Assembly (NCBI GenBank): GCA_964187785.1
Contig: OZ076409.1
Location: 62,994,001-63,058,000 of the forward strand
Length of the DNA: 64,000 nucleotides
Source of the DNA: Amphiscolops sp. MND2022
Lineage: Eukaryota
Reading direction: 5' to 3'
Within the stretch, counting starts at the first letter, position 1; each line of letters opens with the position of its first letter. Shown here one piece after another: positions 1 to 64,000 of this stretch. Both the position numbers and the translations under genes were made by a program. The notes beneath the pieces were generated by a model. It saw only the letters and a program-made list of their open reading frames with translations, was not told the origin of the DNA and ran no database searches.

Positions 1-3000
1 AACCAATTCTCGATCAAAACAGTTCAGTAGGTTCGGGAGATTATAGGGAGTGTCCAAACGAAAAAATCCAAAAATTTCAATCCTACACTACAGTTGTGAA
101 AAAAAGTTTTCGTAGAATTTGCAAATGACATCAATAAAAATCGTTATAAGTTTTTATCGGGCGTTTGAAAAAAAATTTAAACAGAGACTAATAAGAACTG
201 GTTCCACCACCAGCTATAATGACAGATTCTTTACGTTTCGGCAACAAGGCAAAAAGCCTCTTTATAAATTGTGCATCAATTCGATCCCACACTTCTTTCG
301 TCACGGCAATCATTTCCTGTGTTGTTGTTGGGTTTCTATTGTATATGCGATCTTTCTACAACTTCCATACGTTCTCAATAATTGATAAATCAGGACTCTG
401 ACCCGGGTAGTTCAGTAGTCGTCTCATTTATAGTTGGATCTGTACATTTTGATCGCTAGGTCTCGAATTGCTTGAACAATTCGAGGCAAATCAAAGTTGT
501 ATAAATTGATTGGATATTAAAATTAGTGCGTCTAAATTAGAGATTATCTTTTGAATCAAAAGTGTTTTTCAATGTTATGAAAAAATATTCATACGGAAGT
601 TGTAGCGGAAATAAAATTCTGACTGATATTAAAATTGTGAAAAGTCTGTTCATTCACTACGAATTCTTTTTCCATGACTGTACTCAATTTTCAAAAAAGT
701 CAAACTTCAATTAAATTTTTCTAAATTTTCCAATTTGCAACTTCGGAGTAGAAAGGGGAGTTGTAAGGGTCGTAAAAAGTTCAAACAAAGTTTTTTTGTA
801 AACTAGATAAAATTCCAAGAAACTTTTCTAGCTTGCAAACTTCTGCATTTGAGACGACCTTTACGAGATATTCGGTTTTGAAATTTGCCATTTTAAGCAA
901 TGAGGTTGCGATATTTTAGAACGCTACCCTAGCTGCTTAGATTTGTCTTCATACTTTTGTTGGAAATGTTCAGGTTTGTCAAAAAACGTCATTTTTCTCG
1001 ACTGTTTCAATTTAGATTTTGTTCAGGTTTTGGTTGTTTTTGTGGCTGAGTTTTCAGTAATCAAACAACAAAATAATCAGTTACATGCTATACTTTTAAA
1101 AAGTGGATTTCAGTTTTTTTTCTATAAGTAGTTCAAACGATGTCGAATTTCTCAAAATTTGAAAAAGATGTTTGCAAGTTCGTCGCTTATTGTTCACGCT
1201 GGAACCCTAATTTATGTCGTTGCAAAACAGTTGGGGGCGGAACTGCAAAATAGTTCGGAAATAATGTATTCTGCAGCTCAGCGGGTGCTCTGTTTCAGAA
1301 TTTCCCAGCAATTATACCCAATTATCGAAAGTACCCAAAAAAGCGAAAATGTCATATTAGATTACCGTGCTTCCCTTTTTTACGGCACGCTCCGAATGAA
1401 AGACAAGCTTTCAATCCATTTTCACATTCGTCTCATGAGCTGATCCGTTTTTTTTTAAAAAAAAAACAGCCGAACAGTCTATTTTTGATTTTCAAGAAAC
1501 AGCTTATGTGGTCAAATTCAATGTAACCAACTGTGAAAGGTTTTGCTCAAACAAAAAGTATGATTCTACCCACTCGAAAAAACCACGATGGCACTTTAAT
1601 ATAAAAATGAAATTTGAAAGACATATGTAGAGAGGTCTGAAAGTAAAGAAAGGAAATACCACGATTGGAAGATGTTTTAGTTTGTCATTCATTTACTTAG
1701 AAACACGCAGGTTTTCCATCAAAAATGGGCGTCATTAGCTATTCTTTCACAATAACTTTGTGTTTTCAATGAATTCAAGATTTAAAAATCCAGAAAAATT
1801 TTATTGATCCAGAAAAAATGTTGATCGAGAAATATTTCAAGCACCTCTTAAGTCGATAGTCCCTTCAAATGATATTTTGTCACAATTTTAAAAAAAACTA
1901 TTTTTCAACGAGTACTTTTTGGAGGAAAAATTCATCGATTTTAGGTCTATCATCTTAAGAGAAGCATAAAATGTTTCTAGATCAACTTTTCCTAAAAATT
2001 GAAATCATGTTCATTGAAACATAATGAAAATTATCGGAAAAAAGCTACCATCGCTAGTTTTGCTCAAAATAGAGGACGCATTTGAAGAAGTTTTAAGCAA
2101 TTGTCAATCAAAGTTTTGATTTTTTTGTTGTCTGTCCCTGTTCCATAAATTTTTCTCCAAGTGCGAACCAAAAAAATCGTTTCCTGTTTTTGGTAAGCTA
2201 TTATTATCAGAAACGCGCGGCTCTTTTGTGACAAAATCCTGTTCTTCAGCAGCTTCGAAACGAGACATTGCTGAATAATTCTGTGAGAATTTTATTTAAA
2301 GGGGCTCGTTTATGGGAACAAAAAATCATTTATTACGTCGTTTGTTTTTTCAGTATTTAATTTCTTGTCTAAAAATGTTTTGAGAATCGTTACAGCAGTG
2401 ACGCAATTGTAGTTTCTTATTAAATGTTACTCTAAAAGTAGAAACGGTTGAGAATATACCCCTAGAGGAAAAGCGCGCGACAAAAAGTAGATATACAGTG
2501 TGTTCTTGAAATTTACAATTGTACCCAGGAGTTACCTTTCATACGTACCGGCAATGCTAGGCTATACCAAAGTTGCCGCAAAAATTTGGCTAATCATTTC
2601 ATGTATTCTAGGAGCAGTGGGTTGTGCAAGATATGGAAAAGTATAAGTCTCAGGTTATTCCTTCAAGGACTCTGGGCATTTCGCAATAGCGTGTCATCTA
2701 TTTTACAATACCTCGATACACATTCCTTGTCCTCCGGAAGTAACATACCTCCCGCTTTTTCCAGCTCACAGCTATTGGCGGGAAGCCTCGGAGCTTTAAT
2801 CTTCTTTTCAATTTCATTTCTCGCCGTACGTCAATTGGTTTCGATTGTAAACGAATTTGTTTTTTGTTCCTTCATCTGAAGAAGTTAATGATAAACTGAA
2901 CGTACAAAGAATATCTTTTGTGATTTTTTTAAACTTTTTTCACGACCGGTACAGTCAAGAAAAAGTGGAAAAGGTGAATAATAATTAGTTCACGGTTGGT

Positions 3001-4560
3001 TAGAACTGTGTAAGGATTCATTTTCTTTCTAGGCGTCTTTTTTCAGCCTAGCAAGGAATCATAAGGTAGGAAAATTGTAATTTTGGCGTGAAAAAGCAGA
3101 AAATAAATTGGATAACAGCTACAACCTTTTGGTAAAAGTAATGAGCTTCTGCGAAGGTTCTCAGTTCTTAGAAGTTTCCAGGTTATTCACGGATGTGATT
3201 TAGAAGGCAAGGATTGCGAGAGATAATGAAGTCGAAAAGAACGGAAGAACCAGCTTAACATTCTGTTTTGGGAATTCAAGTAGCAATCAGCACCAAAAGG
3301 TCAAAGAAGAAACAATGAAGAAAAAGGAACTATTTCCACATTTTTAAAATGAAAAAGGTAGCATAAAGGCCATTCATTATTTTTCAAAAAAAATTCTCTT
3401 CGAAAAAAAAATGTTATAGTGCCGAAAAGGAGCTTTAAGCTCGCTAAACTCTTTTTTTTTCGGGCCGAAATGATTTATGACACTCTTTGATAGAATTTGT
3501 TTCCAGAAAAGTTGCACCAAACTCGAAACAGCAAAAAAAACATTTTTTTCAAGAACATGTGGAAATTTTTCCCGGAAAAAGTCTCATAGCGCCGAAAAAC
3601 CCAAAGTCGATCCTCTAAATCGGTGAAACGCTTTCTTTCTGAGTCAAAAACCTTTGAAAAAATGAAGGGGTACCATTTGACCAACTGAAAACTTTTTCGG
3701 TAAAAAAGTGTCAGTTTACTTCGGTCAAAAACATCGAAAATCGAATATAGCGCAACATTTTGAACCTCGGCTTCATCTTTAGTAAAGCGCAAAAGTCAAA
3801 AGTTCGAATATAGCGTATTGTGACAAATGGGAACACTTTTTCGGACCTCCGCATCCTCCTTAGTAAAACGCAATATAGTTCGGATATAATGTCAAAAACT
3901 CGGATACAGCGCAATTTTTTCGAACCTTGATCACTTCTTTAATGAAAGCAACCTACTTTGGCATTTTGTCTACAATTCGGATAGAGTGATCTGAAATTTT
4001 AGAGACCTAATTTTTAGAGAGACCTAAATTTTAGAGAAAAGTTAGTCATTTTGAAAAATGTCCAACGCCGAAAAATGTGAAAAAGGACAATTTTGTCTTC
4101 TTTAACATGCAGTTTGTTAAATCGGAGACATGGAAAAGTTCTCAAAAAAAGTCTCACATAGCCTAAAAATCAAAAGGGAGAATCTTTTAGTCTCGTCCAG
4201 TTTTCTGTGTTATGTTGTAAAAGGAAAAAAATGCAAGTTGGACCCTTTGAACGGACTTAGATGTGTTCCCGAGGTGTTCCCGCTTGGTTGAACAAACTGA
4301 ACAAAACGTTCGAAATTCTTCTTACTGGCACCTGTTCTAAAGAAAAAACTAGTGATTGCAAAAAACCTATAGCTTTTGCAAACAGGTTCATCTCGGAAAC
4401 AGCAAAAAACGTACGCTATTAATGAATTAAAAGTTCTAACAGTGTTCTGGGGCTTATAACCCTTCCAACTTTAGGTACATGGCAAACGTGTAAGATTACT
4501 GACCATACTGTACAAAATGTCCGCTAAGCGTCGGGATATTTTTCGCCTTCTCAAACAACT

Positions 4561-4632
4561 CTGGTGAATGCGAGATTCGAACCCACTAACTATTGCCTGA
4601 GAGGCAGATGTACTACCAACTGAGCCATAGTA
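4561..4632 (-). pseudogene. tRNA pseudogene or tRNA-derived SINE head
   Basis: A box TGGCTCAGTTGG and B box GGTTCGAATC, anticodon-arm-like hairpin, 3' ACCA; the acceptor stem does not pair. Confidence 0.5.
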
Positions 4633-7600
4633 AATAGAGTCAAGTAACTAAAACAGTCAAGTAAATAAAACTAAGTGAAGTGGATGGAGATGGTGGAGAT
4701 TTGGTAGAAATTGGGGAAAAAGCAACACAGAATTTGATTTTTCCTCCCCCATTATTTGTGGGCGGGAAATAACAAGTGTACAAAACATTAGGATGGATTG
4801 CGCCCCAAAAACACACGCGAAAGAGGAAAACAAATGGAACCTCGAAAATACCGTCAGAGAGACGAGACGGCAACGGACCTCCAACGCCTTTGACGGGATC
4901 GATAAATGGCCCCAAACCTCTACAGATTCCAAAAGACAGCAACTTAAACTCATTCCTGACGTATACAAGAAAATCACATCGTCAATATATGGCCTTTTAT
5001 TCTTCCAAGCTCTGATGGTACCTATGAAAATTCAAGCTTCGAACCTTTTTGGGCCAAGAATAAAGCTCATAGAGGTTACTCAATGGAGGTGCTATATTTG
5101 CGTAACCTGCAAACTTTTGCGTAAGATATTGAATTCGAATCCACTTTTTTGGAACGAAACCATTCATCACAATTAAGCGCACTAAACCAAAAAAGTTTCA
5201 ATTGGATCTCATTGGACAAGAGACGCGTACTGCTTTGTAGATTCTGAAAAATTGTTGCCAATGACCTGTATGACACATGTCGGGCAGCGAGCTTATTTTA
5301 AAGTACCGTCGGAAAATTCATCCAAACAAACGGAGGACCTAAAATATTTCCACAAGGACAAGGCCACGGTCTTTACCTGTCATTATTTTGAAATTTTCCT
5401 TAAAGGCCATTTTATTTCTTTACGTTACGGTACACCGTACTGAACGGACAAGCTGAACGGGGGCCCCTACCTTCGAAAAAATCTGCTAACAAACTTAAAA
5501 GCAGGAAAGAAACACATAGCACACCAGACAAAAGAATCCAGATTCGTCGGATAGAACTCCCTTGTTGAACATGCTTGAACTTTTTACATGTACTTTAATG
5601 TTGCCAGCAACTTTCATTCTGATAATCTAAATATCTTACGGAAACTTTAATGTTAAAATTTCCGTGTTGTCACCAACTTTTATCAAGCTACTTTAAAGAA
5701 TCATCAAACTTTTTGGCGGCAATTTCAAGCCGTGAAGTTCTGCAAGTTTCAATATGCATCGGTTCTAATGTTAAATGCAGCTGAGACGTCAACAATTTTG
5801 CCGCCATTTTAATGCAAATTAACTGCATTCACGATGTAAGCAGCAAACTAGCGTCATCTTCAGCGTCCTATTTGAGAAGCGGTGATTAAATCAGATGAGT
5901 ATTTGAGAAATCAATGTGTGAAAATACAACGTGATCGTGTCCGTAAAAGAAGGGGGAAATATTTTCAAATTGAATTGCAGTAATGGAAAATGCAGTTTAA
6001 TTCTACAAGATTTACCAGCGGGACCTTACTGCATTTTCCAGGTTCTATAAAAAACTACCCTGCATGCAGGCCTACAGCATGTAAAAAGTTCCAGCAGTCT
6101 CAACCAGGAGTCCTATAGACAGTAAGACACGAAACTGAAATCATGACAAGAACCGGGTTCCTGAACGGAACAAGCACAACAAGAGTTTCAAATCAGAGAA
6201 AAAACATTGAGGGCTCTCTTACAATTTGAAAGGCGAGAAGAAAGTATAAACGCAATATCTAGTTAGTTAGAAAGTATCGAGTTAGAAAATACTAGCAACC
6301 GTAGCTCAAGTACAGATAGAGAAAAAATATAAAATCATAAATTGGAAGTAGCCTACGCCGGTCAAAGAGATTAACGAAAACACTGCGAGTGTCAGATTTA
6401 ATAAACCATTTACCTCAATGCTTAAAATAAACACAGTAAAATAGGTTGAGCCTATCACCACTGGCGGAGATGACAGAAACAACAATGGGGCAATTCGAAG
6501 AGGAAGATTATTGAACCAATCAAAAAACGTGGAAGACTCATCATCGGCACAAGATTAGTCACTCGCGGAACTCTGGAGAACCTACAGCCAGAGAGTCAGA
6601 GAGTGGACGGAACACCAAACTGGAGAGCTAGTTGGTTGATTTTTTACCATCTGTAGACAACAGTAGTTGGGGAAATGAAGAGGACATAGTTGACAAACCT
6701 AATTAGTTCTGTCAATATACTTACTTCGTTGCTGTTTTTAGTTCGAAGTACCTAGTAACTGTTGGCATTAATACAGCATTTGTACAGAATTAACTTTACG
6801 AAAAAAAATTAAATAAAAGTTAAAATTTGAAAACTGAATCGTATTCTCCTATTATCCCGAGAACAAGAAAAGCAACATATTCTTTGCATAAGTATGAAAT
6901 TTTACATTCAAATGCAATTATTTGCCGAAACATTTCAGGCCAAAATTGCTTTTTTTCTATGGTCAAGGACCATGAACTATCAGAACTAAAAATACCACAA
7001 TAACTGATATATAAAAGAGCCATTGTATAAGCTTCACTTGTCTAACCATGCATTTTACAAAAGCTTATCAGAACTTGTCAATTGCTTTTAACATTTTTTG
7101 CAGCTAGAAATTTTCCTGATTCTCAGCGATAAACGTGCAAGTCATTTTTTGCTCTTGACCTTTTAAGATTCCCTTGTAAAATGTCTTTCGTATTCATGGT
7201 AAGACTCCTATCATCTTCTTTTGTGTCTTTTGTTACGCAGATTCAGCTGTTCAATTGAGTGTTCAGGTCTGAGGTACTGTTTTTAAGCAATCGTTTTTAA
7301 ATATCACTCCGATAGAGGAATATTGTTCAAAATTGCTCAAAAGGCATTCAGTCTGAACAACACATCAAAATTTTGTTCAAGAGGAATGTAGGAACATCAC
7401 TTAATCGGTCGGTTGCTGTTGTGCTCTTGAATATGAGAATTAAAATTTTTTATACGGTAGTCTTCGATGTTCAAAAATTGTAACTGGTAAACCATTTACT
7501 TCAAAAAGACGTTCGAAGTTTACAAGGAAAGATTTTGTAACTCCCCTCCCGAATTAATGTGCAAGTTATCACTGCATATTTTTGTTTAGATAAACTCATG

Positions 7601-10600
7601 AAAAACTATTCAAAAAATGAGTTATTCATTTGAAATGAAAATTTGATTGAAGAAATGAATTTGAAAAAAAAACGGAGAGTTCTATGTATCTTAGTTTTTT
7701 ATAGATCGATAGCAACGGAAAATTTTGTTCATCGTATTCAAACAACTGCGGAAAAGAATATCGAATGTTTCAAAATTAGGCTTTTATCTTTACATTTCCA
7801 CAGAGCAGAGCAGTCAGTTAACCTGATTTCGGTCAGGGAGATTTGACAAAATTCATGGAGAAATATCCTCACGGCTGTAAGAAATGTAGTTATGAACCTG
7901 TTGAATTCGATAATTATGTATGTTTTTCATTAGCAACATCACATTTAAGCTTGTTCAAGGCCAAGGATATAAAATTAGAGAGCGGACATTATCCTCGGAA
8001 AGAATTGGTATTAATTGAATACATCGTTTTCCAGGTTTTGTGGATCAGAGATTACAATAAATTTAGAAGGGAACAGTTCAGTGAGAATATTAAAGAAGCA
8101 TTTACGTGAAATTTTTGAGTTTTCGCAGTATAATAAGTGAGGCTCTTTTTCGTTCTACTATTATTTAAAAGAATTCTATCTTGGGAAGATAATTTACTCC
8201 TTCAGTTGCGTTTTTTGTCTTCGAAAGGAAATGTCGAATAATCAAGGTTCCAAAAATCAAGGAAAGTGACCAAAAAAGAAGCAATTTTTGACCGTGTATA
8301 AATTGAAATTTTCGTACACCTTTTGAACTTTTGAATTGCCACATTATTGAACGGCAAATCAGGATTCTACTTGAAAATTCTTTTATTTTTCTCGGGAATT
8401 TGGATGTTTTCTAATCAAAAAGTGTCGGAAACAAACCAAAAAGATCCAAAAAGGGATCATTTCAAAAAGTTACTGCTTTTTTTCAAGTTCTGCAGTGAAT
8501 CAGTTACTGTCGTGCCTTAAAAATATGTTGTCGCCAAAATAATTCTGAGTAGAGTGCATCCTGGTGTTCAGCGGACGTCTTGTTTTTCAAAAGCTAAAAA
8601 CGGTAGCATATTGTCAAGGCCATGCTCTATTTATGTTACTATCTGGACTCGAGCTAGATATTGGTTTCATTTTGAATTGCATTACGTAATGTTGAACGCT
8701 ATGAAAGTTAGTTATTTGTGCTCTGAAAATTAATGAACAGAATTAAAGTTCTACGTTCCAATCATAAAAGTCGTCTGGGAAACTTGATATTCACAAATTT
8801 TGCAAGCTGTTTAATCATTGAACAAAATGCCCATGTGTACAATTATTATGCGTTCCAATTAAAAAATAAATTCATGAAGTCTTTTTTTGTGATTTTCCCC
8901 AGAAATTCACTGGAAAAGTTTGTTTTCCAGCATTGAATAGAAAGAATACCGTGGAAGTTCTACCATTTAAACAGCCAAGATGCTTTAATTCAAGTTTGGT
9001 AATGAAAGAGAAGCTTTTCACAGTTTCCTTGTTTTCCTGATGAGGTTCAAGCTTTTCCGCCTTTTCCATTAATGGAAAAAATAAACCACAACCTTTCTTA
9101 GGAAGTGGACGGTTGAACGGATAACCACATGGGTTGAGCTGATTGAATTTTTGTTCAGAGCTCGATTTCTGTTTTGATTCTGTATTTTCAGTGATTTCAA
9201 TTCTTTGTCTCGATTTAAAATCGATGTCCTTTCATCATCTTTGAAGACGTTCATCAATTGGATCGATGTTGCCGCTAGTTGCTTTTGAAGTGCTGAAAGA
9301 AGCTTTAGTTGAATGTGATATTTTGCACATTAGCCGATCGATTGTTCTTTATAAAAAAACAAAATAAATTAGTGTTTTTATGTGCAAAAAGGTATCTTTT
9401 ATTAAAATCGCTTCAAAAATCGTCCTTGCTCCAGAGATTTACCATGGCATTATTTCCCCTGATTTTGGACACTGTAAAATGTGTGGCATGCACATGCTTT
9501 TCAAAAGCCTTCTCGGACAATAGAAAGGCAACGTCGGCCACTTTATTCAAGAATCTATTTACTCAGGAATTCAATTATAGGATGTGTGTAGTACCTTTTT
9601 ACTTGCTTATACCTGCTACGCGCGATGGATGGAAAAGATGTAAGCTCTTATCCATGGAAAACGAAAAAGGGGTGTCTTTTGAGGAGAGAGTTAGTGATGC
9701 GGTTTCAAGAAGGTGTGTTATTTTGAAAAGGATAAGGTACGTTTTTGGAGCATTATTCCCGGTTGGTTTGGTGTATTTATGCGGACTTGAGAGCAGCAAA
9801 GTTGATTGTGTTGAAATGACGGTCGTTGAATTGCAACTGGAAAAACTTGAAGTAATGGTGTGCATATCCCAGTGTACATATATTGCAATGCATATTTTGG
9901 GGGCTTTGCTGACGCTGTGAATAATTTATTGGCCCGCGAAGTGACTTCAAGTCGTCTTTTTGGGCAATTCAGCGGCCGGCGCAGCTTAGCATTAATAGTT
10001 AATGAGAATAATCGCCACTGTGTTTTATTACTATGCGCAGATGCGGACGCATTTGAGCACATTTGATGCTAGTTAAAACACCATGTTACAGTCATAAATT
10101 GCTCCTAATTTTTGTCCCATTCAATTCTTGCCGCTGTTTCGCGCCATTTTCCCGCTTTTTTCCAGCTAAATTCTCCCGCACCGGTTCCCGTTTCCCTCGC
10201 CTCGCCCGGGCTGAGCTGCTAAGGCCCAAAGGGATCGCGACCCGGCACATCAAACAAAAAGAAGATGAATGCAATTACAATTACATAAAGCCAGACCAAT
10301 AATGCAATTAGTATACAACTAACAAATCGAGGCTCCATAAACCAATCTAGCTCGGCCAGCGAATTCTGCCATTATGCAGCTTGCCCAACATTTGATCCCA
10401 ACTTGTTCACAGTCCTAGCTGGCGTTTCTTATATTTTCAGTCTCTCAATTTATGCTCTGTCAAATCTAAAGTCTTTTCTTCCTTGTTTTCATCACAACGA
10501 AGCAACCTTTTTATTCGCTTGAAAAAGTTCATTCTCGCGATCTTGATTTGACCGGTTTGACTAAAATTTTCGACTTCACGGATTCTTGGAAATTTGCTGT

Positions 10601-11276
10601 ATTGTTTTCATTTAATGCAACGCTTCAAGTATCGAATTGTATTCGAGAAGTATTTAATAGTTCAAGATTTTCGATCAAGTTTATTACTCTCAACAAAAAA
10701 TCAACGTTTTCAACTATTTTTTTTGCGGATTTTTCGTTTCTCGGTTACAAACTTGTTTGATAACGTTTTCTAATTTCAGCACACATTCCGATTTTCAAAA
10801 TTTTAGTTTTAGATTTCACGCTTTTCCTTAACTAAGTAAATAATTGAAGGATTCCGTGAACCACCTTGAAACAATTCCTATCTTATCGGCTAACCTTGTT
10901 TCCAACACCTTTATGTTTTAGATTGTTTTCATTAGTCTGCTGTAGAGTAGTTTAACCTCGATAAACTTGGCAGTTGAATAGGAAAATTTCTTACCAGTGA
11001 ATAGTTGTCTAGATAATAGTAAATTAGATAAAATTTTCAAGCACTTAGATTGTTCCTTCGAACACTAATCATGAAATTTAAAGGTTTCCTAGCAGTGCCG
11101 ACGAAATTTTATGTAATAAGTTGTACTTGTCTTCATATTAATGTAGTTCTAGGTCAATCAGCTTTTTAGATAATTCGCGAAGCAGTTGTTCAAAATTCTC
11201 AAGATTAGAAGAAATTTTGTAGGGAATGAGTCATCACATTTTGAAACTGATTATAATGACATTAAGGGAATAACAT

Positions 11277-12273
11277 CCCGGGTTGACCCTCTTACTAGCA
11301 TCTTGGCTGTCTTGGCAAGATCTTGCCAAATTCTTACTACATCTTGGCAACCATGGATCCCATGGCAAGATTCTTATTAAGATCGTATCTTATCACGATG
11401 GACAAAATTTTAAGATTATAAAAAAAACACTATACCTTCGGTACAAGCAGCCGAGACTCAATATAAAGGCTCATTTCACCCAACAACGACTATTTCTACT
11501 CGTTTTCATAATCAAAATGCTTAAACCTGCTGAAAAAATTTTGCATGCAAAAATGCGTGAAAAATTACGATAACGTAGTCTGGCTACCAAAATTTTGACG
11601 AGAATCCTAATAACTGCTCACCTGTTTAGGACTGAGAAATGCGAATGTACCAAATGAAAGGTCATTTCAAGGTCTTTCCAAAACTTGTAATTTATCACTC
11701 CTGTTCATTCCAGAGGCGGAGAAATATGCTCTCAAACGTCCAGACCCACTATCGGAAAGTTACAAAGGAAAGACCTTAAAATCCTGAAATTTTTGTAAAA
11801 ATCATATTTCCAGCTTTCTTTGAGCCTGTTTCAGCAGCCTTTTTACTGCTAGAAACAGCGGTCATTGCTCTAAATTGGGTAATGATTCAGCTCAAGGCTT
11901 TTCTGACGCCGTTGTTGGCGACAGTTTTCAATTGAAAGAAAAATATCGATATCGAAATGGTTGTAAAAATCATTCAGTAATTTTGTTTTGTGTGATGTCT
12001 AGATTATTTTTCCATAACTTTTAATTTAATGGTTTTCTGATTCTACTTTTTATCGATATCGAGCAGTTCGTAGCAATTTTTTCTTGCCATTTTCGGCTTC
12101 TTAGTTAGATTTTTCTTGCCATATTGGGCTTCTTAGTAAGATTTTTCTTGGAAACATGGCTCTCTTGATAAGATCTTACCATGGCATCTTGCAATTCTTG
12201 GCAATATCTTGTCACGATCTTAGCTGAGATTTTTCCAAGATCTTACTAAGATATCCATGGAGGGTCGACCCGG
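11277..12273. mobile_element. MITE-like element with short TIRs and sub-terminal tcttggcaaga-type repeats
   Basis: ccgggttgaccct / agggtcgacccgg inverted ends; degenerate tcttg-rich arrays at both ends. Confidence 0.5.
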
Positions 12274-14695
12274 TATAGTGTAAGTATAACAAGTATGAGT
12301 GAAGTTTCTGAAAACTGATGTAACACTGGTATCAATGCAACTCCACTCCGAAAACTCAAAGTTTTTACCACCATTTGGTCGGATAAAAACAATTCTTAAT
12401 TTTTTCGGTTCAGCAACGAATGCTTGATTTATGAAAATAAGCCGGGAACGGCTCAGTTCGGCACCCAGCTTTAGACTCAAAAAGCAAAGTATTTTAAACT
12501 TGCCGAAGGAAACTAATGTTCCAATAAATACGCAAAGACGTGTCCTTCAGGCTCGACAACAACTTTTTCTCTAACTGAGAACATCAAAAAGCCAACCAAA
12601 CTGAAAACCAAAATGCGAATGTGGAACCTTTGGTGAACTAAAAAAATTAAACAACAAGTCCTTCAATGCCGAAAAACATTCAAAAGTATCTTTGGTCTCT
12701 TCACTTTCGGCCTCGTATACATTTGGGAATATCAAAAAGTGAGTCCATACCTCGAATCGAACTCACAAACCCAGGCTTCAGACGATATACTAGGCTAACT
12801 GACATGGAGACGAAGCGACGTTATAGAATTCACTCTGGAAGCACTTTTTCATCAACCTCCCTTTGAGTTTTTTAGGCTCTTCCGACTTTTTAAAAATTGT
12901 TGTTTCATTTCAACAGAGTATCACTGGACGCTAGTGTAAAAAAGAACCAGTCATTGAAAGGATGAATTTTAGTTCGGTAGTCCGGAAATACAAGCTGACT
13001 TGTTCAATAAATTGGTTCGCTTTTTTCACAATAACCACGAAGGTTGACTAATGCCACAAACGACAATCGTTGCTGCTGCTTCCAATCACCCCATTTGGAA
13101 TTTTACCCAACTGTGCAGCAAACGGTGCAGCACCCACCTAGACGTTCCAGTGGAATTTTAAACGTATATTAAAGATGACGGGAACACTTTCTCTAACAAC
13201 ACCCTCTGGTAAACAAATTCAGTCAATATTGCGAATGAAACATTCTCACAAATTTAGTGAAAAACTTCAATTCGATGCGTAACGTGGCACTAAGCATAAG
13301 ATTGCTCTTTTCGGTGTTTCCGCCATTTTGAATGCAACACGAGGACGAGAGCAGACAGAACGAGGACAATGAGAACGAAATAGCTTGAGAGCGCGTAGAA
13401 ACTGTGAAAACTTCTAGAAGGACTATTTTGTAGGTGCTAACACCCAATTTTTATTGATTTTGGCATAATGCCGTAAGTGGCGAAAATCAAAAAAATGAGT
13501 CTTTTTGCTTAAAAATCATCGGTTGGTACGTGAACCCCGAACTTATAGCTGTGTGGTCTGCCGTTTCAATGTGTATGTTCACTGTAGCCGTATTTCCCAG
13601 CTCGAGGGAGGTTTTTGGCAACTTTAGACGTTATTCCCATGTCACCCTGGAAATGGAATTCAACCCTATTCTTGGCATTGTTTTTATATGCTAGTAAAAC
13701 GGTGGTCTTTAGAGAGTCAGGAAGATGCCCCCTAGTATTAGCAATCAACGATTAGGACCGGTTGCTAGGTATTTTGTCGAAGCACCCATGGCTTCGAGAT
13801 ATTTCTCACCCTGGAATCGCCCGACGAAACACCCATTCCGCGGGTTCTTTCACCTCTGTTAACGCTTTAGGCAACCTATCACTGCTTGCTGTTACATTCT
13901 GCACGGAAGTGAAGCTACACTAAGGTACCAAAAAGCTCAAGACACACAGTTTCGCTGACAAAATTTTTAAATTTTGAAATACTAAATTATTTATATTCAA
14001 TTGACACAAAACGTTCTTAAATCACAGGGAAGTTTTTGTTTTGAAATAAAAACAGAAATTTAGATGGTATAACACTCAACGTATTTGTGACTTTTAACAT
14101 TTTCTGAATATTATTATGCATTATTTCGAAAACGGTAATTCCTAACAAAAAATTCTTTTGATTCACATTTCTATCCTTTGACTCTATAATTTTTTCTGAA
14201 AACATCCTGGAAAATTGATCACAAAATGTGAAGTCTCAATTTCCTCTCTTTTTATAAAAGTATTGCTTCGAAGGAATAACGCTCATTTTTGTTTGTTCAT
14301 TTTTGAGGAAAACTATTTCAGAAAAAGTTTCAAATGAAAAAGTTGAAGAACGGTGGTAAGGCTACAGAAATGATCCAGTGAAGTTTTTAGTCGGCGGTTG
14401 TCAAAGAAAAACGCAGACCATAGTAGTGACTTTTCTTTTTTTAAGACCAACGAAGTGACAGATTTCATAAGCTTTTATAAGCTGGTATGTTCATTTGTTC
14501 ATCTTCTTGGCCGACTAATTTTTAGACTTAGAGAAGCAGGAGTGCGTGGGTTCGCGTCTCGCACTAAACCAAAAATTTTTAATGCTTCCAAAAGTATTAA
14601 GTGTCCTTTTTTCCGGCACTATGCGACTTTTTTACCAAATACTTTTTTTGAAAAAAAATTTTCCCAAATGTTTTTAAAAGTTGTTCCTTGAATAT

Positions 14696-14742
14696 TTTTG
14701 AGCCTTAGATATGGCGCCGACTTGGGCCGTTCCCGGCTTGTT
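14696..14742 (+). repeat. Terminal motif of an abundant dispersed repeat family (gagccttagatatggcgccgacttgggccgttcccggcttgtt)
   Basis: Further copies at ~47058-47105, ~50911-50957, ~52995-53040 (+) and ~12437-12483, ~51300-51327 (-); usually preceded by ttttcggcact.tgcgactttt sub-repeats. Confidence 0.75.
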
Positions 14743-17054
14743 CGTCTCACAAGTAGCTTTTGAGCTATTGAGTAATGAAGTTCGCCAAACTTCAATGCTC
14801 CCTATACACCATGTGGTATAACGTTTAACTTTTTGATCAGACTTCGAAACAAAAAATACCGCTGAATTGTGATCGAAATTTGAGACACTTATGCTCCTTA
14901 GGGGGGTTTATTGTAAATTGAATATATAAAATGATATTCCGGTTGGAAAACGTTCGTTAGCCTAATCGAGTGACTGACTTTAGCGTTTTGGTACTCTAGT
15001 GTATATTGATTCTCAAATCACTCGTTCTTTGCCATCAGAGTACTGAGTAGCTGACTAGTTTTCTTATGAGCTTTCTCATGAGCAGAGACGTTTCGTTTTG
15101 AAAATTATTCTACGACGTAATGAAAAGAATTTTAAATCCAACGTCAAAAAGCGATTAATGAGAACTATTCACTTAAGATCTTGATGTTTTGAGCCCCAAA
15201 TTACACGAAACTTGCCTTTACATTTACTTTTTTTAATTTTCTTCTTGCAAGTTGGTGACAAAATCTTAGGAAAAAGTTGAAGTTTTGGATATTTTGGCAA
15301 TATCGCGATAAATTTTGGAAATGTATGGAGAATGAATTAGGATCATTCAGATGCCCAATGTGTTTCTATTGTAGAAAGTGTTCATGAATAGGTCTCAAAA
15401 TTTGCTCCTTCAGATCTGTTTCGTCTAATGCATAAAGCTCGTTCAGCGACTGGTTCTCAAAATATATTCAAGTCTTGAGCTCTTGGCTCTTGTTGTAAAA
15501 AAGTTAAGTTTCGGAATGAAACTTGTCCAAAATCTGAGGCACTTTCACCTTAGCTGAACGTTTTCCAAATTTATTTATTTATTTATTTATTTTCCATATA
15601 TTTACTTGTTTACTTATTTATTCATCACCCTAAAATTGGAAATGGAAAATTAATCTAGCCATAGAAACAATCATTCCATTGACACATAATGATTTTAAAA
15701 ATTTTCAATAAGAATTCACATGTTCAAAGTCGAAATACACACTGCTCATAGTTTTTTTTGTTGAACTTTGATTTTTACCCATCTATTCACATATTCAGTT
15801 TGATTTTACGCGAAAAATGTTAAGCTTTCTGAATTAAAGGTCGTTTCAATGTTTATTCGCTTTATAAAAGGCTGGCCACAAAACACAATTGCCTGGGAAG
15901 GTATTCATTTCCATTATTCGTAAAATAAACCCCCTCCCCGCAGAAAAAAAAACAACAAAAGCAAAAATGCATAATTGATAGTCTCCGAAGCATCCGTCTG
16001 TGAATCTATATGATGATTCCGTAGGTATAGATACGCGCTTATACTCTTTCACTTATCACAGCATTTGGACTTCAATTCCGGCCCAATTTCTTTTATAGTA
16101 TTCCCTCTCTTCTCTAAACGAAGGCTGATGACTTAGAAGAGTGGTGAAAATTTGATCCGTATCTGGCACATTAGGGGGTAGGAGTTAGTTAATTCAAATA
16201 ATCAAATTGAATGGGCATCTTTTGAATTGTGTGAGAGAGATTCTTAAAGCAAAATCGCAAAATGAGGAGACATTCGACCGATGGCGCAGCCCGTACAGAC
16301 TTAGGACTTGAATCTATGAATGTAGAATGCCACCGCTTTCTCAGGAGAAATGGCTTTGTAATCAACTACCTGGGCTAGAAAGGTGAAAATTAGAAGGGGT
16401 ATTGGAGTATATAGGTTACGTGGTAGGTACTACTTTCTCTTGGTACAAAAAAGAGAAAAATGATAGGAAAAAGTGCTTCACTTTCTGTTCACATTGGCTT
16501 TTTTTCCTGTATTTCTCTTTTTTCTCTTTTCGTAGCCATGTCTGCTTTTGTCTGCGCGAAGGTATATTCGTTTTTAATTTTCTTTGATTTTTCCTAGCGT
16601 GGCGAGTCGGTCGGCTCTCCGGGATAGTGCCCCTGTTAATTTCCGCTGTGCCCTGTGATCCCAATCGCAGAGTAGCTTTTACAATTTCACCCTCTCTGCT
16701 ATCAATAGCAAATTGATTGCATCTTCTTTCCCACTGAAATGCATACTCAAAAGCGGAAGAACGACAGGACATTAAATTTAAATTTTCACGTCCTCATTTT
16801 CGAATTTGTTCACGGCAGGACTTCATAAAATAATTTTATTGGAAAATTGTCATGCTGTAGAAAATTCAAAGGATAAAATGAGGTTCATAGACGAACATTG
16901 TAATGCTCCGGTTTCTGTGACTGTTCCCAAGAGACCCCGCGCGGTCAATATTGGGCATAAAAATTGGATATTGCCTGAGAGTTTACACAGACAGATATGA
17001 GTCCTACTTTCTCTGTCGTTTATCTACTTCGAGGACTTTCAAAGGAAAATGAAA

Positions 17055-17328
17055 AATGTGTATGTACATTTTAGGCTTGATTAATTTTTACTATTTTTTT
17101 GAGCTTCGCTACTCATACTTCTGATATTTGTTTGTCTTTTTTGGGCGGGTTCTCGTTTTTAATGGATGGGTCCATTGGTTAAGTCCATGGACTTAATTAA
17201 TGGACCATCCATTAAAAACGAAAACCCGCCCAAAAAAGACAAACAAATATCAGAAGTATGAGTAACGAAGCTCATAAAATTTCAAATATTGGTCAAAATC
17301 TATCAAGCTTAAAATGTACATACACATT
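17055..17328. repeat. Spacer-less long palindrome / foldback element (about 270 bp)
   Basis: Arms are near-perfect reverse complements centred on gtccatggac (17187/17188). Confidence 0.85.
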
Positions 17329-17603
17329 CTGCATATTCTTCCCAAACACTTCATTGACGAATTACAATTTCGATAATATTGATGTTTCTGAAAACAAGAC
17401 ACTCGATGAACACCTGGATGATTAACACTCTTGATTTTTTTTGTGACGACATACTCTTCAGGCTCGAGTGTAACCAATTATCAATGGACTTGAAAAAAAT
17501 TCGAAAAATTTGATGAATTTGACACTTTAAGGTTTATCTTATAGCTTTTTTTCTTAAGGAGGATGTCATGTAGCTTATTCTTTTGTTGTTGAACTCTTTG
17601 GAT

Positions 17604-18386
17604 ACTCACGCCCTTTTTGGAAACTATCTCCCCATGGTTACCTATGTGTTGCCAAGCGGTGAAACAATGGTCAATTTGATGCTTTGGTTTCGAAGTGACT
17701 TGCACAATGGTCTGACTCTGTTACACTTTTTTGGCTCGTTTCGCGAACCTTTTTTAAAATTTTTTTTAATTTTCTAAGGTATCCTAAGTATCTCACTAGT
17801 TCTCAAAAGTTCAAAAATCTAAAAAAGAATGCATAAAACGGTCAAAAATTCAAAATTCATTTTTATTGAAAATCTTCCGGGTTTTTTTGAAACAGAGTTG
17901 GCTAATTGTTTTTGTAGTTGAGAACGATGTTTTACAGTACTCACGAAAAGGTTAAACTTTCCGAAAAAAATGTTTCAAAATTGCAAAATTGCGGTCAAAG
18001 TTGAAAATGGGATAATTTGGGATCATCATGAGGTCATTGATTTTTGGGACCTTTTCAAAACAAACACCATGCTGTGTAGGTCTTTGTTTCGTTGTTCAGT
18101 TTGTCCGAGAGTCGTAGCCTAGAAAACATCCAAGAAACAAACAAAAATTGATCAGATGCAACAAAAAAGCGCTTGGTGTCGCCAATATGTTGATTCCTTC
18201 TTTCCTGAACTCTGACCTTTTATAAATGTTAATAAAAAAAACCATATGGTACAGTATTGGGCGTTTCAAACATTTCACGCCTAAACGATGATTTTAAATG
18301 AATGTAGTTTTGGTCAAATTGACCATTGTTTCACCGCTTGGCAACACATAGGTAACCATGGGGAGATTTCCAAAAAGGGCGTGAGT
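17604..18386. mobile_element. Non-autonomous DNA transposon (MITE-like) with about 70-bp terminal inverted repeats
   Basis: actcacgccctttttggaaa...gaaacaatggtcaatttga (17604-17679) is the reverse complement of 18314-18386 apart from a 3-nt indel; no ORF inside; no clear TSD. Confidence 0.75.
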
Positions 18387-21219
18387 GCTGGTTCATTGCT
18401 TTATAAATTCAAGGAGAACTATCCATATAAGCCCTGGCATCTCGGATTTTACCGTGTGTTTAGCGTTTAAAAAAGTTGAATTTTTCATGAAAAGGAACTT
18501 TTTACTTCTTTTCAGCAGCTCTCTTTCAACAAGACTTCCGCTAAGCATTGAACTATTAAAGCAACATTGAATAATTGTTCAAAACTTGTTTCAAAGAGAT
18601 CAAATTAAGAATTGATGAATTTTTTGCTGGGAAGTTTACTTTTTCGTAGTTGAATTTAATGGGAAACTGAATTTAAAGTGCGGCAAAATTTGTGAAAGAA
18701 ACACGGCTGAGAGGTTAATTTTTTCCCACATGAAATATATGGGCGGGATATCGAAAACGAGAAATTAACTAAATTTTGAATTGATCTAGTCTTTCCCTCG
18801 TTTTGTTTTCTTTCATATCTTAGAGGTTGGTTTTTGAACCATGCATTATTAGTGTGTAACTTACTAGTGTGGAGCTCTGACTTCACAGACAGACAAAGCG
18901 TGGGTCATTGCTGCACTGATCGAATCTCGAGGGGGTATCACTTCTTTAATCATCAATTCTCCCTTGAAGTCGTACGCCCCAATGGGTGAAATTAGAAGGC
19001 GTCTTTATTACCTTCGCTAATTGTTTACTTTGAGTGCAATCTTGGCCATGTTTTTTTTGCATTTCAGTCCGCACATCGTCATTATTCTTGTCAATGTCTG
19101 GGAGCTAATGTGTTTCCAATTATAGAAAAATCACACAATTTCATTAGACCAATTTTTACACCCTTCTTTACAGCACCGCGTTTGATTATTGGTAATCAAT
19201 TTCGCCTCGGTGACAACGCTTTTAATATCATGCTTGAAAAAGACCTCTGATTTCTTTTTTATTCACATGCAGATTCAGAGCTAGCCAGCACGGGCTCAAT
19301 CAATTTTACCAGGCTGTGTATTAGACTTAGCACATTATACAAAGACGATACACGCCACGACTGGGGTTTAATTTGATCATTTGTGTCTGTCGGATGAAAT
19401 TGCATGCATGTTTCATATAACCCCTCTAGTATTTATCCTTAAACACACCGTTTGAATTCAATTCAAGGTGAGAAACAAAAAATCGAATCGCTAAATATGC
19501 GATGCAAGCCAAAAATGGAAGAACCAACAAAAAGAGAAAAATCCGCAATTGCAGAGAATCAAGAAAATGGGGAACTGCAAATTTTCACGTTTTTAGAAAA
19601 AATTTTCATTAATATTGGTTAGTTAGACACGTAAAGACAATAAAAGCTTGTTTTATATTCTTTTTGATCTCAAGGAGACCTTGAAGCAGCTTTTCCCATT
19701 ATAACTTGCATTTTTTCCAAATTTCTCCGCCTTCAAAATAAAAAAAATAAGTAGGAGCTCCGTACTTATAAATTAAAAATGTTTGATGAAAATCCATTTT
19801 TCTTCAGCACTATTTTTGGGAGCACAGTGTGTAATTAATTAATCAGTGTCTGCCAAAATTATTGAGATAGATTTGACTGTAAACTCATGTGGTGGCGCAA
19901 TCATTCTGGTACAAGAACTTTCATATTATTGCTAATACATAAGATAAAAAGGTTTGTCAGAGCGGTTCCATAGTCTCAATAAACATCGTATTTACATAGC
20001 ATTTTGTGAGAGGGATTTTGTAAGAGGTAACTGCCAACCAGCGATTACTGAAACGCCAAAATTGAATGTCAAAAGTTCCGGAAAATTTACTGATAATGTA
20101 TCTTTTACCAAGTGATCTGCTGATCAAGGAGGGAAACGTTTTCACAAGAAGATTTTTTCCATTCATTGCTGAGTCTAATTTAGAACCAGTGGTTATCGAA
20201 ACGCATCACACCTGTAAAACGGATTTTTTTCCTAGAGAAAATGAAACTGTGCATGAGAGACTCCCAAAAGCCTTTGAAAGAAGTTTTAATGAAAAGTTTT
20301 TTTGTAACGTCAAACCAACAGCTACATTCCAGAACCGGGACAATGCCCAGATTGCCCTAACAAGAGACCAGTGTCTTACAACAACCTGAACAACAGTTTT
20401 TAGTCCCAAATGGTCTCAGTGGGGACTTTTCCTAAACGCCGTGGAGACTCCTCAGATTAGAGCTCCGTGGCGACGTGCCGGCACACTCAAAGTCCGGACA
20501 CATCCCACAAGCACGTAAAAACGGTCCTAAAGGCTTCCTGTGATCCTACATACCTCCGAGGTCCGAAAACAGGGGTTTTAGTTCATACTCATTCTATTAG
20601 GAAAATAACCTCAAAAGTACCAATCATAAGGATCTGGCAGATCCAGCACCACCATACATCTGCAAATCAATATCAACAGCATTAGAATTAATTAAAATGG
20701 GAACTTCTGACACGTTTCTATTAATTCTGCAGTTTTCTTCATCTTCGAATATGGGATGTCTGGATTCTGGATCATCTCGTGGTTAAAAACCTGCAATTAT
20801 GGGGTGAGACGACACAATTCCGGGTTTTTCTGTGTCTCTCTGTGTTGGAGTGTCTCTTCTCTTCTTCTTCTGAGTCGGGGGGTCGTCATTTTTTTGTTCT
20901 TCTGCTTCTTTTTTGATTTCAACGACCTGCTAGATCGGCCATTTTGATTCGCACATTTTCAACTTTTTTGAACGAAATTTTGGTGCTTTACTTTTGTTGA
21001 ATCTTTATAAGCTTGATAAAATGAGCTTTGTTCTATTTCAGCTTTGTTAGTATAAAAGATTATGATTGTATGCATTTGATTTTTTATCTTTTGATTTGTT
21101 ATCAAGATTTTTTATCATTTGATAAAGACAATATCAACCAAATGATTCCGTATTTAGCTACTCTAGAGTAGGAGTGTTTGTCAACATAAAATCACCTGAA
21201 CATAAATTTGCTGAACTGG

Positions 21220-24200
21220 TATCGTCAGTTCTTCTGATTAAATTGAACCGAATAAGTCGGTCACAGTCAAAACTACTGATCGCAGCCTTTCGAGAGGCAA
21301 GCCCAATTCCCAGATCCTCAAAATTGTAAAAGAAACCCCGGCGTGTTATATGGTGTTGTACAAAACCATATAACACGCCGGGGTTTCTTTTACATTTTTC
21401 AGGATCTGGGAATTGGGCTTGCCTCCCGAAAGGCTCCTGTCAATGGTTCTGGGGGTTCCTGTCTTCGACTCCACCTTTACTACTATAACACTTCAAACCA
21501 ATCTCTCACACCCAAAAACAGTTTCGTGTTTCTTTTACGCCCGTATCTATTCGGTTGCGTACATCCGCATTTTCCTCTTTCTGTTCGGTCGGAAATATGA
21601 TGACTCCGGGAATAAACTTTCAGTGTATTGTCGTTCCGTTTTCATTTGTTACGGTATGTCATTGCCACGTTTTGCGTTTTGTATTTTTTGTTGGAAACTC
21701 CCTTTTAAAACTTTTTGGTTGGTATTGTTCCAGACGAACTTAACAGGGTAATTACTGACAGAATGTATCTTGTGTGTACTGTATATTCGCATTACATTCA
21801 GTGCTTTGTTTGCGCACTGGGATAGATTCAAGTTACCTAAGTTAACTGTTTTCAAATTCCTAACAGTTTGTATCACGCGTTCAAAGCCTGATGATTTTCG
21901 ATATACAAAATTCGGTATATTGGTTCAACATGAAAGAGATGCCATTGTCCGATTCGATTTTCTCCGTTTTTGATATTGATTAAAGTTTCGTTACAGGAAA
22001 ATTACTTTCGTTTCTGACGTTTTTTCAAAGATACCAGTTTTCGAGGATTGGATATTTGCTGTTAGGTTTTGGTTTTCTCGTTCTTTTTCGTATTTTGTGT
22101 TTTTGCGCAGTTCGGACGTCTTAGCCCATTTCAGTATTTGAGTTTTTAGATTCTCATGGGAGGCCAGACAAGCTTCGAGCAGCAGCCAATTCTAAAAATT
22201 TCGGTGTCCGCTGTTCCGTTTGGGATCGTGACTTTCAAGTCAAGCAGTAAATCAAATTCAGCTTCTTTCATTGTCTCATCGGTGACCTTTTTGTTTTCCA
22301 TTACGGTACCAACGGTTTCATTTTTTTCTTACGTAGAGTATTTTCCCCCCAGACTTGTAGTTTCTGAGATTAGCAATTAGGAAGTTTCGTCCCTCGTTGT
22401 TTGGCTCTCATCCTCTGTTTCGGGATCATTTTGTAGGTTCTCGACTTGTTGTATAGAGCAGTTGCTCTATATCGATGTTCAGTGATTGAGTAAATATGAT
22501 TGTCTCTATAATCTCTGTTGCTGCCCCAGTGGAAATACTGTCGGTCGTATTTGTTTTCAGAAAGAGCTGAAAATATTGAAACAGTATTAATTTCGGTAGG
22601 CCTAAACTTTAGCAAAACTCTTCTCGGTCTAGTTTTCGTTTGCCTGTTTAGGTTGTTCATGCTTTGATTGTTTTGAAAGTTTGTTTGTTATTTAATTGGT
22701 TAATTTTTTTGTTCTCGTGGGTTTCGCTGATTCCCGGTGCGTTTTATCATTGGATCGGAACTCCGTATACTATTATTTTTTTAAAATTGCTTCGAGAGGA
22801 TGTTCACGACGTATTGCTAAACAAACGCTGTTTTGGTGATGGCTTTCGTGACTGGATCTGCTGAAAAAATCTGGAAATTGTGAATTGTTACCGGCGAGGT
22901 GCTGTGTTGTAAATGCAAAACGTGCTAATTGATTTCACGATTTGGTTTGTCTTGCAGTGTATTGATTGTTTCATCTAATTCCTTTTCCTAAAAGTTCTAG
23001 TGCTTGGTGTTCAGGGTTCGGAAATACTTTTCACAGTAATAAAACCATTGGAAAAAGTCTATCGGGAAGAACTTCTGCAATTTTTTTCCAAATAAAATTT
23101 TTTCATTGTCCTTCAGGATTTCACTATCGAATGCTTTCGGTGTTACGTTTCCGTCTGACTGTTTTTTGCGGTATTGTTTTTCCGAGCCCCTTTTCGCAAG
23201 CGTCGGTTGTTACAACGTGTTTCGATCTTTAGAATAGTGTGCTAGTCCTGGTTTTGAGATTAAGCTTTTCTTTACGTCGGAATCAACTATTTCTTGTTCT
23301 GATCCCCATTTCCAGTAATTGCTTTTTTTCAGTATTCTTCGTAGTCTAAACGTCCGCTCCAATGATCGTTCTAGGTGTTTTGCGACGTTTTGTTTTGCCC
23401 GAGGAAAACTTTTAGTTGTTTCTGTTATTTTGGGTTATTTAGATCTAGATACGTTTTAATCATTTTTTTTTCAATTTGTTACAGTCTGCAAAAATTTCGA
23501 GTCCCAATATTTTTTTGTGAATAAAAATTCGTATTTCTTTTACCTGCTCGGACACTGCTCGGATTCTGCTCGAATTCTGCTAGCTTTTAATCACATGTAA
23601 AAGCTATTGTGAACTTCATTGTTTTCTTTTGTGAACAACTAAGATATGTTTCAGCAATTTTTTTGTGATGAATTATTGTGGGATTTTGGCTCAATAGGTA
23701 AATCGGTTTTTGAATTAGCAGTACCTGCTGCATTTTCCTCCTGTTTTTGGCAACACCTATTTGTCCAATTGATTTTATTTGCATTACTCTGTTGATCTCT
23801 TCCCAAAAACTCGATTGTGAATCATCAGTTTCCCTGTTTGCTGTTATTGCGTTCTGTTATTCTTTGTATTTTTGTTTGTATAGTTCATTTTGTCTGCATA
23901 CCTTCGTGAAGTGCCCTTTCTTTCCGCAATTGTTTGTTGTTCGATCAAATGCATGGCATTAGTGCGTTTAGTTCCAGTTTGGCAAATTGCAAAACTTTCA
24001 GGAGTCGCAATTTTTATATTGGATTTTCATTCTTGTTTTTAATCTTCAATTGTACCACTTTTTGATAAGGTTCCTCTTTTATATCGTTTTCCTCGTTTCA
24101 AAATATTGCTTCGGATATCGAGATCGTGCCGTTTTTCTTCTCGTATAAGATTGGTTTTATCATTCCAATAATGTTTTGCATTTCTTAATTTTAGTTTTTC

Positions 24201-24760
24201 AATTTGACTTTAAGTTCCTTAATTGCGGTCAAAAATTTTGAGAACAAAAATAATTCGGCTGCTTTGTTTCCTTGTTATATTAACTTTCCAATTCTTCCAG
24301 TATGTGAGAGAAAGGCTCTGGTGTTTCATCTGCTGTTGGTTCTTTCCATTTAACGCGATTGTTGTATTTTTCGGAAGGAAATATTCGTTGAATAGTCGAA
24401 CAAATCTTTGATGGCTTTTCTGTCCGAATCTGCTTCATACTCTGCTCGAGTCTTTTGATATAGGGCTTCTAGACTGATCACCCTGATGAAATCTTCTTAA
24501 ATTTTCCGTGTTTTTTGCCCATCTGTTTTGTGCCGTTTCGTTTCCTTTAATCAAATGAATGATGTCTGTTTTGTACTTTCATTTCGCATATTGTCTAAAG
24601 TTTTCTACTCATTGTTTCGGGGTTGAATATCCGTATCAAGCTACCCTATTGTAAGAGTGTTTGTCAATAATTATTGAATAAAATCATCTAAACATAAATT
24701 GACTTGTCCAATTTCGTCAGTTCTTTTACCTGACATGAACCGAATAAGCCGGTCACGGTA
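21220..24760 (-). mobile_element. Heavily decayed Penelope-like retroelement remnant
   Basis: About 45-nt direct repeat at both ends (tcgtcagttctt...tgaaccgaataag.cggtcac at ~21222 and ~24714); faint GIY-YIG-like (NFVY...QTVRNLK) and RT-like traces; many stops. Confidence 0.35.
21284..21435. repeat. 152-bp near-perfect palindrome
   Basis: Centred on ttgtacaa (21359/21360); arms agcctttcg...cgaaaggct. Confidence 0.85.
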
Positions 24761-27700
24761 TGATACCATATAACAAGCGTTTTGATAGAATTCTCTGTTT
24801 GAAGATGTTTGGTGCATCATTGCAGCTAATGCAGAAATACACTTGAAATGATGCCGTTTGCCAATCCGTAGCTTGACGTTCGGCGACATTTCCTGGGGAC
24901 AGGAAATATTACAAGTCGTTTTCCACAATGACCAAACCCAATTATCATTCTCAAGCACACAATGCACATGAAAGTCTCTCAGCCTCATAATTTTTGTCTT
25001 GAGCCTGATCAATTTTCTGGGGGTTCTTGGCCGGATTCTTGGCAATGGATGTGCCATGTTCTGAGGGTATGGAGGAAATTAGGCACTGTTTCACCACGTG
25101 GGAGGAATAAAATCGCCACCATTCACTAAATTCCGGCCATTTACAACACGATACCTGCTTTAAATGGAGGTTATATATCTGACGTACGCGTTGGTGATTT
25201 TGTACTGAAATCGCATCACCCGGTATAAAAGTAAATTCGATCAAGTTTTCCGTACTTCAACTCCGGAGCATTAAATTCCGGTGATAATCAGATTATTTTG
25301 TGTTTTAGCTTGAATAAAAGAAGAGTCATTGTTTTTCAGACTAAAAATGGTCAGATTTAGTTAAAGAATGGCATATTTCAAAAAAATGAACAATAAATTT
25401 AAGTCTATCATTTGAAAAAACCTTTCGGATAATCGCTCTCAAGGGAATATTGAATAAGACGACCGCTGAACATCGGGATATCGTTGCTATGCATTAATCT
25501 TGAGACATACGATTTTTAGGTGTAGAGTGTAGGCGATGCAGCAAAACTCAGGAAACATTTCAAAAAATGCAGAAAAACTTGCACAAAAATCAAAAAATAA
25601 ATTAGTTGCGCTTATTTGCTCTTTCTAGGCACTTTCTTTCAATAAAACTGCAAATTACCTGGATAAAAAGTTTGTTGAAATCTTAGGATATTAATACCCA
25701 CAAAGCATGTTGCATAGAATGGTCCAAAAGTGAACGTTTTTTGCACTTTGAGACATTTTGAAGCACGTTCGCAGTTCCTTGGGGGTAATTTTGCTTCAAA
25801 CATTTTCAAAGAAAGCCATCTTCACAAATACACGTGCTACGAACCTAAATTTTTGAAAGTTGAATTCTGTGGAAAAACAGACCTCTACAGATTTAATAGA
25901 CTTGGTATATATAATAGACTTAGAGTATAAATAAATAAATAGGAATATGTCACAATAAAGGGCGGCACAGAAAATTTTCATATCTGCAGGCTAGTTTTTT
26001 GAAGGACGAAGTTTATTTTTGAAAAATTCGAAAAAGACATTAGCGATCAAAGGATATTTTTAGACTAGTGTAAAGGTTATTCTTCCATCATTACCAGAAA
26101 ACTAGGTAAGGAAATTTCATGAACATTTAATAGATAATTCGATATAATTCATTAATGGATTAATTGAGACAGGCATTTCTGTTGGATCATTTATACATAC
26201 TTCTCATTCAAAATGACCCAGTAATAATTTACAGAGTAGAATAGACTTTCAAATACTTTACCAAACGAATTTTATTAGTTTTCATCCTAACTAGGCAATT
26301 CGTATGCCTTTTTGGGTAAATTTTGAAAAACATTCCGCCATATTTTAAAATTGTATTCTGAATAACATCCAGATAAACTTTCTAGAATTTTTTTTCGGCA
26401 ATTTTCTCTGAAGATTTTTCCAACACCCAAAGCATTGTTCGCCTTTTTTCTTACTGCAGAATTTTCAGCGCCGTACCAGGAGTTTACCAATTGTCATTGA
26501 ATTGTCATTATGTCTAGAAAATTGTTCTGTTGTTGCTTCAAAGAATTGTTCTTTCCTTTTTCCAAGGTCCAGTTGAATTTTCTCTTTGTTATTTAAATAT
26601 AAATAATTAAGCTGGCGGGCGCAAATGAAGGATAATGACGGAAGGAACGGAAAATTCCTCGAGTAAGGGAAATTCGGGAAAATATTAAGCTTAGGGAGAA
26701 TGTTGCAGGCAGTACTTGCAAGAAATTTTCAATTAGCAAAAAGTGGATCCTAAATTTGCAATTACTTGACAAGTTTTGATCTAAGTTGGAAAAATTGGAT
26801 ATGTTGTGTCTAAAATATGGATTGCTAATGGCAAAAATTGACATTTTCTTGACACGTAACACCTGGTTCTACGCAAATTCCCACTGGCGGGGAAGCAGAG
26901 AAAGCTTTTTGATGGAAAATAGATAAAAAATTCATTGAAATTTGGCTATAATGATTCGAGGCTCTGTTCTCGCGTCTAGAACTTGACCACATTTAACAAA
27001 GCTTTTATCTCGCTCAGAACAATCTTATCTTTTTCATTTTCCCAAACTTGAGAAATTCCTTCACGCGCGGATGCGGAAAATCCTTGCAAAGGGATGGAAA
27101 ATTAACACTACGTTTAGATGATGATGCTTTGCAACCAAGCCTTTCAAAACCATGCTGCAAAGAACTACACGGCTAATCTTTGCCGCAAAGTTGCTCTAAA
27201 TTCAAGTTGATGTGGTAATCTTTTTCCTCACGTTCATTTGATCACAGATGCAAGAATTAGATTACATAACAGATTACACAAGATCTTCCAAAGTGTCGAC
27301 ATTAACACCAGGCTATAGCAATATGATGAAAATGTTACGTAAGATGTAATTTCACCAAAGGACTTGACACTAAAATTTCCCAATAAATCGATTTGTTGCG
27401 CAACTTCTGAAAATAATTTCGAGAAAAGGAAATGACACTGGCCCGTCGGCAATTCGTTTCAACTTTGGTGGAAAAAAGTTGAAATCCAAACTGGCTTAAT
27501 GTGGAAATAATTCACACTCGTCAGAATTCTTCTCTGTGTCCTAAGTTACTTTAGGTAACTAAAATTTTATACGTTAAGTACCAAAAACGAAATTTTCCTA
27601 GAAGAATCTCAAATGACCTTGTAAGCAGCTATGTAAAATGAATCTTGAAAAACGAACAAAAATATACTAAATATTGTCGTTGAAAAAAGTCTGATTTTCT

Positions 27701-29078
27701 ATTTTTCTGAAAATAATCAATGAGGAAACGTAGAAGCTTGCAATAACAAGCCTTCATTGTCGATATGGAAAAAATTTGAATAAAAATCGGTTTCTATACA
27801 CTTTGAGTTGCGGGCTTGAAATGAACCTTCGACTTGGAATCAATCAGATAATTCCTCTGATCGTTTTTTGAAAAGTAATTCCAAATTTATTCAGCATGTA
27901 AGATTTTGAGTTATACTATTCCGATGACTCCGAATGAACAAACTGCTGCACAAAACCAGAAAACTTTGTTTGAGTTTTTTCTCCCGATTGTCATGAAAGC
28001 TGGAAAGCGTTTTACTACAGAGGAGACGGAGGTTCGAATCTTATCTGTTTCGATGTTTCATTTATTTCCAAAGTCCGAAAACAGCACGCTATATCCGAGT
28101 TTTTGACGTTATACCCGAAGTAAATCGCGTTTTACTAAGGAGGATGTAGCTTCGGATATTATCAGTTTTGATGCTTCGTTTCCTTCCAAAATCGAAAGAA
28201 AAGCACACTATATCTGATTTTATTTGATCTTGAATCCGAAGTAGTTGAGGTTTCTGGTGCGAATGAAAGCAAAAAGTCTCTTAGGCCCAGAAATCCAAAA
28301 TTGCGAGTTTTCCGGAAGGGCCCTCCCTCCCTTTTAAATTTTAACAGTATTTGCTTTCTTCTGTTTTCTTTCTTCTGACAAGTAGTTTTCGAGACGATTT
28401 TGATAAACTTCAAAAACTTCCAACATTGCCCAAAAATACGAAATGATGAAATTGTTGATAATTCGATTCATTTCCAAAGCAAAAACTACAGTTGTAAGTC
28501 ATCAGAACACGATAACATTTTCCTTTGGAGATTTTTTCCACAATTGTCGATTTGAAGTTTTCAATGTTTTGGCCAACAATAATGTCTGTCCTTCACGTGC
28601 TCGCACTCCGCCGCAAGACACCAGTGACCACCAGGTGCAGGAATTTTGGTAGTTTAATCTCATTTCCACCGGTTACCACTGGTGGCCGACTGGAGACGAC
28701 AGGTGAAATGGTTTCAAAAAATTTCAAAACTGGCTTTGCTGATATGCTTGGCTTTTTGAACTTTACTTGTCGACGTTTCTTAGTTTTCATGGTATAGAAA
28801 CATTTAATCATTGGTTTCTAAAGATTTATTGTTCGTTTTTGAGAATTACTATAAAGACCCCGCTTGCATTAAATTCGCTTTTCAGCACCACTTGAAAGGT
28901 TGACTTTTGAGAAAAAAGGATTAGAGAGGTATTTGATGCAACAGTGAAACTTTTACCCAAAAACTTTCAAAAGAATCCCCCTTTGGTTTTTTGGTACTTT
29001 CAGTTTTAAAAAATGTTTTTAAGCCCAATTGGCTCCCTATAAATTTTGGAGTACTGTCGCACGCATGGGTGAAATTAG

Positions 29079-29084
29079 TTTATT
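29079..29084 (-). terminator. Predicted polyadenylation signal AATAAA in the 3' LTR
   Basis: The only minus-strand AATAAA I found in the LTR, about 25 nt from the LTR end. Confidence 0.5.
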
Positions 29085-29694
29085 AGTTTTAATCTGTCAA
29101 GTCCTTGTTTGCATTTTACAAGGTACTATCTCGCGACGGTTCTGTTATTGATTTATCAAGTATAAGTCCCAACAAATAAATTAGCAACTTACTGATAAAG
29201 GGGTGCCTTGCGTGTACGTGCGAACAAAAGAAATTGCGTGAGTCGCGCAAGGCGGTGTTTGTAAATGAGCTTCCCGTTTACTGAAAATGTATGGTGAATA
29301 AATATGTTTAATTACGAATGAGTTGAGAATATTGAAAGTGAACAATTTCTGGACATAGCAATATTTCCTTCAATTGTTACAAATCTCAGATTAATAAAGA
29401 TTACAACTTCACTTTACAAGAAGTAATATAACTTTTACAATTTATCATTTAAGAAAATGAAACTATTTACAAATAATAAGAATTTCCCTTTTTCTTCGGA
29501 AATCTTTTTCTCAAACAAAGATTACAAATCCGTACTATTTTAAACGGAAGAGTTTTGATTTAGATGTCTCTATTCAGTAGAAAGTTGAATAGCATTAAGA
29601 CTTTTTCATAATATGACACTTTAAAACTTCAATCATCCCTTTTCTTATGTGAGTTTATGTAATTTCAACCTCATAGAAATTTAGTTCTAATAAG

Positions 29695-29907
29695 AATAGT
29701 CTAAGCTAAAGTTTGGTCAACCGCAGAATTGAAATCAGCGGAAAATAATCTAAGGTAAGATTTTGTCAACCGCAGAATTGAAATCAGCGGAAAATAGTCT
29801 AAATTAAGATTTTGTCAACCGCAGAATTGAAATCAGCGGAAAATAGTCTAAGTTAAGGTTTTGGAAACCGCCGAGTTTAAATCAGCGGAAAATAGTCTAA
29901 GTTAAAG
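29695..29907. repeat. 49-bp tandem repeat (about 4.3 copies) inside the 3' LTR
   Basis: ccgc cores at 29721, 29770, 29819 and 29868 (period 49). Confidence 0.9.
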
Positions 29908-30684
29908 TCTCAGAGAGAATGAAATCTCTACTGAAAGGTCTAAATAGTCAGACTCACCAAACCGGAGACGAAATTGAAGAGAAATTTCTAAGTTAGAAAT
30001 TTCTTGTAAGGGAAGATTGGTTCTGGAAGTTGAAGTTAAATCAAGGATGAGTGGAGAAATATTCTAAGATGCAAGGGTATGATTAAAAGAGAATTATTGG
30101 ATCTGAGTTATTAAGCAAGAAGTTTTGTTGAGTTAAATAGCAATCGGAATTGAAAGTGAAGGCGAGAAATAGACTTTCTAAGTCTGAAGGGGAAGATAAT
30201 AGTAAAGGGAGAGGAAAGGGGGTAAAGTAAGAAAGAAGAGCAGGGGTGAGGGGAGAGAAGTGGAAGAGAAGTGAAGAGAAACGAGAGCTATTAAGTTTAA
30301 GCTCTGTCCGTTTCGATAAGTGTATGTGTGAATGAATCTCCTCGCCTGCGTTGGCCGTATATATACAGCCAAGCATTTCTTATCGTGCGCTGCGTAGCAG
30401 GCATGGCTTATCTTTCACCAATCATAGTTGGTTTCATATTTCAAATATACGCGGTATAATATAGAATTCTTCACTTGTGCAATTCCTTTCTCGTCACAGT
30501 ACTTCGTCATCATTATTACCATCGTTATGGCCGCCGCCTTATGACCGCCATCTTTATCTACAACTCTCTCTCCCATAAACAAACGTTAGTTCTAGTTCAT
30601 GTTTGTTTCTGTATTTGTTAGTTAAATATAGACTGCACTTTAGCACCTAATTATGTTTGTTAAAGCGTTAGTCATAACGCGACA

Positions 30685-30696
30685 GCTCACCCCCCT
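30685..30696 (-). promoter_or_regulatory. Polypurine tract of element 1 (AGGGGGGTGAGC)
   Basis: G-rich tract directly abutting the 3' LTR start on the minus strand. Confidence 0.8.
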
Positions 30697-30721
30697 GGCA
30701 GGATGAAAGAAAATAAATGAG

Positions 30722-31660
30722 TTATGGGTCAGACTGAAAGAAGGGGGAGTTATGTAGCGCGAGTGACTGAGGGGAAGGTTCCTTAAATTTGATTCTAAAT
30801 ATTATAGAGTCATTGTTTAGGAATGCTTCTCTGAAGTTGACAAGTAACTTCGTATGAGGGATGAAGTCTTCTTTGAGGAGGTTCGGGTGCGTGTAGAGAT
30901 TGTGAAGGGTATCTTCGTGGTTGTGGGGGTTGATTGGGAAAAGTGCGGACCACTTGTTGCCTTCGTCCTTCTGATCAAGGAATTCGACTTCTACTGTTTT
31001 ATCAAAGGGCCATGTTTGTGGGTGAGTGAAGTCGCTATAATGAAGTTCACAGCTAATAGAAGAGTGGGTCCCACGGAAGATGTTTATCCCGTAAGGGAAT
31101 ATTCTGAAGGAAATTTTGCAGCCTGATAGGTATGTTGGGTAAATAGGGCTCGCGAAGCTGTTTTTGATGTTGTGAAAGGGATCGTCTGGAGAGGTCCTTG
31201 CTTTTCGGTAAAGTGTGGAGAAGGCGGAAACTTGCCAAGTGATAAAATCTTTACCGTTCGCTTCAATCTGGCTCGCTCGGTTGAGGAGGGAGCTTTGGTG
31301 TTTGATTGTCGCTCGCAAATCGAAGATAGTGACTTCCAATTGTTGACGTTTATCTCGTGCCTCTTCGATTGAGGTACATAGCAGTTTGATTCGGTTTTCT
31401 AACTTCTTTTGGGGTTGATTAATGTCCGTTAAAGGGAAGGACTTTCGGAGCGGTGTGCTTTTTGTTCCCTGGTTATAGGTACTAGTTGATTTCTCCCATT
31501 CACTAATCCACATATTTAGTCTTTCCACTCCTTCGAGGTTTGCATGTTCTTCTTGATCGTTTTCTTCAGGCATAGGTGGCCAGTCGGGGTTAGGGATCGG
31601 TAGGTAGGGTTTGTGTTTTGGGATGAAGGGGGTGGCATTTGGGTTTAATTTTTGGCTCAT
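30722..31660 (-). CDS. PAM2 motif + coiled coil + TRAF-type MATH domain protein (312 aa), RING-less TRAF-like
   Basis: N-terminal KLNPNATPFIP matches PAM2; heptad region; ITWQV..F, SPIY..GCKISFRIFPYG..RGTHSSI, WPFDKTV..LDQ, FIPH..L and FLNNDSIIFR match TRAF-C motifs. Confidence 0.88.
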   Translation of the reverse strand: MSQKLNPNATPFIPKHKPYLPIPNPDWPPMPEENDQEEHANLEGVERLNMWISEWEKSTSTYNQGTKSTPLRKSFPLTDINQPQKKLENRIKLLCTSIEEARDKRQQLEVTIFDLRATIKHQSSLLNRASQIEANGKDFITWQVSAFSTLYRKARTSPDDPFHNIKNSFASPIYPTYLSGCKISFRIFPYGINIFRGTHSSISCELHYSDFTHPQTWPFDKTVEVEFLDQKDEGNKWSALFPINPHNHEDTLHNLYTHPNLLKEDFIPHTKLLVNFREAFLNNDSIIFRIKFKEPSPQSLALHNSPFFQSDP

Positions 31661-32238
31661 TGTGCAGATATGGATCTTAAGGGAACTGTCAGCCGCTGTC
31701 CCTTCAGTGCAGGGTTCTCAATAGTGTATTCTTGTCTTTTGTTGTCCCAAAAGACGATTTTCCAGGTTGAAAACTGTGGGAGTAGAGAATACTTTAGGTT
31801 TGCGTTAAACCTAGGTTTTTTAACGTATCTGGCTTTTCTAGTGAAGTATTCCCTTTTATGTTGCTTATGTAAGGGTGCTTCATCGGCTATCTCGTTGTTC
31901 CATTCATGATAGTGTTTTTGTGGTGTGTTTCTTCTGATGTCCTTTCCACCAAATCTAGGAGGATGTTGTGTTGACGGGATTGGTGGTATGTCTCCTGTGA
32001 ATGACAAAGGAAAGGGGAGTTGGTCGGATGGCGTTGGTGTGAAGGTTGGAGTTGGAGATTTTGAGGGTGATGATGGGACCGTTGAGTCAGGGGGGTCGGG
32101 AAGGAAGGTAATTGTTGTAGACGAGTCTGGTGTCAAAAAGTCTGAAGGAGATAGGGGTTCGATTTCTAGGTCACTTTCTGGGATAGGATCCAGGGTATCG
32201 TCGTCCAGGCTTGGTAGGTCGAATAGTGGTTCTAGATT
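31657..32238 (-). CDS. ATG-less ORF/exon (193 codons; acidic Pro/Ser/Thr-rich, then basic region), probably spliced to the env N-terminus
   Basis: The frame opens immediately after tttacttttAG (32239); it contains no ATG; its stop overlaps the next ATG (ATGA). Confidence 0.65.
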   Translation of the reverse strand, partial: NLEPLFDLPSLDDDTLDPIPESDLEIEPLSPSDFLTPDSSTTITFLPDPPDSTVPSSPSKSPTPTFTPTPSDQLPFPLSFTGDIPPIPSTQHPPRFGGKDIRRNTPQKHYHEWNNEIADEAPLHKQHKREYFTRKARYVKKPRFNANLKYSLLPQFSTWKIVFWDNKRQEYTIENPALKGQRLTVPLRSISAQ

Positions 32239-32284
32239 CTAAAAGTAAACTAATGAATGAATGAACTTGAAAATGTTTTTGGCT

Positions 32285-34432
32285 TTATATTGGAGCTACG
32301 AAGCTCTGTACTGAGGGATAAAGTGATTCTTCCTTATTCTTCAGTGCTTGGAGTTCTACTTCTTTTCCATTATCTTCAGTTTTCGCGTTTTTATCTTCAA
32401 CGCTATCCTCGTAAGGGGCCCGCGGGGTGAATACAGAAGTTAAAACTGAAGTAAAGAAAAGATTGTACGAAGCACTGAGCAATGTTTTAGTGAAGCTCAG
32501 TGTATTACCTGTGAGGTGACGAAGTTCAAAGTATCGGAAGACGAGTACCGTGATATCTATTACGAACTTAATGAAAAGAAAGGCGCCAAAATACGCGCCG
32601 CAGAGTTCTAGTACGTAAGATATACTTCCAAATGTTTCAAGGAACTGATTTTTGAAGTAATCGGGTGAGATCATGCCGTCAACATAAAAATCTGTACGGG
32701 GTGCATAATACGCGAAAGATTCAGGTCCACTATGGGCCATTGAGGGTGTGATGAGCTCACGTGAGAACTTCTGGAGGGCGTTGCGAGACGCTGCGCTGAT
32801 GAGGATGTTGTCCCAAAATTCTGAGAGTTGTTTAGGCGTATACATTCCCGCGTCTTGTGAACCAGGGAAGGATCTAGTAATCATTGGTTGTATGTCTTTG
32901 GGTCCGAAGATAGCAGGTCGGTCGCGATGTTCGGGTGAAGGAGTGAGGGTAAACCAGGAGTCTTTGTCTTCCATATCCAATTGAAAGAGGTTCTTAATGC
33001 GATCGCTGCAATTTTGGGCGTTCGCGTTAGGATAGGTCTGTCGGGTGATTGGGTCCACGAAGGCAACCACTCCTTTGTAGAAGATGGGTATGCGGTCGTA
33101 GCATCGGTTCATCGTGTGAAGAGGTGAGTGGGATTCCGGGCAGTGGTAGAGCCAAGCGAGGCTGCCATCTGTGTTCAGGAACATTGAGCGATTTCCCGTG
33201 AGCATGTATCCGGCGAGGCGAGGATTTTCCACTGATAGCATCAAAATAGTAAGGATTTGAGTTCTTTCTTGTTCGCATTGTGCTTTGAGGAGCTGGATTT
33301 CTGAAGCTTCGAGGAGACGAGTGCTCTCAAAGAAGAGATAATCAAGCTTTGTCCCTTGGTGTAACTCGTAATCCATGTTGAGGTAATGAGGTGTATTAGG
33401 GTTGGGGTCGCTCGGGCCTCGAAAGAGGTGGAGTCGGCCATTACCAGAACCATCTTCGGGTGAATAATATTGTAGTTTAGATGTCTCTCCCATGGAGATG
33501 CCGAGTCGTCTGCCGGACGTCATGTCGAAGCCACCAAGTTGGATTGAAACGTACAGGGATTCGTAGTTGGTCGGGTATACATCGTCTGGTTTGTTGCAAT
33601 ACTTTTGTGGTCTGTTGTAGACTTCGAATAAAAATTTGGTAGTGGAGTCGTTGCCGCTTACGATATAGTAGTTAGATCCGTGTTTGATCATGTTCACGAT
33701 TTCTTTCCTATGTACTGCAAGCACGCAATTATCGGGTTCCGCCCATGTGTAGGCGTATGGGTCCAGTGACGTCGTTTCGCAACCTAGTTGTTCTAAGGGG
33801 CAGGGAAGGACCATCTGAAACGGAGTCAGGACTTTTCCATCTCGAGTTTTTACTGATAATTCAGCATCTTGGATGTGAGATTCGAATGTTTCTCTTTTGA
33901 TCCAGCCACCTGTCTTGCATTCATTTCGGGTATCTGGGTCGCGTACACCGTCCCAACCCTTTCCGTATTTGGCGTTTCTCGTCTGTACTTGTTTCACTCC
34001 TTTCTTAAATTTGAGGGGTTGTCCATGGATTATGACTTCTTTGCCTTCACCCATTGCCTTGCAGGTTTCGGGTGACAGGGAAAGATCGCTGGTGATTCCG
34101 TCGTGTAGGATTGACATACTGGAGTGGTCGTGATAACCACAATGCCATTCTTCACTCTGATGTTTCACACGGCACATAGTGGCGTTGATAGTGCGGCGGA
34201 AATGTTTAGTGTATAACGTTACGCTCGCACGACTTACCTCTAAGTTTTCAGGTGCCACATTGCATTGTTCAACTTGATTCAATGCGTAGAGTTTATTTTG
34301 GGTCATTTCGCCGCAGTCGAAATGAGTTACTCGCAGTTTTTTAGCAACGCTAGCGAGGTTTGGCGTTGGACGTTGTAATATCACAACGGGCGCGTAATGG
34401 GCGCATAAAAAGAGTAAGTAAAATAATTTCAT
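32285..34432 (-). CDS. env: Env-like fusion glycoprotein (715 aa), chuvirus/Jingchuvirales glycoprotein-like
   Basis: N-terminal signal peptide; Cys pattern HFDC..ALNQVEQC..CRVK..WHCGYHDH..PETC; C-terminal transmembrane segment (CGAYFGAFLFIKFVIDITVLVF); splice acceptor TTTCAG 2 nt before the ATG. Confidence 0.85.
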   Translation of the reverse strand: MKLFYLLFLCAHYAPVVILQRPTPNLASVAKKLRVTHFDCGEMTQNKLYALNQVEQCNVAPENLEVSRASVTLYTKHFRRTINATMCRVKHQSEEWHCGYHDHSSMSILHDGITSDLSLSPETCKAMGEGKEVIIHGQPLKFKKGVKQVQTRNAKYGKGWDGVRDPDTRNECKTGGWIKRETFESHIQDAELSVKTRDGKVLTPFQMVLPCPLEQLGCETTSLDPYAYTWAEPDNCVLAVHRKEIVNMIKHGSNYYIVSGNDSTTKFLFEVYNRPQKYCNKPDDVYPTNYESLYVSIQLGGFDMTSGRRLGISMGETSKLQYYSPEDGSGNGRLHLFRGPSDPNPNTPHYLNMDYELHQGTKLDYLFFESTRLLEASEIQLLKAQCEQERTQILTILMLSVENPRLAGYMLTGNRSMFLNTDGSLAWLYHCPESHSPLHTMNRCYDRIPIFYKGVVAFVDPITRQTYPNANAQNCSDRIKNLFQLDMEDKDSWFTLTPSPEHRDRPAIFGPKDIQPMITRSFPGSQDAGMYTPKQLSEFWDNILISAASRNALQKFSRELITPSMAHSGPESFAYYAPRTDFYVDGMISPDYFKNQFLETFGSISYVLELCGAYFGAFLFIKFVIDITVLVFRYFELRHLTGNTLSFTKTLLSASYNLFFTSVLTSVFTPRAPYEDSVEDKNAKTEDNGKEVELQALKNKEESLYPSVQSFVAPI

Positions 34433-34500
34433 TTCTGAAATTCTTCAGTCTTTGACAATCAATCAGGAAAAATGTTTTTTATAGATATGTGGATCCACGG

Positions 34501-34934
34501 TAAGGCCGTAAAAAGGCAAGCCGTAATATCAAACCGGCAGCTTAGCTGGCACGACACTAAGCGGAGGTTAAAATTTTATAGTAGTAACCTCACTACTATT
34601 GGAAAGTGCCTTATGGAAAGATTGTTGTTTTTTGTTTAAAGTATAGGTTTCGGAGTAAGGCCGTAAAAAGGCAAGCCGTAATATCAAACCGGCAGCTTAG
34701 CTGGTACAACACTAAGCGGAGGTTAAAATTTTATAGTAGTAACCTCACTACTGTTCACACGTACCTAAGAGAAGGAGAAGTTTATTTGTCTTTTAGTTTA
34801 GTTTAATGTTATGGATCCTGAAATAAGGCCGTAAAAAGGCAAGCCGTAATATCAAACCGGCAGCTTAGCTGGCACGACACTAAGCGGAGGTTAAAATTTT
34901 ATAGTAGTAACCTCACTACTATTCAAAGAGTGCC
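34501..34934. ncRNA. Three tandem copies of a 97-nt structured RNA motif (cores 34501-34597, 34656-34752, 34824-34920)
   Basis: Near-identical cores separated by divergent linkers; three hairpins, an H-type pseudoknot and a covarying loop-to-flank pairing. Confidence 0.7.
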
Positions 34935-34980
34935 CGAAGAAAAATAGTAAAAGAAACTAACTTCAACCATCTGTGAAGGT

Positions 34981-35325
34981 TCAGCTGTAGTTATCACTGA
35001 TTGATTTTAGACTGGGAGAGTGTTTGTTACGTCTCTGGGCGTCGAGGAAATCGATTAACTTGCTGAGGAGATGAAGGGTCAGAGGGTGAACGTGATCTAA
35101 GTAAGCGATCTCCCTGTAGTCGGTTAGCGCCTTCGCAAGATCTGCTGCTTCTGTCGAGTCTGTGGCGACAGGGATGAGCCAATGTCCCGTTTGATGTGGT
35201 CGGAGGCTGTGGAGTTCAATCTGAAGTGCGGGGGCGCTCTCTTTCCAGGCTATAGAGAGGATCTCAAGAAGTGTGTTTGTTTCCGGGTGACGCCAGAGAA
35301 ATTTGAGTTGTATTTTAAACATCAT
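34981..35325 (-). CDS. Accessory ORF D (114 aa), small-protein family
   Basis: ATGATG start overlaps the last codons of ORF C; motif pattern shared with A and C. Confidence 0.7.
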   Translation of the reverse strand: MMFKIQLKFLWRHPETNTLLEILSIAWKESAPALQIELHSLRPHQTGHWLIPVATDSTEAADLAKALTDYREIAYLDHVHPLTLHLLSKLIDFLDAQRRNKHSPSLKSISDNYS

Positions 35326-35710
35326 AGGTCTCAACTAGGGTGTGAAGATATTTTATTCTAACCTCTTCTTCAAAGGGGTTAGTTACTAGAGTGATATCCA
35401 TAAAATAAACCAAGTCGTCGAAAGCCTTGTCTTTAAGGACGGCGGGGTGTTGGAGTATGTATTGTTGGAACGATAGGAATAGGTAGGCGTATTCCTTGGA
35501 CCCGAAGTGAATAGGGAAGAGGACTAGTGCTTCTTTGTCTTCTGGTGTGAGTATACGGACTTGTATCGCCGAGGTAGTGATCTCGTAAAAGATTGAGTGT
35601 ATTTCGTATTCACCCGTGAGTTGTATGGGTTTCCAAGGAACCGGAGGTTGAAATTGAGTGTGGAAGTAGTACTTATTTCCTCGAAATACAGCAACTGCGG
35701 GAGAGGACAT
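35315..35710 (-). CDS. Accessory ORF C (131 aa), small-protein family
   Basis: TAATG stop-start overlap with ORF B; motif pattern shared with A and D. Confidence 0.72.
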   Translation of the reverse strand: MSSPAVAVFRGNKYYFHTQFQPPVPWKPIQLTGEYEIHSIFYEITTSAIQVRILTPEDKEALVLFPIHFGSKEYAYLFLSFQQYILQHPAVLKDKAFDDLVYFMDITLVTNPFEEEVRIKYLHTLVETYDV

Positions 35711-35931
35711 TAAAGGACTGACTTGGCTCTTGTGAAGACTTCGGTAGGTGTGTTATTATATAGTAGACTCTCCAGTAGTGGGTAGATAGGTGATGCTGGC
35801 ACACACGTGTAGGTTTCACTCTCTTCTTCTGCGATTGCGTAGGCTTGTATGATTATGTTCGGTGTTGAGGGTTCCTTCTGAATATCAGTTATCTGGGAAA
35901 GTCGGTTGTCAATTTTGAATATTATGATCAT
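35710..35931 (-). CDS. Accessory ORF B (73 aa), small-protein family
   Basis: Start overlaps the stop of a 14-codon uORF (ATGA); stop overlaps the ORF C start (TAATG). Confidence 0.6.
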   Translation of the reverse strand: MIIIFKIDNRLSQITDIQKEPSTPNIIIQAYAIAEEESETYTCVPASPIYPLLESLLYNNTPTEVFTRAKSVL

Positions 35932-36172
35932 CGGTGAGCTGTTATGCCTTGTGGCGTGTGTGCATCAAACATAGCAAATCTGAGAATGGAATCATCAGTT
36001 ATTTCATTGCGTTTTTGGGGGTATTTGTAGAGGAGAGAGGATTACGACTTCATGAGTCGTCGTAGTAAACTAGACAAATGTCCGGGTAGGATATTATATT
36101 TTATATCTGATGACTAAGTTGAATAGTGATACATATATGGTTGACTTTAATCAATAATTATAAACATTTTGC

Positions 36173-36868
36173 ATGACTTTAAATAAATCAAATTTGTATT
36201 TAGGGATGAGCAACAACGACAACAACAACTATAGCGACTATTACGAAGAATCCTCGACCGATGAGGAGACTACTGCTCCAGGGTCTGTGTCGGGCACTGC
36301 CGCTACCTCTTTGCCGCCACAATCGTCGTCGTCAGCTGGGCCGTCCTCGTCGAGCGGAGCGCGCACCAGTTCTTCTGCTCCCGCGTCATCAGGTTCTCAG
36401 GCAGGGACCTCTGGGGGTGGGTCTTTTGTGGCGTTTGTGGCCCCGAGGACTAGTGGCCCTTTTCCGCAAGCTCCCTCTACCATCTCGCAGGGTGTTTTGG
36501 AGAGCCCTGGGGATCAAAGTTTTATGGGTTTATTTACCCATAGGGATATCGACCGCCTAGAAAACTGGGCTTCATTAACTAGTTCCCTTCAGGGTACCCC
36601 CGGGTTTTCTGTTTCTGGTCCTCCCGGTCCAAATGCTCTAACTAGTTTCTTGCGGGCTAACTGGGGGGCCCGTTGGGAGCAGACTCTCCTGTCCTCTCTC
36701 GGCGAAATAGTCGTCTTCCAGCTGCGAGCCTACATAAGTGGCTACTCGCAGCTGACTAGTTTTGAGAGGGGTCAGTGGACCCGCCTCTATTCATTGTGGA
36801 CAATGGGGGAGCGGGCGGCTCAGCTGCGGCGACTTGCAGAGAAGGGAGGTTTCCTGGAAATTGAGTAG
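36173..36868 (+). CDS. Antisense accessory ORF (220-231 aa; acidic, Ser/Gly-rich N-terminus, helical Trp-rich C-terminus)
   Basis: Long GC-rich ORF opposite to element sense, occupying its own segment with no listed ORF on the other strand; likely ATG at 36206, just after tttag. Confidence 0.72.
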   Translation: MTLNKSNLYLGMSNNDNNNYSDYYEESSTDEETTAPGSVSGTAATSLPPQSSSSAGPSSSSGARTSSSAPASSGSQAGTSGGGSFVAFVAPRTSGPFPQAPSTISQGVLESPGDQSFMGLFTHRDIDRLENWASLTSSLQGTPGFSVSGPPGPNALTSFLRANWGARWEQTLLSSLGEIVVFQLRAYISGYSQLTSFERGQWTRLYSLWTMGERAAQLRRLAEKGGFLEIE

Positions 36869-37033
36869 GCATTATTGCCTCTCATCTCCAGGAAATACTT
36901 TATTTTTCTACGCTTTTGTGTTTGCTGCTTTTCGTAAGTTCCTTCTCGGGGTTGCACAAATTGTATAGGTAAAAAGTCTAATAATAATAATAAGAATAAT
37001 GATAATATTTTTCGAATAAGCGGTAATATCCGG

Positions 37034-37420
37034 CTAGGAGCTAGGCGAGGAGATAGTAGAACAGCAGAATAAGTCTTTTTGTGTGTTAGGTAATGAAGGT
37101 TGTAGGTCAGGTATCAGGGTAGGCATGTAGGATAGTAGTTCCTCTAGGATAGGGTCATGGTGGGTGACGGCATAATAGGCTAAGTGTTGATATAAGCGGG
37201 CGAAAGTAGGTGATTCTGGGTGTATATGAAGGTTAGATTTTCTAGGCGTAGGTTGTTTATGTGGGCTAGGATCTGGGTCGTTGGAGTAGAAACAAATTCT
37301 AACTATTTTGTTTTTGTAGGTCCAGTAGATTTTAGTAATCGTAACCTGCAGAATTCCTAAGGACTGGAGTTCTCGCGGGACTTGCCAAGGCAAGTTTAGA
37401 TAGACTTTATGGCACGGCAT
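37034..37420 (-). CDS. Accessory ORF A (128 aa), unknown small-protein family
   Basis: ATG 7 nt after the pol C-terminal stop; motif pattern shared with ORFs B-D. Confidence 0.7.
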   Translation of the reverse strand: MPCHKVYLNLPWQVPRELQSLGILQVTITKIYWTYKNKIVRICFYSNDPDPSPHKQPTPRKSNLHIHPESPTFARLYQHLAYYAVTHHDPILEELLSYMPTLIPDLQPSLPNTQKDLFCCSTISSPSS

Positions 37421-37427
37421 AGTAAGG

Positions 37428-38246
37428 TTATTCTTTGTAACCAATTCTAGTCCTTTCACGAAGTATGGACTGTCGTGCTGGTTGATTGGGTTGTGCTCGC
37501 TGATAACGTGGATTTCTCTCTATTTGGCGGGCAACAGCCTTTCGTAACTCTTGCAAGGGAGTCGTTGACTTGGTAGACGATGCCGGGGTGTTAGTTGGGG
37601 GTGCTGGAGTTGGTTGACGTTGAGTTAACGTCAGGATAGGGGTTGCTGCGTTTTGAAGAGGTGATGTCGAAGGCTGATCGGGAGTCTTGGGAGTTGACAA
37701 CAACTGATTTTCTGGAGAGATGATACCAGAGTCTGTGCTCTGGGGGGTTTGCGTTCTTTTGCGGGCAAGTATTTGGTTTTGTTGATTCCGTACTGGCAAT
37801 ATGCAGAGGTCTCCGAGTTTTTGTGGTTCTGAAACATTAAGTTGTTCAATTCTTCCTTTGACAAGATTGTTATAAAAATCCGTGTCTCCACGGTGGGGAG
37901 TAGTGTATTCTTCGATAAGAGGGGGGAGTGTTTCTTCTTTAGGAAAGTATTCTATTAGATGGTTCCTATGTACAGTTCGGAGATTCTCGGGGTTTTGATC
38001 TTCCATTATTTGGTAAGTTGTATTTGTAATTCGTTTGGTAACCGTAAAGGGTCCTAGTCGCAGTTGTTGGAGTTTTTGGCTTTTGGAGAGGTCTTTTCGA
38101 TGGTTCTCTAGCAGAACCTTTTGTCCAATGTTGAGGTGGTTCCCAAGTTTAAATCTGTTCCTGTAGGCGTGTGATTGAGCTGTTTGTTTTCTGCACTTTT
38201 CATATGTGGATGAGTAGACCTTTTTGAAGGCTGTTTCTCGTTCCAA
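37428..38246 (-). CDS. Integrase C-terminal region (GPY/F motif) plus Pro/Thr-rich tail, split from pol by a 1-nt frameshift near 38250
   Basis: IGQKVLL...LGPFTVTKRITNTTYQI...TVHRNHL is the typical gypsy integrase C-terminus; it overlaps the end of the pol ORF in the -1 frame. Confidence 0.88.
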   Translation of the reverse strand: MERETAFKKVYSSTYEKCRKQTAQSHAYRNRFKLGNHLNIGQKVLLENHRKDLSKSQKLQQLRLGPFTVTKRITNTTYQIMEDQNPENLRTVHRNHLIEYFPKEETLPPLIEEYTTPHRGDTDFYNNLVKGRIEQLNVSEPQKLGDLCILPVRNQQNQILARKRTQTPQSTDSGIISPENQLLSTPKTPDQPSTSPLQNAATPILTLTQRQPTPAPPTNTPASSTKSTTPLQELRKAVARQIERNPRYQRAQPNQPARQSILRERTRIGYKE

Positions 38247-41200
38247 TAAGTTTGTGATAGTTGTGGTCGTAATAGTCCATTTAGTAGTTCGTTTTTGACT
38301 TGGTTTTCGCTATGGCAATGAGGAGGTAATCCTTGACAGAATTGTGATTTGCAGTTCTTGTTTTTGTTCCTGTAGAGTCCCAGCTTCAGACTCATAGGTA
38401 TCTGTGGTTTATTGCAAAACACTATCTCGTAGGGGGTCTTTCCAGTCGTGTAGTTGACGCTTGTGTTGTGGGCGAATGCAAATTTGGCAGCTAGTTGGGC
38501 CCAGTTGTTTCCTGATTCGTTTAGGAAGTTTCTCCAGTATCTTGCAATGTGTTGATTTTGAGTTTCTACTTTGCCATTTGTCCAGGGTGAGTGTGCGGTT
38601 CTTGGTCGAAGTGTAATGCCAAACTCTTTAGTCCAATTGACGAATTCAGTGTTCACGAAAGCTGTTCCTCTATCATGTACGATAGATTGAGGGATGCCAT
38701 AGTGCATAATCCATTTTTCCATCGCATTGATTGTAGATTGTGCTCCTGTGTCTCTGACTGGGTATGCCATCAGGTAACGTGAGAAGGCGTCGATGATCAG
38801 AAGGCAATGTGAATTTCCACGACTGGGAGGATTGAGTGGTCCTTTGTGATCAATGTGGATGGTTCTGAATACTTGAGTTTCGGTTTCGCAGTCTTCCAGT
38901 GGGACTTCGTTGTTTCTCCGTTGTTTGGATTTGTTAGATTGGCAGCTAACACAATCTTGTGTGAGGGCACAGATCCAGTTGTGCATCCCTGGCCAGTAGT
39001 AAAATCTCTTAGCATTGAGGAAGGTCTTTTCTGCTCCCATGTGGCCGCCGAGGTCGTTGTAATGTCCCATACGAAAGCAAGCTAAAAATAGAGAGAGAGG
39101 TAGACAGATTCTCAGATTCTCGTCTGTTGGGTCATCAGTTGGCTCGTTATAACAAAGGAGGTTTCCTTGGCCTTCTATAGATAATCTGTCGAATTCCTGA
39201 AAGTAACGCATGAGGCCTTTTGAGTGTTGTAACTCTGGTGATTTTGGTTCGGGTTTGTTTCCTGTTCTTACCCATTGTCGGACCACGCTGAGTACCGGGT
39301 CATTTATTTGTTCTTGTAAGATCGTTGTAACGTTTAGTTCTACTTCTTTGGATAGTTTATCAAGTTGTCTGACAAGTTCCTGTGTTGGTGTCTTTTGTTT
39401 TTCAGTTGAATTTGTAGGTAGATCGAGGTGTTCTATTGCCTTCGCGTTTTTGGGAAGACTTGGGTTACGTGCGATGGGATCTTCTGTGTTGAGCTCGTAG
39501 TTGGTCTCGTTTATTTCTTGACTCTGATTGTCTGTGAGGGCTTCGTCATCCGTATCACTGTTGATGGAGCTGTAAGTGTTTTGTGATAAATCCGAAGTGC
39601 TATCCCGTGTTCCTGACCTGATTCTTAGTTCTTCGAATTTTCCAAGTTCTCTTCCAGCGTCGAGGCAACTCTGTGCTGACTCTACTTTCGGCAGGTTAGG
39701 TTCCTCGTAGATAGAGTTAACTGTGAAGTTATTCCCATCATTTTGGAGATGAAGTACTTTCCGTTTTTTTCCCTTCTCGTACAAGATGGGGTAAAAGTCG
39801 TTCTTGGATGTCTCTTCATTTTCTTCGTGTTTGATTTTGTAGTGTACTTGGGTTCCATGTTCGTCGAAAAAGTGTATGTCAGTTGGGATGACTTTGTGAC
39901 TGAGTTGATGTTTCTTGTGTTCCTCGATGGAGACGTTTCGACTGAGTATATCAGGGAAGGCTAGGTTGCTTCCTGGAGTCCAAATTATCTTGAGATTCGG
40001 GAATTTAGATATAATTACTTGGTACCTGAAAAAACGGGGTGAAATTTGTCCCTTTCTTCCCCAGAGATAAAGAATCGGCTTGTGATCGCAGTATAGGTAG
40101 ATGGGGAAGGGAGATCCGATGATGTAGTGTTCATACGTCTGAAGAGCTGAGACTATGCCACATAATTCTCTGTGTAGTGTGGACATCTTTTGTTCTTCCT
40201 TTGCGAAAACTCTTGAGTTGAAGGAAATGATCCGTTTCCCTTCTGGGAATTGTTGGATGAGGATACATCCTGTCCCAACGTTTGACGAGTCGACGTGTAT
40301 GTGAAAGGGGTATTTTGTCGAGGGTATTGCGAGCACTGTGTCTTCGGTAATTTTTTTCTTTATTTCCTGGAAAAGGTCTTCGTGTTCTTGGTTCCAGCAA
40401 AAATTTGTATCTTTCTTGGTGAGTTCGTAAAAAGGTCGACTATCGACATGAAGATTCTTGATGTAGCAGCTATAGAAGCCCAAAGCTCCTAAGAAGCTTT
40501 TCACTTCGGTTTTGGTCTTTGGTGATTTGAGATTGTGTAGGTCTTTTACTCGTTTTGCGACGGGTTGTATTCCTTCGGCTGCTATCACGTGTCCCAAAAA
40601 CTTGACTTTCCTTAAGAAGAAGAGTGTCTTATCTGGTGCTGCCTTGAGTCCGGCTTTCCGCAGTAAGTTATGGTATTCTTGAATTACCGTGAACATTTCT
40701 TGTTTGTTTTTGGCTTGCATCAACGTGTCGTCGATGTATGTAATTGCCTGTTTCCTTTTGATGAGGGGTTCGAAGTGGATAGTCATCATTCTGCTAAAGA
40801 AGCTTGGTAATCCCTTGAGTCCATAGAATCCCCTGGTGAAGGTGTATTGTTTTCCGCCAATGATGAAGCTGGTGAGTTTTTGCGTGGGCTCGTCTAATGG
40901 GACTTGGTGAAATGCACAGGAGAGATCACTTACTGAGAAGATGTTTCCATTTATTAGTGTCATTATGGTTTGGATCGGTTCTAAGGGCCAGGAATAATTT
41001 GTTAGATCTGTCACCGAGTTTAGATATCTCGCATCTATGATCAGCTTGACATAGTCATGTTTTGGTTGTAGTATAATAGGATTCACAAATAAGGATCCCA
41101 TTTCTTCATCGTCGCCCATTTCTCTGATGATATCAGCGTCTTTGAGTTGTGTGAGTAGCTTCTCTAGCTTTTCTCGTAGGTGAAGTGGTACTTTGCTGGG

Positions 41201-42937
41201 TCTCTGTCTCTTTAGAATTGCTCCAGGTTCTAGTTTAATGTTAAATTTTTGTCTGGTTTTCCCTACGTCAAATTTGTGTTGGGAGTATACATCTCTTGCG
41301 TCCATTAGTAAGTCTATTAGGAGAACCAGTTCTTCGTCTGTGAGGTCTGAGTAGCGAAAGTCGAATTCTTTAATGTATCGCACTGCTTCTTTATTTTGAT
41401 ACTGAAGGTAGTACTCGATCAGTCGTTCGTTGTCTTCTTTTGGCCTGAAGATTTTAAATTGCTCATCGCAGGGTGGTTGACAGGACTTTGCGTCGCTTGT
41501 GAAGTCTGTCTCCAGCTCTCTATGTTTGAGATGAAATTGCTCGGAAAATTGTTGTATCTCATCTTCTAGTACGTATTCGGGGTCTCCTCTTGTAGTCATG
41601 GCATAGACATCTAGTTCGTTTCTTGTATAAATTCGGAGTTGTATTTCTGAGTATGCAAATACGTCTTGAATGAGTTGAGTGACGTCTTGCCATTGGAAGT
41701 CTTCTAGCTCTGAGGCTTCCCGTAGCATGGATATAGTTTTGATGCCGCTCATTTTGGCGTGTGCTTTTAGAGTTTCGAGAGATTGAACTAGTAATTGTGG
41801 GTCAATCTTGTCTTTTGATTTTGCTTTCGTAATCAGAACATATATAAATCGTTTCAGAGTTTCGTCCCAGTAGGGTATGGTTTCTCCTTTCTGTGGTTTC
41901 TGTTTTGCGCATGTATCCTTAAGTGAAGGTATTTTCGTTAGGATTTCTTTTGAGAAGCCTTTGGCTGGCTTTAGGTCGGCCGGGACGAAGATGATGATAG
42001 GGTCTGGTCTGCTGAGTATTGTTTTCGAGTTTCCTCCTTCTATTCTGAGGCAATCGTTCATATCTTGTGAAGGAATGGTAGAGTGTAATAGGAAACAGTC
42101 GTTGTATTCTTCGTTTTCGTTTAGGATAGCATATGCGAGTTCTGTCGGGTTTCTAATTTGGTATTTCGGAATTTCTTGGTCTAATACGTCAAGCATTGAG
42201 TATCCGATAGTTCCTTTTACTAAGGTGATTGTATGGTTTTTGTTGTTTTCCATGACGATTGGTAAAGTCTTCTCAAATCGTGTACAGAGGACATTTATGA
42301 AGTTAAGTCCAGTAGAAACTGCCTTCCTGTTCGGTAGGAACGTAGATCCAGGAGGAAATGAGTTATTAGTGTTTTCCGGTGCGAATTTGTAACATCTTGT
42401 CGTCTTTGGTTCGATATACATTGAGTGAGGAATTCGGACTGAGAGAATTTGTGATAGATAGGGGTAACATTTGTTGAGTTGTAGGCTACCATAGCAAAAA
42501 GTATTTATAGGTCTTTTGAGTTCTATGCCAGGAAGATCAAAGTGTATTTTGTTAACTTGTTCTTGGCAGAAATTCATTCCAAGGAGGTTTTGGGTTTTCA
42601 TCTCTGTTATCCAGACTGTTAATGGGAAGTTATGTTGTCCATCGGAATCGTAGTAGAGTTTGAGGGTGATGTATCCCATCATAGGGATGATCTGCCCAGA
42701 GTAATTCCGTGTTGTGTTATTGCTTCTACTAAGTTCTAGGTCTTGTTGAAACTGGCAAAGTTCTCTAAAGGTCCTGTAGTTGATGATTGAAGATGTTGCC
42801 CCAGTGTCTAGTAGAAATTCGATTTCTAAGCCACTATCTTTTTGTGAGTCTCCGGCAGCAAAATAATAAAGATTAAGACTAAATTTTAGAGGGGCACTGC
42901 TGCTATTTCTATTTTTCGGAGACCTTAGTAGTTTAAA
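38108..42937 (-). CDS. pol: Pol polyprotein: aspartic protease, macrodomain, RT, RNase H, integrase (entered by frameshift)
   Basis: FLLDTGA (upstream of the listed ATG) and LLGMNF protease; DLSCAFHQV, FYGLKG and YIDD RT; IHVDSS, HRELCGI and YCDHKPI RNase H; H-H-C-C (GHY..GGH..CVSC) and IHIDH / IVHDRG / NGKVE integrase. Confidence 0.96.
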   Translation of the reverse strand, partial: FKLLRSPKNRNSSSAPLKFSLNLYYFAAGDSQKDSGLEIEFLLDTGATSSIINYRTFRELCQFQQDLELSRSNNTTRNYSGQIIPMMGYITLKLYYDSDGQHNFPLTVWITEMKTQNLLGMNFCQEQVNKIHFDLPGIELKRPINTFCYGSLQLNKCYPYLSQILSVRIPHSMYIEPKTTRCYKFAPENTNNSFPPGSTFLPNRKAVSTGLNFINVLCTRFEKTLPIVMENNKNHTITLVKGTIGYSMLDVLDQEIPKYQIRNPTELAYAILNENEEYNDCFLLHSTIPSQDMNDCLRIEGGNSKTILSRPDPIIIFVPADLKPAKGFSKEILTKIPSLKDTCAKQKPQKGETIPYWDETLKRFIYVLITKAKSKDKIDPQLLVQSLETLKAHAKMSGIKTISMLREASELEDFQWQDVTQLIQDVFAYSEIQLRIYTRNELDVYAMTTRGDPEYVLEDEIQQFSEQFHLKHRELETDFTSDAKSCQPPCDEQFKIFRPKEDNERLIEYYLQYQNKEAVRYIKEFDFRYSDLTDEELVLLIDLLMDARDVYSQHKFDVGKTRQKFNIKLEPGAILKRQRPSKVPLHLREKLEKLLTQLKDADIIREMGDDEEMGSLFVNPIILQPKHDYVKLIIDARYLNSVTDLTNYSWPLEPIQTIMTLINGNIFSVSDLSCAFHQVPLDEPTQKLTSFIIGGKQYTFTRGFYGLKGLPSFFSRMMTIHFEPLIKRKQAITYIDDTLMQAKNKQEMFTVIQEYHNLLRKAGLKAAPDKTLFFLRKVKFLGHVIAAEGIQPVAKRVKDLHNLKSPKTKTEVKSFLGALGFYSCYIKNLHVDSRPFYELTKKDTNFCWNQEHEDLFQEIKKKITEDTVLAIPSTKYPFHIHVDSSNVGTGCILIQQFPEGKRIISFNSRVFAKEEQKMSTLHRELCGIVSALQTYEHYIIGSPFPIYLYCDHKPILYLWGRKGQISPRFFRYQVIISKFPNLKIIWTPGSNLAFPDILSRNVSIEEHKKHQLSHKVIPTDIHFFDEHGTQVHYKIKHEENEETSKNDFYPILYEKGKKRKVLHLQNDGNNFTVNSIYEEPNLPKVESAQSCLDAGRELGKFEELRIRSGTRDSTSDLSQNTYSSINSDTDDEALTDNQSQEINETNYELNTEDPIARNPSLPKNAKAIEHLDLPTNSTEKQKTPTQELVRQLDKLSKEVELNVTTILQEQINDPVLSVVRQWVRTGNKPEPKSPELQHSKGLMRYFQEFDRLSIEGQGNLLCYNEPTDDPTDENLRICLPLSLFLACFRMGHYNDLGGHMGAEKTFLNAKRFYYWPGMHNWICALTQDCVSCQSNKSKQRRNNEVPLEDCETETQVFRTIHIDHKGPLNPPSRGNSHCLLIIDAFSRYLMAYPVRDTGAQSTINAMEKWIMHYGIPQSIVHDRGTAFVNTEFVNWTKEFGITLRPRTAHSPWTNGKVETQNQHIARYWRNFLNESGNNWAQLAAKFAFAHNTSVNYTTGKTPYEIVFCNKPQIPMSLKLGLYRNKNKNCKSQFCQGLPPHCHSENQVKNELLNGLLRPQLSQTYWNEKQPSKRSTHPHMKSAENKQLNHTPTGTDLNLGTTSTLDKRFC
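42847..42937 (-). promoter_or_regulatory. Programmed -1 ribosomal frameshift signal (U UUA AAC + downstream stem)
   Basis: TTTAAAC at 42937-42931 is in the gag frame, one codon before the gag stop. The -1 frame is open through FLLDTGA into pol. Stems GGTCTCCG/CGGAGACT and GCAGCA/TGCTGC begin 6 nt downstream. Confidence 0.88.
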
Positions 42938-44379
42938 GGGCGGAAATCGGCAATAGAGTTCACCGAGTAGTCGGTTTCTAAGAACTGTACTGTGTTGGAT
43001 CTTCCTATGTCATTAGTTTTTGGGAATCTTTGCTCGTAAGATTGAGTTGGAGTGTTGGGTCTTTCGTTTCTGTCTAGTGGTCTTTGAAAAACTGAGTTAT
43101 TTCTTGGTGGAAGAGGTTGTATGTTGCGATTAAAGGAGCTAGACTGGTCTCTGTTGAAGTTGAACGGAGATCTTGCTCTTTGGGGTCCAGGGGAAACACT
43201 TCTGGAGTTGTTAGAATTGTTTAGGAAGGGTCTTCTCCCTTCTTGTGAAAATCTTTGGTTACCAGGATTGACTCTTGTATTCGTAGGTCGGCGTTCTGGG
43301 TTGAAATTTTTTCTTTGTGGTCTATCGTATTGATTCCAGGCAGGGTTTGACTGCATAGCTCCAGCCAGTGCTAGTTGATGTGCCACAGCCATATGTTTTC
43401 TGATTTCTGAATCTGGTAATCTTGGTTGAAATCTAGAGCCATGTTCAGGTCCAGTTCTCTTGTTGTAGTCGTTGGTGAATGTTATTCTTCTTTCTGGGTT
43501 AGCTTCGTTTTGAACCTTCTTCACTTCTTCATCTCTCATCTTCTTTCTGCACCAGTTAGGTGTGTGTCCATTTGTTCGGCAGTAGCCACAGAATCGTGTG
43601 GCCATTCTTCGACCTGTAGCATTAGGGTCTACAGTTTTCTCTACTGCGTTGATTGTGTTATTCATCTGTTCTTTGATTTGTAGTTTGATTCCCTTCAGGT
43701 CGTCTCGCATTTCTTGTATGAGTGGGTCTGAATGTGATTCTCCGCCAGTTAGGGCGGTAGTTACCGTGTAGGAGAGATCTTTGTTTATTATAGCTTGGGA
43801 GAATTGTTCCCAGGTTGCATTCGGGTGATCCATTAAATATTCGTGTGCCTTTTCTCTCAGTTTTGGAGGTCTTAGGCCTCTCAGTGAGTAGTCGATGCAC
43901 CTTTGTCTTCTTTGTCGGTCTTGTGCTGCTCTTTCTGCGTTTCTGTCGTTTTGTGCGACGCCGGCAAGATCATCTGGCCAGCCTTTCCCCACAACAATTT
44001 TGATTCTGTGTAGAAAATTCTTTATCTCTTCTCCATCTCTTCTGGTGACATGTTCTGCTTCCATTCTGTGTCTGAATTTATTTCGGCCATCTGCGAATCT
44101 TGTGATGAACCTTTCTCTGATTTCTTGCCAGGTGTTAGCGTCTGTGATACTTGTCTCGAACCACTCCGCTGCTGGTCCTCTTAGTAGTGTAGCAAAGTAG
44201 GATTTTCTCCTGAAGTTGTAGTCGTCAAGTGCTGCTCCGTTTGCTGGGGTATCACCATGAGAGAAACGGAACTTCTTTTCAATTAGCTGTATAAATTGTT
44301 CAGGATCTTGATCTGGGTCTGTTCCCGTGAATTGGTCTCTGCCGAGGTCTGGATAAGCCAAGTAATTTTGCGCAGCCAT
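42925..44379 (-). CDS. gag: Gag (484 aa) with capsid-like region and CCHC zinc knuckle
   Basis: LLRGPAAEWF...TWQEIRERFITRF capsid-like motif; CGYCRTNGHTPNWC = C-X2-C-X4-H-X4-C; first long ORF after the PBS. Confidence 0.93.
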   Translation of the reverse strand: MAAQNYLAYPDLGRDQFTGTDPDQDPEQFIQLIEKKFRFSHGDTPANGAALDDYNFRRKSYFATLLRGPAAEWFETSITDANTWQEIRERFITRFADGRNKFRHRMEAEHVTRRDGEEIKNFLHRIKIVVGKGWPDDLAGVAQNDRNAERAAQDRQRRQRCIDYSLRGLRPPKLREKAHEYLMDHPNATWEQFSQAIINKDLSYTVTTALTGGESHSDPLIQEMRDDLKGIKLQIKEQMNNTINAVEKTVDPNATGRRMATRFCGYCRTNGHTPNWCRKKMRDEEVKKVQNEANPERRITFTNDYNKRTGPEHGSRFQPRLPDSEIRKHMAVAHQLALAGAMQSNPAWNQYDRPQRKNFNPERRPTNTRVNPGNQRFSQEGRRPFLNNSNNSRSVSPGPQRARSPFNFNRDQSSSFNRNIQPLPPRNNSVFQRPLDRNERPNTPTQSYEQRFPKTNDIGRSNTVQFLETDYSVNSIADFRPLNY

Positions 44380-45395
44380 TGCGAGCTATTGAGATTATAA
44401 AGGATAGAAGATGAAGCAAAGAACAATAAGCCAAAGACTCTATGAGGTATGATACTCTTGGCTTTTGAGAATAACAGCAAAGAGTTAAAGTAAAAATTGT
44501 TTGTACTATGATTCTAATAGTGATAATTATTAGACAGGTCTGACAAATCATAAAATCCTTAATACGCTGCTAGCAAAAATGAAAATAGCACTTCTCGGTC
44601 GAAGTTAGGTTCATTTCCTATATTTCGTACTCTGATTCCACAGTTTAGGGGATACTTACAAATCCCAGTAGTGTTGAGATTATCGTAAAAAGGGTAGTTC
44701 GGGGTATACCAATCCTCCGAGTTAACCCAAAGAAAACCTATGAAGAGTACAGTCAGTCCACTAGGTCTTTCATCCGCTCGTTGAGCCTTTCTTTAACTTT
44801 AGGAAAATAACTACGGCTAGTTCACAGAGGGAGTTACTCTCGTCTTTAGGATTAAGTGCGTGGGGCCCAGATCACTATCATGCAATCACTTGGGTACTAT
44901 CACTAGAATACTAGGTTTCCCACTCGGAATGCTACATAGGTTCCAAGATACCCACTGGGCTCACGGCCTTCAAACAGCCTCCGAGGAGACCTAGGCGGGC
45001 TTTTACTTAATTTGTGTCCGTCCGGACTAGAGTGAATTTCCCAACTGTGCCTTTAAATAAAGCGTATAGAGTCAGTTTCATTCTTGTTTAGGACTGATGG
45101 TAATCTCATAGTATTTTCGTAAAGGTAAATCATTTCTAACAAATGGTTTTGGGGATTGAAAGAAAGAGAGTGGTGCATAAACTCTTCCCAAAGCTGTTAG
45201 GCTGGAGAGATTCTGTTAGAGTATTTACTAGCAGTTTTACGATTTATATAGATTAGAGAAGCCACATATTGAGGCAGTAGGAGAAAGAAGAAAATTAGAA
45301 GTAATGTTAAGAGAAATAAGTAAGTAACCCTTACTTCTGAGAGTAGGGATTCTAACAGATAGCTCATTTACTTCTCTATTACAAGAGAAAAAGTT

Positions 45396-45413
45396 GCCTC
45401 ACTGGTCGCACCA
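45396..45413 (-). promoter_or_regulatory. Primer-binding site of element 1 (TGGTGCGACCAGTGAGGC)
   Basis: Starts with TGG 3 nt after the 5' LTR. Its complement GCCTCAC-TGGTCGC-A-CCA has tRNA 3'-end architecture (T-stem CTCAC as in tRNA-Met(e) or Ile-UAU). The tRNA identity is unresolved. Confidence 0.85.
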
Positions 45414-46055
45414 GTTTGTCGCACGCATGGGTGAAATTAGTTTATTAGTTTTAATCTGTCAAGTCCTTGTTTGCATTTTACAAGGTACTATCTCGCGACG
45501 GTTCTGTTATTGATTTATCAAGTATAAGTCCCAACAAATAAATTAGCAACTTACTGATAAAGGGGTGCCTTGCGTGTACGTGCGAACAAAAGAAATTGCG
45601 TGAGTCGCGCAAGGCGGTGTTTGTAAATGAGCTTCCCGTTTACTGAAAATGTATGGTGAATAAATATGTTTAATTACGAATGAGTTGAGAATATTGAAAG
45701 TGAACAATTTCTGGACATAGCAATATTTCCTTCAATTGTTACAAATCTCAGATTAATAAAGATTACAACTTCACTTTACAAGAAGTAATATAACTTTTAC
45801 AATTTATCATTTAAGAAAATGAAACTATTTACAAATAATAAGAATTTCCCTTTTTCTTCGGAAATCTTTTTCTCAAACAAAGATTACAAATCCGTACTAT
45901 TTTAAACGGAAGAGTTTTGATTTAGATGTCTCTATTCAGTAGAAAGTTGAATAGCATTAAGACTTTTCATAATATGACACTTTAAAACTTCAATCATCCC
46001 TTTTCTTATGTGAGTTTATGTAATTTCAACCTCATAGAAATTTAGTTCTAATAAG

Positions 46056-46268
46056 AATAGTCTAAGCTAAAGTTTGGTCAACCGCAGAATTGAAATCAGC
46101 GGAAAATAATCTAAGGTAAGATTTTGTCAACCGCAGAATTGAAATCAGCGGAAAATAGTCTAAATTAAGATTTTGTCAACCGCAGAATTGAAATCAGCGG
46201 AAAATAGTCTAAGTTAAGGTTTTGGAAACCGCCGAGTTTAAATCAGCGGAAAATAGTCTAAGTTAAAG
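46056..46268. repeat. 49-bp tandem repeat (about 4.3 copies) inside the 5' LTR
   Basis: Unit ...aaccgcagaattgaaatcagcggaaaatagtctaa... with period 49. Confidence 0.9.
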
Positions 46269-46690
46269 TCTCAGAGAGAATGAAATCTCTACTGAAAGGT
46301 CTAAATAGTCAGACTCACCAAACCGGAGACGAAATTGAAGAGAAATTTCTAAGTTAGAAATTTCTTGTAAGGGAAGATTGGTTCTGGAAGTTGAAGTTAA
46401 ATCAAGGATGAGTGGAGAAATATTCTAAGATGCAAGGGTATGATTAAAAGAGAATTATTGGATCTGAGTTATTAAGCAAGAAGTTTTGTTGAGTTAAATA
46501 GCAATCGGAATTGAAAGTGAAGGCGAGAAATAGACTTTCTAAGTCTGAAGGGGAAGATAATAGTAAAGGGAGAGGAAAGGGGGTAAAGTAAGAAAGAAGA
46601 GCAGGGGTGAGGGGAGAGAAGTGGAAGAGAAGTGAAGAGAAACGAGAGCTATTAAGTTTAAGCTCTGTCCGTTTCGATAAGTGTATGTGT

Positions 46691-46726
46691 GAATGAATCT
46701 CCTCGCCTGCGTTGGCCGTATATATA
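46691..46726 (-). promoter_or_regulatory. Predicted LTR core promoter: TATA box + initiator
   Basis: TATATATA (46726-46719) lies about 30 nt upstream of an Inr-consensus TCATTC (A at 46694) on the minus strand. Confidence 0.6.
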
Positions 46727-49700
46727 CAGCCAAGCATTTCTTATCGTGCGCTGCGTAGCAGGCATGGCTTATCTTTCACCAATCATAGTTGGTTTCATAT
46801 TTCAAATATACGCGGTATAATATAGAATTCTTCACTTGTGCAATTCCTTTCTCGTCACAGTACTTCGTCATCATTATTACCATCGTTATGGCCGCCGCCT
46901 TATGACCGCCATCTTTATCTACAACTCTCTCTCCCATAAACAAACGTTAGTTCTAGTTCATGTTTGTTTCTGTATTTGTTAGTTAAATATAGACTGCACT
47001 TTAGCACCTAATTATGTTTGTTAAAGCGTTAGTCATAACGCGACAGTACATTTGCTCTTTTTGAGCCTTAGGCAGGTCGCCGACTCATGCCGTTCCCGGC
47101 TTGTTTTGTAGTTTAAGATTCATAAAGACGCCGACTTATGCGGTTCTCGGCTTGTTTCATAATTTAAGGTTCCCAAAGACTAGAGACATTTTACTTCGCT
47201 GGCAGAAAATTTCAAAGTGCAAGATTTTTAATGTTCGTTTGACCGAAAAGTCTCAGAAGCCTAAATTTCTAAATATTCTATGTAAATTGAAATCTTATTT
47301 TCCGTTTCGCAATGAATCAAAAAACGCAAAAACTAATATATTTTGGATTTTCGGGAGATCTTTGTATAGTTACTCATGCACTATAGTTAACAAGGAAAAA
47401 TCTCATCTAATGCTTGCATATTGATGGTCTAAATTCCCTAATTCAGCACCTAATTCACCGAGTTATCTGACATATGGTTTAAGAAAACAGCATTTTGGGA
47501 CTACTTAAGTGAAGCTGGCTCAGTTCTTAATACAATCCCAGAGCAAAATGTCTTGAAACTCTTGTATAGATCTTACATATTCTCATATACTATTGAAAGC
47601 GTTGATAAGATCTTGCTTCACACAGATCTCTTGACTTTTATGAAATGAATTTTGGTAAGAGTTTCATCAAGAGTGGCAAGAAAATAAATAACTTACGGAA
47701 CAACCAATAGTTTTGTTTACAATTACACTGCTATTGCTCGAAGTACCATCTTCACTATCACAAGGTTTTGAAATTTAGGATCGATTTATTATTGAAATAA
47801 AGCTCGACTAACAGAGGGTTCGTGTGTCGTTTTGTACTTCATCAATTTTTTTGATTTTCTCAATCTGGTCGACGTGACCGTAAATTGTTTAAAATACGAC
47901 GAAAACGATTCAAAGGGTTCTCCTTCTTTCTTTTCATGCAATGTACAACATTTTCTGAATTTTTGATTTCTCCAAAAATGTTTTTTTACTTTTTGACAAC
48001 TTCAGCCCGAAAGTTGTTTTTCAAGACTGTGAGACTATTGTCATCAGCCTTCCAGCATATTTGAGGATAATATAGCCAAAAAAACTCTTCTAGTTTTTGT
48101 TCCTCAACGTAAGATTGTCTTTAACCGGGGCGTCGACAAACCAAAGTTGAGTTTGAAAAACAAGATAGGATCGCTTCATTCAGAATTTTCCAATGATGAG
48201 TGCAAACATAATCTTTGCCAGTCTAGAATATGATTTTCGTGTTTAAGAATTGGTTCCCATTTTACAATGACGTAGTTTAGGTTTATTAACGACTGAAAAT
48301 ACGACAGGATAAATTTGAAAATTCGGCAACGAATAATCCAGGAAACGTAGCTATTATATCGTTCATCTTCGAAGACGCCATCATTCATCTTCATCCTGAA
48401 AGTTTCATCGCCGTCATGAAATGAAAAACTGGCTGGTTATTTTTTTCTATTCTTAATCTTCTAATCTTTCTAAATCTTAATCTCTTTTCTCTTTTTGTCG
48501 AGGACTCTTTCCAGAAAGTTTTAGGAATCAGTCTGAAGATGAGAGTTTGAAGGCCCAGGAGACCAATTCCTTTGTTCCATCTGCTGCCTAGCAGTACAAA
48601 GTGGCTTCACATCTTGCAAAAGAGTAGTGATGAATCTGCACCTTTTTAGAACTAATGTAACCTAGAATGATTTGGATATATTGCAATTTCATTACCGAGT
48701 TTTTTGGCCTTGAAAACTATAAAAAACAATGTAGTGTAAAATTTTTTCGATAGATTGCCCACATATAACATTATCAGTTATAACTTGAGCTGGGTTAGCG
48801 TTTTCGAAAGTAAAAGTCAAAAAATGTTTGTATCAAAATTATATTTGCCGTCCTCCTCAACACTTTTCGTTAAATAAATAGAACCAGTGAAAGTAACAAT
48901 TGTCAGTCTATGAGCCTCAAAATCAAAAAGGCTGCACTAAAAATATTTTCGACACTTTGTGCGGAAATAATTTCGATAAAACTTCCCGCTGAGTTTTTGA
49001 AAATTTTTTGTTCCCGTTGGATTATTTTCTCACGTTCTCTGTGATACATTGTTGCTGATAGGAGGTGTCTTGTTTTGTTTCTTTCTACATACAGAATACA
49101 ACAAATATTGCAAAGACACCGCGCTTGTTTCAAGTTTTGTCGGAATGTAAGTGCTTGACGTCCTACTCTTGGCGTTGATTTTTTCGCGGGCGTAAATTTC
49201 AACTGGAGTGCAGGCTTATTTGATACACCCCACTGTTGGAAAACTTTGGAACAAATCATGCATATGGTTACTTGCCTGGGCAAACCTAACCCAAATTAAA
49301 ACAACAATCTTCTATTTCAGACAAAATATGAGGACCGCCTTTTTACATTGCAGGAAAACACTTGCTAAGACTTGATATCTTATGTTTGTCAAAAATGCTC
49401 GGTCAAGTTGTTTTGGAAAAAATCGACCCAATTTGTGAGTTTGCCAAGTTCGGTATATTTCATCCGTAACAAAAAACGTAATACCAATAGTTTCCAGTTC
49501 ATTCATGCATGAAAAAACCTTTTTTCCAGAAGTTTGTGCAAAAAGGTACGATTAGCAAGTGTCTTTGGCAAAATGCTTTGGTTTTTGGATAAGCGAGCGA
49601 ATTAATTGCAGTAGTGAGATTATTTATTCATACAAACGCACGTATCTTTGCGAAAATTGTCTCGCTAACTGTTCCTTATCGAATGCTTGCTCCGCTACCG

Positions 49701-52700
49701 TATTCTTTTTTCCGCAAAAACTTCTCATCTCAGGAAAAAGAATTCCTGTTTGCTTGATCCGTGGCGTTTGAGTATTGCTTTCGGCTAATTAACTTAGTTT
49801 GATAATTTAACCTTTTTCGCAATTCTTTGATTTTGTTGGCCTTTAAATTTGATTCGTTTTTAAATATCTAAAACCAATTTGCTTTATTTTGCATGTATTC
49901 CGTTGCTTGAAACATTTTTCGTATTAGGCAAATGATAGCGATATGCACAAATTGACCACGCCTTATTTTTTTCTACCAAATAAGCCCTTTCCAACAGTAG
50001 GTTGATACAAAATGGACGGTGATTATTAAAGATTTTTCCCAGACCAGGCGGAGTTTACGTGAAAGCGATAAGACCTCTGTGATGCCTTTACAGAAAGCTA
50101 TCGGTTTTTTTGACGAAAGGTTCTTGAAAACTGTCACAATTTAAGCTGATTGTTTTTTCCTACGAAAAATGATTTCACATTTTTTGCTAATATTTGTTAC
50201 ATTGTTATCTTCATCGGTATAACGTCTGTCATTGAGTTTATGGGAAAATGCGAAACATTTTTGGGAATTTTGATCACTTCAGTCAGAAATGAAAATGAGG
50301 TGAACTTCAGACGAATATCTCAGAAGTCGAGTTAAAATAACTATTTGAAAGATGTCAATTCTAGAAACTGTTAGCAAGCTTTTCTGAAATACTTGAAAAA
50401 TTCAACAAAAAGCGATGAATAAGAAGTGAATTTGAAACATGTTTCGTTTATCACTGGAACGTGAAAGGTTTTGTGACTGTCTGTTTTACCGTGTTTCTTT
50501 TAGTCGGCGCTCTTGAAAAGAGCTGACTATGGTCATAGCTTTTCGTCAGTGTTTTTTTCGATACACCTGAAGTCACCAAAATAGTTCTACCAAAAGTTCT
50601 ACAAAATTTTAAATTGTCCCTGTTGACCCAGAGAACTGAACCAAAAAGGTTTCCCGCGTAACATAGAATACCGGACGAGACCAAAAGGTCTCCCCGTTCA
50701 GTTTTTTTAGCATTGCGAGACTTTTTTTCGGAAAAAAATTTCTCCAAAGTGTCCCCTTCAATTTTTTTAGAGTTTTGCGGCAGAATGGATGTTGAAAAAT
50801 CCTGAAGGGTCCCCCTTTTCAATTTTTTAGACATTGTGAGACTTTTTTCAAAAAAAATTTTCGGGTGCTGTAGAAGACAATACTTTGATACTTTGAAGTC
50901 CTTTTGCAATTTTTGAGCCTTAGATATGGCGTCGACTTGGGCCGGTCCCGGCTTGTTATTAAAAAGTATGTATATCAATACTTAAATATTAGTTAATAGT
51001 TAAAACAATTATAAAGGCATAGCTTATAATTGCGCAATGCGCCACATAATGTCCCAATAACGGTACGCTGTACATTCGGGAAATTTTTCACATGCCATAA
51101 TTAGGGAAAGCCGTTCGAAATTTTCGATTTTTACGAAGAATTCAGGATTCAATTAATTATAAGTTAGTAAGATTTAATTAACTATAAGATTCAATTAACT
51201 TAAGAGCGGTAAAAACTGATCGTGTGTTACATCGGAGCATGACTTATAATAGGACAAACACGACAAAACCTTTACATCTCCAAACAAGCTGGGAACTGCC
51301 CAAGTCGGCGCCATATCTAAGGCTCAACAAATTGAGCTGGAACTGCTTTCGGCCATACTCTAGAAATTTTTTCGTTCGTCATCCGTTTGTAAATTCCACC
51401 TGTAATCTCCACAATTTGGGCTCGCTCCAAGACACCAATCATTTACTGGCTGGACAATGCGAGCTATGGTTTGGGGGTTTTGGTTTTGCTCCAAGGTTAG
51501 ACAATAACACCATGATGAGTGATCAACGTGGTTCAGAACAGGGCTCACAGGAGGCCAGTGTACAAGTGATTTCCGGTTCTTGACACGTCCGAAAACTTGA
51601 AATTCAGCCAATTCATGACAGTATTAGACGTGTCGCTTGGTGCTCCATTTTGTTTGAATCAAATTGCTTCGTTGAGCGTCAAACATCCCCGCAGCATTTC
51701 CAAATGAGACTTTGATTGACAATCAGAATCAGATAAGCTTTTGTCCAATACGTGGGTTTCGGATGAACCCCAAAATCGCCAGGGTGTGGTCACAAATATC
51801 AACGAAAAGAACTGAAGAGTGCAGGTACCAATCGGAGGCAATATCATGGTTTTACGTATTGGACAAAAGCTTATCTGATTCTTCTGGTTTTTGAACGATT
51901 TTGGGCAACCTGTGATTTTTAGTGACGAAAAGTGGTACCACTTTTCGTCCCTAAAAAGCACTTTTCGTTGCGAATCACGGCCTTGAGCTTGGAATCTGAC
52001 AATATGTCTCGCAACTCAAAGATTGATGTTTTGGGTTGCCCTGCCCTATTGAAAATGTTTTCGTACACCAAACACGTCACTGATGTACCTTTCATTTGAA
52101 GATGCAATCAAGCGGCGACTGATGTTAGTACGGTCGCAATTCCGTGTTTTTCGAATCTTTCCAAAATTTGGGCAAAATCTTTGGCTGAACAAGTGTATTT
52201 TGCACGTCCAGATGTTTCATATTTCATCAGAAACTTGCGTAGAACGTCAACTGTAGCTGCATCACCGCCACTCAAATCACACGATAAAAACCTGTTGTTC
52301 TTTTGTAAATTGTACGTTGAACGGTGCAACGAATTGTACCGAATAACACATTCGCGAAATCTGGAAATCGTGCTACTTGAAAGCACTTTGCGGGAAATGC
52401 CATGTACACTTTTAAAAACACATCCTTCATAGATCTATGGCTAAGTGTGAAGAGAATGTTCCAAGTTGGATAATGAACATTTAAAAGTTGCCACCTTGCT
52501 GTAAACACTCTGTAGACCATTTAATATTTTGCCTTTTTGTCGTTTTATTTTGTGTCATTTAGTCGGCGCTTTATCCTTTTAAGGAAAAATGCCCGACTAT
52601 AGCAGTGACTTTTTTCTTCAGACTACAATCCTCACACTGATCGGTCCATTTTTTAGAAACAATCCTGAAACCACCTAAGGCCGAGTCCGGCCAAGGCAAA

Positions 52701-53667
52701 CTGAGTCCAAAGGTTCCCCCTTTCATTTTTTACTTTTTCAAGGTAACCTACAAAACCGGACGGGACTAAATGAGTCCCATATTCGATTTTTTCGGCACTG
52801 TGCGACTTTTTTCGAAAAAATTTTTAATGTCTCAAAAGGGTCCCCTTCGAGTTTTTTCATATTTTGCAACTGAATGTATGTTAATAAATCCCGAAGGGTC
52901 CCCCCTTTACATTTTTCGGCACTATGCGACATTTTCCGAAAGAAGAAATGTCAAAAATTTTATGTTTTTTTTCCAAACAAAATGTTTTGCGCTTTTTGAG
53001 CCTTAGATATAGCGCCAACTTTAGACGTCCTCGTCTTGTTTCAATCCACTGGAAGTGACCCAAAAAGTTATACAAAAGTTGCATTTTCGCCTAGCATCTG
53101 AAGAGCATCCAAACTAGTCAAAGAGTCTCTCCTTCGAAAAAGTTTCATCTTTACTTGATATTCGAAGATGTATCAGACCAAAGAGTCTCTCTATATTGAG
53201 ATTTTGGAAACTTGTTTAATCACTGAATGTTCCTCCGTTTTCGTTGTTGTCTTCAGTCAGGAAAAGGTTTTTTTGAGTCCCGAAGGTCTCCTCTTTGAAT
53301 ATTTTTGGCGCGGAGATTTGCCAAATTATTTCTTAAAACCGCAGTTGAGCATATTTCCTTTCGAGTCTTCAGCAGGCGCTGACTTCAGTTTTTGGCCGGC
53401 TTGTTTCAAGCACAATTGTTTATCCAATAAAATTATGCTTTTGGTTTTTAAAAAAAGGTGGTGATATTTAGAAGAAATATGATACTCTCTGTGACTAGTT
53501 AGCATTTTTTTATCATCAATCAGTATACTTTTAATATACAAAGTTTCATTCAGTTTTTTCCAGCCGTTTTTGGGGCTGACCCAAAAATTTTTGAAAACTT
53601 CTCGAGAATTGTCTTGGGTTTTGTGCATAGATTTAATTTTTTGTTTTGAAATCTCCATGTTTTCTAG

Positions 53668-53964
53668 GAAATGCGAATCCGAAGTTACTTCCAGTGGAGG
53701 AACTTGGTGTGTCCACAGCCACTGTGTGTTGGCGCAAAGGCAATGACGTCATGGCCCAAGATTTCCGACTGGTGTTGACGTCATACGACGACGAGCCAAT
53801 GACGTTCGACGCCAGTGGCGCCGTCCAATCAGGGGAAAAAGCGTGTTACGCAGTGGAGGAACTGCAGTCGGGTACTCAGTACATGGCAGGCCTCACCTGG
53901 AGGAATTCCATCTATCAACAGCAATATTCAGACAGCAACGTCACGTTTTCAACTGCAGAAAATC
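53668..53964 (+). CDS. Host internal exon encoding one fibronectin type III domain (99 codons, phase 1-1)
   Basis: tttctAG| acceptor and |GTGAGT donor; 297 bp; STATVCW...YAVEELQSGTQY...NVTFST FN3 signature; GC-richer than its flanks. Confidence 0.82.
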
Positions 53965-55039
53965 GTGAGTTTTTACCTTGCTCTATTCTAAAATCTTAAT
54001 CTTATCTTTTTATAAAAAGTTATGCGTAATTATTTAATAAGTCTTCATATTTAAAACAATTAAAGCCTGCTTTAAAAATGAGCTGCCATGAGGTTCGAAT
54101 CTACAACTTATTGGCTGAGCTCTCAATCAATCAAGCTGCAAGAAAACTTTATGGCCATAAAGTCCATGTGATACTACTTCATGTAACAAGAGGCGCAGTA
54201 GCACTACATTTTTTTCGCTTGCTGTAACAAGACGCATCAAGGAAAAAATTGGACGCTGTCAGGGGTTGAACAAATGGTCCCTACTTTTCGTTACATAAAT
54301 CGGCAACAAACATCAAAAATTAGGACATACAGCAATTTTATTTTCATATCCGTTACATCAGAAAACAGTTTTTATCAATGATCAATTTGGAAACGCACAA
54401 AAGTGTGAAATCGATTAGGCTCGATTCCCTCCTTCTTCTTTATAATTTACTGCAATGTGTCTAGATTAAACAATCGTTGCACCTCTAATATACATTATAC
54501 CAGATCAATTTGAGAAATGCGAACTCTGGCCTTTTTCCTGTGAAGGCTTAATAAAAACCGGAAGTAACGTAACAAAACGGATATAGCGCAGTTTTCATTG
54601 AAATAGAAGTTATATCCGAACAAATATTAGTATAGTTCAGTTTAGAAGATACAGGAAACCGGCACTGCTTAGATGTCAACTCCCGTCCCGAGGGAGGGCT
54701 ATTTTGTGAAAGAAACGCCCCAAAAATGTATGCCAAAAAGAACATGAGGGGTTCTTCTGAAACGCATTTTCTTTACTGTAGCCATGAAAAAATGGAAGAG
54801 GAGACCTTTTGTTGGTATGATTTTTTTCAAAACGAGTCAAACTGTCGAAAAAAAGGGGTCTCATTTATTTTTAAAAGAAGTAAAAGTAAAAGAATCGAAT
54901 GGGGAATCTTTCCGTGGATGCATTTTTACATACATCTTAGGGTAACTCTGTTCAAAAAGTGAATCATTTTTTTTCAAAAAAAAGCAGAGTTCCGAAAATA
55001 AACTTTCTTTCTTCTTGAAAAATTTATATTCATGTTTCC

Positions 55040-56808
55040 TGTAAGAAAATTTAGCTACAAGGGTTGGAGAGAAAACCCAAGGGCTCAACTCTTAACAGAA
55101 AGGTTTTTTGTTTGGTAGGTAAGGCTTCTGCGTCGATTACTTTTCTCTCCAAATTGCTCTTCGGCTCTAATTATCCCAAAAAAAGGTCGACTGATGAGAT
55201 GATACAATTACTTCTATACAGCAAAGTTAACACTATCACAGCAAAGGTAACACTAAATAATTCGCAACCGCCAAACTGAACAATCTCTATCTCTATGAAT
55301 AGGAGAACAACCCGCGATTCAGCCAGTTACGTTAGGCGAGTCCAATCTTGTTAAAGCTCCGACTTCAACAAAGTCACAAGTCCCGGACTTGTCAGTAAAT
55401 CTTCTTTAGGCTATCGACAACAAGATATCTAGAAGTGTCTCTTGTCTCCGCGAGACTCAACTTTTTTCTAGCTCTCTAACTCGGTTGTGTCTCTTCGATT
55501 CTGTTCTAATTCCGCCTCATTTATATTTATTTATCGCGCGTGTTTCTGGTGATCGGATCTTAACATTCTATCATACGTGACATTTTCATTACATACAGGG
55601 CGTCGGCATATTGAGTTTGCATGTGTTTACCTTCATGTTTATCCATTCCTTTTATAGTAAGGCAAACGCCACCGGTTCTACTTCAGCTAAACATTCTTTG
55701 CCGCCAACGACAAGTAATTCACATCTTGTCCAAAGTTCACATTTCAATAATAATTCAAGTTACCCGAGATATTTTTAACATCGAAGAAATTGTTCAATGA
55801 CCTTCAATTACATGTTTTATATGTTCTTTACGTGTAAGGGGTACTTTTCTATCATCCTAGGTGCAATACATCGCGAATCGTTCCGCCTTACTGAAATGCA
55901 TAAATTATTGCTTAAAGACGCTGATTTACATGTTTTATTGTACGTTTTTCCATAGATTTCGGGGATACATCTAAAATGACCTTGGGGTCCGTCCGTGACC
56001 TTGAAGTTATTTGTCCTCATCTAAGTTTGCTATATGACAAGTTATACCGTCCCAGGGTCAATGGTTTTCGAGTTACATGATATGCGTATCGTTTGTTTAC
56101 TTAAGACGGTCACCCCCGCACGGGTTATATATACGGTTTCCTTCACGTTAGTAATCAACTAAATTCATCATTCCTAGATATTACAAGCCAAGATCAAATG
56201 TCATTTATCGGTCGGGCCCGCGCGTCCGGTCCCGCGTGCCTTAAACAAACATTACTCCGCGCGTGGTAGACCGATTGATGTATCTTTCATGTATTTTACT
56301 TAGGGTCGCTATGTGAACATATTGGGTAAGTTTCATGATCATCGGGCCATCCGGTGGCTATTTACAAAACATTCGACGTTTATTTACTTAGTGTCCGTGC
56401 ACCTCCTACACGCGTCATAGGGTTCCGAAAACATGCGCAAACGGCCTACTTTCACATGGGCTATAAATTCCATATATAATACGACTTATTCCGTGCTTGT
56501 CCGACGAGTTCGTAGGGGGGTCGACCTAGGTCACTTCCGGTGCTAATAGCTCGAGACTGGGGGGAGGTACGAGGTCGGGTACTCCGAGTCGAAAGTTGAG
56601 TTACCGCCTCTAGTTTATGCATGCCAAATTTCAGCTTGATCGGACAAGTCCTTCCCAAAAAAGGGGGTGGCCCTTTTTCCCTCAGATCTCTGTTTCCGTC
56701 CAAAGAAAAACTTAGTAAAATTCAATCGAATCAGTCGATTCTAACTTAGCTAATTCGAACAACATAGATAGGCTTTTTCTACAGTCACCAAAATCTAAAA
56801 ATTCCACA
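55040..56808 (-). repeat. 3' LTR of element 2 (1769 bp)
   Basis: Direct repeat of 60143-61928; abuts the PPT. Confidence 0.95.
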
Positions 56809-56820
56809 CTCTTCCCTTCT
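56809..56820 (-). promoter_or_regulatory. PPT of element 2 (AGAAGGGAAGAG)
   Basis: Pure purine 12-mer abutting the TG of the 3' LTR. Confidence 0.88.
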
Positions 56821-57482
56821 GGACTTTTATTCTCCCGAATAAACTTAGCGGTATTGTCAATGGCTGAATCGTGGGATCTAGGTTAAACATATATAACAGG
56901 GTAGATGAGGGGCGTTGGTCAAAGAATCGATAGCACCGCTGGTTACTTATCTACAATAATGATGAACTAGTATAACATCCAATTAAAAAGAAACAATAAG
57001 GTAGGCAATTAAAACATCAGTTAGAGAGACTATAAAATAACAAAGACTAAAAACAACTCGACTCATTCTGTAGTCTCCTACGAATCATTGACGCACAAGG
57101 GGGGGGGTCGTACGAAATCGCTCATATAGTCTATTAAATTGAGGACATCCTCATGAACGGGTCTCGTTGGGTCGTGAAAATTATACGCAGGAACATGCTT
57201 TGAGCATTGGGGGGGGGGTTGACATTGTTTCGATGCGCCATTGTTTTAGTAATACCCAAAATTCTAATATCTAGCACTTGTAATTCGAAATTCTTTCTTC
57301 ACTTCTGCTCGCTTCGATACAACGTCAAAGGTATTCAAGTGTTCACGCGTGGGGCGTTATTTGATTCATATAAAAAAACAAAAACAAAAAAAAACGTAAG
57401 ATTGAGGAAAGTTTCACTATGGTTCATAAAGTCATCAAGCCGACTCGAAGTTTCGGGCCAAATACATCTAACCAAAGACACG

Positions 57483-58232
57483 TCAACCCTCCGAAGTGAT
57501 ATTTGTTCTTTGAGCCATCATCTTCTCACGTTTGTACGGTCCAGTGACATCCGGCTGACCCGCTGCGCGCTTGACTGTCCACAATCCTGCATTCTCGCTC
57601 CTCTCGAGTCGGAGAGACCGCAACCCTCGCTCCTTGAATTTTCCCAGTTCCGATTGTTGGTTCCTGTCGAACCAGTCGTCAATGTACCCCGAGCTGGAAG
57701 GTGCCGGCGAAGGGCGTTCTCCCCTTCTGTTTTCGACTTCGTCGAGGTCAGTCTCGCAATTGAGCGTCGGGTTCTGCTGGGGGGCTGCATACACTGTAAA
57801 AATTACGCGACCCCCTTTGAAGACGTCTTTAATTAGACTTCTTATTTCACTCCAATTCAGTTGATCCAACCCACAGTCGATCCTCGGCAGGCTTATTCTT
57901 TTGACTCCAGACCACTCAGCGTGGATCCTCATCTGTTGCAGTGACGTTTTCACGGAGTCGTAGGTCGGTTTCTCGAAGTATCGTTGTTTGGATACCAGGT
58001 GATACACGTAGCGACGTTCTTGTTCAATCCACTGCGCAAATAGGGGCTTAGTCTTGTGGTCGATGTCCTTTGGATAAGTGGTGGGATACCTCGTTTTGAC
58101 TTGCTTGGCGATTCCGGTCCCCATGTGGAAATCTGCCGAAACACAGTGAGCTAAACAATCTTTTGATGAGAATAGGTCTCCCTCAGTCGCTTCGTACTCC
58201 AGGTTTCCGAGTAACTCGTCACTTGCAACGTT
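57483..58232 (-). pseudogene. TARG1/OARD1-like (Poa1p-type) macrodomain reading frame, probable C-terminal pol remnant
   Basis: EGDLFSSKDCLAHCVSADFHMGTGIA...YVYHLVSK..KPTY..ISLPRIDCGLDQLNW..IKDVF aligns closely with human OARD1 (KGDLF..SLAHCISEDCRMGAGIA..YIYYLITK..KPTY..LSMPRIGCGLDRLQW). An upstream in-frame stop separates it from the protease. Confidence 0.88.
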
Positions 58233-58502
58233 TCAAAAAAGTGTCTTTTGATGAGGTTTCATGGTAGTGACGATCGGGCATCTGCTGCCATCGCACCGGT
58301 AATCGGAGGCTGTCGTCGATACCATGCGGAAATCAGCCTCGGAGTCAACAATCATTGCGTCCCATCGCCCTTATGGCGGTTTCTCTTCGGAGTCCCATCT
58401 TGGATCCCTGCTTTCGAAAACTCTCGAGTGCTGAGTGGAGGGTGCCCACCGTGAGTGCTCAGTCTTCACGCTTTCACGACTGTTGTCCGTGCTCCGCTGG
58501 TA

Positions 58503-60033
58503 TCACCTGCTCTCATCTTCACTCCAAGCAACTACCATCATTTTCAGCGGTTCTGGGGATAGCGGGGGTAGGGACAATTCGTTTTTCCCAAAATCAACAA
58601 TAAAGTTGTGCTTCTTTAGGAATTTCAAGCCCAAAATAACTGATGGATCGCAGTGGGGAACCACCACAAACTCTTCCTGCTCCTCCATGGGTCCCAGATG
58701 CAATTTGAGGCGGACAATTCCCTTAGTCGTCACTGGTTGGCCGTCTACAGATCGCAACTCTCCACAAAACTCTTCGACCACGTCATCGAGTCTGAGCGAT
58801 TCCAACGTACTTGAGTTCACCACCACGTTCACACCAGCTCCCGTGTCTAAGAGAACGTCCATCTCTTTTCCCTCAATTCGTGCTTTCACAAAGACACCGC
58901 TGTTACAACCAGAACAGTCAACCACACGCACAGCGTTCAACGCTTTTCTTTCTATTGCTAGGCCGGCCCTCTCAACAATTTGTGCGGCTTTCTCTCTTGT
59001 CAATTTCCCATGCATCTCAGAAGCGTCTTCCACCACCACCTGCCGCTTGCGGCATTGTTGTGGAGAATGTCCAAAATCCTTGCAGACTAGGCATTTATCG
59101 GCTGCAAGACAACCGTCCACCTGGAACTTCAGGTCGTTCGCTACAGGGAAGGCCTCGTTTCTCCATGGGTCCGTCAACACAGCCCGCTTCTCAGGCCTCG
59201 CCGTTGTCGACATGGTTTCCAAAAACTTCATCATCATCTGTGTCATCTGGTCCATTGTTCTTGTGAGCTGGTGTAACTCTTCTTTCCACGGTTCGGGTGA
59301 ATAACCATGGAACTCACAACTTGAGTCTTGCTGCTTTTCAAACTCTTCGTACCTCTCTTGTTCATTCCATGAACGGCCACGTGTTCATTCGAGCAATAAC
59401 TTCCAAGTCAACGGCCCTGTTCACTAGATCCCCAAATGTTTGTGGGTTTTCTTTCAACAACTGAACTTCCAGTTGTACATCGCTGAAACCCTCGAGAAAC
59501 TTCTCCCGAAACAACTCGTCTCTCGTGTTTGGGTCCTTCTCCGAGTAGGCAATCTTTCCAATGTTTCTCACTCGTCGGGCAAATTCCCTCAGGGTTTCCT
59601 CTGGTTGCTGTTGAAGTTTTCTAAATTCTGCTTTCCCCAGACGGTCATTTCGCATCATTCCCATTTCTCGACCCAGGTGATTGAATAGGGCTGCTAACGT
59701 AGGTGCATCTGCCCCTTCAACTTGCTCTTTCAGCTCACGAGGTGCAGCGTTGTACTCGTCCAATGCGTACCCAATCAAGCACACAGGCGCAGCTTGCAGG
59801 CCTTGCAACTCCGTCCATCCATTCGCTCTGCCGACCCTGTAGAAGTGCGTTTTCCACTGAGCCCAATCAGGATAATTTTGTGAGGGGAAACTGTCAGGTC
59901 TGATTGCTCCAATTCCAAACAATCGGTTCTCATTCCCGTTGAGGCCCTGTATTACCCCTTGGGCAACGGCCTCCATTATTGCAAGACGCTCTTCATTCTC
60001 CATCCTTTGGGTGTCAATTGACTGCAATGGCAA
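58503..60033 (-). pseudogene. gag: Frameshifted gag-protease of element 2
   Basis: Capsid-like ORF 59362-60033 (QQPEETLREFARRV..FLEG); frame change near 59380; CLVCKDFGHSPQQC knuckle; VLLDTGAGVNVV and ILGLKFL protease in 58503-59255. Confidence 0.88.
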
Positions 60034-60123
60034 GTCTTTTCCGGTCTTTCAACGCCAAAGCGTTCTCAGTCGATCAATCTCTTCACGAGTTCCAATTCAA
60101 TCACGATAGAAATCAGAAATCCA

Positions 60124-60141
60124 GCCCACCCAGGGGCGCCA
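60124..60141 (-). promoter_or_regulatory. PBS of element 2, complementary to tRNA-Asn (TGGCGCCCCTGGGTGGGC)
   Basis: Complement GCCCACCCAGGGGCGCCA matches the recalled 3' end of metazoan tRNA-Asn(GUU) (GCCCACCCAGGGACGCCA) at 17/18; starts 1 nt after the LTR. Confidence 0.88.
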
Positions 60142-60142
60142 C

Positions 60143-61928
60143 TGTAAGAAAATTTAGCTACAAGGGTTGGAGAGAAAACCCAAGGGCTCAACTCTTAACA
60201 GAAAGGTTTTTTGTTTTAGGTAAGGCTTCTGCGTCGATTACTAGCGCGACTACTTTTCTCTCCAAATTGCTCTTCGGCTCTAATTATCCCAAAAAAAGGT
60301 CGACTGATGAGATGATACAATTACTTCTATACAGCAAAGTTAACACTATCACAGCAAAGGTAACACTAAAAAATTCGCAACCGCCAAACTGAATAATCTC
60401 TATCTCTTTGAATAGGAGAACAACCCGCGATTCAGCCAGTTACGTTAGGCGAGTCCAATCTTGTTAAAGCTCCGACTTCAACAAAGTCACAAGTCCCGGA
60501 CATGTCAGTAAATCTTCTTTAGGCTATCGACAACAAGATCTTCTAGAAGTGTCTCTTGTCTCCGCGAGACTCAACTTTTTTCTAGCTCTCTAACTCGGTT
60601 GTGTCTCTTCGATTCTGTTCTAATTCCGCCTCTTTATATTTATTTATCGCGCGTGTTTCTGGTGATCGGATCTTAACATTCTATCATACGTGAAATTTCC
60701 ATTACATACAGGGCGTCGGCATTTTGAGTTTGCATGTGTTTACCTTCATGTTTATCCATTCCTTTTATGGTAAGGCGAACACCACCGGTTATACTTCAGC
60801 TAAACATTCTTTGCCGCCAACGACAAGTAATTCACATCTTGTCCAAAGTTCACATTTCAATAATAATTCAAGTTACCCGAGATTATTTTAACATCGAAGA
60901 AATTGTTCAATGACCTTCAATTACATGTTTTATATGTTCTTTACGTGTAAGGGGTACTTTTCTATCATCCTAGGTGCAATACATCGCGAATCGTTCCGCC
61001 TGACTGAAATGCATAAATTATCGCTTAAAGACGCTGATTTACATATTTTATTGTACGTTTTTCCATAGCATTCGGGGATACATCTAAAATGATCTTGGGG
61101 TCCGTCCGTGACCTTGATGTTATTTGTCCTCATCTAAGTTTGCTATATGCCAAGTTATACCGTCCTAGGGTCAAGGGTCTTCGAGTTACATGATATGCGT
61201 ATCGTTTGTTTACTTAAGACGGTCACCCCCGCATGGGTTATATATACGGTTTCCTTCACGTTAGTAATCAACTACATTCATCATTCCGGTTCGTTTGAGA
61301 TATTACAAGCCAAGATCAAATGTCATTTATCGGTCGGGCCCGCACGTCTGGTCCCGCGTGCCTTAAACAAACATTACTCCGCCCGTGGTAGACCGATTGA
61401 TGTATCTTTCATGTATTTTACTTAGGGTCGCTATGTGAATATTGGGTAAGTTCCATGATAATCGGGCCATCCGGTGGCTATTTACATAACATTCGGCGTT
61501 TATTTACTTAGGGTCCGTGCACCTCCTACACGCGTCATAGGGTTCCGAAAACATGCGCAAACGGCCTACTTTCACATGGGCTATAAATTCCATATATAAT
61601 ACGACTTATTCCGTGCTTGTCCGACGAGTTCGTAGGGGGTCGACCTAGGTCACTTCCGGTGCTAATAGCTCGGGACTGGGGGGAGGTACGAGGTCGGGTA
61701 CTCCGAGTCGAAAGTTGAGTTAACACCTCTAGTTTATGCATGCCAAATTTCAGCTTGATCGGACAAGTCCTTCCCAAAAAGGGGGGGTGGCCCTTTTTCC
61801 CTCAGATCTCTGTTTCCGTCCAAAGAAAAACTTAGTAAAATTCGCTCGAAGCAGTCGATTCTAACTTAGCTAATTCGAACAACATAGATAGGCTTTTTCT
61901 ACAGTCACCAAAATCTAAAAATTCCACA
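60143..61928 (-). repeat. 5' LTR of element 2 (1786 bp)
   Basis: Direct repeat of 55040-56808 with scattered substitutions and small indels. Confidence 0.95.
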
Positions 61929-64000
61929 CTTCCCAGTCAGACACTCGCGGTAATCACAAGCATAGTAGAATGTGCTTTCCAACTTTGGCCTGTAGGTTCA
62001 AGAAAAATTTGTTGAAAAAGTTTTTTTAATTGTTCTAATATAAGATATTTCGGTTTCTTATGAAAACGAAAAAAAAACGAAAATAGTTACTACTGTCAGA
62101 GTTATCTGACGTTCGAATTGAAAAAAAGTGCTCGAGCAAAACTTTTCTCTGTTTTCATTCAAACAGAAAGATGTTTTTTTCTTAATTCAAAATTTTAGTG
62201 TTTCGTAAGCACTTCTCGAAGTTAAACGAAACCTACGAAATGTTGAGAGAATCGTGATAGGTTACATGAGAGTTTGAATATTCGTATTAGAAACTTAAAA
62301 TTGTTCGCAAATCACGACAAATAATTTTCGATGACCATTTTCGTGTCTCCGTGTTTCTGAGTGAAAAACGACAGAAAGTTTGATTTTTAATTCGCTCTTC
62401 ACCTGTAGGCATATACAGAGTCGAGGTATCCAATTTTTGGAAGAATCTAGTTTTTTCTCGACGTGTTTTTCCCCCGAGACCTTCGGGTGTATATGAATTT
62501 TGTTTTTTGGCACTGTGCAACTTTTTTCGGAAAAAAAATTTTCTTGAAAGTAATCCGCCTTTTTGGGTTCTTTGATGTCTTGAATTAAGTAAAAGCGTTT
62601 TTCGGGCCTAAATACCCCGCTCTGATTATTGTCCTCACCGTGAGATTTTCTAGAACTTTATCAAAAGCACCCCTGAGCATATTAAAAGACTTAGTTCTCG
62701 TTTTTTCCTCTCGAACAGCAAAACATCCGTGGTCATTTAGAATTCTTCGAGTGAAAAATTAGGTTATTTTTCATCGCTTGGATCAACGGGGGACAGTTAA
62801 AACTGCGAGGCATGCCGCTGAACCTTCAAAAAAGCCGCATAAAGGCGGTTCTAAAATGCTTGCAGTTGTCTAGACATACTGCGTCATATAAACATTAATA
62901 TCCTCATTTGACTGGCTTTTCTTGTTTTTTGAAACATCTAGAAGCTTGATACCCGTTGCTTTAACCTTGGGTATGACATGATGAAGCCTTCCTTGTTGGG
63001 CGCTGCATATTATACATCCCAGGAGAGTTCGAACACATTGATTAATGATTATTCTGTATTGATATTTATAGTCAATCAATTTATTTTTCAAAATTTGAGT
63101 TTGAATTTGAATTCATTATGGTTATTGTTTAACAACACGAAACACTTCACCAAAAGAAAATGTAAAGGAGAATCAACTTCAACTTGATATAACTTATTTG
63201 TAATATTTCAAAAGTTCGATAGGTGGAATCAACCACAAGTAGTAGTTTTATTGTACGCTAGTCAAATAGTTCTTTGCTGTAAGGTTGCGGTTCTGACAAG
63301 TTGCAATTGCGTGAATTGATGGAATGCTTGTTTTCAAAATCCATTGATTCAATCATTACCCTGGTCGAAGTTGCCGCGAAGTTTTACATGCACCTTCAAA
63401 AAATGCCGGCTAATTTTTTATAAAACATGGAAAATTCAGGGACCATGCCTGGAAAAATTTTGTAAAATTAACAGGTAACTTGTAAAATTTTTGTAAAATT
63501 ACCAGGCAACTTGGAAAATGCTGGCAGCATTTCAAGGTGTTTTTAAAAAATTTCCCTGCAACCTATAAAACAATTTTTAAAAAAATCCATGTAGTTTTAC
63601 TCAAAAAACTCGACAAAAAACTCTGAAAACGACCTTTCATTTTGAACTCAATTCTCATTCTGACGAAGTCTAATTTCTTCATTTCTAATGTTCTTGTAAA
63701 AAAATCAATAAGAATAAAACTGAATTAAATTCAATCAAAATATACAAAATTGAGTCACAATATACAAAATTATTGGCTCTTTTCTGTCCCAATCTTTTTT
63801 CAATTCAGATGATTCACCCAACACGTCATCACGCACATCAGCCACTCCACAAAAACATCAAATTGACAGGGTCTGAAACAAAAACATACAATCAATACTC
63901 TCTGGATCTCAGGAAAAAAACTCCAGGGCACATTTTATCGAACGAAAAATTGTTCTCGAACTTCGAAATGTCCTGAAGGCATTTCATTCAATTAATTCGG

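Follow-up and report, generated by a model that had tools for sequence, protein, structure and literature searches.

The window analysed here, a 64,000-nucleotide stretch of Amphiscolops sp. MND2022 contig OZ076409.1, contains a Ty3/gypsy retrotransposon of 17,991 bp on the minus strand at 29055..47045 (coordinates are those of the window, and features lie on its minus strand unless stated otherwise). The element is bounded by a 5′ LTR of 1629 bp (45417..47045) and a 3′ LTR of 1630 bp (29055..30684), both with TG...CA ends, which differ by no substitutions and a single 1-bp indel, and it is flanked by the target-site duplication GTAC (47046..47049 on the 5′ side, with the matching copy at 29051-29054). 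These measurements bear out the sequence-only reading, which had described an element of about 18 kb between near-identical LTRs with an intact duplication. The polypurine tract (30686..30696) is kept in 7/7 loci checked, and the primer-binding site (45397..45413), which begins TGG 3 nt past the LTR, has the same sequence in all eight other leaders read; a tRNA pattern search returned no matching tRNA, and the site is absent from the PBS table in supplement 1 of PMC13524379. The 5′ LTR contains a 49-bp tandem array, a TATA-like box at 46726 and an initiator-like TCATT at 46696. The TATA is present in 3/7 LTRs examined, all of the window element's own family, and the initiator-like motif also in 3/7. 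An AATAAA lies 30 nt short of the LTR end, a position that, together with those of the TATA and initiator, suggests a very long R region.

Among 40 scored LTR matches, 10 other pairs have a spacing of 16.1-18.2 kb, which indicates at least 10 more copies of full-length size, and 23 MATH-ORF matches (among 127 scored) are 96-100% identical. The 20 close copies studied are the top MATH-ORF matches, a selection that favours young, intact copies; most are 97-99% identical. The 3′ flanks differ in 19/19 copies read. The near-identical LTRs, the target-site duplication, the sibling copies and their differing flanks show that the insertion is recent and that the family spread recently, in agreement with the earlier claim of a recently active lineage. 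Three derivatives (L002, L012 and L025) have no gag-pol and carry the env-E-MATH block alone.

The leader contains an ORF of 56 aa (45197..45367) that was missing from the first list and constitutes a ninth extra gene beyond gag and pol. Its product has an amphipathic N-terminus, a transmembrane segment (14-32) and a basic tail; it is equally long in L026, L027 and L029 (dN/dS 0.13-0.20, window versus L026/L027), and its N-terminal part is found in the most distant family (L028 and L030, cut by the region edge). gag (484 aa, 42925..44379; PF03732, E 1.6e-5) is followed by pol (37428..43009) in the -1 frame, with a probable -1 ribosomal frameshift signal at 42848..42937: the heptamer U UUA AAC (42937-42931) precedes the gag stop and has a stem-loop 6 nt further on (fold z -2.21; 4/200 shuffles equally stable). 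Pol is ordered protease, macrodomain, RT, RNase H and integrase. Gag and pol are both present as first described, but in the window copy a frameshift interrupts pol in the C-terminal part of integrase (~38.25-38.3 kb), a site at which 15 of the 17 fetched loci spanning it are continuous. Among solved retroelement enzymes the RT is closest to Ty3 (E 2e-32, 115.8 bits; next 86.7 bits), with matches to foamy virus (E 1e-22), MLV-type (2.5e-18) and HIV (3.5e-4) enzymes; relatives at 41-98% identity carry no family name, and named matches begin at ~30%. Judged by its LTR ends, target-site duplication, primer-binding site, polypurine tract, pol order and RT/RNase H affinity, the element belongs to Ty3/gypsy (Metaviridae).

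The macrodomain (41600..42040), correctly placed inside pol by the earlier reading, lies between protease and RT and is of the TARG1/OARD1 type, with homology to human OARD1 across the domain (E 1e-11). Its motifs are eroded in the element's family: A-S-E replaces G-C-G in the glycine-rich loop, and Lys is retained with Glu at the catalytic Asp position. We take Lys/Asp to be the catalytic pair and the glycine-rich loop the phosphate loop of this macrodomain type. The motifs are canonical in sister Pol proteins (P0029, P0034, P0035, P0040 and P0066). We propose a single macrodomain capture in a sub-lineage. In the element's own family the domain is probably no longer a full hydrolase, and with both loop and catalytic Asp changed it is the weakest of the proposed modulators.

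Past pol lie four small ORFs. ORF A (128 aa, 37034..37420; dN/dS 0.06-0.11) starts 7 nt past the pol stop, and ORF B (73 aa, 35710..35931; dN/dS 0.03) ends in a stop that overlaps the start of C (TAATG). ORF C (131 aa, 35315..35710; dN/dS 0.08), with four beta-strands followed by helices and relatives reaching down to ~30% identity, is in turn overlapped at its end by ORF D (114 aa, 34981..35325; dN/dS 0.05-0.09), in which strands and helices follow the same order. Profile comparisons match A to C (E 4.9e-4; 0/60 shuffles equally good) and D to C (E 5.6e-4), so that A, C and D are probably paralogues. B gave no profile match to C and aligned only with A, across 14 columns; of the four paralogs first proposed, B is therefore left unsupported. 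The AlphaFold predictions for C (pLDDT 75.7; one of five models above 70) and D (pLDDT 80.2) found no meaningful structural match (best PDB Z 4.0 for C; best Z 4.9 for D). On the plus strand, an antisense ORF of 231 aa (36173..36868) encodes an acidic, Ser-rich N-terminal half and a conserved C-terminal domain of no known family. Its existence is upheld by low dN/dS (0.17-0.20 versus L015 and L023), third-position bias and the 74 of 95 genome matches that lack an internal stop. L015-type copies carry a diverged antisense block inside otherwise 96-98% identical DNA.

Just upstream of env (34500..34925), a structured RNA of ~100 nt occurs in three copies (34925-34824, 34757-34655 and 34600-34500). 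Each unit probably folds into an H-type pseudoknot on its 5′ side, with a linker rich in A, and then two hairpins. Compensatory changes, which derive mostly from L023 and L024, affect 3/7 pairs of stem 2 and 2/4 pairs of the last hairpin; the covarying stems probably fit a pseudoknot. Stem 1 is almost invariant and shows no compensation, which would suit a two-state switch just as well. The unit has no Rfam match. The triplication holds for the window copy but is not fixed: unit number ranges from 1 to 5 among copies, three being commonest.

env itself (715 aa, 32285..34432; dN/dS 0.04-0.05) is a separate ORF past pol, encoding a signal peptide, 16 Cys and a C-terminal transmembrane segment. 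By its match to PF24664 (E 8e-33) the product is a Monjiviricetes-type (chuvirus/gB-like) fusion glycoprotein, as expected of the fusogen proposed earlier; a sequence search of the PDB gave no meaningful match. The next gene, ORF E (193 aa, 31657..32238; dN/dS 0.07-0.11), is Met-less, with a Pro/Ser/acidic N-terminal part and a basic, conserved C-terminal domain; a pyrimidine tract and a phase-0 TAG come before it (candidate acceptor 32239). This acceptor AG is kept in 6/6 lineages, and like the purifying selection on E it fits the exon-like ORF first described. A candidate phase-0 donor at 34237, after env codon 65, reads GTAAGT in 5/6 lineages and a weaker GTTAGC in the most distant family; it would place the signal peptide ahead of E, a poor fit to a nuclear RNA-binding role. 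A leader donor candidate in the upstream ORF is not conserved. Splicing of the element's RNA may thus be inferred from a well-conserved acceptor, but the donor half of the earlier claim is uncertain.

The last gene, the MATH ORF (312 aa, 30722..31660; dN/dS 0.16-0.18), starts within the stop of E (ATGA). Its product combines a TRAF-type MATH domain (PF22486, E 1.7e-8; PF21355, E 1.3e-7) with a PAM2-like motif and a probable coiled coil, and has neither RING nor zinc fingers; its PDB matches are TRAF5 and TRAF4 only, which agrees with the TRAF-like assignment in the sequence-only reading. The PAM2 score is 16.1 bits, under the Pfam cut-off of 20, and the motif is retained in L021, L023 and L024. 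A second MATH-like ORF stays open in L024 and in the gag-pol-less L002, L012 and L025. An exon-wise search of the genome, which sets a lower bound, found at least one zinc-finger TRAF match among 21 candidates; this TRAF is a possible target pathway of the element.

The element thus carries nine genes beyond gag and pol: the eight ORFs first listed, all of which exist, and the 56-aa upstream ORF. The 3′ gene order is the same in four diverged subfamilies (L021-L024), in which L024 retains 75% (env), 46% (C) and 31% (MATH) identity to the window element, and the stop/start overlaps at B/C, C/D and E/MATH recur in 6/6 lineages compared, as the earlier claim of coupled ORFs would have it. Against diverged copies where dS is unsaturated, dN/dS is 0.03-0.25 (0.03-0.20 for the comparisons with L022/L023), antisense ORF and E included, with synonymous-site divergence between the subfamilies compared of 0.5 to >2. 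Changes in the accepted ORFs are in excess at third positions (for instance C 5/4/36, E 49/18/94, antisense 52/37/96). The contrast is a 97-aa ORF of the 3′ LTR, which we rejected as a gene: it behaves neutrally, with codon positions at 31/34/37 and many frameshifts. These comparisons show that the extra genes exist, keep their order and are under purifying selection at the protein level, and the outcome that the sequence-only reading had named as its refutation, accessory ORFs lost or neutral in sibling copies, did not come about. Passenger fragments from a transposition burst, with frames open since the copies are young, are accordingly a very improbable and largely refuted account: close copies at 97-99% identity do mean that open frames alone prove little, and for the antisense, B and MATH ORFs pooled pN/pS among them is 0.4-0.7, but the ORFs keep their order, length, junctions and low dN/dS from one subfamily to another, and the LTR ORF does decay.

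Complex retroviruses (delta-, lenti- and spumaviruses) surround env with accessory ORFs and also have an antisense ORF, a spliced second exon and structured RNA. The window element resembles them in its accessory ORFs flanking env, its antisense ORF, a probable spliced exon past env and its structured RNA, and differs in an RT nearer Ty3 and an env that is not a class I retroviral Env; the accessory proteins have no Pfam or PDB similarity to retroviral proteins. The likeness is one of analogy, not membership. The contrast first drawn with typical Metaviridae was overstated, since env-carrying gypsy elements, a gypsy MATH domain (Burro), a spliced accessory protein (CERV) and upstream transmembrane sORFs (MDG1) have each been published, although in the literature searched we found no Ty3/gypsy element with this many separate conserved accessory genes. 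In the gB-type errantiviruses (PMC13524379), too, an env ORF of its own, encoding a signal peptide and a transmembrane segment, comes after a Ty3/gypsy gag-pol, and the elements are multicopy and recently expanded; that survey reports chuvirus-like glycoproteins beside gypsy pol (Chary and Hayashi). Its elements have three ORFs, compared with nine genes beyond gag-pol here, and its prefilter admits a pol-env gap of <=1 kb and a total of <=10 kb (manually extended to 3-5 kb in some groups), compared with 3.0 kb, five ORFs and the repeat RNA between pol and env, and two ORFs past env, in the window element. Its main text contains 0 mentions of 'accessory', 'macro' or 'TRAF'.

Planarian Burro/GYPSM1 (PMC6431247) is likewise a gypsy element of giant size (>30 kb). 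It has MATH_TRAF_C, which in one species lies in an accessory ORF of its own, together with BIR, BCL2 and an env-like region whose relatives are mononegavirus fusion proteins. As described there, Burro joins its domains (BIR, BCL2, ankyrin, SUMO-like, dUTPase, env) in a single ~4,900-aa polyprotein in which env separates gag from pol, whereas the window element spreads its genes over many short, separate ORFs on either strand and has none of Burro's other domains. The Caenorhabditis Cer1 protein CERV, needed for genomic RNA export, is a spliced Ty3/gypsy accessory protein with its second half 3′ of pol, and serves as a model for ORF E by layout and description rather than by sequence comparison; Cer1 has one accessory protein and no viral-type env, unlike the window element (PMC10309623). 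In Drosophila MDG1 (10.1101/2025.03.14.642691), the sORF1/sORF2 system likewise has a short ORF ahead of gag with low dN/dS, encoding an amphipathic ectodomain, a transmembrane segment and a basic tail. The 56-aa ORF is arranged like sORF2, but its product is shorter, lacks the myristoylation glycine and coexists with an env for which, in the env-less MDG1 elements, sORF2 substitutes. Bdelloid LTR retrotransposons (PMC5408684) have also captured extra ORFs, as a rule a single ORF3 in each family (env, GDSL esterase or DEDDy nuclease).

We favour, at a probability of about 60%, the reading that the locus is a young provirus-like copy of an env-carrying Ty3/gypsy lineage, an 18-kb unit that would express some eleven proteins by several routes. 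Genomic RNA would yield the small membrane protein, Gag and, through the -1 frameshift, Gag-Pol. A spliced RNA using acceptor 32239 would carry ORF E as second exon, with the best donor candidate after env codon 65, and reinitiation on the overlapping MATH start would follow E; B, C and D may be coupled likewise. An opposite-strand transcript would supply the antisense ORF. The tandem pseudoknotted RNA may control env, as the marker of a shorter RNA's 5′ end or as a site of internal ribosome recruitment, and Env, perhaps with help from the 56-aa membrane protein, would transfer particles between cells. As a TRAF without the ubiquitin-ligase half, the MATH protein is most likely a decoy or adaptor, and its PAM2-coiled-coil-MATH arrangement could tie TRAF-binding partners to poly(A)-binding protein. 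With its basic C-terminal domain, ORF E is the leading candidate for an RNA-handling role of the Rev/CERV kind, and A, C and D may form an expanded family of small adaptor-like proteins.

Host immune modulation by the accessory genes is plausible. Alternatively, the genes may be real and act in the replication of the element itself (through RNA export, assembly, passage from cell to cell or control of copy number) rather than on host immunity, an account we consider less probable though a serious competitor. Six of the eight non-env accessory proteins belong to no known family (the scan covered all but the upstream ORF), the macrodomain is eroded, CERV and MDG1 sORF1/sORF2 are precedents for replication roles (PMC10309623; 10.1101/2025.03.14.642691), and the exon-wise, lower-bound search found a single zinc-finger TRAF match; against these stand the TRAF-type MATH domain without its ligase half and the open second MATH-like ORF of L024, L002, L012 and L025, a sign that an interaction domain facing the host may have been selected repeatedly. 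The 3′ block might also have been acquired whole from an unrelated virus and recombined onto gypsy gag-pol, in which case the complex layout was taken over and did not evolve in place. Env's membership of a negative-strand-virus glycoprotein family, block exchange between subfamilies (the L015-type antisense block) and the derivatives bearing env-E-MATH alone are consistent with this, yet viral structure and phage libraries gave no match, three ORFs resemble in-place duplicates, and gB-type env is old and widespread across Ty3/gypsy (PMC13524379); we regard such wholesale acquisition as improbable.

Beyond the favoured reading of an 18-kb, multi-protein unit, we tentatively advance one joint claim, to which we give somewhat less than even odds: that a whole Ty3/gypsy lineage independently reached the complex-retrovirus grade and also sustains helper-dependent satellites. 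The lineage would have a spliced factor of the Rev type and an antisense gene; its env would be internally controlled, behind tandem pseudoknot RNA of a new class, and its expanded family of small proteins would share an undescribed fold. It would further encode a TRAF-PABP decoy and, alongside a class III fusogen, a FAST-like membrane protein. Its satellites would have dropped gag-pol, kept env and added a second MATH gene. Accessory-gene complexity is usually seen as a property of vertebrate retroviruses, and the size filters of the broadest recent survey of env-carrying gypsy elements (PMC13524379) would tend to miss the window element's layout. The new objects offered here are a small-protein family without a known fold, a covarying tandem RNA before env, a PAM2-TRAF hybrid and gag-pol-less satellites. 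The family is a living one, its recent copies are many and its subfamilies graded, and in it the gain, duplication and erosion of accessory genes, antisense genes and RNA elements would be traceable outside Retroviridae.

The element runs from 47045 to 29055 on the minus strand, and its structure and reverse transcriptase (RT) identify it as Ty3/gypsy. Its LTRs (1629 and 1630 bp) start with TG and end with CA, and they differ by one 1-bp indel and zero substitutions; with GTAC on both flanks of the pair, this bears out the near-identical LTRs and intact target-site duplication described in the sequence-only reading. A primer-binding site lies 3 nt past the 5′ LTR and a G-rich polypurine tract just ahead of the 3′ LTR; neither a tRNA pattern search nor the accessible part of the primer-binding-site table of PMC13524379 (supplement 1) yielded a primer tRNA. 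A dispersed ~60-nt host repeat starts exactly at the element's 5′ flank (47045–47105). Gag comprises 484 aa, and directly before its end stands a U UUA AAC heptamer followed by a stem-loop (fold z −2.21), so a −1 frameshift into pol fits. Pol encodes, in order, protease, macrodomain, RT, RNase H, and integrase, which places a macrodomain inside pol as had been proposed. Among solved structures, RT-RNase H is closest to Ty3. In this copy, a frameshift in the region encoding the integrase C terminus disrupts pol; of the 17 fetched loci spanning that site, 15 have an unbroken frame. All eight extra ORFs of the sequence-only reading (A, the antisense ORF, B, C, D, env, E, and the MATH ORF) were found, together with a ninth that was not in its list, a 56-aa transmembrane ORF 46 nt into the leader.

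The MATH ORF has 127 scored matches in the genome (499 candidates), of which 23 reach 96–100% identity; others form large groups at about 57%, and a few lie at about 34%. An LTR query (40 scored of 321 candidates) returned 10 other LTR pairs 16.1–18.2 kb apart. We compared the 3′ halves of 20 close copies and 5 more distant loci, the close copies being the top of the MATH ORF matches and hence biased toward young, intact copies. The 3′ flanks of all 19 readable copies differ, indicating independent insertions. Among the close copies holding each ORF, A reads through without interruption in 12 of 16, the antisense ORF in 14 of 16, B and C each in 17 of 18, D in 18 of 18, env in 17 of 20, E in 20 of 20, and MATH in 19 of 20. 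Gene order (pol, A, antisense, B, C, D, repeat, env, E, MATH) is likewise kept in the four diverged subfamilies L021–L024. L021 itself has decayed, L022 has an interrupted E, and L024 an interrupted antisense ORF; the L024 proteins retain 75% (env), 46% (C), and 31% (MATH) identity to those of the window. L025 is a deleted derivative. A subfamily (L015, L017, L018, and L019) carries a diverged antisense block (matching window 36545–36217) with 64–74% protein identity and is 96–98% identical elsewhere; L015, L017, and L019 have the frame of this block open over its whole length. This pattern suggests that recombination has exchanged modules.

Comparison of the window with L023 and L022, respectively, gave dN/dS values of 0.06 and 0.11 for A, 0.03 and 0.03 for B, 0.08 and 0.08 for C, 0.09 and 0.05 for D, 0.04 and 0.05 for env, 0.07 and 0.11 for E, and 0.16 and 0.18 for MATH, with 0.20 and saturation for the antisense ORF; the upstream ORF, compared with the leaders L026 and L027, gave 0.20 and 0.13. 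In these comparisons every accessory ORF lies at 0.03–0.20 wherever the estimate is unsaturated. Because local protein alignment biases dN/dS downward, we repeated the test by codon position on DNA alignments, and substitutions relative to L023 at first, second, and third positions (C 5/4/36, D 19/10/55, E 49/18/94, antisense 52/37/96) show a third-position excess. The antisense ORF has 95 genome matches, 74 of them without an internal stop, at identities down to 35–40%. A 97-aa ORF in the LTR was rejected as a gene: none of 20 close copies keeps it open throughout, it has no codon-position bias (31/34/37), and it carries many frameshifting indels relative to diverged copies; its low dN/dS interval against L021 rests on a short, local alignment of protein sequence and is overridden by the codon-position test. 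The low dN/dS and the third-position excess together indicate that the accessory ORFs are genes, not passengers.

Searching 1.84 billion representatives with a C profile retrieved 14 proteins, of which 12 are C-like. The profile built with these relatives matches A (E 4.9e-4) and D (E 5.6e-4), both scoring better than all 60 column shuffles; it does not match B, E, or the antisense protein. Of the four small paralogs originally proposed, A, C, and D are therefore supported; B is not, since 59 of 60 shuffles scored equally well despite its likeness by eye. The models of C (pLDDT 75.7, one good of five) and D (pLDDT 80.2) have the same order, four strands then helices, and share several weak PH-domain matches, none at Z 5; neither fold reached Z ≥5 among 48,161 chains. 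No match below E 0.001 was found for C in viral structures and no usable match for the antisense domain or D in the ESM Atlas, and a PHROGs search was blank except for one match at E 0.04. These results support A, C, and D as three paralogues with no known fold.

Env, which bears a signal peptide and a C-terminal anchor and contains 16 cysteines, matches a Monjiviricetes fusion family (E 8e-33); 280 relatives were found, none of the 120 listed being named, and a sequence search of the PDB gave no meaningful match. The MATH ORF, which is the last, carries a PAM2-like motif that scores under the Pfam cut-off but recurs in L021, L023, and L024. It also has a probable coiled coil and a MATH domain, for which TRAF5 and TRAF4 are the only relatives in the PDB; it has neither a RING nor zinc fingers, and the genome contains one zinc-finger TRAF match. 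The pol macrodomain, of the TARG1/OARD1 type (E 1e-11), keeps its lysine in the window element's family, where its G-C-G loop has become A-S-E and its aspartate has become glutamate, positions that we take to have catalytic roles; sister Pol proteins have canonical motifs. In an RT tree (FastTree topology, 105 sequences) the macrodomain is confined, among the sequences listed, to one clade and is missing from sister clades that still show protease. The accessible parts of PMC4695847 and PMC6338049 contain nothing on macrodomains in retrotransposons.

Several related and neighboring sequences were also recorded. A second LTR element (window 55039–61930; repeats of ~1.8 kb, 5.1 kb apart, 95–100% alike) encodes gag-like and protease-like frames, no RT frame of at least 120 aa, and a TARG1-type macrodomain with canonical motifs, 29% identical to that of the studied element. 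Satellites without gag-pol (L002:965–9913, L012:904–9818, and L025:3295–10000) have LTR and primer-binding site in common with the full element, and the same LTR query (40 scored of 321 candidates) gave six LTR pairs 4.7–5.0 kb apart plus one cluster spaced 5.6 kb. L002 and L012 hold open env, E, and MATH ORFs and a second MATH-like ORF of ~182 aa, open in both though their middles are only ~79% alike; L025 shares their front half and has env largely deleted. These satellites look like helper-dependent derivatives that themselves multiply. In L024, the most distant family read, an additional ORF of 176 aa (L024:2212–2739) separates the antisense ORF from B; it is related to the satellites' second MATH-like ORF (66% DNA identity over 225 nt), which itself matches Pfam MATH at E 0.008 in the L025 version only. 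The Pol proteins P0061–P0116 form a deeper branch of the RT lineage (41–47% identity) that includes gag-pol fused in one frame (2,000–2,600 aa), without a macrodomain; P0079 carries ~640 residues ahead of the gag core. Long perfect or near-perfect inverted repeats at 17045–17338, 17626–18367, 21268–21451, and 51725–51961 are probably miniature DNA transposons.

E lacks a methionine in every lineage but is under selection; in 6 of 6 lineages it starts directly past a pyrimidine tract followed by an in-frame TAG, and it is most simply read as a second exon. The only strong sense-strand donor follows env codon 65 in the right phase for E, and it reads GTAAGT in five of six lineages and GTTAGC in L024; it may be coincidental. 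Of the predicted splice signals, the acceptor region of E held and the donor stayed uncertain. A donor inside the upstream ORF was discarded as not conserved (GTA, GTT, or GCC). In the leader, a GTAAGT hexamer (minus strand, 44659, ~750 nt past the primer-binding site) and a pyrimidine-rich AG (44385, 6 nt before the gag ATG), both kept in 4 of 4 full-length leaders, delimit a possible intron. The predicted coupling of ORFs is reflected in stop/start overlaps at B/C, C/D, and E/MATH, kept in 6 of 6 lineages, which suggest termination-reinitiation. The AT-rich spacer between the antisense ORF and B was considered as a possible internal bidirectional promoter, but its TATA-like boxes, present in four of six copies, lie at differing positions.

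The structured repeat before env, described as triplicated, is present and structured, but its number varies from 1 to 5 units per copy. We compared 74 units, 39 of them distinct; 13 distinct cores could be parsed, and one unit could not. Stem 1 hardly varies; compensatory changes, the informative ones coming from few lineages, occur at 3 of 7 pairs of stem 2, where G-U variants point to the sense strand, and at 2 of 4 pairs of the last hairpin. In stem 2, the loop of stem 1 pairs across an A-rich linker, as in an H-type pseudoknot; the same data allow a two-state switch instead. Rfam gave no match to the repeat and a single chance-level hit in another part of the element. The stem order and the internal U-runs are at odds with twister, pistol, HDV-like, and Pol III readings.

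Taken jointly, these features lead us to infer, with a probability of about 0.6, that genomic RNA would yield Gag and Gag-Pol, splicing would yield E with MATH coupled behind it, B-C-D would form one coupled block, and an opposite-strand RNA would encode the antisense protein; the tandem repeat RNA would control Env, Env would carry passage between cells, and the PAM2-MATH protein would act as a host-facing decoy or adaptor. The main rival, in which the accessory genes serve replication only, we consider less likely, and capture of the gene block from another virus improbable. Passive cargo is the most improbable of all: it could draw on the less clear-cut pooled pN/pS among close copies (0.08–0.66, against 0.80 for the LTR ORF), a result expected of young copies, and it is opposed by the low dN/dS against L022 and L023 and by a third-position excess that the LTR ORF does not have.

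The joint reading would have the element work like a gB-type errantivirus (precedent for the env in the accessible part of PMC13524379). The element is neither a Burro element nor a retrovirus. Several of its single traits have precedents, as far as the accessible parts of these sources show. Burro (PMC6431247) has both a MATH domain and env, Cer1 (PMC10309623) a spliced export factor, MDG1 elements (10.1101/2025.03.14.642691) transmembrane sORFs in the upstream position, and rotifer LTR elements (PMC5408684) captured ORFs. No description of the combination was found in the literature searched, a scope outside which subscription journals and Repbase reports lie. The errantivirus survey, as described in the accessible part of PMC13524379, prefiltered for a pol-env gap of ≤1 kb and a region of ≤10 kb and would tend to miss this element, since 3.0 kb separates its pol and env. 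That the element is real, with an unusual multi-gene genome, is well supported; more tentatively, and at somewhat less than even odds, the lineage may represent an independent origin of complex-retrovirus regulation, accompanied by helper-dependent satellites.

Follow-up and report, generated by a model that had tools for sequence, protein, structure and literature searches.

A TRAF-like protein with an N-terminal PAM2 motif, probably taken from the host, in an env-carrying LTR retroelement of Amphiscolops sp.

The 3'-most gene of an env-carrying LTR element codes for a TRAF-like protein that starts with a PAM2 motif. The element was found in a stretch of 64,000 nucleotides, here called the window, and the ORF (30722..31660, minus strand; 312 aa, intronless) ends with a stop 37 nt from the 3' LTR. 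Judged from the comparison of copies, the motif is a real feature under selection at the amino acid level, and the N-terminus that carries it is quite probably able to bind the MLLE domain. The ORF is likely a gene taken from the host, and its product likely acts on mRNA tails and not on immune receptors. As a fuller explanation, which we consider plausible but short of probable, the retroelement would have made a captured TRAF into a regulator of RNA fate: a PAM2 motif was added, the receptor groove was lost, and the trimer grips the poly(A)-binding protein (PABP) by three hooks.

The element, its families and its 3' genes

The element is about 18 kb long, is of the gag-pol-env, Ty3/gypsy type and lies on the minus strand. 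Its genes follow 5' to 3' in the order gag, pol (PR-RT-RH-IN), several small ORFs, env, ORF-U and the TRAF-like ORF. The two LTRs (3' LTR 29055..30684, 1630 nt; 5' LTR 45417..47045, both minus strand) have the ends TG...CA, are 99.9% identical with one gap between them, and are flanked on both sides by the target site duplication GTAC, at 29051-29054 and 47046-47049. Both contain 49-nt tandem repeats (29554-29951 and 45915-46312), the number of which varies between families. The primer-binding site (45397..45413, minus strand) comes after the 5' LTR and is common to families A-E. The gag gene (42925..44379, minus strand) matched Retrotrans_gag with 25.4 bits, and its end is overlapped by pol (38108..43009, minus strand; PR-RT-RNase H-IN), which in the window copy has a frame break near the end of the integrase when compared with sibling copies. 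The env gene (32285..34432, minus strand) codes for a Monjiviricetes-type fusion glycoprotein (PF24664, 113.7 bits). The set of LTRs, primer-binding site, gag, pol with the domain order above and a separate env is what env-bearing Ty3/gypsy elements (errantiviruses) have; the RT comparison was among families A-E alone. The element is an env-carrying retrotransposon which has been spreading recently. The proposal of the preliminary description that an LTR element has captured a TRAF-like gene is supported.

A genome search with the TRAF-like ORF gave at least 127 matches (the best 127 scored of 499 candidates), among them 21 copies that are full-length, unbroken and at least 96% identical. The lineage with PAM2 comprises the subfamilies A, B (about 57% identity) and C (31-33%). 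The Pfam search of the genome added at least 150 further matches (the best 150 scored of 440 candidates); 30 of these were retrieved, of which 28 belonged to families D and E and two were host genes. Families D and E are present in many copies and have the same order of env, ORF-U and MATH, without PAM2. The RT-RNase H identity among families A-E was 78-98%. The viral contigs that were scanned contained no relative. Derivatives with internal deletions, apparently non-autonomous (L044-L048), occur in many copies and keep the LTRs and, of MATH, only the last third.

ORF-U (31657..32238, minus strand; 193 aa) has an acidic, Pro-rich N-terminus and a conserved basic C-terminal domain, in which 24 columns are invariant across families A-E. 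In subfamilies A-C it lacks an ATG and is preceded by a conserved pyrimidine-rich AG acceptor, and in all three its TGA overlaps the start of the TRAF-like ORF as ATGA. From the acceptor, the missing ATG and the overlap together we infer a spliced RNA with coupled stop-start translation, from which the TRAF-like protein would be expressed along with U. Pfam and Atlas searches gave no match for ORF-U, and structure comparison gave weak matches to SH3-like barrels (Z up to 3.8). Its layout we take to resemble that of a viral transactivator.

Just 5' of env there are three copies of a structured RNA of about 100 nt (34500-34600, 34655-34755 and 34823-34923, minus strand), which is also found at the loci L123, L126, L114 and L050 and is retained in the non-autonomous derivatives L044 and L045. 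The repeats are 85-90% identical between A and C despite saturated synonymous sites, with compensatory changes in 6 of 22 predicted pairs, and the 5' part permits an H-type pseudoknot to be drawn, with two hairpins after it. As searched, they are absent from families D and E. Candidate functions are an export element, an IRES, a nuclease-resistant RNA or a ribozyme. The Rfam search of the element at E up to 0.5 gave no match; a single weak one (E 6.6) lay near the repeat region, and a tRNA gene search of the 64-kb window found none. Four small ORFs between pol and env (34981-35964 and 37034-37420, minus strand) are kept in A, B and C (46-100%) and were undetected in D and E. An antisense ORF inside the element (36173-36868, plus strand; 231 aa) has matches in B (62%) and C (36%), and none in Pfam. 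Pol contains an insert between protease and RT (about 41600-42050, minus strand), without a Pfam match, which by eye may resemble a TARG1-type macro domain. A second LTR element, at about 55000-62000, carries an ORF (57483-58124) with a weak Macro match (E 0.085).

The TRAF-like protein and its PAM2 motif

The protein, which begins with MSQKLNPNATPFIP, passed two Pfam cut-offs, that of MATH_2 (32) with 35.3 bits and that of TRAF-mep_MATH (27.4) with 32.4 bits. An AlphaFold2 model, built on a 44-row alignment, consists of a disordered N-terminus, a helix at residues 36-63, a second helix at 81-134 and a beta-sandwich at 139-293. The best Foldseek matches of the model were TRAF domains (E 3e-11), and structure alignment gave Z 15.5 for TRAF4 (rmsd 3.3 over 144 residues), spanning both the coiled coil and TRAF-C, and Z 13.9 for SPOP. 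The first helix (31472..31555, minus strand) is amphipathic, with a conserved L-x-x-W-I-x-E, and is duplicated in subfamily C. The second is a predicted coiled coil (31259..31420, minus strand) with 9 of 15 a/d positions hydrophobic and pLDDT 83-97 over residues 81-120; as in TRAF domains, this TRAF-N coiled coil stands directly 5' of the TRAF-C/MATH beta-sandwich (30782..31246, minus strand). Neither RING nor zinc finger was detected by Pfam or as a Cys/His pattern, and the N-terminal RING and zinc fingers of the E3 ligases TRAF2-6 are thus missing from the ORF. The architecture given in the preliminary description, an N-terminal PAM2, a coiled coil and MATH with no RING or zinc fingers, is confirmed. 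Since TRAF domains trimerise via coiled coil and TRAF-C (PMC6125299), the product is predicted by analogy to form a TRAF-type trimer.

Receptor binding by TRAFs is described as three hot spots on strands 3, 4, 6 and 7 (PMC6125299). The hydrophobic pocket, serine finger and polar pocket by which TRAF1/2/3/5 bind receptors were not recovered here, in an alignment that is loose in the receptor-groove loop (model pLDDT below 50 at residues 245-257). In A, B and C the segments SSxSFQRP and SGCP are replaced, the Arg is kept and Tyr is changed to Phe; the window copy has its serine finger/FxRP and GCP replaced and retains R186, and the strand-3 Arg is retained in A and B. Strand 7 carries a conserved acidic (K/R/D)(E/D)DFI. 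The "full" TRAF-C/MATH domain claimed earlier is complete in length, but its beta6-beta7 receptor groove is eroded.

The PAM2 motif occupies residues 3-14 (QKLNPNATPFIP; 31619..31654, minus strand). PAM2 is defined by a hydrophobic residue at position 3, N/S at 4, P/V at 5, invariant A7 and F10 and a usual P12, with positions 6 and 8 solvent-exposed and 11 unconserved (PMC2854688). The protein has L3, N4, P5, A7, F10 and P12, all within a region without secondary structure (residues 1-35, pLDDT mostly below 50). Against the preferred reading we counted that position 9 is Pro, where Glu is the preferred residue, and that the score for Pfam PF07145 reaches the cut-off of 20 at best, with 16.1 bits for residues 2-14 and 19.5 (20.3 including neighbours) in the genome scan. 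A low Pfam score, together with sister families that do without PAM2, is what would be seen if the N-terminus were Pro/Asn-rich by chance and did not bind MLLE. We find this hardly credible, as the published pattern occurred in 54 of 100,000 shuffles of the protein and in just 4 of 100,000 within the first 20 residues, and the contact positions are fixed across subfamilies whose synonymous sites are saturated. In the window as a whole, the pattern occurs once, among 127,996 six-frame residues.

Conservation was followed in 57 distinct copies from the best-scoring matches, 53 of them with an N-terminus. The full PAM2 was present in 50 of the 53, over three subfamilies (31-100% identical); L3, N4 and A7 were found in every copy and P5, F10 and P12 each in 52, and the variable positions 6, 8 and 11 had five, five and three different residues, respectively. 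Between A and B, pS in the motif was 0.57-0.64 and pN 0.04-0.15; for the next 21 codons, the adjacent linker, pN was 0.32-0.45. The low pN against freely varying synonymous sites argues for constraint on the protein, and the check that had been set earlier, conservation of PAM2 among sibling copies, is thus answered in favour of the motif. Overlapping constraint at the nucleotide level was rejected, since the synonymous sites of PAM2 vary. Genome-wide, PF07145 had 46 matches, and of the 41 assigned by coordinates 39 lie in element copies and two in host-type PAM2 exons.

The rest of the ORF is likewise conserved. Among A and B the whole ORF is under purifying selection (dN/dS 0.15-0.21; 0.15-0.18 between the two subfamilies), and MATH is its largest conserved part (dN/dS 0.11-0.18; in the A-B comparison 0.14-0.18, with 65% identity). 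Positive selection as the cause of divergence was rejected, because dS is high, and dN/dS does not exceed 0.61 in the linker and remains below 0.35 in both MATH and the coiled coil. Within family A, 20 copies compared with the window copy showed 18 synonymous and 40 non-synonymous distinct changes, near the neutral expectation.

Two kinds of host MLLE were found in the genome, one PABP-type with the signature GRITGMLLE (L081) and one UBR5-like, followed by HECT (L082). Complex prediction with the N-terminal 35 residues and host MLLE, made without alignments by a method unproven on peptides, gave a score of 0.29 against a mark of 0.34 and speaks neither for nor against binding. MLLE is known to occur in UBR5 (PMC2854688), and the real target of the motif could be this UBR5-like MLLE, which we also counted against the preferred reading. 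PAM2 would then bring in UBR5/HYD, a HECT ligase of the host, as a substitute for a RING, with the trimer as an adaptor for ubiquitination of MATH-bound substrates; MATH domains serve as E3 substrate receptors, as the SPOP matches recall, and the domain here is under purifying selection. Yet PABP is normally far commoner in cells and is the usual partner of PAM2 proteins, and the MATH domain is without an assigned ligand, so we hold recruitment of UBR5 to be unlikely.

Binding to PABP is the reading we prefer. In the whole mechanism, which we put forward tentatively, the captured TRAF-like accessory protein binds PABP on poly(A) as a PAM2 trimer and displaces host PAM2 factors. The trimer would present its three N-terminal motifs to PABP MLLE domains arrayed on poly(A), and MATH would be the trimer cap, binding a new ligand via its remodelled acidic groove and no TNF-receptor tail. 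Single PAM2 motifs bind at 1-4 micromolar and compete with one another (PMC2854688), so an avid trimer would likely displace the weaker single motifs of PAN3, Tob, eRF3 or ataxin-2. Competition of PAM2 proteins for MLLE regulates deadenylation (PMC2854688), a role proposed also for LARP4, in which PAM2 accounts for just part of the tail protection (PMC5626478). The net effect would be that the element's own polyadenylated RNA is protected or redirected. Besides the partial role of PAM2 in LARP4, some points weigh against this mechanism. The sequence gives no direction of effect, protection versus decay; the conservation of MATH may exceed what a trimer cap needs, which implies a second ligand; and families D and E have spread to many copies without PAM2, so the motif is unnecessary for the success of the cassette. 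Decay would be the outcome of a bridge like Tob, in which PAM2 holds PABP, a complex for decay or repression is brought in by the Trp-rich helix 36-63 or by the MATH groove, and the output of host or late element mRNA falls. Tob and PAN3 do bring deadenylases via PAM2 (PMC2854688), and the amphipathic Trp helix is conserved in A and B and occurs twice in C. The helix, however, matches no known effector-binding motif and the likeness is one of resemblance only, and we regard such a bridge as very unlikely.

Probable host donor, proposed decoy function and possible exchange of the 3' cassette

A host TRAF-like gene on C3 (L127), with close relatives in other assemblies, contains introns, and four GT-AG exons were seen. 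It codes in order for the last zinc finger, an FPLxNLKxxQYLH helix, a coiled coil and MATH. The profile of the FPL helix scored 68 bits in D, 40 in F and 52 in P0027, a related element lineage not found in this genome; canonical TRAFs scored below 10 bits and A/B/C below 5, with KSFP(L/I) alone remaining. By its likeness to the host gene, the KSFPL before the coiled coil of the window copy is a remnant of the donor's FPL helix. In a 53-row MATH tree the element families and the host L127 subfamily stood on one side of a branch with support 98/90 and 24 other TRAF-type rows on the opposite side, and the P0027 group was sister to A/B/C (98/96). AU tests on a 31-row tree, with 22 rows of the larger set left out, left three hypotheses unrejected: A/B/C together with canonical TRAFs (p 0.53), one capture for all LTR families (p 0.34) and a single clade of A-E (p 0.17). 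Neither the donor of A/B/C nor how many captures there were can therefore be settled from the tree alone. The tree with host TRAFs, suggested in the preliminary description, thus joins the L127 subfamily to the elements but leaves A/B/C free to go with the canonical TRAFs. On sequence grounds, capture of D and P0027 from the L127 subfamily is well supported, and shared gene position and kinship point to the same donor for A/B/C.

Motif and tblastn scans of 60 kb upstream found no 5' exons of the donor gene, and two of its relatives start just before the last zinc finger, which suggests that the donor itself may already be RING-less. That a RING-less product must act as a dominant negative, as had been argued, therefore does not follow. 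At L133 and L141 (C10, about 42.09 Mb) the host has a canonical TRAF, whose exons include RING-like and zf-TRAF ones; it holds the single zf-TRAF match of the genome search. The host TRAF-like gene also occurs in many dispersed copies as family F, of which 24 loci were retrieved (L145-L168); the copies end at a host intron position, and none of the 24 has PAM2 or env nearby. Family F may stem from a second capture, by an element of another kind, or from an expansion of the gene.

None of the 14 host-type rows has PAM2, nor have the donor exons that were seen. P0027 also begins with PAM2, its MATH is sister to that of A/B/C, and in P0051 the start of env is joined to MATH of the P0027 kind; these observations suggest that PAM2 likely predates the split of the A/B/C and P0027 lineages. 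FxRP or FxKP persists in the host gene as well as in families D, E and F, and A, B and C have lost FxRP. As at least one member of the P0027 group (P0031) keeps FxRP, the groove was likely lost later than PAM2 was gained.

The groove and the donor bear on the earlier proposal of a decoy of TNFR, TLR or NF-kB signalling. Such a protein would mix into the trimers of the host TRAF-like gene or occupy receptor and adaptor tails, damping innate or death signalling, and PAM2 would only position it. The donor FPL helix is retained in D, F and P0027 (40-68 bits), D, E and F retain CFxRP or FxRP, R186 is still there, the genome has 8 TIR matches, and iridovirus-encoded TRAFs act on death signalling (PMC3352826). 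In A/B/C, however, the donor helix is below 5 bits and the groove motifs are gone, and the genome search gave no match for either the NF-kB RHD domain or TNFR_c6, with 13 matches in the T-box control; this does not prove absence, but the two blanks give an NF-kB decoy no support. The proposal is weakened by the replaced serine finger/FxRP and GCP and by these blanks, the TIR matches notwithstanding, and a decoy, which we find rather doubtful as the explanation here, fits families D and E better. Of the two options offered in the preliminary description, the adaptor to PABP and mRNPs fits better than the receptor decoy.

The dS of the TRAF-like ORF is 1.7-2.1, near saturation, and that of ORF-U is likewise far above that of gag, pol and env, which for the same pairs is 0.5-0.85. 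The excess suggests that the 3' cassette, ORF-U with the TRAF-like ORF, has been exchanged between lineages.

Known systems and meaning of the fusion

TRAF or MATH domains in LTR elements are known. MATH_TRAF_C has been described in the planarian Burro/GYPSM1, giant gypsy-like LTR elements whose env resembles that of mononegaviruses; in one species the domain sits in an accessory ORF of its own (PMC6431247). In Burro, MATH is part of a giant gag-env-pol polyprotein, which has BIR, BCL2 and ankyrin motifs, or lies upstream of it, and PAM2 is unmentioned in the available text (PMC6431247). In the present element gag, pol and env are separate ORFs, and not a single giant one with env placed in frame between the other two; the order is gag-pol-env-U-MATH, and MATH, which has an eroded groove and is joined to PAM2, stands at the 3' end. 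The gB-type errantiviruses are similarly multi-copy gag-pol-env Ty3/gypsy elements of invertebrates (PMC13524379); TRAF or MATH is absent from the text and seven supplements of that survey that were searched, and an accessory cassette is undescribed there (PMC13524379). The megalocytivirus TRAF, ISKNV ORF111L, is virus-encoded and has coiled coil and MATH (PMC3352826), and TRAFs of this kind were the top matches in the viral structure library (E 3e-9; 19-20% identity). It differs in belonging to a DNA virus, keeping a RING, binding TRADD and promoting apoptosis, with PAM2 undescribed in the available text (PMC3352826).

Cellular TRAF1-6, above all the RING-less TRAF1, share the coiled coil and TRAF-C fold (Z about 15; PMC6125299); the protein described here differs from them by loss of the hot-spot 2 serines, the following Phe and the strand-7 GCP, by its N-terminal PAM2 and by being element-borne. 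With eRF3, Paip2, ataxin-2, Tob, PAN3 and LARP4 it shares the 12-residue motif with L3, N4, P5, A7, F10 and P12 in a disordered terminus (PMC2854688, PMC5626478). Those are host proteins, none found fused to MATH, whereas three motifs per trimer are predicted here. Our literature searches, with subscription journals and Repbase outside their scope, found no work that combines PAM2, MATH domain and TRAF, and among the matches listed, judged partly by title, no virus- or retroelement-encoded PAM2 was evident. What was called an unfamiliar fusion is accordingly so for PAM2 but not for TRAF/MATH in LTR elements, as Burro illustrates (PMC6431247): TRAF/MATH capture by LTR elements and viral TRAFs were already known, and the PAM2-MATH fusion and an element-encoded PAM2 were not found in the literature searches.

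Descriptions of invertebrate retroelements usually stop at gag-pol-(env). Here we see a clade with a 3' accessory cassette, spliced by inference, that seems to have been traded among lineages, and in one of these a captured signalling adaptor has apparently been redirected to the poly(A)/PABP machinery. The steps form a traceable series, from the intron-containing host gene through PAM2-less copies with an intact groove and PAM2 copies with an intact groove to PAM2 copies with the groove lost. If true, this is a PAM2 mimic encoded by a retrovirus-like element, for which the PAM2-less sister families and the host donor are natural controls. If the binding holds, it would be a new retroelement route to mRNA stability and translation, and the protein would offer a natural multivalent MLLE competitor for studies of how PABP is shared among PAM2 factors.

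Follow-up and report, generated by a model that had tools for sequence, protein, structure and literature searches.

The ATG-less open reading frame behind env in the 64,000-nt window (the whole stretch of DNA that was analysed) is, as its homologues indicate, a real and conserved accessory gene of a gB-env Ty3/gypsy clade. It is probably expressed by splicing, with env codons 1-65 as the likeliest source of its start in this copy, and this model as a whole was given a probability of roughly 0.55. The junction at its centre, joining 34238 to 32238, is plausible from the sequence and reasonably probable. The gene layout is complex-retrovirus-like, within an errantivirus clade.

The element and its genes

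The element, a young Ty3/gypsy errantivirus whose env is of the gB type, is not a retrovirus, an assignment that rests on its LTRs, target duplication, primer-binding site, Pfam gene order and gB-like env (Table 1). The 4-bp target duplication, GTAC, was found at both element flanks. Gag is followed by protease, RT, RNase H and integrase in the Pfam order of Ty3/gypsy, and the PF24664 match places the class III gB-like env after pol. The env protein cluster holds 128 members, and homologues of the MATH ORF fall into 12 clusters. The MATH domain exceeds the Pfam cut-off and the PAM2 match is sub-threshold (E=0.0087). Pol in the window copy is broken into two overlapping frames at ~38110-38310 and is continuous in a related locus, L003. 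The TATA-bearing repeats upstream of env could serve as a candidate internal promoter, which is a guess, and an Rfam search of the element gave no match.

Table 1. Features of the element, in window coordinates
Feature	Position	Strand	Basis or remark
5' LTR, 1629 nt	45417..47045	-	identical to 3' LTR apart from one 1-nt gap
TATA near 46726 and Inr-like motif near 46696	5' LTR	-	sequence reading; promoter use putative
Putative non-coding first exon, 378 nt, ATG-free	46319..46696	-	ends at second-best donor
Primer-binding site	45396..45413	-	TGG 3 nt past LTR; first 13 nt shared with post-LTR sequence of L003
Leader mini-exon, 41 nt, 11 codons from ATG 45367, phase 0	45335..45375	-	
gag	42925..44379	-	PF03732; acceptor-like site 6 nt upstream of ATG
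pol (protease, RT, RNase H, integrase)	37428..43009	-	Pfam matches
Tandem repeat, 168 bp x 2.6, upstream of env	34500..34927	-	TATAAAA in each unit
env, 715 aa, gB-type class III fusogen	32285..34432	-	PF24664, E=8e-33; N-terminal hydrophobic segment by hydropathy
env codons 1-65, candidate first coding exon	34238..34432	-	195 nt, ATG at 34432
Consensus splice donor, phase 0	34232..34240	-	GTAAGT after exon; rank 1/478
Pyrimidine tract and acceptor AG	32239..32275	-	AG is the in-frame TAG closing the upstream frame
Post-env accessory ORF, 193 codons and stop	31657..32238	-	no in-frame ATG
MATH/TRAF-domain ORF, 312 aa, PAM2-like N-terminus	30722..31660	-	PF22486, PF21355 above cut-off
3' LTR, 1630 nt	29055..30684	-	LTR-pair comparison

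The accessory gene and its predicted splice sites

In line with the original prediction, the post-env ORF codes for protein, and reaching it requires splicing or a non-AUG start. A profile search with the accessory protein gave 82 matches, 45 of them at E<=1e-10, which were concentrated on positions ~120-192; two long low-complexity matches are probably spurious. Accessory proteins of the sister subfamily are 68-74% identical to it, with 76-83% identity in the C-terminal domain. Residues 1-90 are acidic and rich in Pro, Ser and Thr (16 D/E against 1 K/R), and the N-terminal half is disordered. Residues 104-193 are predicted to fold into a conserved basic helix and a small beta-barrel (pLDDT 84) with conserved W159, F163, W164 and Y/F171, candidate residues for the aromatic cage of a Tudor/chromo methyl-reader, while a full-length prediction from seven sequences reached a pLDDT of only 43. 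The basic stretch noted earlier (RKARYVKKPR) is present in the ORF, and a bipartite NLS pattern occupies residues 128-144. This pattern occurred in 31 of 84 family proteins compared with 9 of 133 env controls, and it is absent from the homologues at locus L002 and in copy a of L003.

A 59-member alignment of the domain matched no Pfam family (best E 0.037), and searches with the accessory protein gave no match among PDB sequences and no usable match in the Atlas. Foldseek with the domain returned nothing at E<=0.001 and no clear match. Structure alignment of residues 151-193 gave a best Z of 4.4 (rmsd 2.3, 41 residues) and no match at Z>=5; SMN Tudor, myosin SH3-like and chromo barrels align to these residues, with the top rows tied across unrelated families. 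Unlike chromodomains, the window barrel is a separate ORF and is not fused to integrase.

In BLASTP at E<=0.1, none of 78 post-env homologues matched the env or the MATH protein of the window, in a set restricted to homologues under 450 aa, which leaves out two longer ones. Since these homologues look like unspliced ORF calls, a spliced env fusion would not show among them. P0001 and P0003 were rejected as true accessory-MATH fusions, as they continue into the frame of the MATH ORF and terminate prematurely, in the manner of frameshifted copies. Three of six sister-subfamily proteins have their own Met start. These, together with P0197, carry at the protein level a Glu at the position of the window's acceptor TAG, and protein calls of the P0197 type are biased towards copies that lost a stop.

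The acceptor AG ending at 32239, which opens the 193-codon ATG-less frame in phase 0, was located as predicted, 47 nt downstream of the env stop. Its own sequence is only moderate, with 15 of 20 pyrimidines and a second AG 10 nt upstream, and its support therefore comes from conservation in relatives. Ten related loci were obtained with an alignment-based env scan, while env scans of viral contigs and a single-sequence scan of metagenome contigs gave no relative. An env stop is present in seven loci, four of which hold a homologue of the accessory ORF (L001, L002, L003 and L004); L003 has two copies, a and b, and the L001 match spans nine codons only. A domain search of L006, L007 and L009 gave no match. 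A T-rich tract and YAG precede all five homologue copies across these four loci. The window, L002 and L004, which are ATG-less as far as sequenced, have the acceptor in phase 0, as does L003 copy a; it is out of phase in two (L003 copy b and L001) of the three copies that possess an ATG of their own. The TAG-acceptor arrangement of the window is repeated in L002 and L004.

The donor proposed as its partner, GAG/GTAAGT in phase 0 after env codon 65 with the exon ending at 34238, was confirmed at these coordinates and is the best candidate among the 478 GT sites that precede the acceptor. It scores 11.9 against 8.5 for the runner-up, on a generic matrix that is not host-trained. The predicted intron measures 1999 nt, and the predicted product of about 258 aa follows arithmetically from 65 and 193 codons. 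Calculated post hoc, the exact donor codon triple has P=0.006 given the env protein and codon usage, rising to 0.019 with Ser restricted to AGY codons. E-V-S at env 65-67 is a protein-level motif (E in 47, V in 38 and S in 52 of 64 rows), and Val-Ser often yields GTAAGY in these A-rich elements. The motif is retained in env cluster P0039, which includes L004, and in the P0038 lineage despite a near-terminal Met in its post-env ORF; cluster P0046, which includes L001, has Q-M-N. At the homologous codon L003 carries GTAAGC and the ATG-less L002 carries no GT, which requires turnover of the donor position. The two best env donors of L002 are both in phase 0 and 5' (2 seen against 0.16 expected), and L009, in which no homologue was found, still has a phase-0 top donor.

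The env signal peptide comprises ~20 aa, is hydrophobic from residue 1 and has 2 K/R in the first 30 residues. Codons 1-65 also include Cys40 and Cys57, and the fused form would lack the remaining ectodomain. In the fusion, the signal peptide would take the basic stretch with it into the ER.

Sources of the start and the proposed expression

A possible though doubtful route starts from the 41-nt leader exon (45375-45335), which would give a 204-aa nuclear protein without a signal peptide and leave the env donor incidental or minor. This exon and the own-ATG homologues without a signal peptide were overlooked in the original prediction. Its phase-0 ATG has A at -3, an acceptor-like tract lies upstream and a donor-like site follows, and the second-best donor, that of the putative non-coding first exon, also lies upstream of gag. 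The donor of the leader exon is much weaker than that of env (7.6 against 11.9). Homologues without a signal peptide, among them L003 copy b and many Met-started proteins, make an ER-targeted form awkward and suit the leader exon, as does the bipartite NLS pattern. ZAM and Beagle start Env in this way, according to PMC12992720. However, such an ATG accompanies, apart from an LTR site, only one of the eight top-30 leader donors unconnected with gag, so that chance is possible; no similar exon is evident in 700 nt of the L003 leader, and the perfect env donor is left unexplained. The two routes are not exclusive and could coexist. Improbably, a non-coding leader could instead be spliced to 32238 and translation begin at CUG codon 11 or 16. 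Both CTG codons stand in strong context (A at -3, G at +4), and out-of-frame ATGs in the ORF number 3 against 5.8 expected. The ATG-free first exon would fit as well, which is weak evidence because its 0 ATGs compare with 2.4 expected (P ~0.09). Such a start needs no phase-0 acceptor, yet all three ATG-less cases are in phase 0 (~1 in 27 by chance), and the sister subfamily has a residue other than Leu at codon 16.

It is scarcely likely that the product is a functional equivalent of Rem or Rec, an RNA-binding adaptor exporting intron-containing element RNA, and the original prediction does not hold in this respect. Rem and Rec are made from doubly spliced mRNA, bind a response element and drive CRM1 export. 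The geometry fits, since splicing from a donor within env, at the predicted junction, would give a second, shorter protein that begins with the ATG and signal peptide of env, as in MMTV Rem and HERV-K Rec. The element must also export unspliced and singly spliced RNAs, the basic stretch bears an NLS pattern, and uncleaved Rem reaches the cytosol by retrotranslocation. In Rem and Rec, as described in PMC13120120 and PMC12724133, an env signal peptide of 95-98 aa carries the RNA-binding and NLS motifs, and there is overlap between exon 2 and env. The window signal peptide, in contrast, is short and non-basic, its exon 2 belongs to a gene of its own downstream of env, and the element is not a vertebrate retrovirus. 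Its basic residues are located on a folded domain, the NLS pattern is missing from the two homologues named above, and no response element was identified. The Rem/Rec label thus fails on the short, non-arginine-rich signal peptide, on an exon 2 outside env and on a basic domain that also occurs free of a signal peptide, and the accessory protein does not look like these RNA-export proteins. Least probable of all is a decaying ORF that lost its start in the window subfamily, with donor and acceptor present by chance. The Glu at the TAG position and the own Met of some sister proteins would fit decay, but 193 codons are open, the C-terminal domain keeps its 76-83% identity to the sisters, and the TAG-acceptor arrangement recurs in two distant lineages.

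In the preferred model of a spliced accessory gene, conservation suggests that a spliced subgenomic mRNA would enter the ORF at the acceptor just past the env stop. Some lineages place an ATG directly after the acceptor, while ATG-less lineages, the window included, would take theirs from a phase-0 exon farther upstream, in this case most likely env codons 1-65 by way of the donor at 34238. Because these codons would lend the start, one pre-mRNA could yield both products, Env when the intron is retained and a signal-peptide-bearing accessory protein of 258 aa when it is removed. The working part would be the C-terminal basic helix and SH3/Tudor-like barrel, with an acidic linker. The protein would most likely act within the cell and, speculatively, might regulate element transcription or counteract silencing, having reached the cytosol by failed import or retrotranslocation. 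The coupling to the TRAF-like ORF that had been proposed is plausible, as the accessory stop overlaps the MATH ATG and ribosomes finishing the accessory ORF could reinitiate on the overlapping PAM2-MATH ORF. A fuller scheme is rather unlikely: a complex-retrovirus programme that a clade of invertebrate Ty3/gypsy elements evolved independently, in which env splicing would fuse a signal peptide to an ER-escaping regulator, binding chromatin or RNA, by which the element is controlled or de-silenced, the same mRNA would supply a stop-start-coupled PAM2-coiled-coil-MATH protein targeting poly(A)-binding protein or immune signalling, and the start exon would be repeatedly swapped between lineages.

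Known systems and significance

Accessory or regulatory genes that arise through alternative splicing are considered a hallmark of the complex retroviruses of vertebrates. In foamy viruses, the regulatory genes tas and bet lie between env and the 3' LTR and are reached by splicing, possibly via an internal promoter. The window gene likewise stands behind env and before the 3' LTR and is predicted to be spliced, with the internal promoter a guess, while Pfam, PDB sequence and Foldseek searches found no sequence or fold match of the accessory protein to tas or bet.

The 'ancient' errantiviruses with an HSV/gB-type env (Chary and Hayashi, PMC13524379) share the gag-pol-env order, the gB-type env with signal peptide, LTRs, primer-binding site and many recent copies, whereas the window has several additional ORFs and a post-env gene led by an acceptor. 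Splicing, TRAF and accessory genes are unmentioned in the main text of that paper, and TRAF is absent from seven supplementary files. No passage on splicing was found in PMC3383448. In Drosophila errantiviruses, as described in PMC12992720, an ATG-less 3' exon is also completed upstream, the start coming from a short leader exon, an AU dinucleotide or gag depending on subclade. There, however, it is an F-type env that lacks the ATG, while in the window env starts at an ATG of its own and the accessory gene is the exon without one. Judged by titles and the starts of abstracts, no earlier description was found, in a scope that left most subscription papers, Repbase-type entries and bioRxiv supplements outside.

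A conserved accessory gene, led by an acceptor and shared across gB-type errantiviruses that are 40-74% identical in Env, would mean that Metaviridae reached the same organisation separately. If the leader exon supplies the start instead, the gene family would still be new and the env-fusion angle would be lost. A domain of no known family would represent a new small domain with a target to seek.

The host element

The LTR element bearing the post-env ORF extends over 18 kb of the minus strand (47045-29055) and is Ty3/gypsy by its gag and PR-RT-RH-IN order. Its env, one of 128 members of a 90% cluster, matches PF24664 (gB-type fusogen), and its last ORF, in a cluster of 32, carries a MATH domain. 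It matches the gB-type errantiviruses as portrayed in PMC13524379. The sole difference between the two LTRs is one 1-nt gap and a 4-bp duplication lies at the flanks, so the insertion is very recent. The pol of this copy nevertheless occupies two overlapping frames, with the split in the C-terminal part of integrase (~38110-38310, minus strand), where pol of the related locus L003 is continuous.

Ahead of env, 2.6 units of a 168-bp repeat (34500-34927, minus strand) carry TATAAAA in every unit, with a further TATAAAA near 34485; the array is a possible internal promoter or binding array. Sequence reading hints that the gag mRNA too may lose its 2-kb leader by splicing. A second, unrelated LTR element (55039-61930, minus strand) has LTRs 95-99% alike; a gag, a protease and a small macro-like ORF can be made out by eye, and there is no long pol frame.

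Further features of the 18-kb element
Feature	Position	Strand	Remark
Putative first exon without ATG, good donor at its end	46319-46696	-	sequence reading
Acceptor-like site 6 nt ahead of gag ATG	44385	-	sequence reading
Sense ORFs of 117, 145 and 161 codons between pol and env	34981-35752, 37034-37519	-	no Pfam match of note
Antisense ORF of 234 codons between pol and env	36164-36868	+	no Pfam match of note
MATH/TRAF ORF, captured; PAM2-like N-terminus, coiled-coil-like middle	30722-31660	-	

The post-env gene and its acceptor

The coordinates of the proposed junction all hold: env runs 65 codons to the donor at 34238 in phase 0, and a 1999-nt intron ends at the acceptor at 32239. The frame behind it (32238-31657) comprises 193 codons without ATG, the 258 aa of the joined product following by addition only (65+193), and its stop overlaps the start of the MATH ORF.

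This ORF is well supported as a real gene by comparison of sequences. Six sister proteins share 68-74% identity with it, conserved mainly in the C-half, and a profile search returned 82 representatives (45 at E<=1e-10; two long low-complexity ones probably spurious), mostly aligned at positions ~120-192. No near-identical cluster was found among proteins of 106-338 aa, which fits a post-env ORF without a start codon throughout the subfamily. Element class and splicing logic are known; the accessory family is matched by no Pfam model. Within the partial literature covered, no account of a post-env gene or post-env splicing in gB-type errantiviruses was found, and a term search of the text of the main survey (PMC13524379) returned no mention of splicing, accessory genes or TRAF.

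Ten related loci were compared, seven of them including the env stop. An acceptor-like site precedes the homologue in five of five copies (L001, L002, L003 a and b, L004), and all three ATG-less cases (window, L002, L004) are in phase 0; conservation of the acceptor is well supported. In L002 (env 40% identical), a T-rich spacer of 50 nt ending in TAG leads into a 199-codon homologue (hhalign 89.9%) whose first Met is codon 142. In L004 (env 62% identical), a T tract and TAG open onto a frame that lacks ATG over the 91 codons sequenced and is 61% identical to family member P0202. In L003 (env 41% identical), a tract and CAG precede both homologues; copy a keeps phase 0 and has an ATG three codons on, and copy b, which carries an ATG of its own, is out of phase. 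L001 reads CAG, one base, ATG, and its nine visible codons resemble P0195. The domain search gave no match in L006, L007 and L009. The acceptor at 32239 is ordinary by itself, equal scores occurring at other YAG sites. The two L003 paralogues stand in tandem (8034-10478), each with a coiled-coil-like tail and with a 102-codon ORF between them, directly followed by LTR and then PBS.

The stop-start overlap suggests termination-reinitiation on the MATH ORF. UGGGA at 31745-31749 (minus strand), 89 nt ahead of the overlap, resembles a reinitiation motif but is dictated by conserved Trp-Asp codons. MATH ORFs fall into 12 clusters, apparently all within the window's and the sister subfamily. The PAM2-like motif at the start of the window's MATH ORF scored E=0.0087, below cut-off, and similar LNPxxPxF-type motifs follow the post-env domain in four more distant read-through relatives.

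Possible routes to a start codon

Env codons 1-65 would supply the start codon of the ATG-less ORF. Of the 478 GT sites that lie upstream of the acceptor, their donor scores highest on a generic matrix (11.9 vs 8.5 for the next). GAG accounts for 6 of 44 Glu codons in this env, and the donor codon triple has P = 0.006, or 0.019 with Ser confined to AGY (post hoc). In favor of this route, L003 env encodes V-S with GTAAGC at the homologous codon, and L004 maps to env cluster P0039 (E-V-S), L001 to P0046 (Q-M-N). The two best donors of L002 env are in phase 0 near the 5' end (2 vs 0.16 expected), a placement that the best three of L003 do not show. Against this route, the homologous codon lacks GT in L002, L008 (I-S there) and L009, and the GT site of L007 is a weak one.

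Also against it, E-V-S is conserved at the protein level (E in 47, V in 38 and S in 52 of 64 covering rows; 134 aligned), GTAAGY encodes 2/3 Val-Ser pairs in the window env and 2/4 in both L002 and L003, and the top env donor of L009 is also in phase 0. The P0038 lineage has E-V-S although its post-env ORF, P0214, opens with Met near the tract; the frame link is a run of 20 codons vs <=8 in shuffles. Compared as proteins, three of the six sister proteins begin with Met and carry Glu at the position of the window's TAG; P0197 has Glu there too. A 41-nt leader exon (45375-45335) is a rival source, holding an ATG in phase 0, and in ZAM and Beagle elements Env takes its start from short leader exons (PMC12992720). 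Thirdly, translation could begin at an in-frame CUG, codon 11 or 16. These routes are not mutually exclusive; the favored candidate among them is the env-65 junction, with a probability of about 60% that it is used.

Function and the comparison with Rem and Rec

According to PMC13120120 and PMC12724133, RNA-binding and NLS motifs lie in the 98-aa signal peptide of Rem and the first 87 aa of Rec, and both second exons overlap env. The window element has neither a motif-bearing long N-terminus nor an env-overlapping exon 2. The original prediction of a Rem/Rec-like spliced product is partly supported: gene and acceptor are well supported, and a Rem/Rec function is unlikely.

Residues 1-90 of the post-env ORF are acidic (16 D/E, 1 K/R) and 91-193 basic (21 K/R). 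The last 90 residues are predicted, from 59 sequences, to form a long helix and small beta-barrel (pLDDT 84), the latter sharing no more than its arrangement with its best matches, Tudor, SH3-like and chromo barrels (Z<=4.4). A bipartite NLS pattern at 128-144 recurs in 31/84 family proteins vs 9/133 env controls and is absent from the L002 and L003 copy a homologues. Acidic disordered arm, NLS pattern and barrel together suggest that the protein may regulate transcription or counter silencing. The existence of homologues with their own ATG and acidic start (L003 copy b and many family proteins) makes it probable that the domain acts within the cell.

Read from the sequence, the N-terminus of the window env starts hydrophobic at residue 1 and has 2 K/R in 30 residues. 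Fusion to it would accordingly direct the accessory protein to the ER, the basic domain coming after this N-terminus. Rem that escapes cleavage is retrotranslocated to the cytosol, and an env-fused accessory form may therefore act there too. At 34373-34381 (minus strand), the window sub-lineage has Leu, which may weaken cleavage, at the likely -1 position for signal peptidase, where the close copies P0012, P0014 and P0015 have Ser.

Follow-up and report, generated by a model that had tools for sequence, protein, structure and literature searches.

The env gene analysed here is, in our reading and with a probability of roughly 0.8, an intact gene of a young, multi-copy Ty3/gypsy retrotransposon of 18 kb, and its predicted class III product likely lets the particles of the element enter host cells. 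It was found in a window of 64,000 nucleotides, the whole stretch of Amphiscolops sp. MND2022 DNA that was analysed (contig OZ076409.1, positions 62,994,001 to 63,058,000). The element is unusually gene-rich and recently active, and many near-identical copies of it occur with several diverged families in one genome. It also harbors an RNA motif that shows compensatory changes and belongs to no Rfam family; in an unrelated contig a homologue of the motif likewise precedes env. The features are listed in Table 1.

Table 1. Features of the element and of its surroundings (window positions unless a locus is named)
Feature	Position	Strand	Remarks
Host element of env, Ty3/gypsy		inner genes minus, except antisense ORF	17,991 bp; LTR pair and target-site duplication
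5' LTR	45417..47045	-	TG...CA ends, 7-bp terminal inverted repeat, 49-nt tandem repeat inside
3' LTR	29055..30684	-	99.94% identical to 5' LTR: one gap, 0 mismatches
Target-site duplication GTAC, 4 bp	29051..29054	.	second copy 47046-47049
Primer-binding site	45398..45413	-	common to all families examined
Polypurine tract	30686..30696	-	
gag (Retrotrans_gag)	42925..44379	-	Pfam
pol: PR, macrodomain, RT, RNase H, integrase, Tf2-type SH3	37428..43009	-	Pfam
TARG1/OARD1-like macrodomain in pol, between protease and RT	41615..41974	-	E 1e-11
ORF A, 128 aa	37034..37420	-	starts 8 nt past pol stop; dN/dS 0.06-0.09
Antisense ORF, 234 codons stop to stop	36164..36868	+	N-terminal part acidic, Ser-rich
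x1, 73 aa	35710..35931	-	acceptor-like TTCTCAG about 50 nt upstream in 5/5 elements
x2, 131 aa	35315..35710	-	start overlaps x1 stop (TAATG) in 5/5
x3, 114 aa	34981..35325	-	start overlaps x2 end
RNA motif, three copies of about 115 nt	34495-34609, 34650-34764, 34818-34932	-	predicted H-type pseudoknot and hairpins
env, 715-aa class III-like (gB/chuvirus-type) glycoprotein	32285..34432	-	ORF, Pfam, fold search
Pro-rich ORF	31657..32238	-	C-terminal domain (about 70 aa) conserved; the window element's family lacks an ATG here
312-aa ORF: PAM2-like motif, probable coiled coil, TRAF-C/MATH	30722..31660	-	Pfam; no RING
Hairpin motif of families C, D and E	L014 3258-3785, L016 3143-3691, L018 3996-4661, L019 3991-4674		2/11 pairs change both sides
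Dispersed repeat, about 50-60 nt	14682-14742, 47045-47156, 50897-50957, 51282-51334, 52980-53040, 12434-12484	both orientations	

The assignment to Ty3/gypsy follows from TG...CA LTRs, a short target-site duplication, a primer-binding site (PBS), a polypurine tract and a pol in the order protease (PR), reverse transcriptase (RT), RNase H and integrase with a Tf2-type SH3 domain. The RT-RNase H region matched Ty3 RT best (E 3e-31, the next family at E 4e-23), and neither gag nor pol matched a BEL/Pao-specific Pfam domain at E up to 0.1. The LTRs differ by one gap and no mismatch and are flanked by the GTAC duplication, so the insertion is very young. The 13-nt genomic complement of the PBS lies at the 3' end of a tRNA-like copy with a CAT anticodon that ARAGORN did not call, and the tRNA-Met called by ARAGORN at the same locus differs at 1 of 13 nt; the primer is likely tRNA-Met(CAT). 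That locus (L001) is a cluster of tRNA-Arg, tRNA-Met and the degenerate Met-like copy that matches the PBS. A TTTAAAC slippery-like site stands at the end of gag in 6/6 elements, which suggests a -1 frameshift from gag to pol. Measured by the 'intact' pol of a published survey (PMC13524379), pol of the window copy is interrupted by a frame change near 38,270, in the C-terminal part of integrase, so that this copy could not move alone, whereas the six near-identical full-type copies fetched all read through the point and some are broken elsewhere. Among 343 candidate DNA matches to env in the genome, 25 of the 40 scored were 99-100% identical. At the protein level at least 138 matches were scored (6,631 candidates) in five or more families, and the full 719-codon frame was a stop-free match in 21 of the 25 best. 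Gypsy gag-pol and a gB-type env thus lie in one multi-copy LTR element, which is what PMC13524379 operationally terms an HSV/gB-type errantivirus.

A first-pass annotation made from the letters had described an intact 715-aa frame with a signal peptide, a Cys-rich ectodomain and a C-terminal transmembrane (TM) segment. The frame is indeed open for 715 codons on the minus strand, from 34432 to 32285, and the TM segment was recovered as a hydrophobic stretch at about residues 603-637 (Kyte-Doolittle maximum 2.09). The N-terminus is hydrophobic (Kyte-Doolittle 19-mer 1.8, residue 1), and the signal peptide is a candidate judged by hydropathy. Fourteen ectodomain Cys (C40-C475) are conserved: at each of these positions 89-98% of the aligned homologues with a letter there have the Cys (alignment of 63 of the 120 homologues listed), but the richness is modest, with 16 Cys in 715 residues overall. 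This type I topology with conserved ectodomain Cys, as given by hydropathy and alignment, is what is expected of a class III protein. Env has four N-glycosylation sequons and no furin site (R-x-[KR]-R). Candidate fusion loops are flanked by the conserved W96/C98/G99 and C172/W177, and their tips are variable and mostly polar. The plus-strand reading of the env region was also considered and is closed.

Pfam PF24664 (Monjiviricetes_fusion) matched env at E 8e-33 and was the sole Pfam family at E up to 0.1; sequence searches against solved structures, single or with a profile, gave nothing at E below 0.3. The AlphaFold2 model of env is weak (mean pLDDT 61, pTM 0.40), is better over residues 61-310, and contains long strands and a 43-residue helix (360-402). 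In BFVD the top Foldseek match was the G of Tacheng tick virus 4 (E 1e-23, 17% identity), followed by a chu-related virus G and then by xinmo-, qin- and rhabdo-like G, with herpes gB first appearing at rank 16 (E 3e-12). The PDB matches listed were herpesvirus gB throughout (best E 4e-10). A second aligner (VIA) superposed 80 residues of gB domain II with an rmsd of 2.3 (Z 7.2) and placed Mokola virus G at Z 6.0; its scores for env, Z 6-7.4, all stay below 8, the value from which the tool counts a match as clear, and whole-chain TM-scores are low (0.11-0.29). A fusion domain, a PH-like domain II and a long central helix, the layout of the gB/G-like fold, can be recognized on this weak model. 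Env is likely a class III fusogen of the herpes gB or chuvirus G type, a call in which the profile match and the fold searches agree and behind which no single strong superposition stands. No baculovirus F or other class I protein was among the fold matches listed, a listing that by itself excludes nothing, and we found neither a furin site followed by a fusion peptide nor an F-family Pfam match (E up to 0.1). The Foldseek check of the predicted fold proposed in the first-pass annotation ended with chuvirus-type G and herpes gB as best matches, and the chuvirus-like, class III-like glycoprotein that it had seen as the env of a gypsy element is upheld by PF24664, by the BFVD top matches to G of chuviruses and relatives and by the gB top matches in the PDB. 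Env shares predicted fold, domain order and Pfam family with the G of Chuviridae and Xinmoviridae and with herpesvirus gB, but it is 9-17% identical to them and is encoded by a retroelement.

The splice acceptor reported immediately before the env ATG fared less well. A TTTCAG acceptor-like site does end 2 nt before the ATG in the window copy, and the AG is found in 6/8 near-identical copies fetched, but it is present in 0/5 sister-subfamily loci and a 75% relative does not have it at the corresponding place. Since the AG is poorly kept across copies and subfamilies it is probably not a required signal, and TTTCAG is probably not the working acceptor.

The three copies of the RNA motif span 60-500 nt upstream of the env ATG. 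On the sense strand, which the G-U pairs favor, each is predicted to fold into a hairpin, the 6-nt loop of which base-pairs with a hexamer lying downstream, and then into two or three more hairpins. Across 12 distinct copies 97% of the cells pair and 7/24 pairs change on both sides, compared to 1.3 after shuffling and 0-2 in slid controls, with 3/6 such pairs in the pseudoknot helix; since the structure was derived from these same, mutually related copies, the counts are biased toward it. The loop and its partner co-vary as GAGGTT/AACCTC, GAGATT/AATCTC, GAGGCT/AGTCTC and GAAGCT/AGCTTC. The motif model matched positions 88-199 of a metagenome contig left out of model building (L040; 58.6 bits, E 6e-12), about 100 nt upstream of an env, and the loop and partner of that contig, GGAGCT/AGCTCC, contain a further compensatory pair. 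The pseudoknot has a mismatch in one copy, and pairs are broken in 2/22 variant copies. As the first hairpin is nearly invariant and without covariation support, a plain alternative hairpin or a switch may stand in place of the pseudoknot.

Families A and B and contig L040 have the motif upstream of env, and it is also present at L013 4798-5090. The model gave no match in families C, D and E or in six of seven metagenome loci including L038, and neither the element nor three relatives matched Rfam at the gathering level. The layouts of the pistol, twister and hammerhead ribozymes, compared by eye, do not fit the motif. Its position in A, B and L040 points to a part in the production or translation of the env message, and we give about an even chance to an involvement of this structured RNA in env expression or RNA handling. 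Exoribonuclease-resistant RNAs are described in protein-coding subgenomic RNAs of plant viruses in the available text of PMC6299227 and 10.1101/2020.04.30.070631. They offer an analogy only, and roles as an IRES, in export or in packaging are equally possible for the motif. A literature search for a pseudoknot or IRES upstream of env, thin for subscription papers, found no such RNA motif. Between pol and env, families C, D and E have 4-8 tandem copies of another hairpin motif, for which Rfam gave no match.

Besides gag, pol and env the element encodes a set of accessory products. The macrodomain is found in all pol-bearing families of the genome and not in the metagenome contig L038. Family E keeps the Gly-rich loop known from the human protein; family A has another sequence in its place, and owing to this loss the family A domain may bind ADP-ribose rather than hydrolyse it. 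The antisense ORF is kept in sister subfamilies, with dN/dS 0.12 in the sole unsaturated pair. The predicted x3 is a four-strand meander with three helices (model pLDDT 84); its fold search gave a best Z of 5.2 and no BFVD match at E 0.001. ORF A has weak similarity to a small-protein family, and ORF A, x2, x3 and the small ORFs of families C-E seemingly form one divergent family, in which the links between A-type and C-E-type proteins are weak (E 1e-4 to 1e-2). Neither this small-protein family nor the Pro-rich ORF has a Pfam family or a solved relative. Just after the env stop, a pyrimidine tract with AG, acceptor-like, was seen in 10/10 loci, by eye and with no control. L038 has two copies of the conserved domain of the Pro-rich ORF, each followed by a coiled-coil-like tail, and gave no TRAF match. 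The start of the TRAF/MATH ORF overlaps the preceding stop (ATGA) in 5/5 A/B elements, and its dN/dS is 0.12-0.20. Wherever measurable, dN/dS of the accessory ORFs was 0.05-0.20, a sign of purifying selection on each of them.

Env is constrained much as integrase is. In Nei-Gojobori pairwise comparisons with three sister subfamilies its dN/dS is 0.04-0.05 at dS 0.5-0.7 and that of integrase is 0.02-0.03; deeper pairs are saturated and give no ratio. Such purifying selection is evidence that env is important to the element, which does not imply membrane fusion. Env could be kept for a task other than entry, such as a block to superinfection by related elements or viruses or a fusion of neighboring cells that passes capsids directly. 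Two deletion derivatives on two chromosomes (L005 and L006) fit such a task: they have lost gag-pol and keep env at 99%, in the order 5' LTR, PBS, about 1.3 kb with a second MATH-like ORF (a relative of which is at L013 2979-3509), three RNA motifs, env, Pro-rich ORF, TRAF ORF and 3' LTR. So do the several ORFs of the element that are likely to modulate the host. However, with 98% identity over the part that they share the derivatives are young, and their age may be all that the retention of env reflects; moreover, env is as constrained as pol and sits in the canonical position after pol in every autonomous family examined. We therefore consider a non-entry role improbable and keep to env as a gene for particle entry.

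The first-pass annotation had further proposed that the fusogen of a negative-strand RNA virus was captured independently by a gypsy lineage, which we weighed as a recent capture from a chuvirus-like virus. The BFVD ranking, with G of chuviruses and relatives well ahead of herpes gB (E 1e-23 vs 3e-12), the name of the Pfam family, taken from such viruses, and the several separate endogenizations of such glycoproteins described in the available text of PMC10084718 speak for this proposal. Yet the best named viral match is 17% identical, whereas the homologues borne by retroelements run from 96% down to 41% identity in step with pol. The env of the sister subfamilies (5 loci) is 95-96% identical to that of the window, and the metagenome contig L038, a gag-pol-env element with the same PBS core, is 70% identical in RT and 41% in env. 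The RT, RNase H, integrase and env trees agree for 8 elements (A/A2/A3 with B, C with D, L038 on the longest branch); these trees have 8 rows, 7 families or subfamilies from one genome and L038, none of them a named virus; the outgroup branch is long, several forks are open and the roots are midpoint ones. By Pfam the ORFs of the element contain no L or N domain of chuviruses, and in IMG/VR 0/86 candidate stretches were confirmed as relatives. A profile search of 1.84 billion representatives returned 336 proteins at E up to 1e-30 and 2,141 at 0.001. As env diverges in step with pol, it has long been carried by the same pol lineage; the link appears to be old rather than a fresh pick-up, and it may go back to an ancient, lineage-specific capture. 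A recent capture is thus quite unlikely, and the capture by a gypsy element is not new either: the available text of Chary & Hayashi (PMC13524379) reports a Chuviridae-like glycoprotein beside gypsy pol in 114 elements. Finally, a host-domesticated fusogen or an inert viral fossil inside a transposon, as the interrupted pol of the window copy might suggest, is scarcely credible, given that at least 138 env matches were scored, spread over five or more families, that the LTRs are near-identical and flanked by a target-site duplication, and that 6/6 near-identical full-type copies read through the break.

With env as the entry gene of a mobile element, the following course can be proposed. The full-length RNA would give Gag and, by a frameshift at the slippery-like site, Gag-Pol; a spliced or otherwise subgenomic RNA would likely give Env, and the accessory proteins would be made from spliced or subgenomic RNAs, partly by stop-start reinitiation. 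Env would enter the ER through its signal peptide, be displayed as a trimer on budding Gag particles and fuse target membranes without furin cleavage, and the element would probably be carried from soma to germline, as the accessible part of PMC13524379 describes for Drosophila errantiviruses. Drawn by analogy with known class III fusogens and Drosophila errantiviruses, the course from ER entry to germline spread has in our view somewhat better than even odds. The TRAF and macrodomain modules would probably dampen host responses.

A gypsy element with a chuvirus-like env being already published, the env alone is one more example. The accessible portion of PMC13524379 describes gB-type env as widespread and ancient, and states that expression and cell entry of gB-type retroelement envelopes are unknown. 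Like the HSV/gB-type errantiviruses, our element has the order gag-pol-env, a gB-like ectodomain between signal peptide and TM segment, conserved Cys, no furin site, multiple young copies and an env that diverges with pol. It differs by its length of 18 kb, its pol-env gap of 3.0 kb and its PBS, which matches neither Met_CAU type of that survey, and by the additional macrodomain, TRAF/MATH ORF, small accessory ORFs and RNA motif. The first filters of the survey, in its available text, allowed a gap up to 1 kb and a length up to 10 kb, and 3-5 kb downstream were checked in some groups. The term 'macro domain' occurs 0 times in its main text, 'traf' 0 times in its supplements, and acoel terms in neither. 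Judged by the text, cargo and RNA motif set the element apart from published gB-type gypsy elements; the sequence catalogue of the survey may already include the family. We found no macrodomain in a gypsy pol in the literature, a weak negative since subscription papers and Repbase entries were largely uncovered.

Two other groups of elements come close. Anakin and other mosquito BEL/Pao elements carry a Chuviridae-like glycoprotein (PMC7642597, as cited in the available text of PMC13524379 and PMC10084718); the same glycoprotein family is in the env position here, but in an element that is Ty3/gypsy by RT and Pfam. In its accessible part PMC10084718 reports gypsy fragments near such glycoproteins and no clear capture. 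The planarian Burro/GYPSM1, as far as the available text of PMC6431247 goes, is likewise a giant gypsy element with MATH/TRAF-C, extra ORFs and tandem repeats; its env region has matches to mononegavirus fusion proteins, and interference with host signaling was proposed. However, the env of Burro is gypsy-Env/F-like and forms part of a 4,900-aa polyprotein, in frame with gag before it and pol after it, while ours is a separate gB-type ORF, and between PR and RT it has a dUTPase where our element has the macrodomain.

Taken further, the element could be a complex invertebrate retrovirus on a gypsy backbone. Such a virus would have a class III env and would weaken host defence by means of its macrodomain and of a TRAF decoy that carries a motif for PABP binding. 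Stop-start reinitiation would yield its family of small accessory proteins, its derivatives would include env-only satellites, and its env message would be produced or translated through a new pseudoknotted class of cis-RNA (Xrn1-resistant or IRES-like) instead of a splice acceptor. We offer this extended reading tentatively and regard it as rather doubtful.

The window holds further repeats. A second, unrelated LTR element lies at 55039-61930, with LTRs of about 1.8 kb that are 96% identical; on the minus strand it has gag-like, aspartyl protease and TARG1-like macrodomain ORFs, and RT, RNase H and integrase queries gave no match in it. Long palindromes and an inverted-repeat pair, MITE-like, were seen at 17045-17338, 21268-21451 and 17604-18386. 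The env-bearing element itself apparently inserted beside a copy of the dispersed repeat of about 50-60 nt listed in Table 1.

Follow-up and report, generated by a model that had tools for sequence, protein, structure and literature searches.

A tandem array of three pseudoknotted RNA modules lies just 5′ of env in a young Ty3/gypsy element of the window (the whole stretch of 64,000 nucleotides of Amphiscolops sp. MND2022 DNA that was analysed), and its fold, its strand, its conservation and its retention under selection in a lineage with a dead env mark it, as far as sequence comparison reaches, as a conserved cis-acting RNA. With moderate confidence, we suggest that the array serves as a signal on the genomic RNA for nuclear export and/or packaging, similar to CTE, RRE, MTE or psi. 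The initial annotation had offered four functions, among which the export element now leads in the widened form of export/packaging, whereas the exoribonuclease-resistant RNA (xrRNA), the IRES and the ribozyme were not sustained, their testable defining features being absent and the conservation in the env-dead lineage being left unexplained by them.

The three 97-nt cores reported earlier were recovered at 34501-34597, 34656-34752 and 34824-34920, with copies 1 and 3 identical and copy 2 differing at two positions, and every stem listed for them was found. Three tandem copies is correct for the window element but is not a fixed number, as the elements harbor between one and five modules. On the minus strand, the 5′-most module in the sense direction (M1, the earlier copy 3) spans 34828-34934 by the module parse. 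Its outer parts are P1a (34934-34930) and P1b (34875-34871), the latter inside the P3 loop; its inner knot is made up of S1a (34920-34915), S2a (34914-34909), S1b (34908-34903), the loop L3 (34902-34893) and S2b (34892-34887); and its hairpins are P3 (34885-34880/34868-34863), P4 (34861-34843) and P5 (34840-34828). M2 (the earlier copy 2, 34660-34765, minus strand) carries the alternative P1 pair, with P1a at 34765-34761 and P1b at 34707-34703, and the env-proximal M3 (the earlier copy 1, 34505-34610, minus strand) leaves 72 nt between the end of its P5 and the env AUG. A total of 242 modules were parsed at 103 of 108 loci, two registers mis-set by the script being read by eye, and the DNA search of the 1.07-Gb genome assembly gave at least 112 matches, coming from 40 of the 140 candidates scored.

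The order along the sense strand is P1a, a linker, S1a, S2a, S1b, a 10-nt A/U loop, S2b, P3, P4 and P5. S1 and S2 form an H-type pseudoknot, P1b in the P3 loop pairs back over 5-6 nt to P1a 5′ of S1, the P4 loop is invariant and the P5 hairpin is optional; as modelled, each module is a nested double pseudoknot with hairpins. The double change noticed earlier between the copies, GGCAC/GTGCC versus GGTAC/GTACC, recurs genome-wide in 168 versus 36 modules, with only two mixed, and supports the long-range pairing around the pseudoknot that had been proposed. Two-sided changes were observed at 10 or more pair positions in P1 (one pair), S2 (four), P3 (three to four) and P4 (two) across three env lineages, including one metagenome contig, these being counts over few independent lineages, in which remoter homologues may be missed, and S1 and P5 had zero. 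A pair is broken in 45 of the 55 stem types found at a single locus, as expected from decay after insertion. Family B copies A and B lack the P5 hairpin and have one and two mismatches, respectively, in P3; the metagenome contig L098 likewise has no P5 and carries a single mismatch in each of S1, P3 and P4. The pseudoknot-free minimum free energy favours other pairings than the model, and the sense-strand folding of one module outperforms 198 of the 200 dinucleotide shuffles compared (z −2.84). Under mononucleotide shuffles the z is equal for both strands, so the folding energy does not decide the strand.

The strand was settled by other features. A clue in favour of the plus strand had been proposed at first, and it was overturned: the functional strand is the minus strand of the window, which is the sense strand of the element. 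The copy-2 A>G change, formerly taken as a G-U pair on the plus strand, occupies a non-conserved helix end; read in the sense direction, it is the Y of a YAG, the S1 AG being preceded by C at 94 loci, by T at 34 and by A at 2. Fixed one-sided changes amount to G-U pairs on the sense strand, in S2 at 13 loci and at 3 loci and in P5 at 41 loci, with some types of two to three loci, from old copies, having A-C instead of G-U. By standard pseudoknot geometry, the inner knot is feasible on the sense strand only. The plus-strand reading was rejected, since the fixed G-U pairs fall on the sense strand and the plus strand would give a zero-length minor-groove loop, and the structure descriptor returned three sense and no antisense matches in each of L034 and L042. 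The fixed wobbles and the loop geometry, taken as modelled, fit only the sense strand.

The array is carried by an 18-kb element on the minus strand (29055-47045), which reads as a young Ty3/gypsy element with a chuvirus-type env (by Pfam), which we take to belong to the gB-type env class. Its 5′ LTR (45417-47045) and 3′ LTR (29055-30684, with a polypurine tract just before it), both on the minus strand, differ by one gap over 1631 columns and are accompanied by a 4-bp target-site duplication. The primer-binding site (PBS; 45397-45413, minus strand) is identical in six of six other elements checked, from families A, B and two module-less families. The gag gene (42925-44379, minus strand) matches Retrotrans_gag and shows a CCHC knuckle by eye, and pol (PR-RT-RH-IN, 37428-43009, minus strand) has the C-terminal part of the integrase in a second frame in the window copy (~38100-38300). 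Downstream follow ORF A (37034-37420, minus strand), an accessory frame of 128 aa without a Pfam match, and an antisense ORF of 231 aa (36173-36868, plus strand), which is kept in the subfamilies and in family B and stands head-to-head with ORF B. ORFs B (35931-35710), C (35710-35315) and D (35325-34981), all on the minus strand, have overlapping stop and start codons, with the ORF D stop ~45 nt 5′ of M1. The env gene (32285-34432, minus strand) encodes 715 aa matching Pfam Monjiviricetes_fusion (E 8e-33) and contains a candidate phase-0 splice donor after codon 65 (34232-34240, minus strand). ORF E (31657-32238, minus strand) has no AUG at its start, which lies at a phase-0 acceptor-like site, and a basic C-terminal stretch, and its stop shares an AUGA overlap with the MATH-domain ORF (30722-31660, minus strand). 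The stretch 30722-37420 is unusually accessory-rich, with six sense ORFs besides env and three stop/start overlaps, and the AT-rich gap between the antisense ORF and ORF B is possibly a bidirectional internal promoter. Elsewhere in the window, at 55039-61930, a second pair of long direct repeats, ~5.1 kb apart and 95-100% identical, encloses an aspartyl-protease ORF (58503-59384), and is probably another LTR-type element.

The module was found 5′ of env in family A (the window type), in family B, in the decayed B-like copy L075 and in L098, the only one of four metagenome loci scanned that contained it. Compared with the window, env is 74% identical in family B and 48% in L098 (matched part only), with S1-P4 at 78-90% and 77%, respectively; between different subfamilies, the cores are 88-100% identical versus 53-79% for the spacers. 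The family B array has P1a only in the first copy and P1b only in the last, so that P1 would enclose the array as a whole; of six copy positions inspected in L042/L043, four (copies B and C) have no local 5′ P1 strand. The P3 loops of L042 copies A and B, otherwise different, share the same self-complementary 4-mer, a possible kissing interaction. In the same genome, the module is absent from two related env families (L044-L048 and L049-L050), which have other repeats at that site. The first of these harbors repeats with periods of 76 and 147 nt and small hairpins 450 nt 5′ of env, and a 51-nt tandem array farther upstream. The second (the P0017 family; L049:2130-2930 and L050) carries AUG-free hairpin repeats with strong acceptor-like sites before env; env sequence follows in all 30 of the arrays of this type fetched, and the array may be a second, unrelated cis element. 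No module match was obtained from viral contigs with two patterns and one protein scan, a single match in the genome-contig collection was rejected as chance, and two env families known from proteins were not found in this genome.

A non-autonomous family, designated NA1, bears most directly on function. Its members of ~6.4-6.8 kb run from LTR to LTR through a short leader of only ~100-170 nt, ORF X, what is left of ORF D, the array and an env disrupted by deletion and frameshifting; they have no gag/pol, and their env frames span just 16-59 aa. The LTR pairs are at least 99.5% identical in 9 of the 13 copies fetched whole, and NA1 is, judging from its copies, an active and amplified non-autonomous family with a dead env. 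Sampling was carried out by a search with ORF X alone, by which 35 NA1-like and 5 distant loci were fetched. The array was kept in 34 of the 35 NA1-like loci, with one to three modules each, two of them being recombinants with an intact env 5′ part; the exception (L144) ends before the array, and the five distant loci had zero modules. This is retention by non-autonomous derivatives as expected of a packaging signal, seen in one lineage only. NA1 also retains a useless ~485 nt of env, so retention of the array alone proves little.

Variation within the copies is more telling. Among 23 own-lineage copies, obtained by leaving out nine with helper-type segments from a set of 32 that was limited to the short-deletion type, the ratio of inherited (in at least three copies) to private variants was 2/60 in the S1-P4 cores and 89/382 in the dead flanks (Fisher p ~0.001), with 2 inherited core changes seen against 14.8 expected, and across all 32 copies it was 8/67 and 174/481. 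A looser count (at least two copies, whole module) gave p 0.03 against the env remnant and no significant difference from two further flanks. Gene conversion confined to the cores, with helpers as donors, could produce the same pattern as selection in NA1. The commonest first-module type of NA1, however, occurred in NA1-derived loci alone, which makes recent conversion from the helpers sampled less likely. Both the arrays and the LTRs of NA1 are mosaics of helper subfamilies, suggesting that NA1 RNA has been co-packaged with helper RNA. Conservation in this env-dead family argues against a purely env-expression role (IRES, xrRNA or splice site) and against self-cleavage.

Some further observations concern derivative elements. 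The NA1 loci L107-L119 and L133-L167 have a MATH-like ORF X, LTR and array swaps with helper subfamilies and two nested env deletions. In a weak test, no multi-copy derivative without the module was seen among 44 exact LTR-PBS junction matches, and the four unassigned ones that were followed up are single rearranged copies. L120 (C11:40551000-40560900) and L124-L132 form 5.6-kb tandem units with an LTR, a 419-aa ORF, ORFs B-D and the array but no env; the 419-aa ORF is common to a tandem cluster on C10, an apparent capture of a host-cluster gene. These units were left out of the retention evidence, since they have no polypurine tract and appear to have been duplicated at the DNA level.

An export/packaging signal leads among the readings, since a lineage that replicates with a dead env has conserved the module. 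For elements of the CTE/RRE/MTE kind, which are needed in cis on intron-containing genomic RNA, the corresponding observation is this conservation in one env-dead replicating lineage. The invariant S1, L3 and P4 loop would offer a docking surface to a protein of the host or of the element, with the tandem copies adding avidity, giving a multivalent, structure-dependent platform for protein binding. Its job would be to commit intron-containing genomic RNA to nuclear export and/or to selection for packaging/dimerisation, which we regard as about equally probable. Packaging signals usually lie near the 5′ end, which counts against the packaging reading. Speculative partners are a Rec/Rem-like product of a spliced ORF E or the Gag nucleocapsid. 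ORF E starts at a phase-0 acceptor-like site in four of four lineages, and the env donor is of consensus type in 54 of 80 aligned loci, mostly of family A, being non-consensus in family B and absent in the module-less families. ORF E is thereby a candidate second exon of an accessory protein, and an intron that removes most of env and fuses codons 1-65 with ORF E in frame, as in Rec/Rem, is possible, with the N-terminal signal peptide complicating such a product. No Pfam family and no usable Atlas match was obtained for ORF E.

The env-proximal P3 loop (34542-34556, minus strand) is predicted to form 10 consecutive pairs, two of them G-U, with the primer-binding site (45405-45414), the best site in the 18-kb element, in a match noticed post hoc. 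The site being identical in all families, module-less ones too, this pairing carries no covariation signal. A more elaborate form of the export/packaging reading, which we consider quite unlikely as a whole, would be a two-part Rev/RRE-like or 3′-located packaging system, evolved independently in an invertebrate-type Ty3/gypsy element, in which the spliced ORF E product or Gag reads the array, the env-proximal loop docks on the primer-binding site much as the 3′ end of a tRNA does, and parasites hijack the system by swapping in a helper array.

A role in env translation is unlikely, though it accounts for several features of the site. The modules would recruit or retain 40S subunits on a B-C-D-env RNA, either by IRES-like landing and scanning or by reinitiation after ORF D. 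Here env would be the fourth cistron, ~550 nt past the ORF D stop, among neighbouring ORFs that have stop/start overlaps, and three lineages retain the position directly 5′ of env. Between the first module and the env AUG, seven related autonomous arrays, which are not independent, contain 1 AUG against 22.8 expected from dinucleotide shuffles, and the unrelated L049 repeat region has 0 against 8.2. This depletion suggests that the array is probably scanned in the env mRNA leader, however that mRNA arises; the array would then probably stand in that leader as well as on the genomic RNA, and the roles need not exclude each other. An AUG-free leader is, however, also expected from splicing or from an internal promoter, as in Tor elements (PMC4402516), the core is conserved in env-dead NA1, and the distance from the P4 end to the AUG varies (87 nt in the window, 38 nt in family B, 107 nt in L098). 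The geometry of TURBS, which lie upstream of a stop with the stop and start within ~20-30 nt (PMC10275272), is also not found, as the array comes after the ORF D stop.

Regulation of splicing, in which S1 would sequester the AG of a YAG acceptor at the module start and so balance spliced env mRNA against genomic RNA, has a low probability. The C or T before the S1 AG at nearly all loci, the mostly pyrimidine-rich linkers (strongly so in family B) and the predicted splicing at ORF E fit it; however, the M2-type linker is purine-rich (0.42 pyrimidine), no processed copy was found among six matches of a junction-sensitive pattern, and an env acceptor would serve no evident purpose in NA1. A role in RNA stability, by blocking an exoribonuclease to yield subgenomic env RNA or by shielding RNA from nonsense-mediated decay 3′ of a stop, seems similarly improbable. 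The arrangement of tandem pseudoknots 5′ of a structural gene is similar to that of intergenic xrRNAs (PMC12397905), and a stop codon precedes the array in autonomous and NA1 RNAs alike, but the three-way junction, the L2B loop and the AGY motif are all absent, the family B positions without a local 5′ P1 strand are hard to fit, and it is not evident what NA1 would gain from an xrRNA product. It is very improbable that the array has no function in NA1 or anywhere, with cores homogenised by template switching and carried along: the copy number of one to five and the common mosaic arrays would suit this, but not the compensatory changes across lineages, the NA1-specific type or the different fixed module types side by side in one array. 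A new class of self-cleaving ribozyme can be nearly dismissed, since, despite compact nested pseudoknots, invariant loops and ribozymes in other retroelements (PMC8501958, PMC4209133), no Rfam match was found up to E 10 and cleavage in mid-genome would destroy the genomic RNA, yet the core is conserved in NA1.

We conclude that this is a real and new RNA fold, with a function probably of a known kind. No Rfam 15 family matched the modules by covariance model at the gathering score, and the chance matches outside the modules were three at E 3.8-7.2 (window 33500-36000) and three at E 0.9-3.9 (L042, L098 and L049). To our knowledge, the cis signals for export and packaging that have been mapped come from vertebrate retroviruses and a small number of model retrotransposons, with hardly any from the env-carrying Ty3/gypsy elements of other animals. 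A search by title and abstract start, mostly outside subscription journals, found no description of such a module. With a compact core fold of ~80 nt, compensatory variants and a deletion series that both occur naturally, and a protein as candidate partner, the question of function is directly testable, and should the module instead be an IRES or an xrRNA, it would represent a new architecture for those classes.

In dicistrovirus IGR-type IRESs, the last pseudoknot directly precedes the first codon at a fixed distance, and this candidate was rejected on the P4-AUG distance of 38-107 nt. Known xrRNAs of classes 1-3 are alike in having pseudoknots and an intergenic site before a structural gene (PMC12397905). 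Class 1/2 flavivirus xrRNAs are defined by a three-way junction and a double pseudoknot forming a ring, and class 3 plant-virus xrRNAs by a P1/P2 stem-loop, an L2B loop, a J1/2 bulge and AGY in J1/3 (PMC12397905). Both were rejected: the helices here give an H-type knot nested in a loop-strand pseudoknot, and the S1 loop has 6 nt, fully used by S2, with AGY in L3 in no multi-locus type.

Psi and kissing loops are features of retroviral packaging and dimerisation, and the modules share loop-loop pairing with them, some P3 loops having palindromic 4-mers. In common with the core domains of LARDs, the array is a structured RNA kept by non-autonomous derivatives (PMC7215508). It differs from packaging signals in lying ~10 kb from the 5′ end and in its pseudoknotted tandem modules. 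Like the musD MTE, MPMV CTE, HIV RRE, HERV-K RcRE and SERV-K/MER11 CTE, it is structured and non-coding, measures ~400 nt and belongs to the 3′ half of an LTR element (PMC4588558, PMC11379458). Transport elements have tertiary folds, the musD MTE depending on a kissing interaction and a pseudoknot (PMC4588558), and retention through deletions is shared by them and the array (PMC4588558, PMC11379458). The array has no sequence or Rfam similarity to them, consists of one to five near-identical 100-nt modules before env rather than beside the 3′ LTR, and its export role is putative. In the Cer1 CERV of C. elegans, export of a Ty3/gypsy genomic RNA needs a protein from a spliced mRNA, and the text available on it names no cis RNA element (PMC10309623). 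ORF E resembles such a spliced second exon (PMC10309623), with its splicing predicted and no Pfam or Atlas match, and the env donor-ORF E arrangement is similar to Rec-type splicing (PMC11379458). The main texts on the Oikopleura Tor elements (PMC4402516) and on metazoan errantiviruses with gB-type env, where related elements are catalogued (PMC13524379), yielded no mention of such an RNA array on term searches. Both are gag-pol-env LTR elements like the one in the window, with env expressed from an internal promoter in Tor3b/4b (PMC4402516), while the window element is distinguished from them by six or more accessory ORFs.

Follow-up and report, generated by a model that had tools for sequence, protein, structure and literature searches.

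Macrodomains of alpha-, corona- and hepeviruses belong to the MacroD-like class, lie within the viral replicase polyprotein and have counter-PARP roles. In human TARG1 (OARD1, C6orf130; PDB codes 4J5S and 2LGR), Asp20 is described as binding the adenine and the GxG loop the diphosphate, with Ser35, Thr83 and Asp125 contacting the distal ribose; Lys84 is the catalytic nucleophile, and Asp125 resolves the adduct (PMC6397177). The phosphate loop and Asp125 are represented by a published pattern, TKx(30,35)Px[IL]GxGxD (PMC6397177). When G43E, I44E or G123E is introduced, the human protein loses both its binding of ADP-ribose and its hydrolase activity, and the G123E and G43E forms are reported to retain RNA binding (PMC5928194). 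TARG1 also reverses thymidine-linked ADP-ribose on single-stranded DNA (PMC8501950). The coronavirus SUD macrodomains, in turn, are described as G-quadruplex binders (PMC2674928).

Among retroelements, fish epsilon-like endogenous retroviruses carry macro-domain ORFs (Basta et al. 2009, as cited in the review PMC4977317), and macrodomain capture is thereby already on record for fish retroviruses. The 'ancient errantiviruses' with an HSV/gB-type env (Chary and Hayashi, PMC13524379) are described as having an LTR-gag-pol-env layout, a class III env family, near-identical LTRs and many close copies.

Here we describe a pocket-degenerate TARG1-type macrodomain in the pol polyprotein of an LTR retrotransposon, found in a 64,000-nucleotide stretch of DNA from Amphiscolops sp. 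MND2022 (hereafter, the window). The domain shares its fold with TARG1 and with the bacterial DarG macrodomain (5M3E, 5M3I), but differs from both in being embedded in a retroelement polyprotein and in the changes to its adenine-binding Asp, S35, GxG loop and D125. Its location within a polyprotein parallels that of the viral macrodomains. Some insect gypsy polyproteins carry automated annotations of Poa1p-like macrodomains. In the open-access literature searched, a TARG1-type domain in a Ty3/gypsy pol was nowhere described; given those annotations and the existence of Repbase reports beyond this literature, prior notice of macrodomains in gypsy pol is plausible. Term look-ups in the accessible text of PMC13524379, PMC6338049, PMC8672886, PMC5718144, PMC12440569 and PMC7729036 returned no TARG1-type domain in gypsy pol. 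For PMC13524379, look-ups of macro, dUTPase and TRAF gave nothing in the main text, and matches in the supplement were species names only. The window element resembles those of that study in its layout, env family match, near-identical LTRs and many close copies, and differs from them in its 18-kb length, its MATH ORF and the macrodomain inside pol. Like the fish retroviruses it carries a captured cellular macrodomain, but the fish case concerns Retroviridae with additional ORFs (PMC4977317), whereas the window element is of Metaviridae type and its domain is inside pol, of the TARG1 class and degenerate.

An 18-kb env-carrying Ty3/gypsy element

The macrodomain-bearing element occupies the minus strand and has a gag-pol-env organization (Table 1). 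Its TG..CA LTRs, target duplication, gag and pol order PR-RT-RH-IN correspond to Metaviridae-type Ty3/gypsy elements, and a third ORF after pol, which can be of F or gB type, is the mark of env-carrying members ('errantivirus' in the wide sense). The two LTRs are 99.94% identical, which, together with the TG..CA ends and the GTAC duplication, indicates a recent insertion. Although the window copy of pol is broken in the integrase region, natural copies with a continuous frame exist. The accessory MATH ORF contains a weak PAM2-like motif (E 0.0087) that falls under the cut-off. This TRAF-like ORF and the type of env suggest an animal host.

Table 1. Coordinates of the macrodomain-bearing element, its pol macrodomain and the second macrodomain in the window.
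Feature	Position	Strand	Description
5' LTR	45417..47045	minus	1629 bp; ends TGTCGC...GCGACA on plus strand
3' LTR	29055..30684	minus	1630 bp
4-bp target duplication GTAC	29051-29054 and 47046-47049		flanks the 18-kb element
Primer-binding-site-like stretch	45397..45413	minus	starts TGG, three bases past 5' LTR
gag ORF	42925..44385	minus	486 aa stop to stop; Retrotrans_gag E 1.7e-5
Two overlapping in-phase slippery heptamers	42931..42940	minus	just ahead of gag stop
pol ORF	38108..43009	minus	1633 aa: protease, unknown region, macrodomain, RT, RNase H, integrase
Aspartic protease (LLDTGA)	42563..42832	minus	gag-asp_proteas E 1.1e-5
Conserved region between protease and macrodomain	42062..42562	minus	about 170 residues; 63% identical to sister lineage
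TARG1/OARD1-type macrodomain, pocket-degenerate	41621..42061	minus	pol residues about 317-463; sequence match and AlphaFold2 model
K84-equivalent codon	41825-41827	minus	
G123-equivalent codon (Glu)	41708-41710	minus	
D125-equivalent codon (Glu)	41702-41704	minus	
Reverse transcriptase (YIDD) and RNase H	40001..41212	minus	RVT_1 E 9.7e-19; RT_RNaseH E 7.2e-22
Integrase zinc finger and core	38585..39088	minus	Integrase_H2C2 and rve
Integrase tail, different frame	37428..38309	minus	break in this copy near 38.26 kb, about pol residue 1584
env-like ORF	32285..34444	minus	719 aa; class III (gB-like) fusion glycoprotein family, Monjiviricetes_fusion E 7.8e-33
Accessory ORF, TRAF-type MATH domain	30722..31717	minus	MATH_2 E 1.8e-8; TRAF5 E 1.1e-5
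Second TARG1-type macrodomain	57783..58232	minus	GDLF, HCVSAD, MGTGIA, LVSK...PRIDCGLD; E 5e-27 to TARG1
Unrelated RT-less LTR element	55040-61928		gag, protease, macrodomain

The pol ORF lies in the -1 frame behind the slippery heptamers, and no stable frameshift-stimulating hairpin was found in the 79 nt folded downstream of them (z 0.01). From this arrangement and from established retroelement biology, it is reasonable to infer that a Gag-Pol fusion would be made by -1 frameshifting, and that the macrodomain would consequently be packaged in the particle. The preliminary description had placed the domain between the protease and the RT; it does lie between the two in pol, but the conserved region intervenes after the protease. 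About 85 residues separate it from the RT region on the other side; a complex prediction for the macrodomain with the RT region (score 0.00) speaks neither for nor against an association. For the region between protease and macrodomain, Pfam, a PDB sequence search and the Atlas gave nothing usable, and its model failed at a pLDDT of 35.6; a dUTPase-like fold, considered as a candidate for this region, received no support from these three sources.

Fold and ADP-ribose pocket of the pol macrodomain

A 170-aa piece containing the domain (P0003) matched five TARG1/C6orf130 PDB sequences in a phmmer search, with E-values of 1.3e-11 to 1.5e-11, the best remaining PDB sequence match being at E 0.64. 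The AlphaFold2 model, computed from an 81-row alignment, has a pLDDT of 90.6 and a pTM of 0.86, values that may lean on the intact macrodomains dominating that alignment. The phmmer match is a single-sequence result and is, therefore, free of this possible lean. In a Foldseek search with the model, TARG1 entries took the first to the eighth rank (best 4j5s, E 4.4e-12, rmsd 1.9). The top VIA-align match was TARG1 2lgr, with a Z of 19.5 and an rmsd of 2.0 over 141 aligned residues, at about 25% structural identity and with the catalytic Lys kept. DarG (Z 16.9) came next, ahead of Poa1p (15.1). Viral macrodomains reached at most 13.9 and, with Z of about 9-14, were far behind both TARG1 and DarG; the SARS-unique domain, a precedent for macro folds with another ligand, stands at 9.7 (8ufm) and 8.9 (6yxj). 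A chance alignment or a wrong reading frame is ruled out by the phmmer, Foldseek and VIA-align matches.

The Pfam search returned no family for the domain (Macro, PF01661, was absent above the cut-off), and intact relatives also score weakly against this profile (13.3-21.7 bits, cut-off 22). The domain nevertheless displays the alpha/beta macro fold, and its closest structures and sequences are of the TARG1/DarG class. The alignment with OARD1/TARG1 proposed in the preliminary description holds, since the peptides it quoted are all in frame, at pol ORF residues about 320-463, and the predicted macro fold is the one that this assignment called for. The pol macrodomain is a degenerate member of the TARG1 fold class and not a canonical TARG1 hydrolase.

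According to the PDB alignments, from which the TARG1 residue numbering is taken, the positions of D20, S35, T83, K84 and D125 are occupied in the window domain by Asn, Pro, Thr, Lys and Glu, respectively. Neither the Asp of GDLF nor the Ser at position 35, both expected of TARG1-like hydrolases, is therefore present. The GxGxD loop reads ASELE, which places a Glu at G123. The catalytic lysine reported earlier is indeed retained, in the sequence LITK. Of the three motifs described as lost, GDLF (here GNSK) and PRIGCGLD (LREASELE) are gone; MGAGIA is replaced by PAKGFS, but G43 is kept there. Position I44 is Phe in 35/35 proteins of a profile search for longer proteins.

These changes extend to the whole lineage, represented by 21 members, many of them near-copies (19 cluster members with the whole domain, plus P0237 and P0035). 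The TARG1 pattern is matched neither by the window domain nor by any of the 21, and an acidic residue, Glu or Asp, stands at G123 in every one of the 21. A Lys equivalent to K84 and a Glu at the D125 position are likewise found in 21/21. P0035, which is 46% identical to the window domain, has Glu at G43 too, a second change known to block ADP-ribose binding in human TARG1 (PMC5928194). The Glu residues at G123 and D125, the Pro at S35 and the missing pattern strongly suggest that the window lineage has lost ADP-ribose activity, and the earlier designation as a pseudo-enzyme is probably correct. The Gly-to-Glu substitution employed by biochemists to make TARG1 blind occurs naturally in this apparently dead domain.

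Relatives and rates of change

A search among cluster representatives gave 212 matches at E up to 0.001; among the 150 matches listed, 24 match another part of the window pol too. The profile search for longer proteins yielded 37 matches among 6157 candidates. A full-length sister pol, P0207 (1827 aa, 617 member sequences), has the same domain order. Sister-lineage proteins have the domain at an equivalent position in pol, and in 24/34 of them the TARG1 pattern is intact; the pattern is also found in four of the five other flank-sharing or clade fragments. D20 is absent from all 32 longer-protein search relatives that cover the site, including those with the other motifs intact, so that the intact form, too, departs from a textbook TARG1. 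With 854, 617 and 201 members, the sister lineage's largest clusters exceed the two degenerate-lineage clusters (108 and 36), counts that include fragments and members that may come from more than one organism.

A recent insertion peculiar to the window copy is ruled out, because all 19 region-spanning proteins of its cluster carry the macrodomain (of the 30 proteins in the cluster, another four cover the domain partly and seven fall short of the region). The shared position in the signature-intact sister lineage argues that the domain is an old fixture between protease and RT, a family trait, and that the loss of the pocket is lineage-specific. Small trees built on the flanks are too weak to place the degenerate lineage within intact ones, and the direction of change, from intact to degenerate, rests on the intact motifs being common to cellular TARG1.

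Selection was assessed by comparing protein distances, with residues 1111-1225 of pol as a free linker. In pairs of intact proteins the domain differs as much as the flanks in 5/5 (p 0.63-0.9), whereas for the degenerate lineage 6/6 pairs show a larger difference in the domain than in the flanks (p<0.05 in four); because pairs share history and many copies are near-identical, all such p-values are only a guide. Within this lineage the domain also differs less than the free linker in 5/5 pairs (p<1e-6 in four, p 0.22 in one), as in a pair with 12/144 differences in the domain and 49/115 in the linker (p 1.3e-10). Between the window and P0207, the domain is 37% identical, the flanks 62-63% and the RT 82% (p 3e-7). 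Compared with the sister lineage, the window domain is as diverged as the free linker (91/144 and 66/111 differences, p 0.6), and no excess over the flanks is seen when it is set against two fragments from an intact lineage that is further away (p 0.3-0.4). All 144 window residues align in 6/7 relatives tested and 141 in the seventh.

When intact lineages are compared, the pocket loops are more conserved than other parts of the domain (25/34 identical, against 40/110 elsewhere, p 1.7e-4); a comparison of the window with P0035 shows no significant difference of this kind (19/34 against 47/110, p 0.24). An altered loop-1 stretch of nine residues is shared without change with a relative of only 46% identity. 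A metagenome scan added one weak 50-residue match; one listed run covers short pieces only, outside the domain. As far as protein comparisons can tell, the rate pattern fits a pocket freed from constraint within a fold that is retained, with no sign of a new conserved site. The further suggestion of the preliminary description, a repurposed binding module, is not supported, as the altered pocket loops, unlike those of intact lineages, show no conservation beyond that of the remaining domain.

Possible roles and possible further captures of TARG1-type domains

We consider it reasonably probable that the domain began as a captured, active hydrolase and has become a module with a dead pocket, retained in Gag-Pol because of its fold. 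A TARG1-type ADP-ribose hydrolase would have been acquired by an ancestor of the env-carrying Ty3/gypsy family described here, and would have become fixed in pol between the protease region and the RT and, being made within Gag-Pol by -1 frameshifting, would enter the particle. In the intact relatives it may remove ADP-ribose from components of the reverse-transcription complex (its RNA, nascent cDNA or proteins); by analogy with other viruses, the intact form may have a counter-defence role. In the window lineage, Glu at G123, Pro at S35 and Glu at D125 would close the pocket, leaving a domain that neither binds nor cleaves ADP-ribose. A folded module of such size would still be needed in the polyprotein, for spacing, folding or processing, and the domain would thus stay under relaxed but real selection. 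The fold, the position, the in-frame fusion, the intact signature in sister lineages and the loss of the phosphate-binding loop in the window lineage are the observed parts of this account. The invariant K84, the change of D125 to nothing other than Glu and the loop-1 identity are more than a purely structural role demands, and count against it.

The invariant K84 and the Glu at the D125 position also speak for a remodelled enzyme, in which K84 acts as nucleophile with Glu in place of D125 on ADP-ribose adducts or another aldehyde-forming substrate, as does the G43 kept in the window domain. Such an enzyme is quite improbable, since the phosphate-loop glycines are gone, G123 is acidic throughout the lineage, S35 and D20 have become Pro and Asn, and P0035 carries the additional G43 change. 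Alternatively, an ADP-ribose-blind domain could bind RNA, cDNA or a host protein through a basic surface and aid packaging or reverse transcription. The models named for such a binder are the ADP-ribose-blind TARG1 mutants and the coronavirus SUD macrodomains; the RNA binding of the former and the G-quadruplex binding of the latter lend it support, as do the basic character of the domain (net charge +5, pI 9.2), the Lys-rich loop after K84 and the adjoining RT. The charge is, however, no higher than in intact relatives (+2 to +8), and the altered loops show no extra conservation, whether scored by identical residues, as above, or by variable ones (4/34 against 27/110, p 0.15), which leaves this a rather unlikely explanation. 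The domain could, finally, be a jobless relic that persists because the frame must stay open and a deletion has not yet happened. Its faster change relative to the flanks and its linker-like divergence from the sister lineage agree with neutrality, but among members of the lineage the domain varies far less than the free linker, its length is maintained and a fold is predicted for it, and we give a neutral relic very little credence. Under the favoured reading of a pocket-dead module kept for its fold, the window domain taken alone probably represents a modest instance of an enzyme that decayed while its fold persisted.

The second macrodomain of the window (Table 1) is 29% identical to the pol macrodomain and lies in an LTR element in which tblastn with five pol queries found no RT, RNase H or integrase. 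Relatives of this element have ORFs of about 830 aa, and 12 of 22 contain the strict TARG1 pattern, which the window copy misses at two positions. A quick macrodomain tree, which took in 106 of 158 candidates and is mostly unresolved, sets the pol family (21 rows, SH-aLRT 95) apart from the RT-less family (96). P0098, labelled as flank-sharing at a loose threshold, falls outside the pol family in this tree, and the label looks spurious. In other gypsy pols, a TARG1-type domain is found after RNase H or after the integrase. These several positions suggest several captures or moves and, by inference, a repeated capture of TARG1-type domains against host ADP-ribosylation. Their spread over gypsy pols also points to a recurrent selection for erasers able to act on nucleic acids.

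A broader, rather doubtful reading would join these observations. ADP-ribosylation of retrotransposon RNA, cDNA or particle proteins would be an invertebrate defence, against which Ty3/gypsy elements repeatedly captured TARG1-type erasers; the eraser of the window lineage would have become an ADP-ribose-blind, nucleic-acid-binding Pol subunit, with erasing supplied in trans by co-resident elements or no longer needed. Counted as captures in this reading are the placements that separate protease from RT and RNase H from integrase, the one past the integrase, and that in the RT-less gag-protease-macro family. Pocket-intact and apparently pocket-dead versions at the same place in pol offer a ready assay comparison for the question of whether ADP-ribosylation restricts retrotransposons.

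An LTR element lacking reverse transcriptase

A second LTR element lies in the window, with LTRs that are 96% identical to each other and a PBS-like stretch with TGG. In tblastn searches with five pol queries, no reverse transcriptase (RT), RNase H or integrase was found in this element. The coding sequence of the window copy is broken across three frames, and an Asp replaces the first glycine of the GxG phosphate loop in its macrodomain. The relatives of the element occur in many copies, form clusters of 87, 25 and 22, and carry gag, protease and macrodomain as a single ORF of ~830 aa. The strict TARG1 pattern is present in 12 of 22 in this family, which is non-autonomous, having lost RT and retained a putative ADP-ribose eraser.

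Features of the window
Feature	Position	Strand	Remarks
Second LTR element	55040-61928	-	gag, protease, TARG1-type macrodomain
Accessory ORF	30722-31717	-	TRAF-type MATH domain; TRAF5, E 1.1e-5
ORFs between pol and env	34500-37519		several, 117-234 aa
One of these ORFs	36164-36868	+	opposite strand to main element
150-nt repeat	34500-34972		three copies, between pol and env
Tandem repeat, 49-nt period	29554-29951; 45915-46312		one in each main-element LTR
Conserved region of pol	42062-42562	-	~170 residues, between protease and macrodomain

TARG1-type macrodomains in other proteins

Three further gypsy-type pols (P0154, P0175 and P0171) place a TARG1-type macrodomain after RNase H, and in P0154 this macrodomain precedes the integrase zinc finger; all three match the strict TARG1 pattern. 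P0139 carries a TARG1-like domain that is degenerate separately from the main element's family, and appears as a long branch outside that family in a quick, mostly unresolved tree on 106 of 158 candidates. In P0157, an unrelated gypsy-type pol, the integrase is followed towards the C-terminus by a TARG1-like macrodomain and then by a Tpt1/KptA-like domain (E 3.1e-6), possibly a writer-like and eraser-like ADP-ribose pair within one retroelement polyprotein.

Additional regions of the main element

The ORFs between pol and env gave no convincing Pfam match. For the conserved pol region, the closest Atlas clusters are unnamed eukaryotic proteins (score 0.87-0.89), a likeness that serves solely as a lead. 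The MATH-domain ORF sits immediately inward of the 3' LTR and bears a weak PAM2-like motif close to its start; it is an immune-signalling module captured by the main element.
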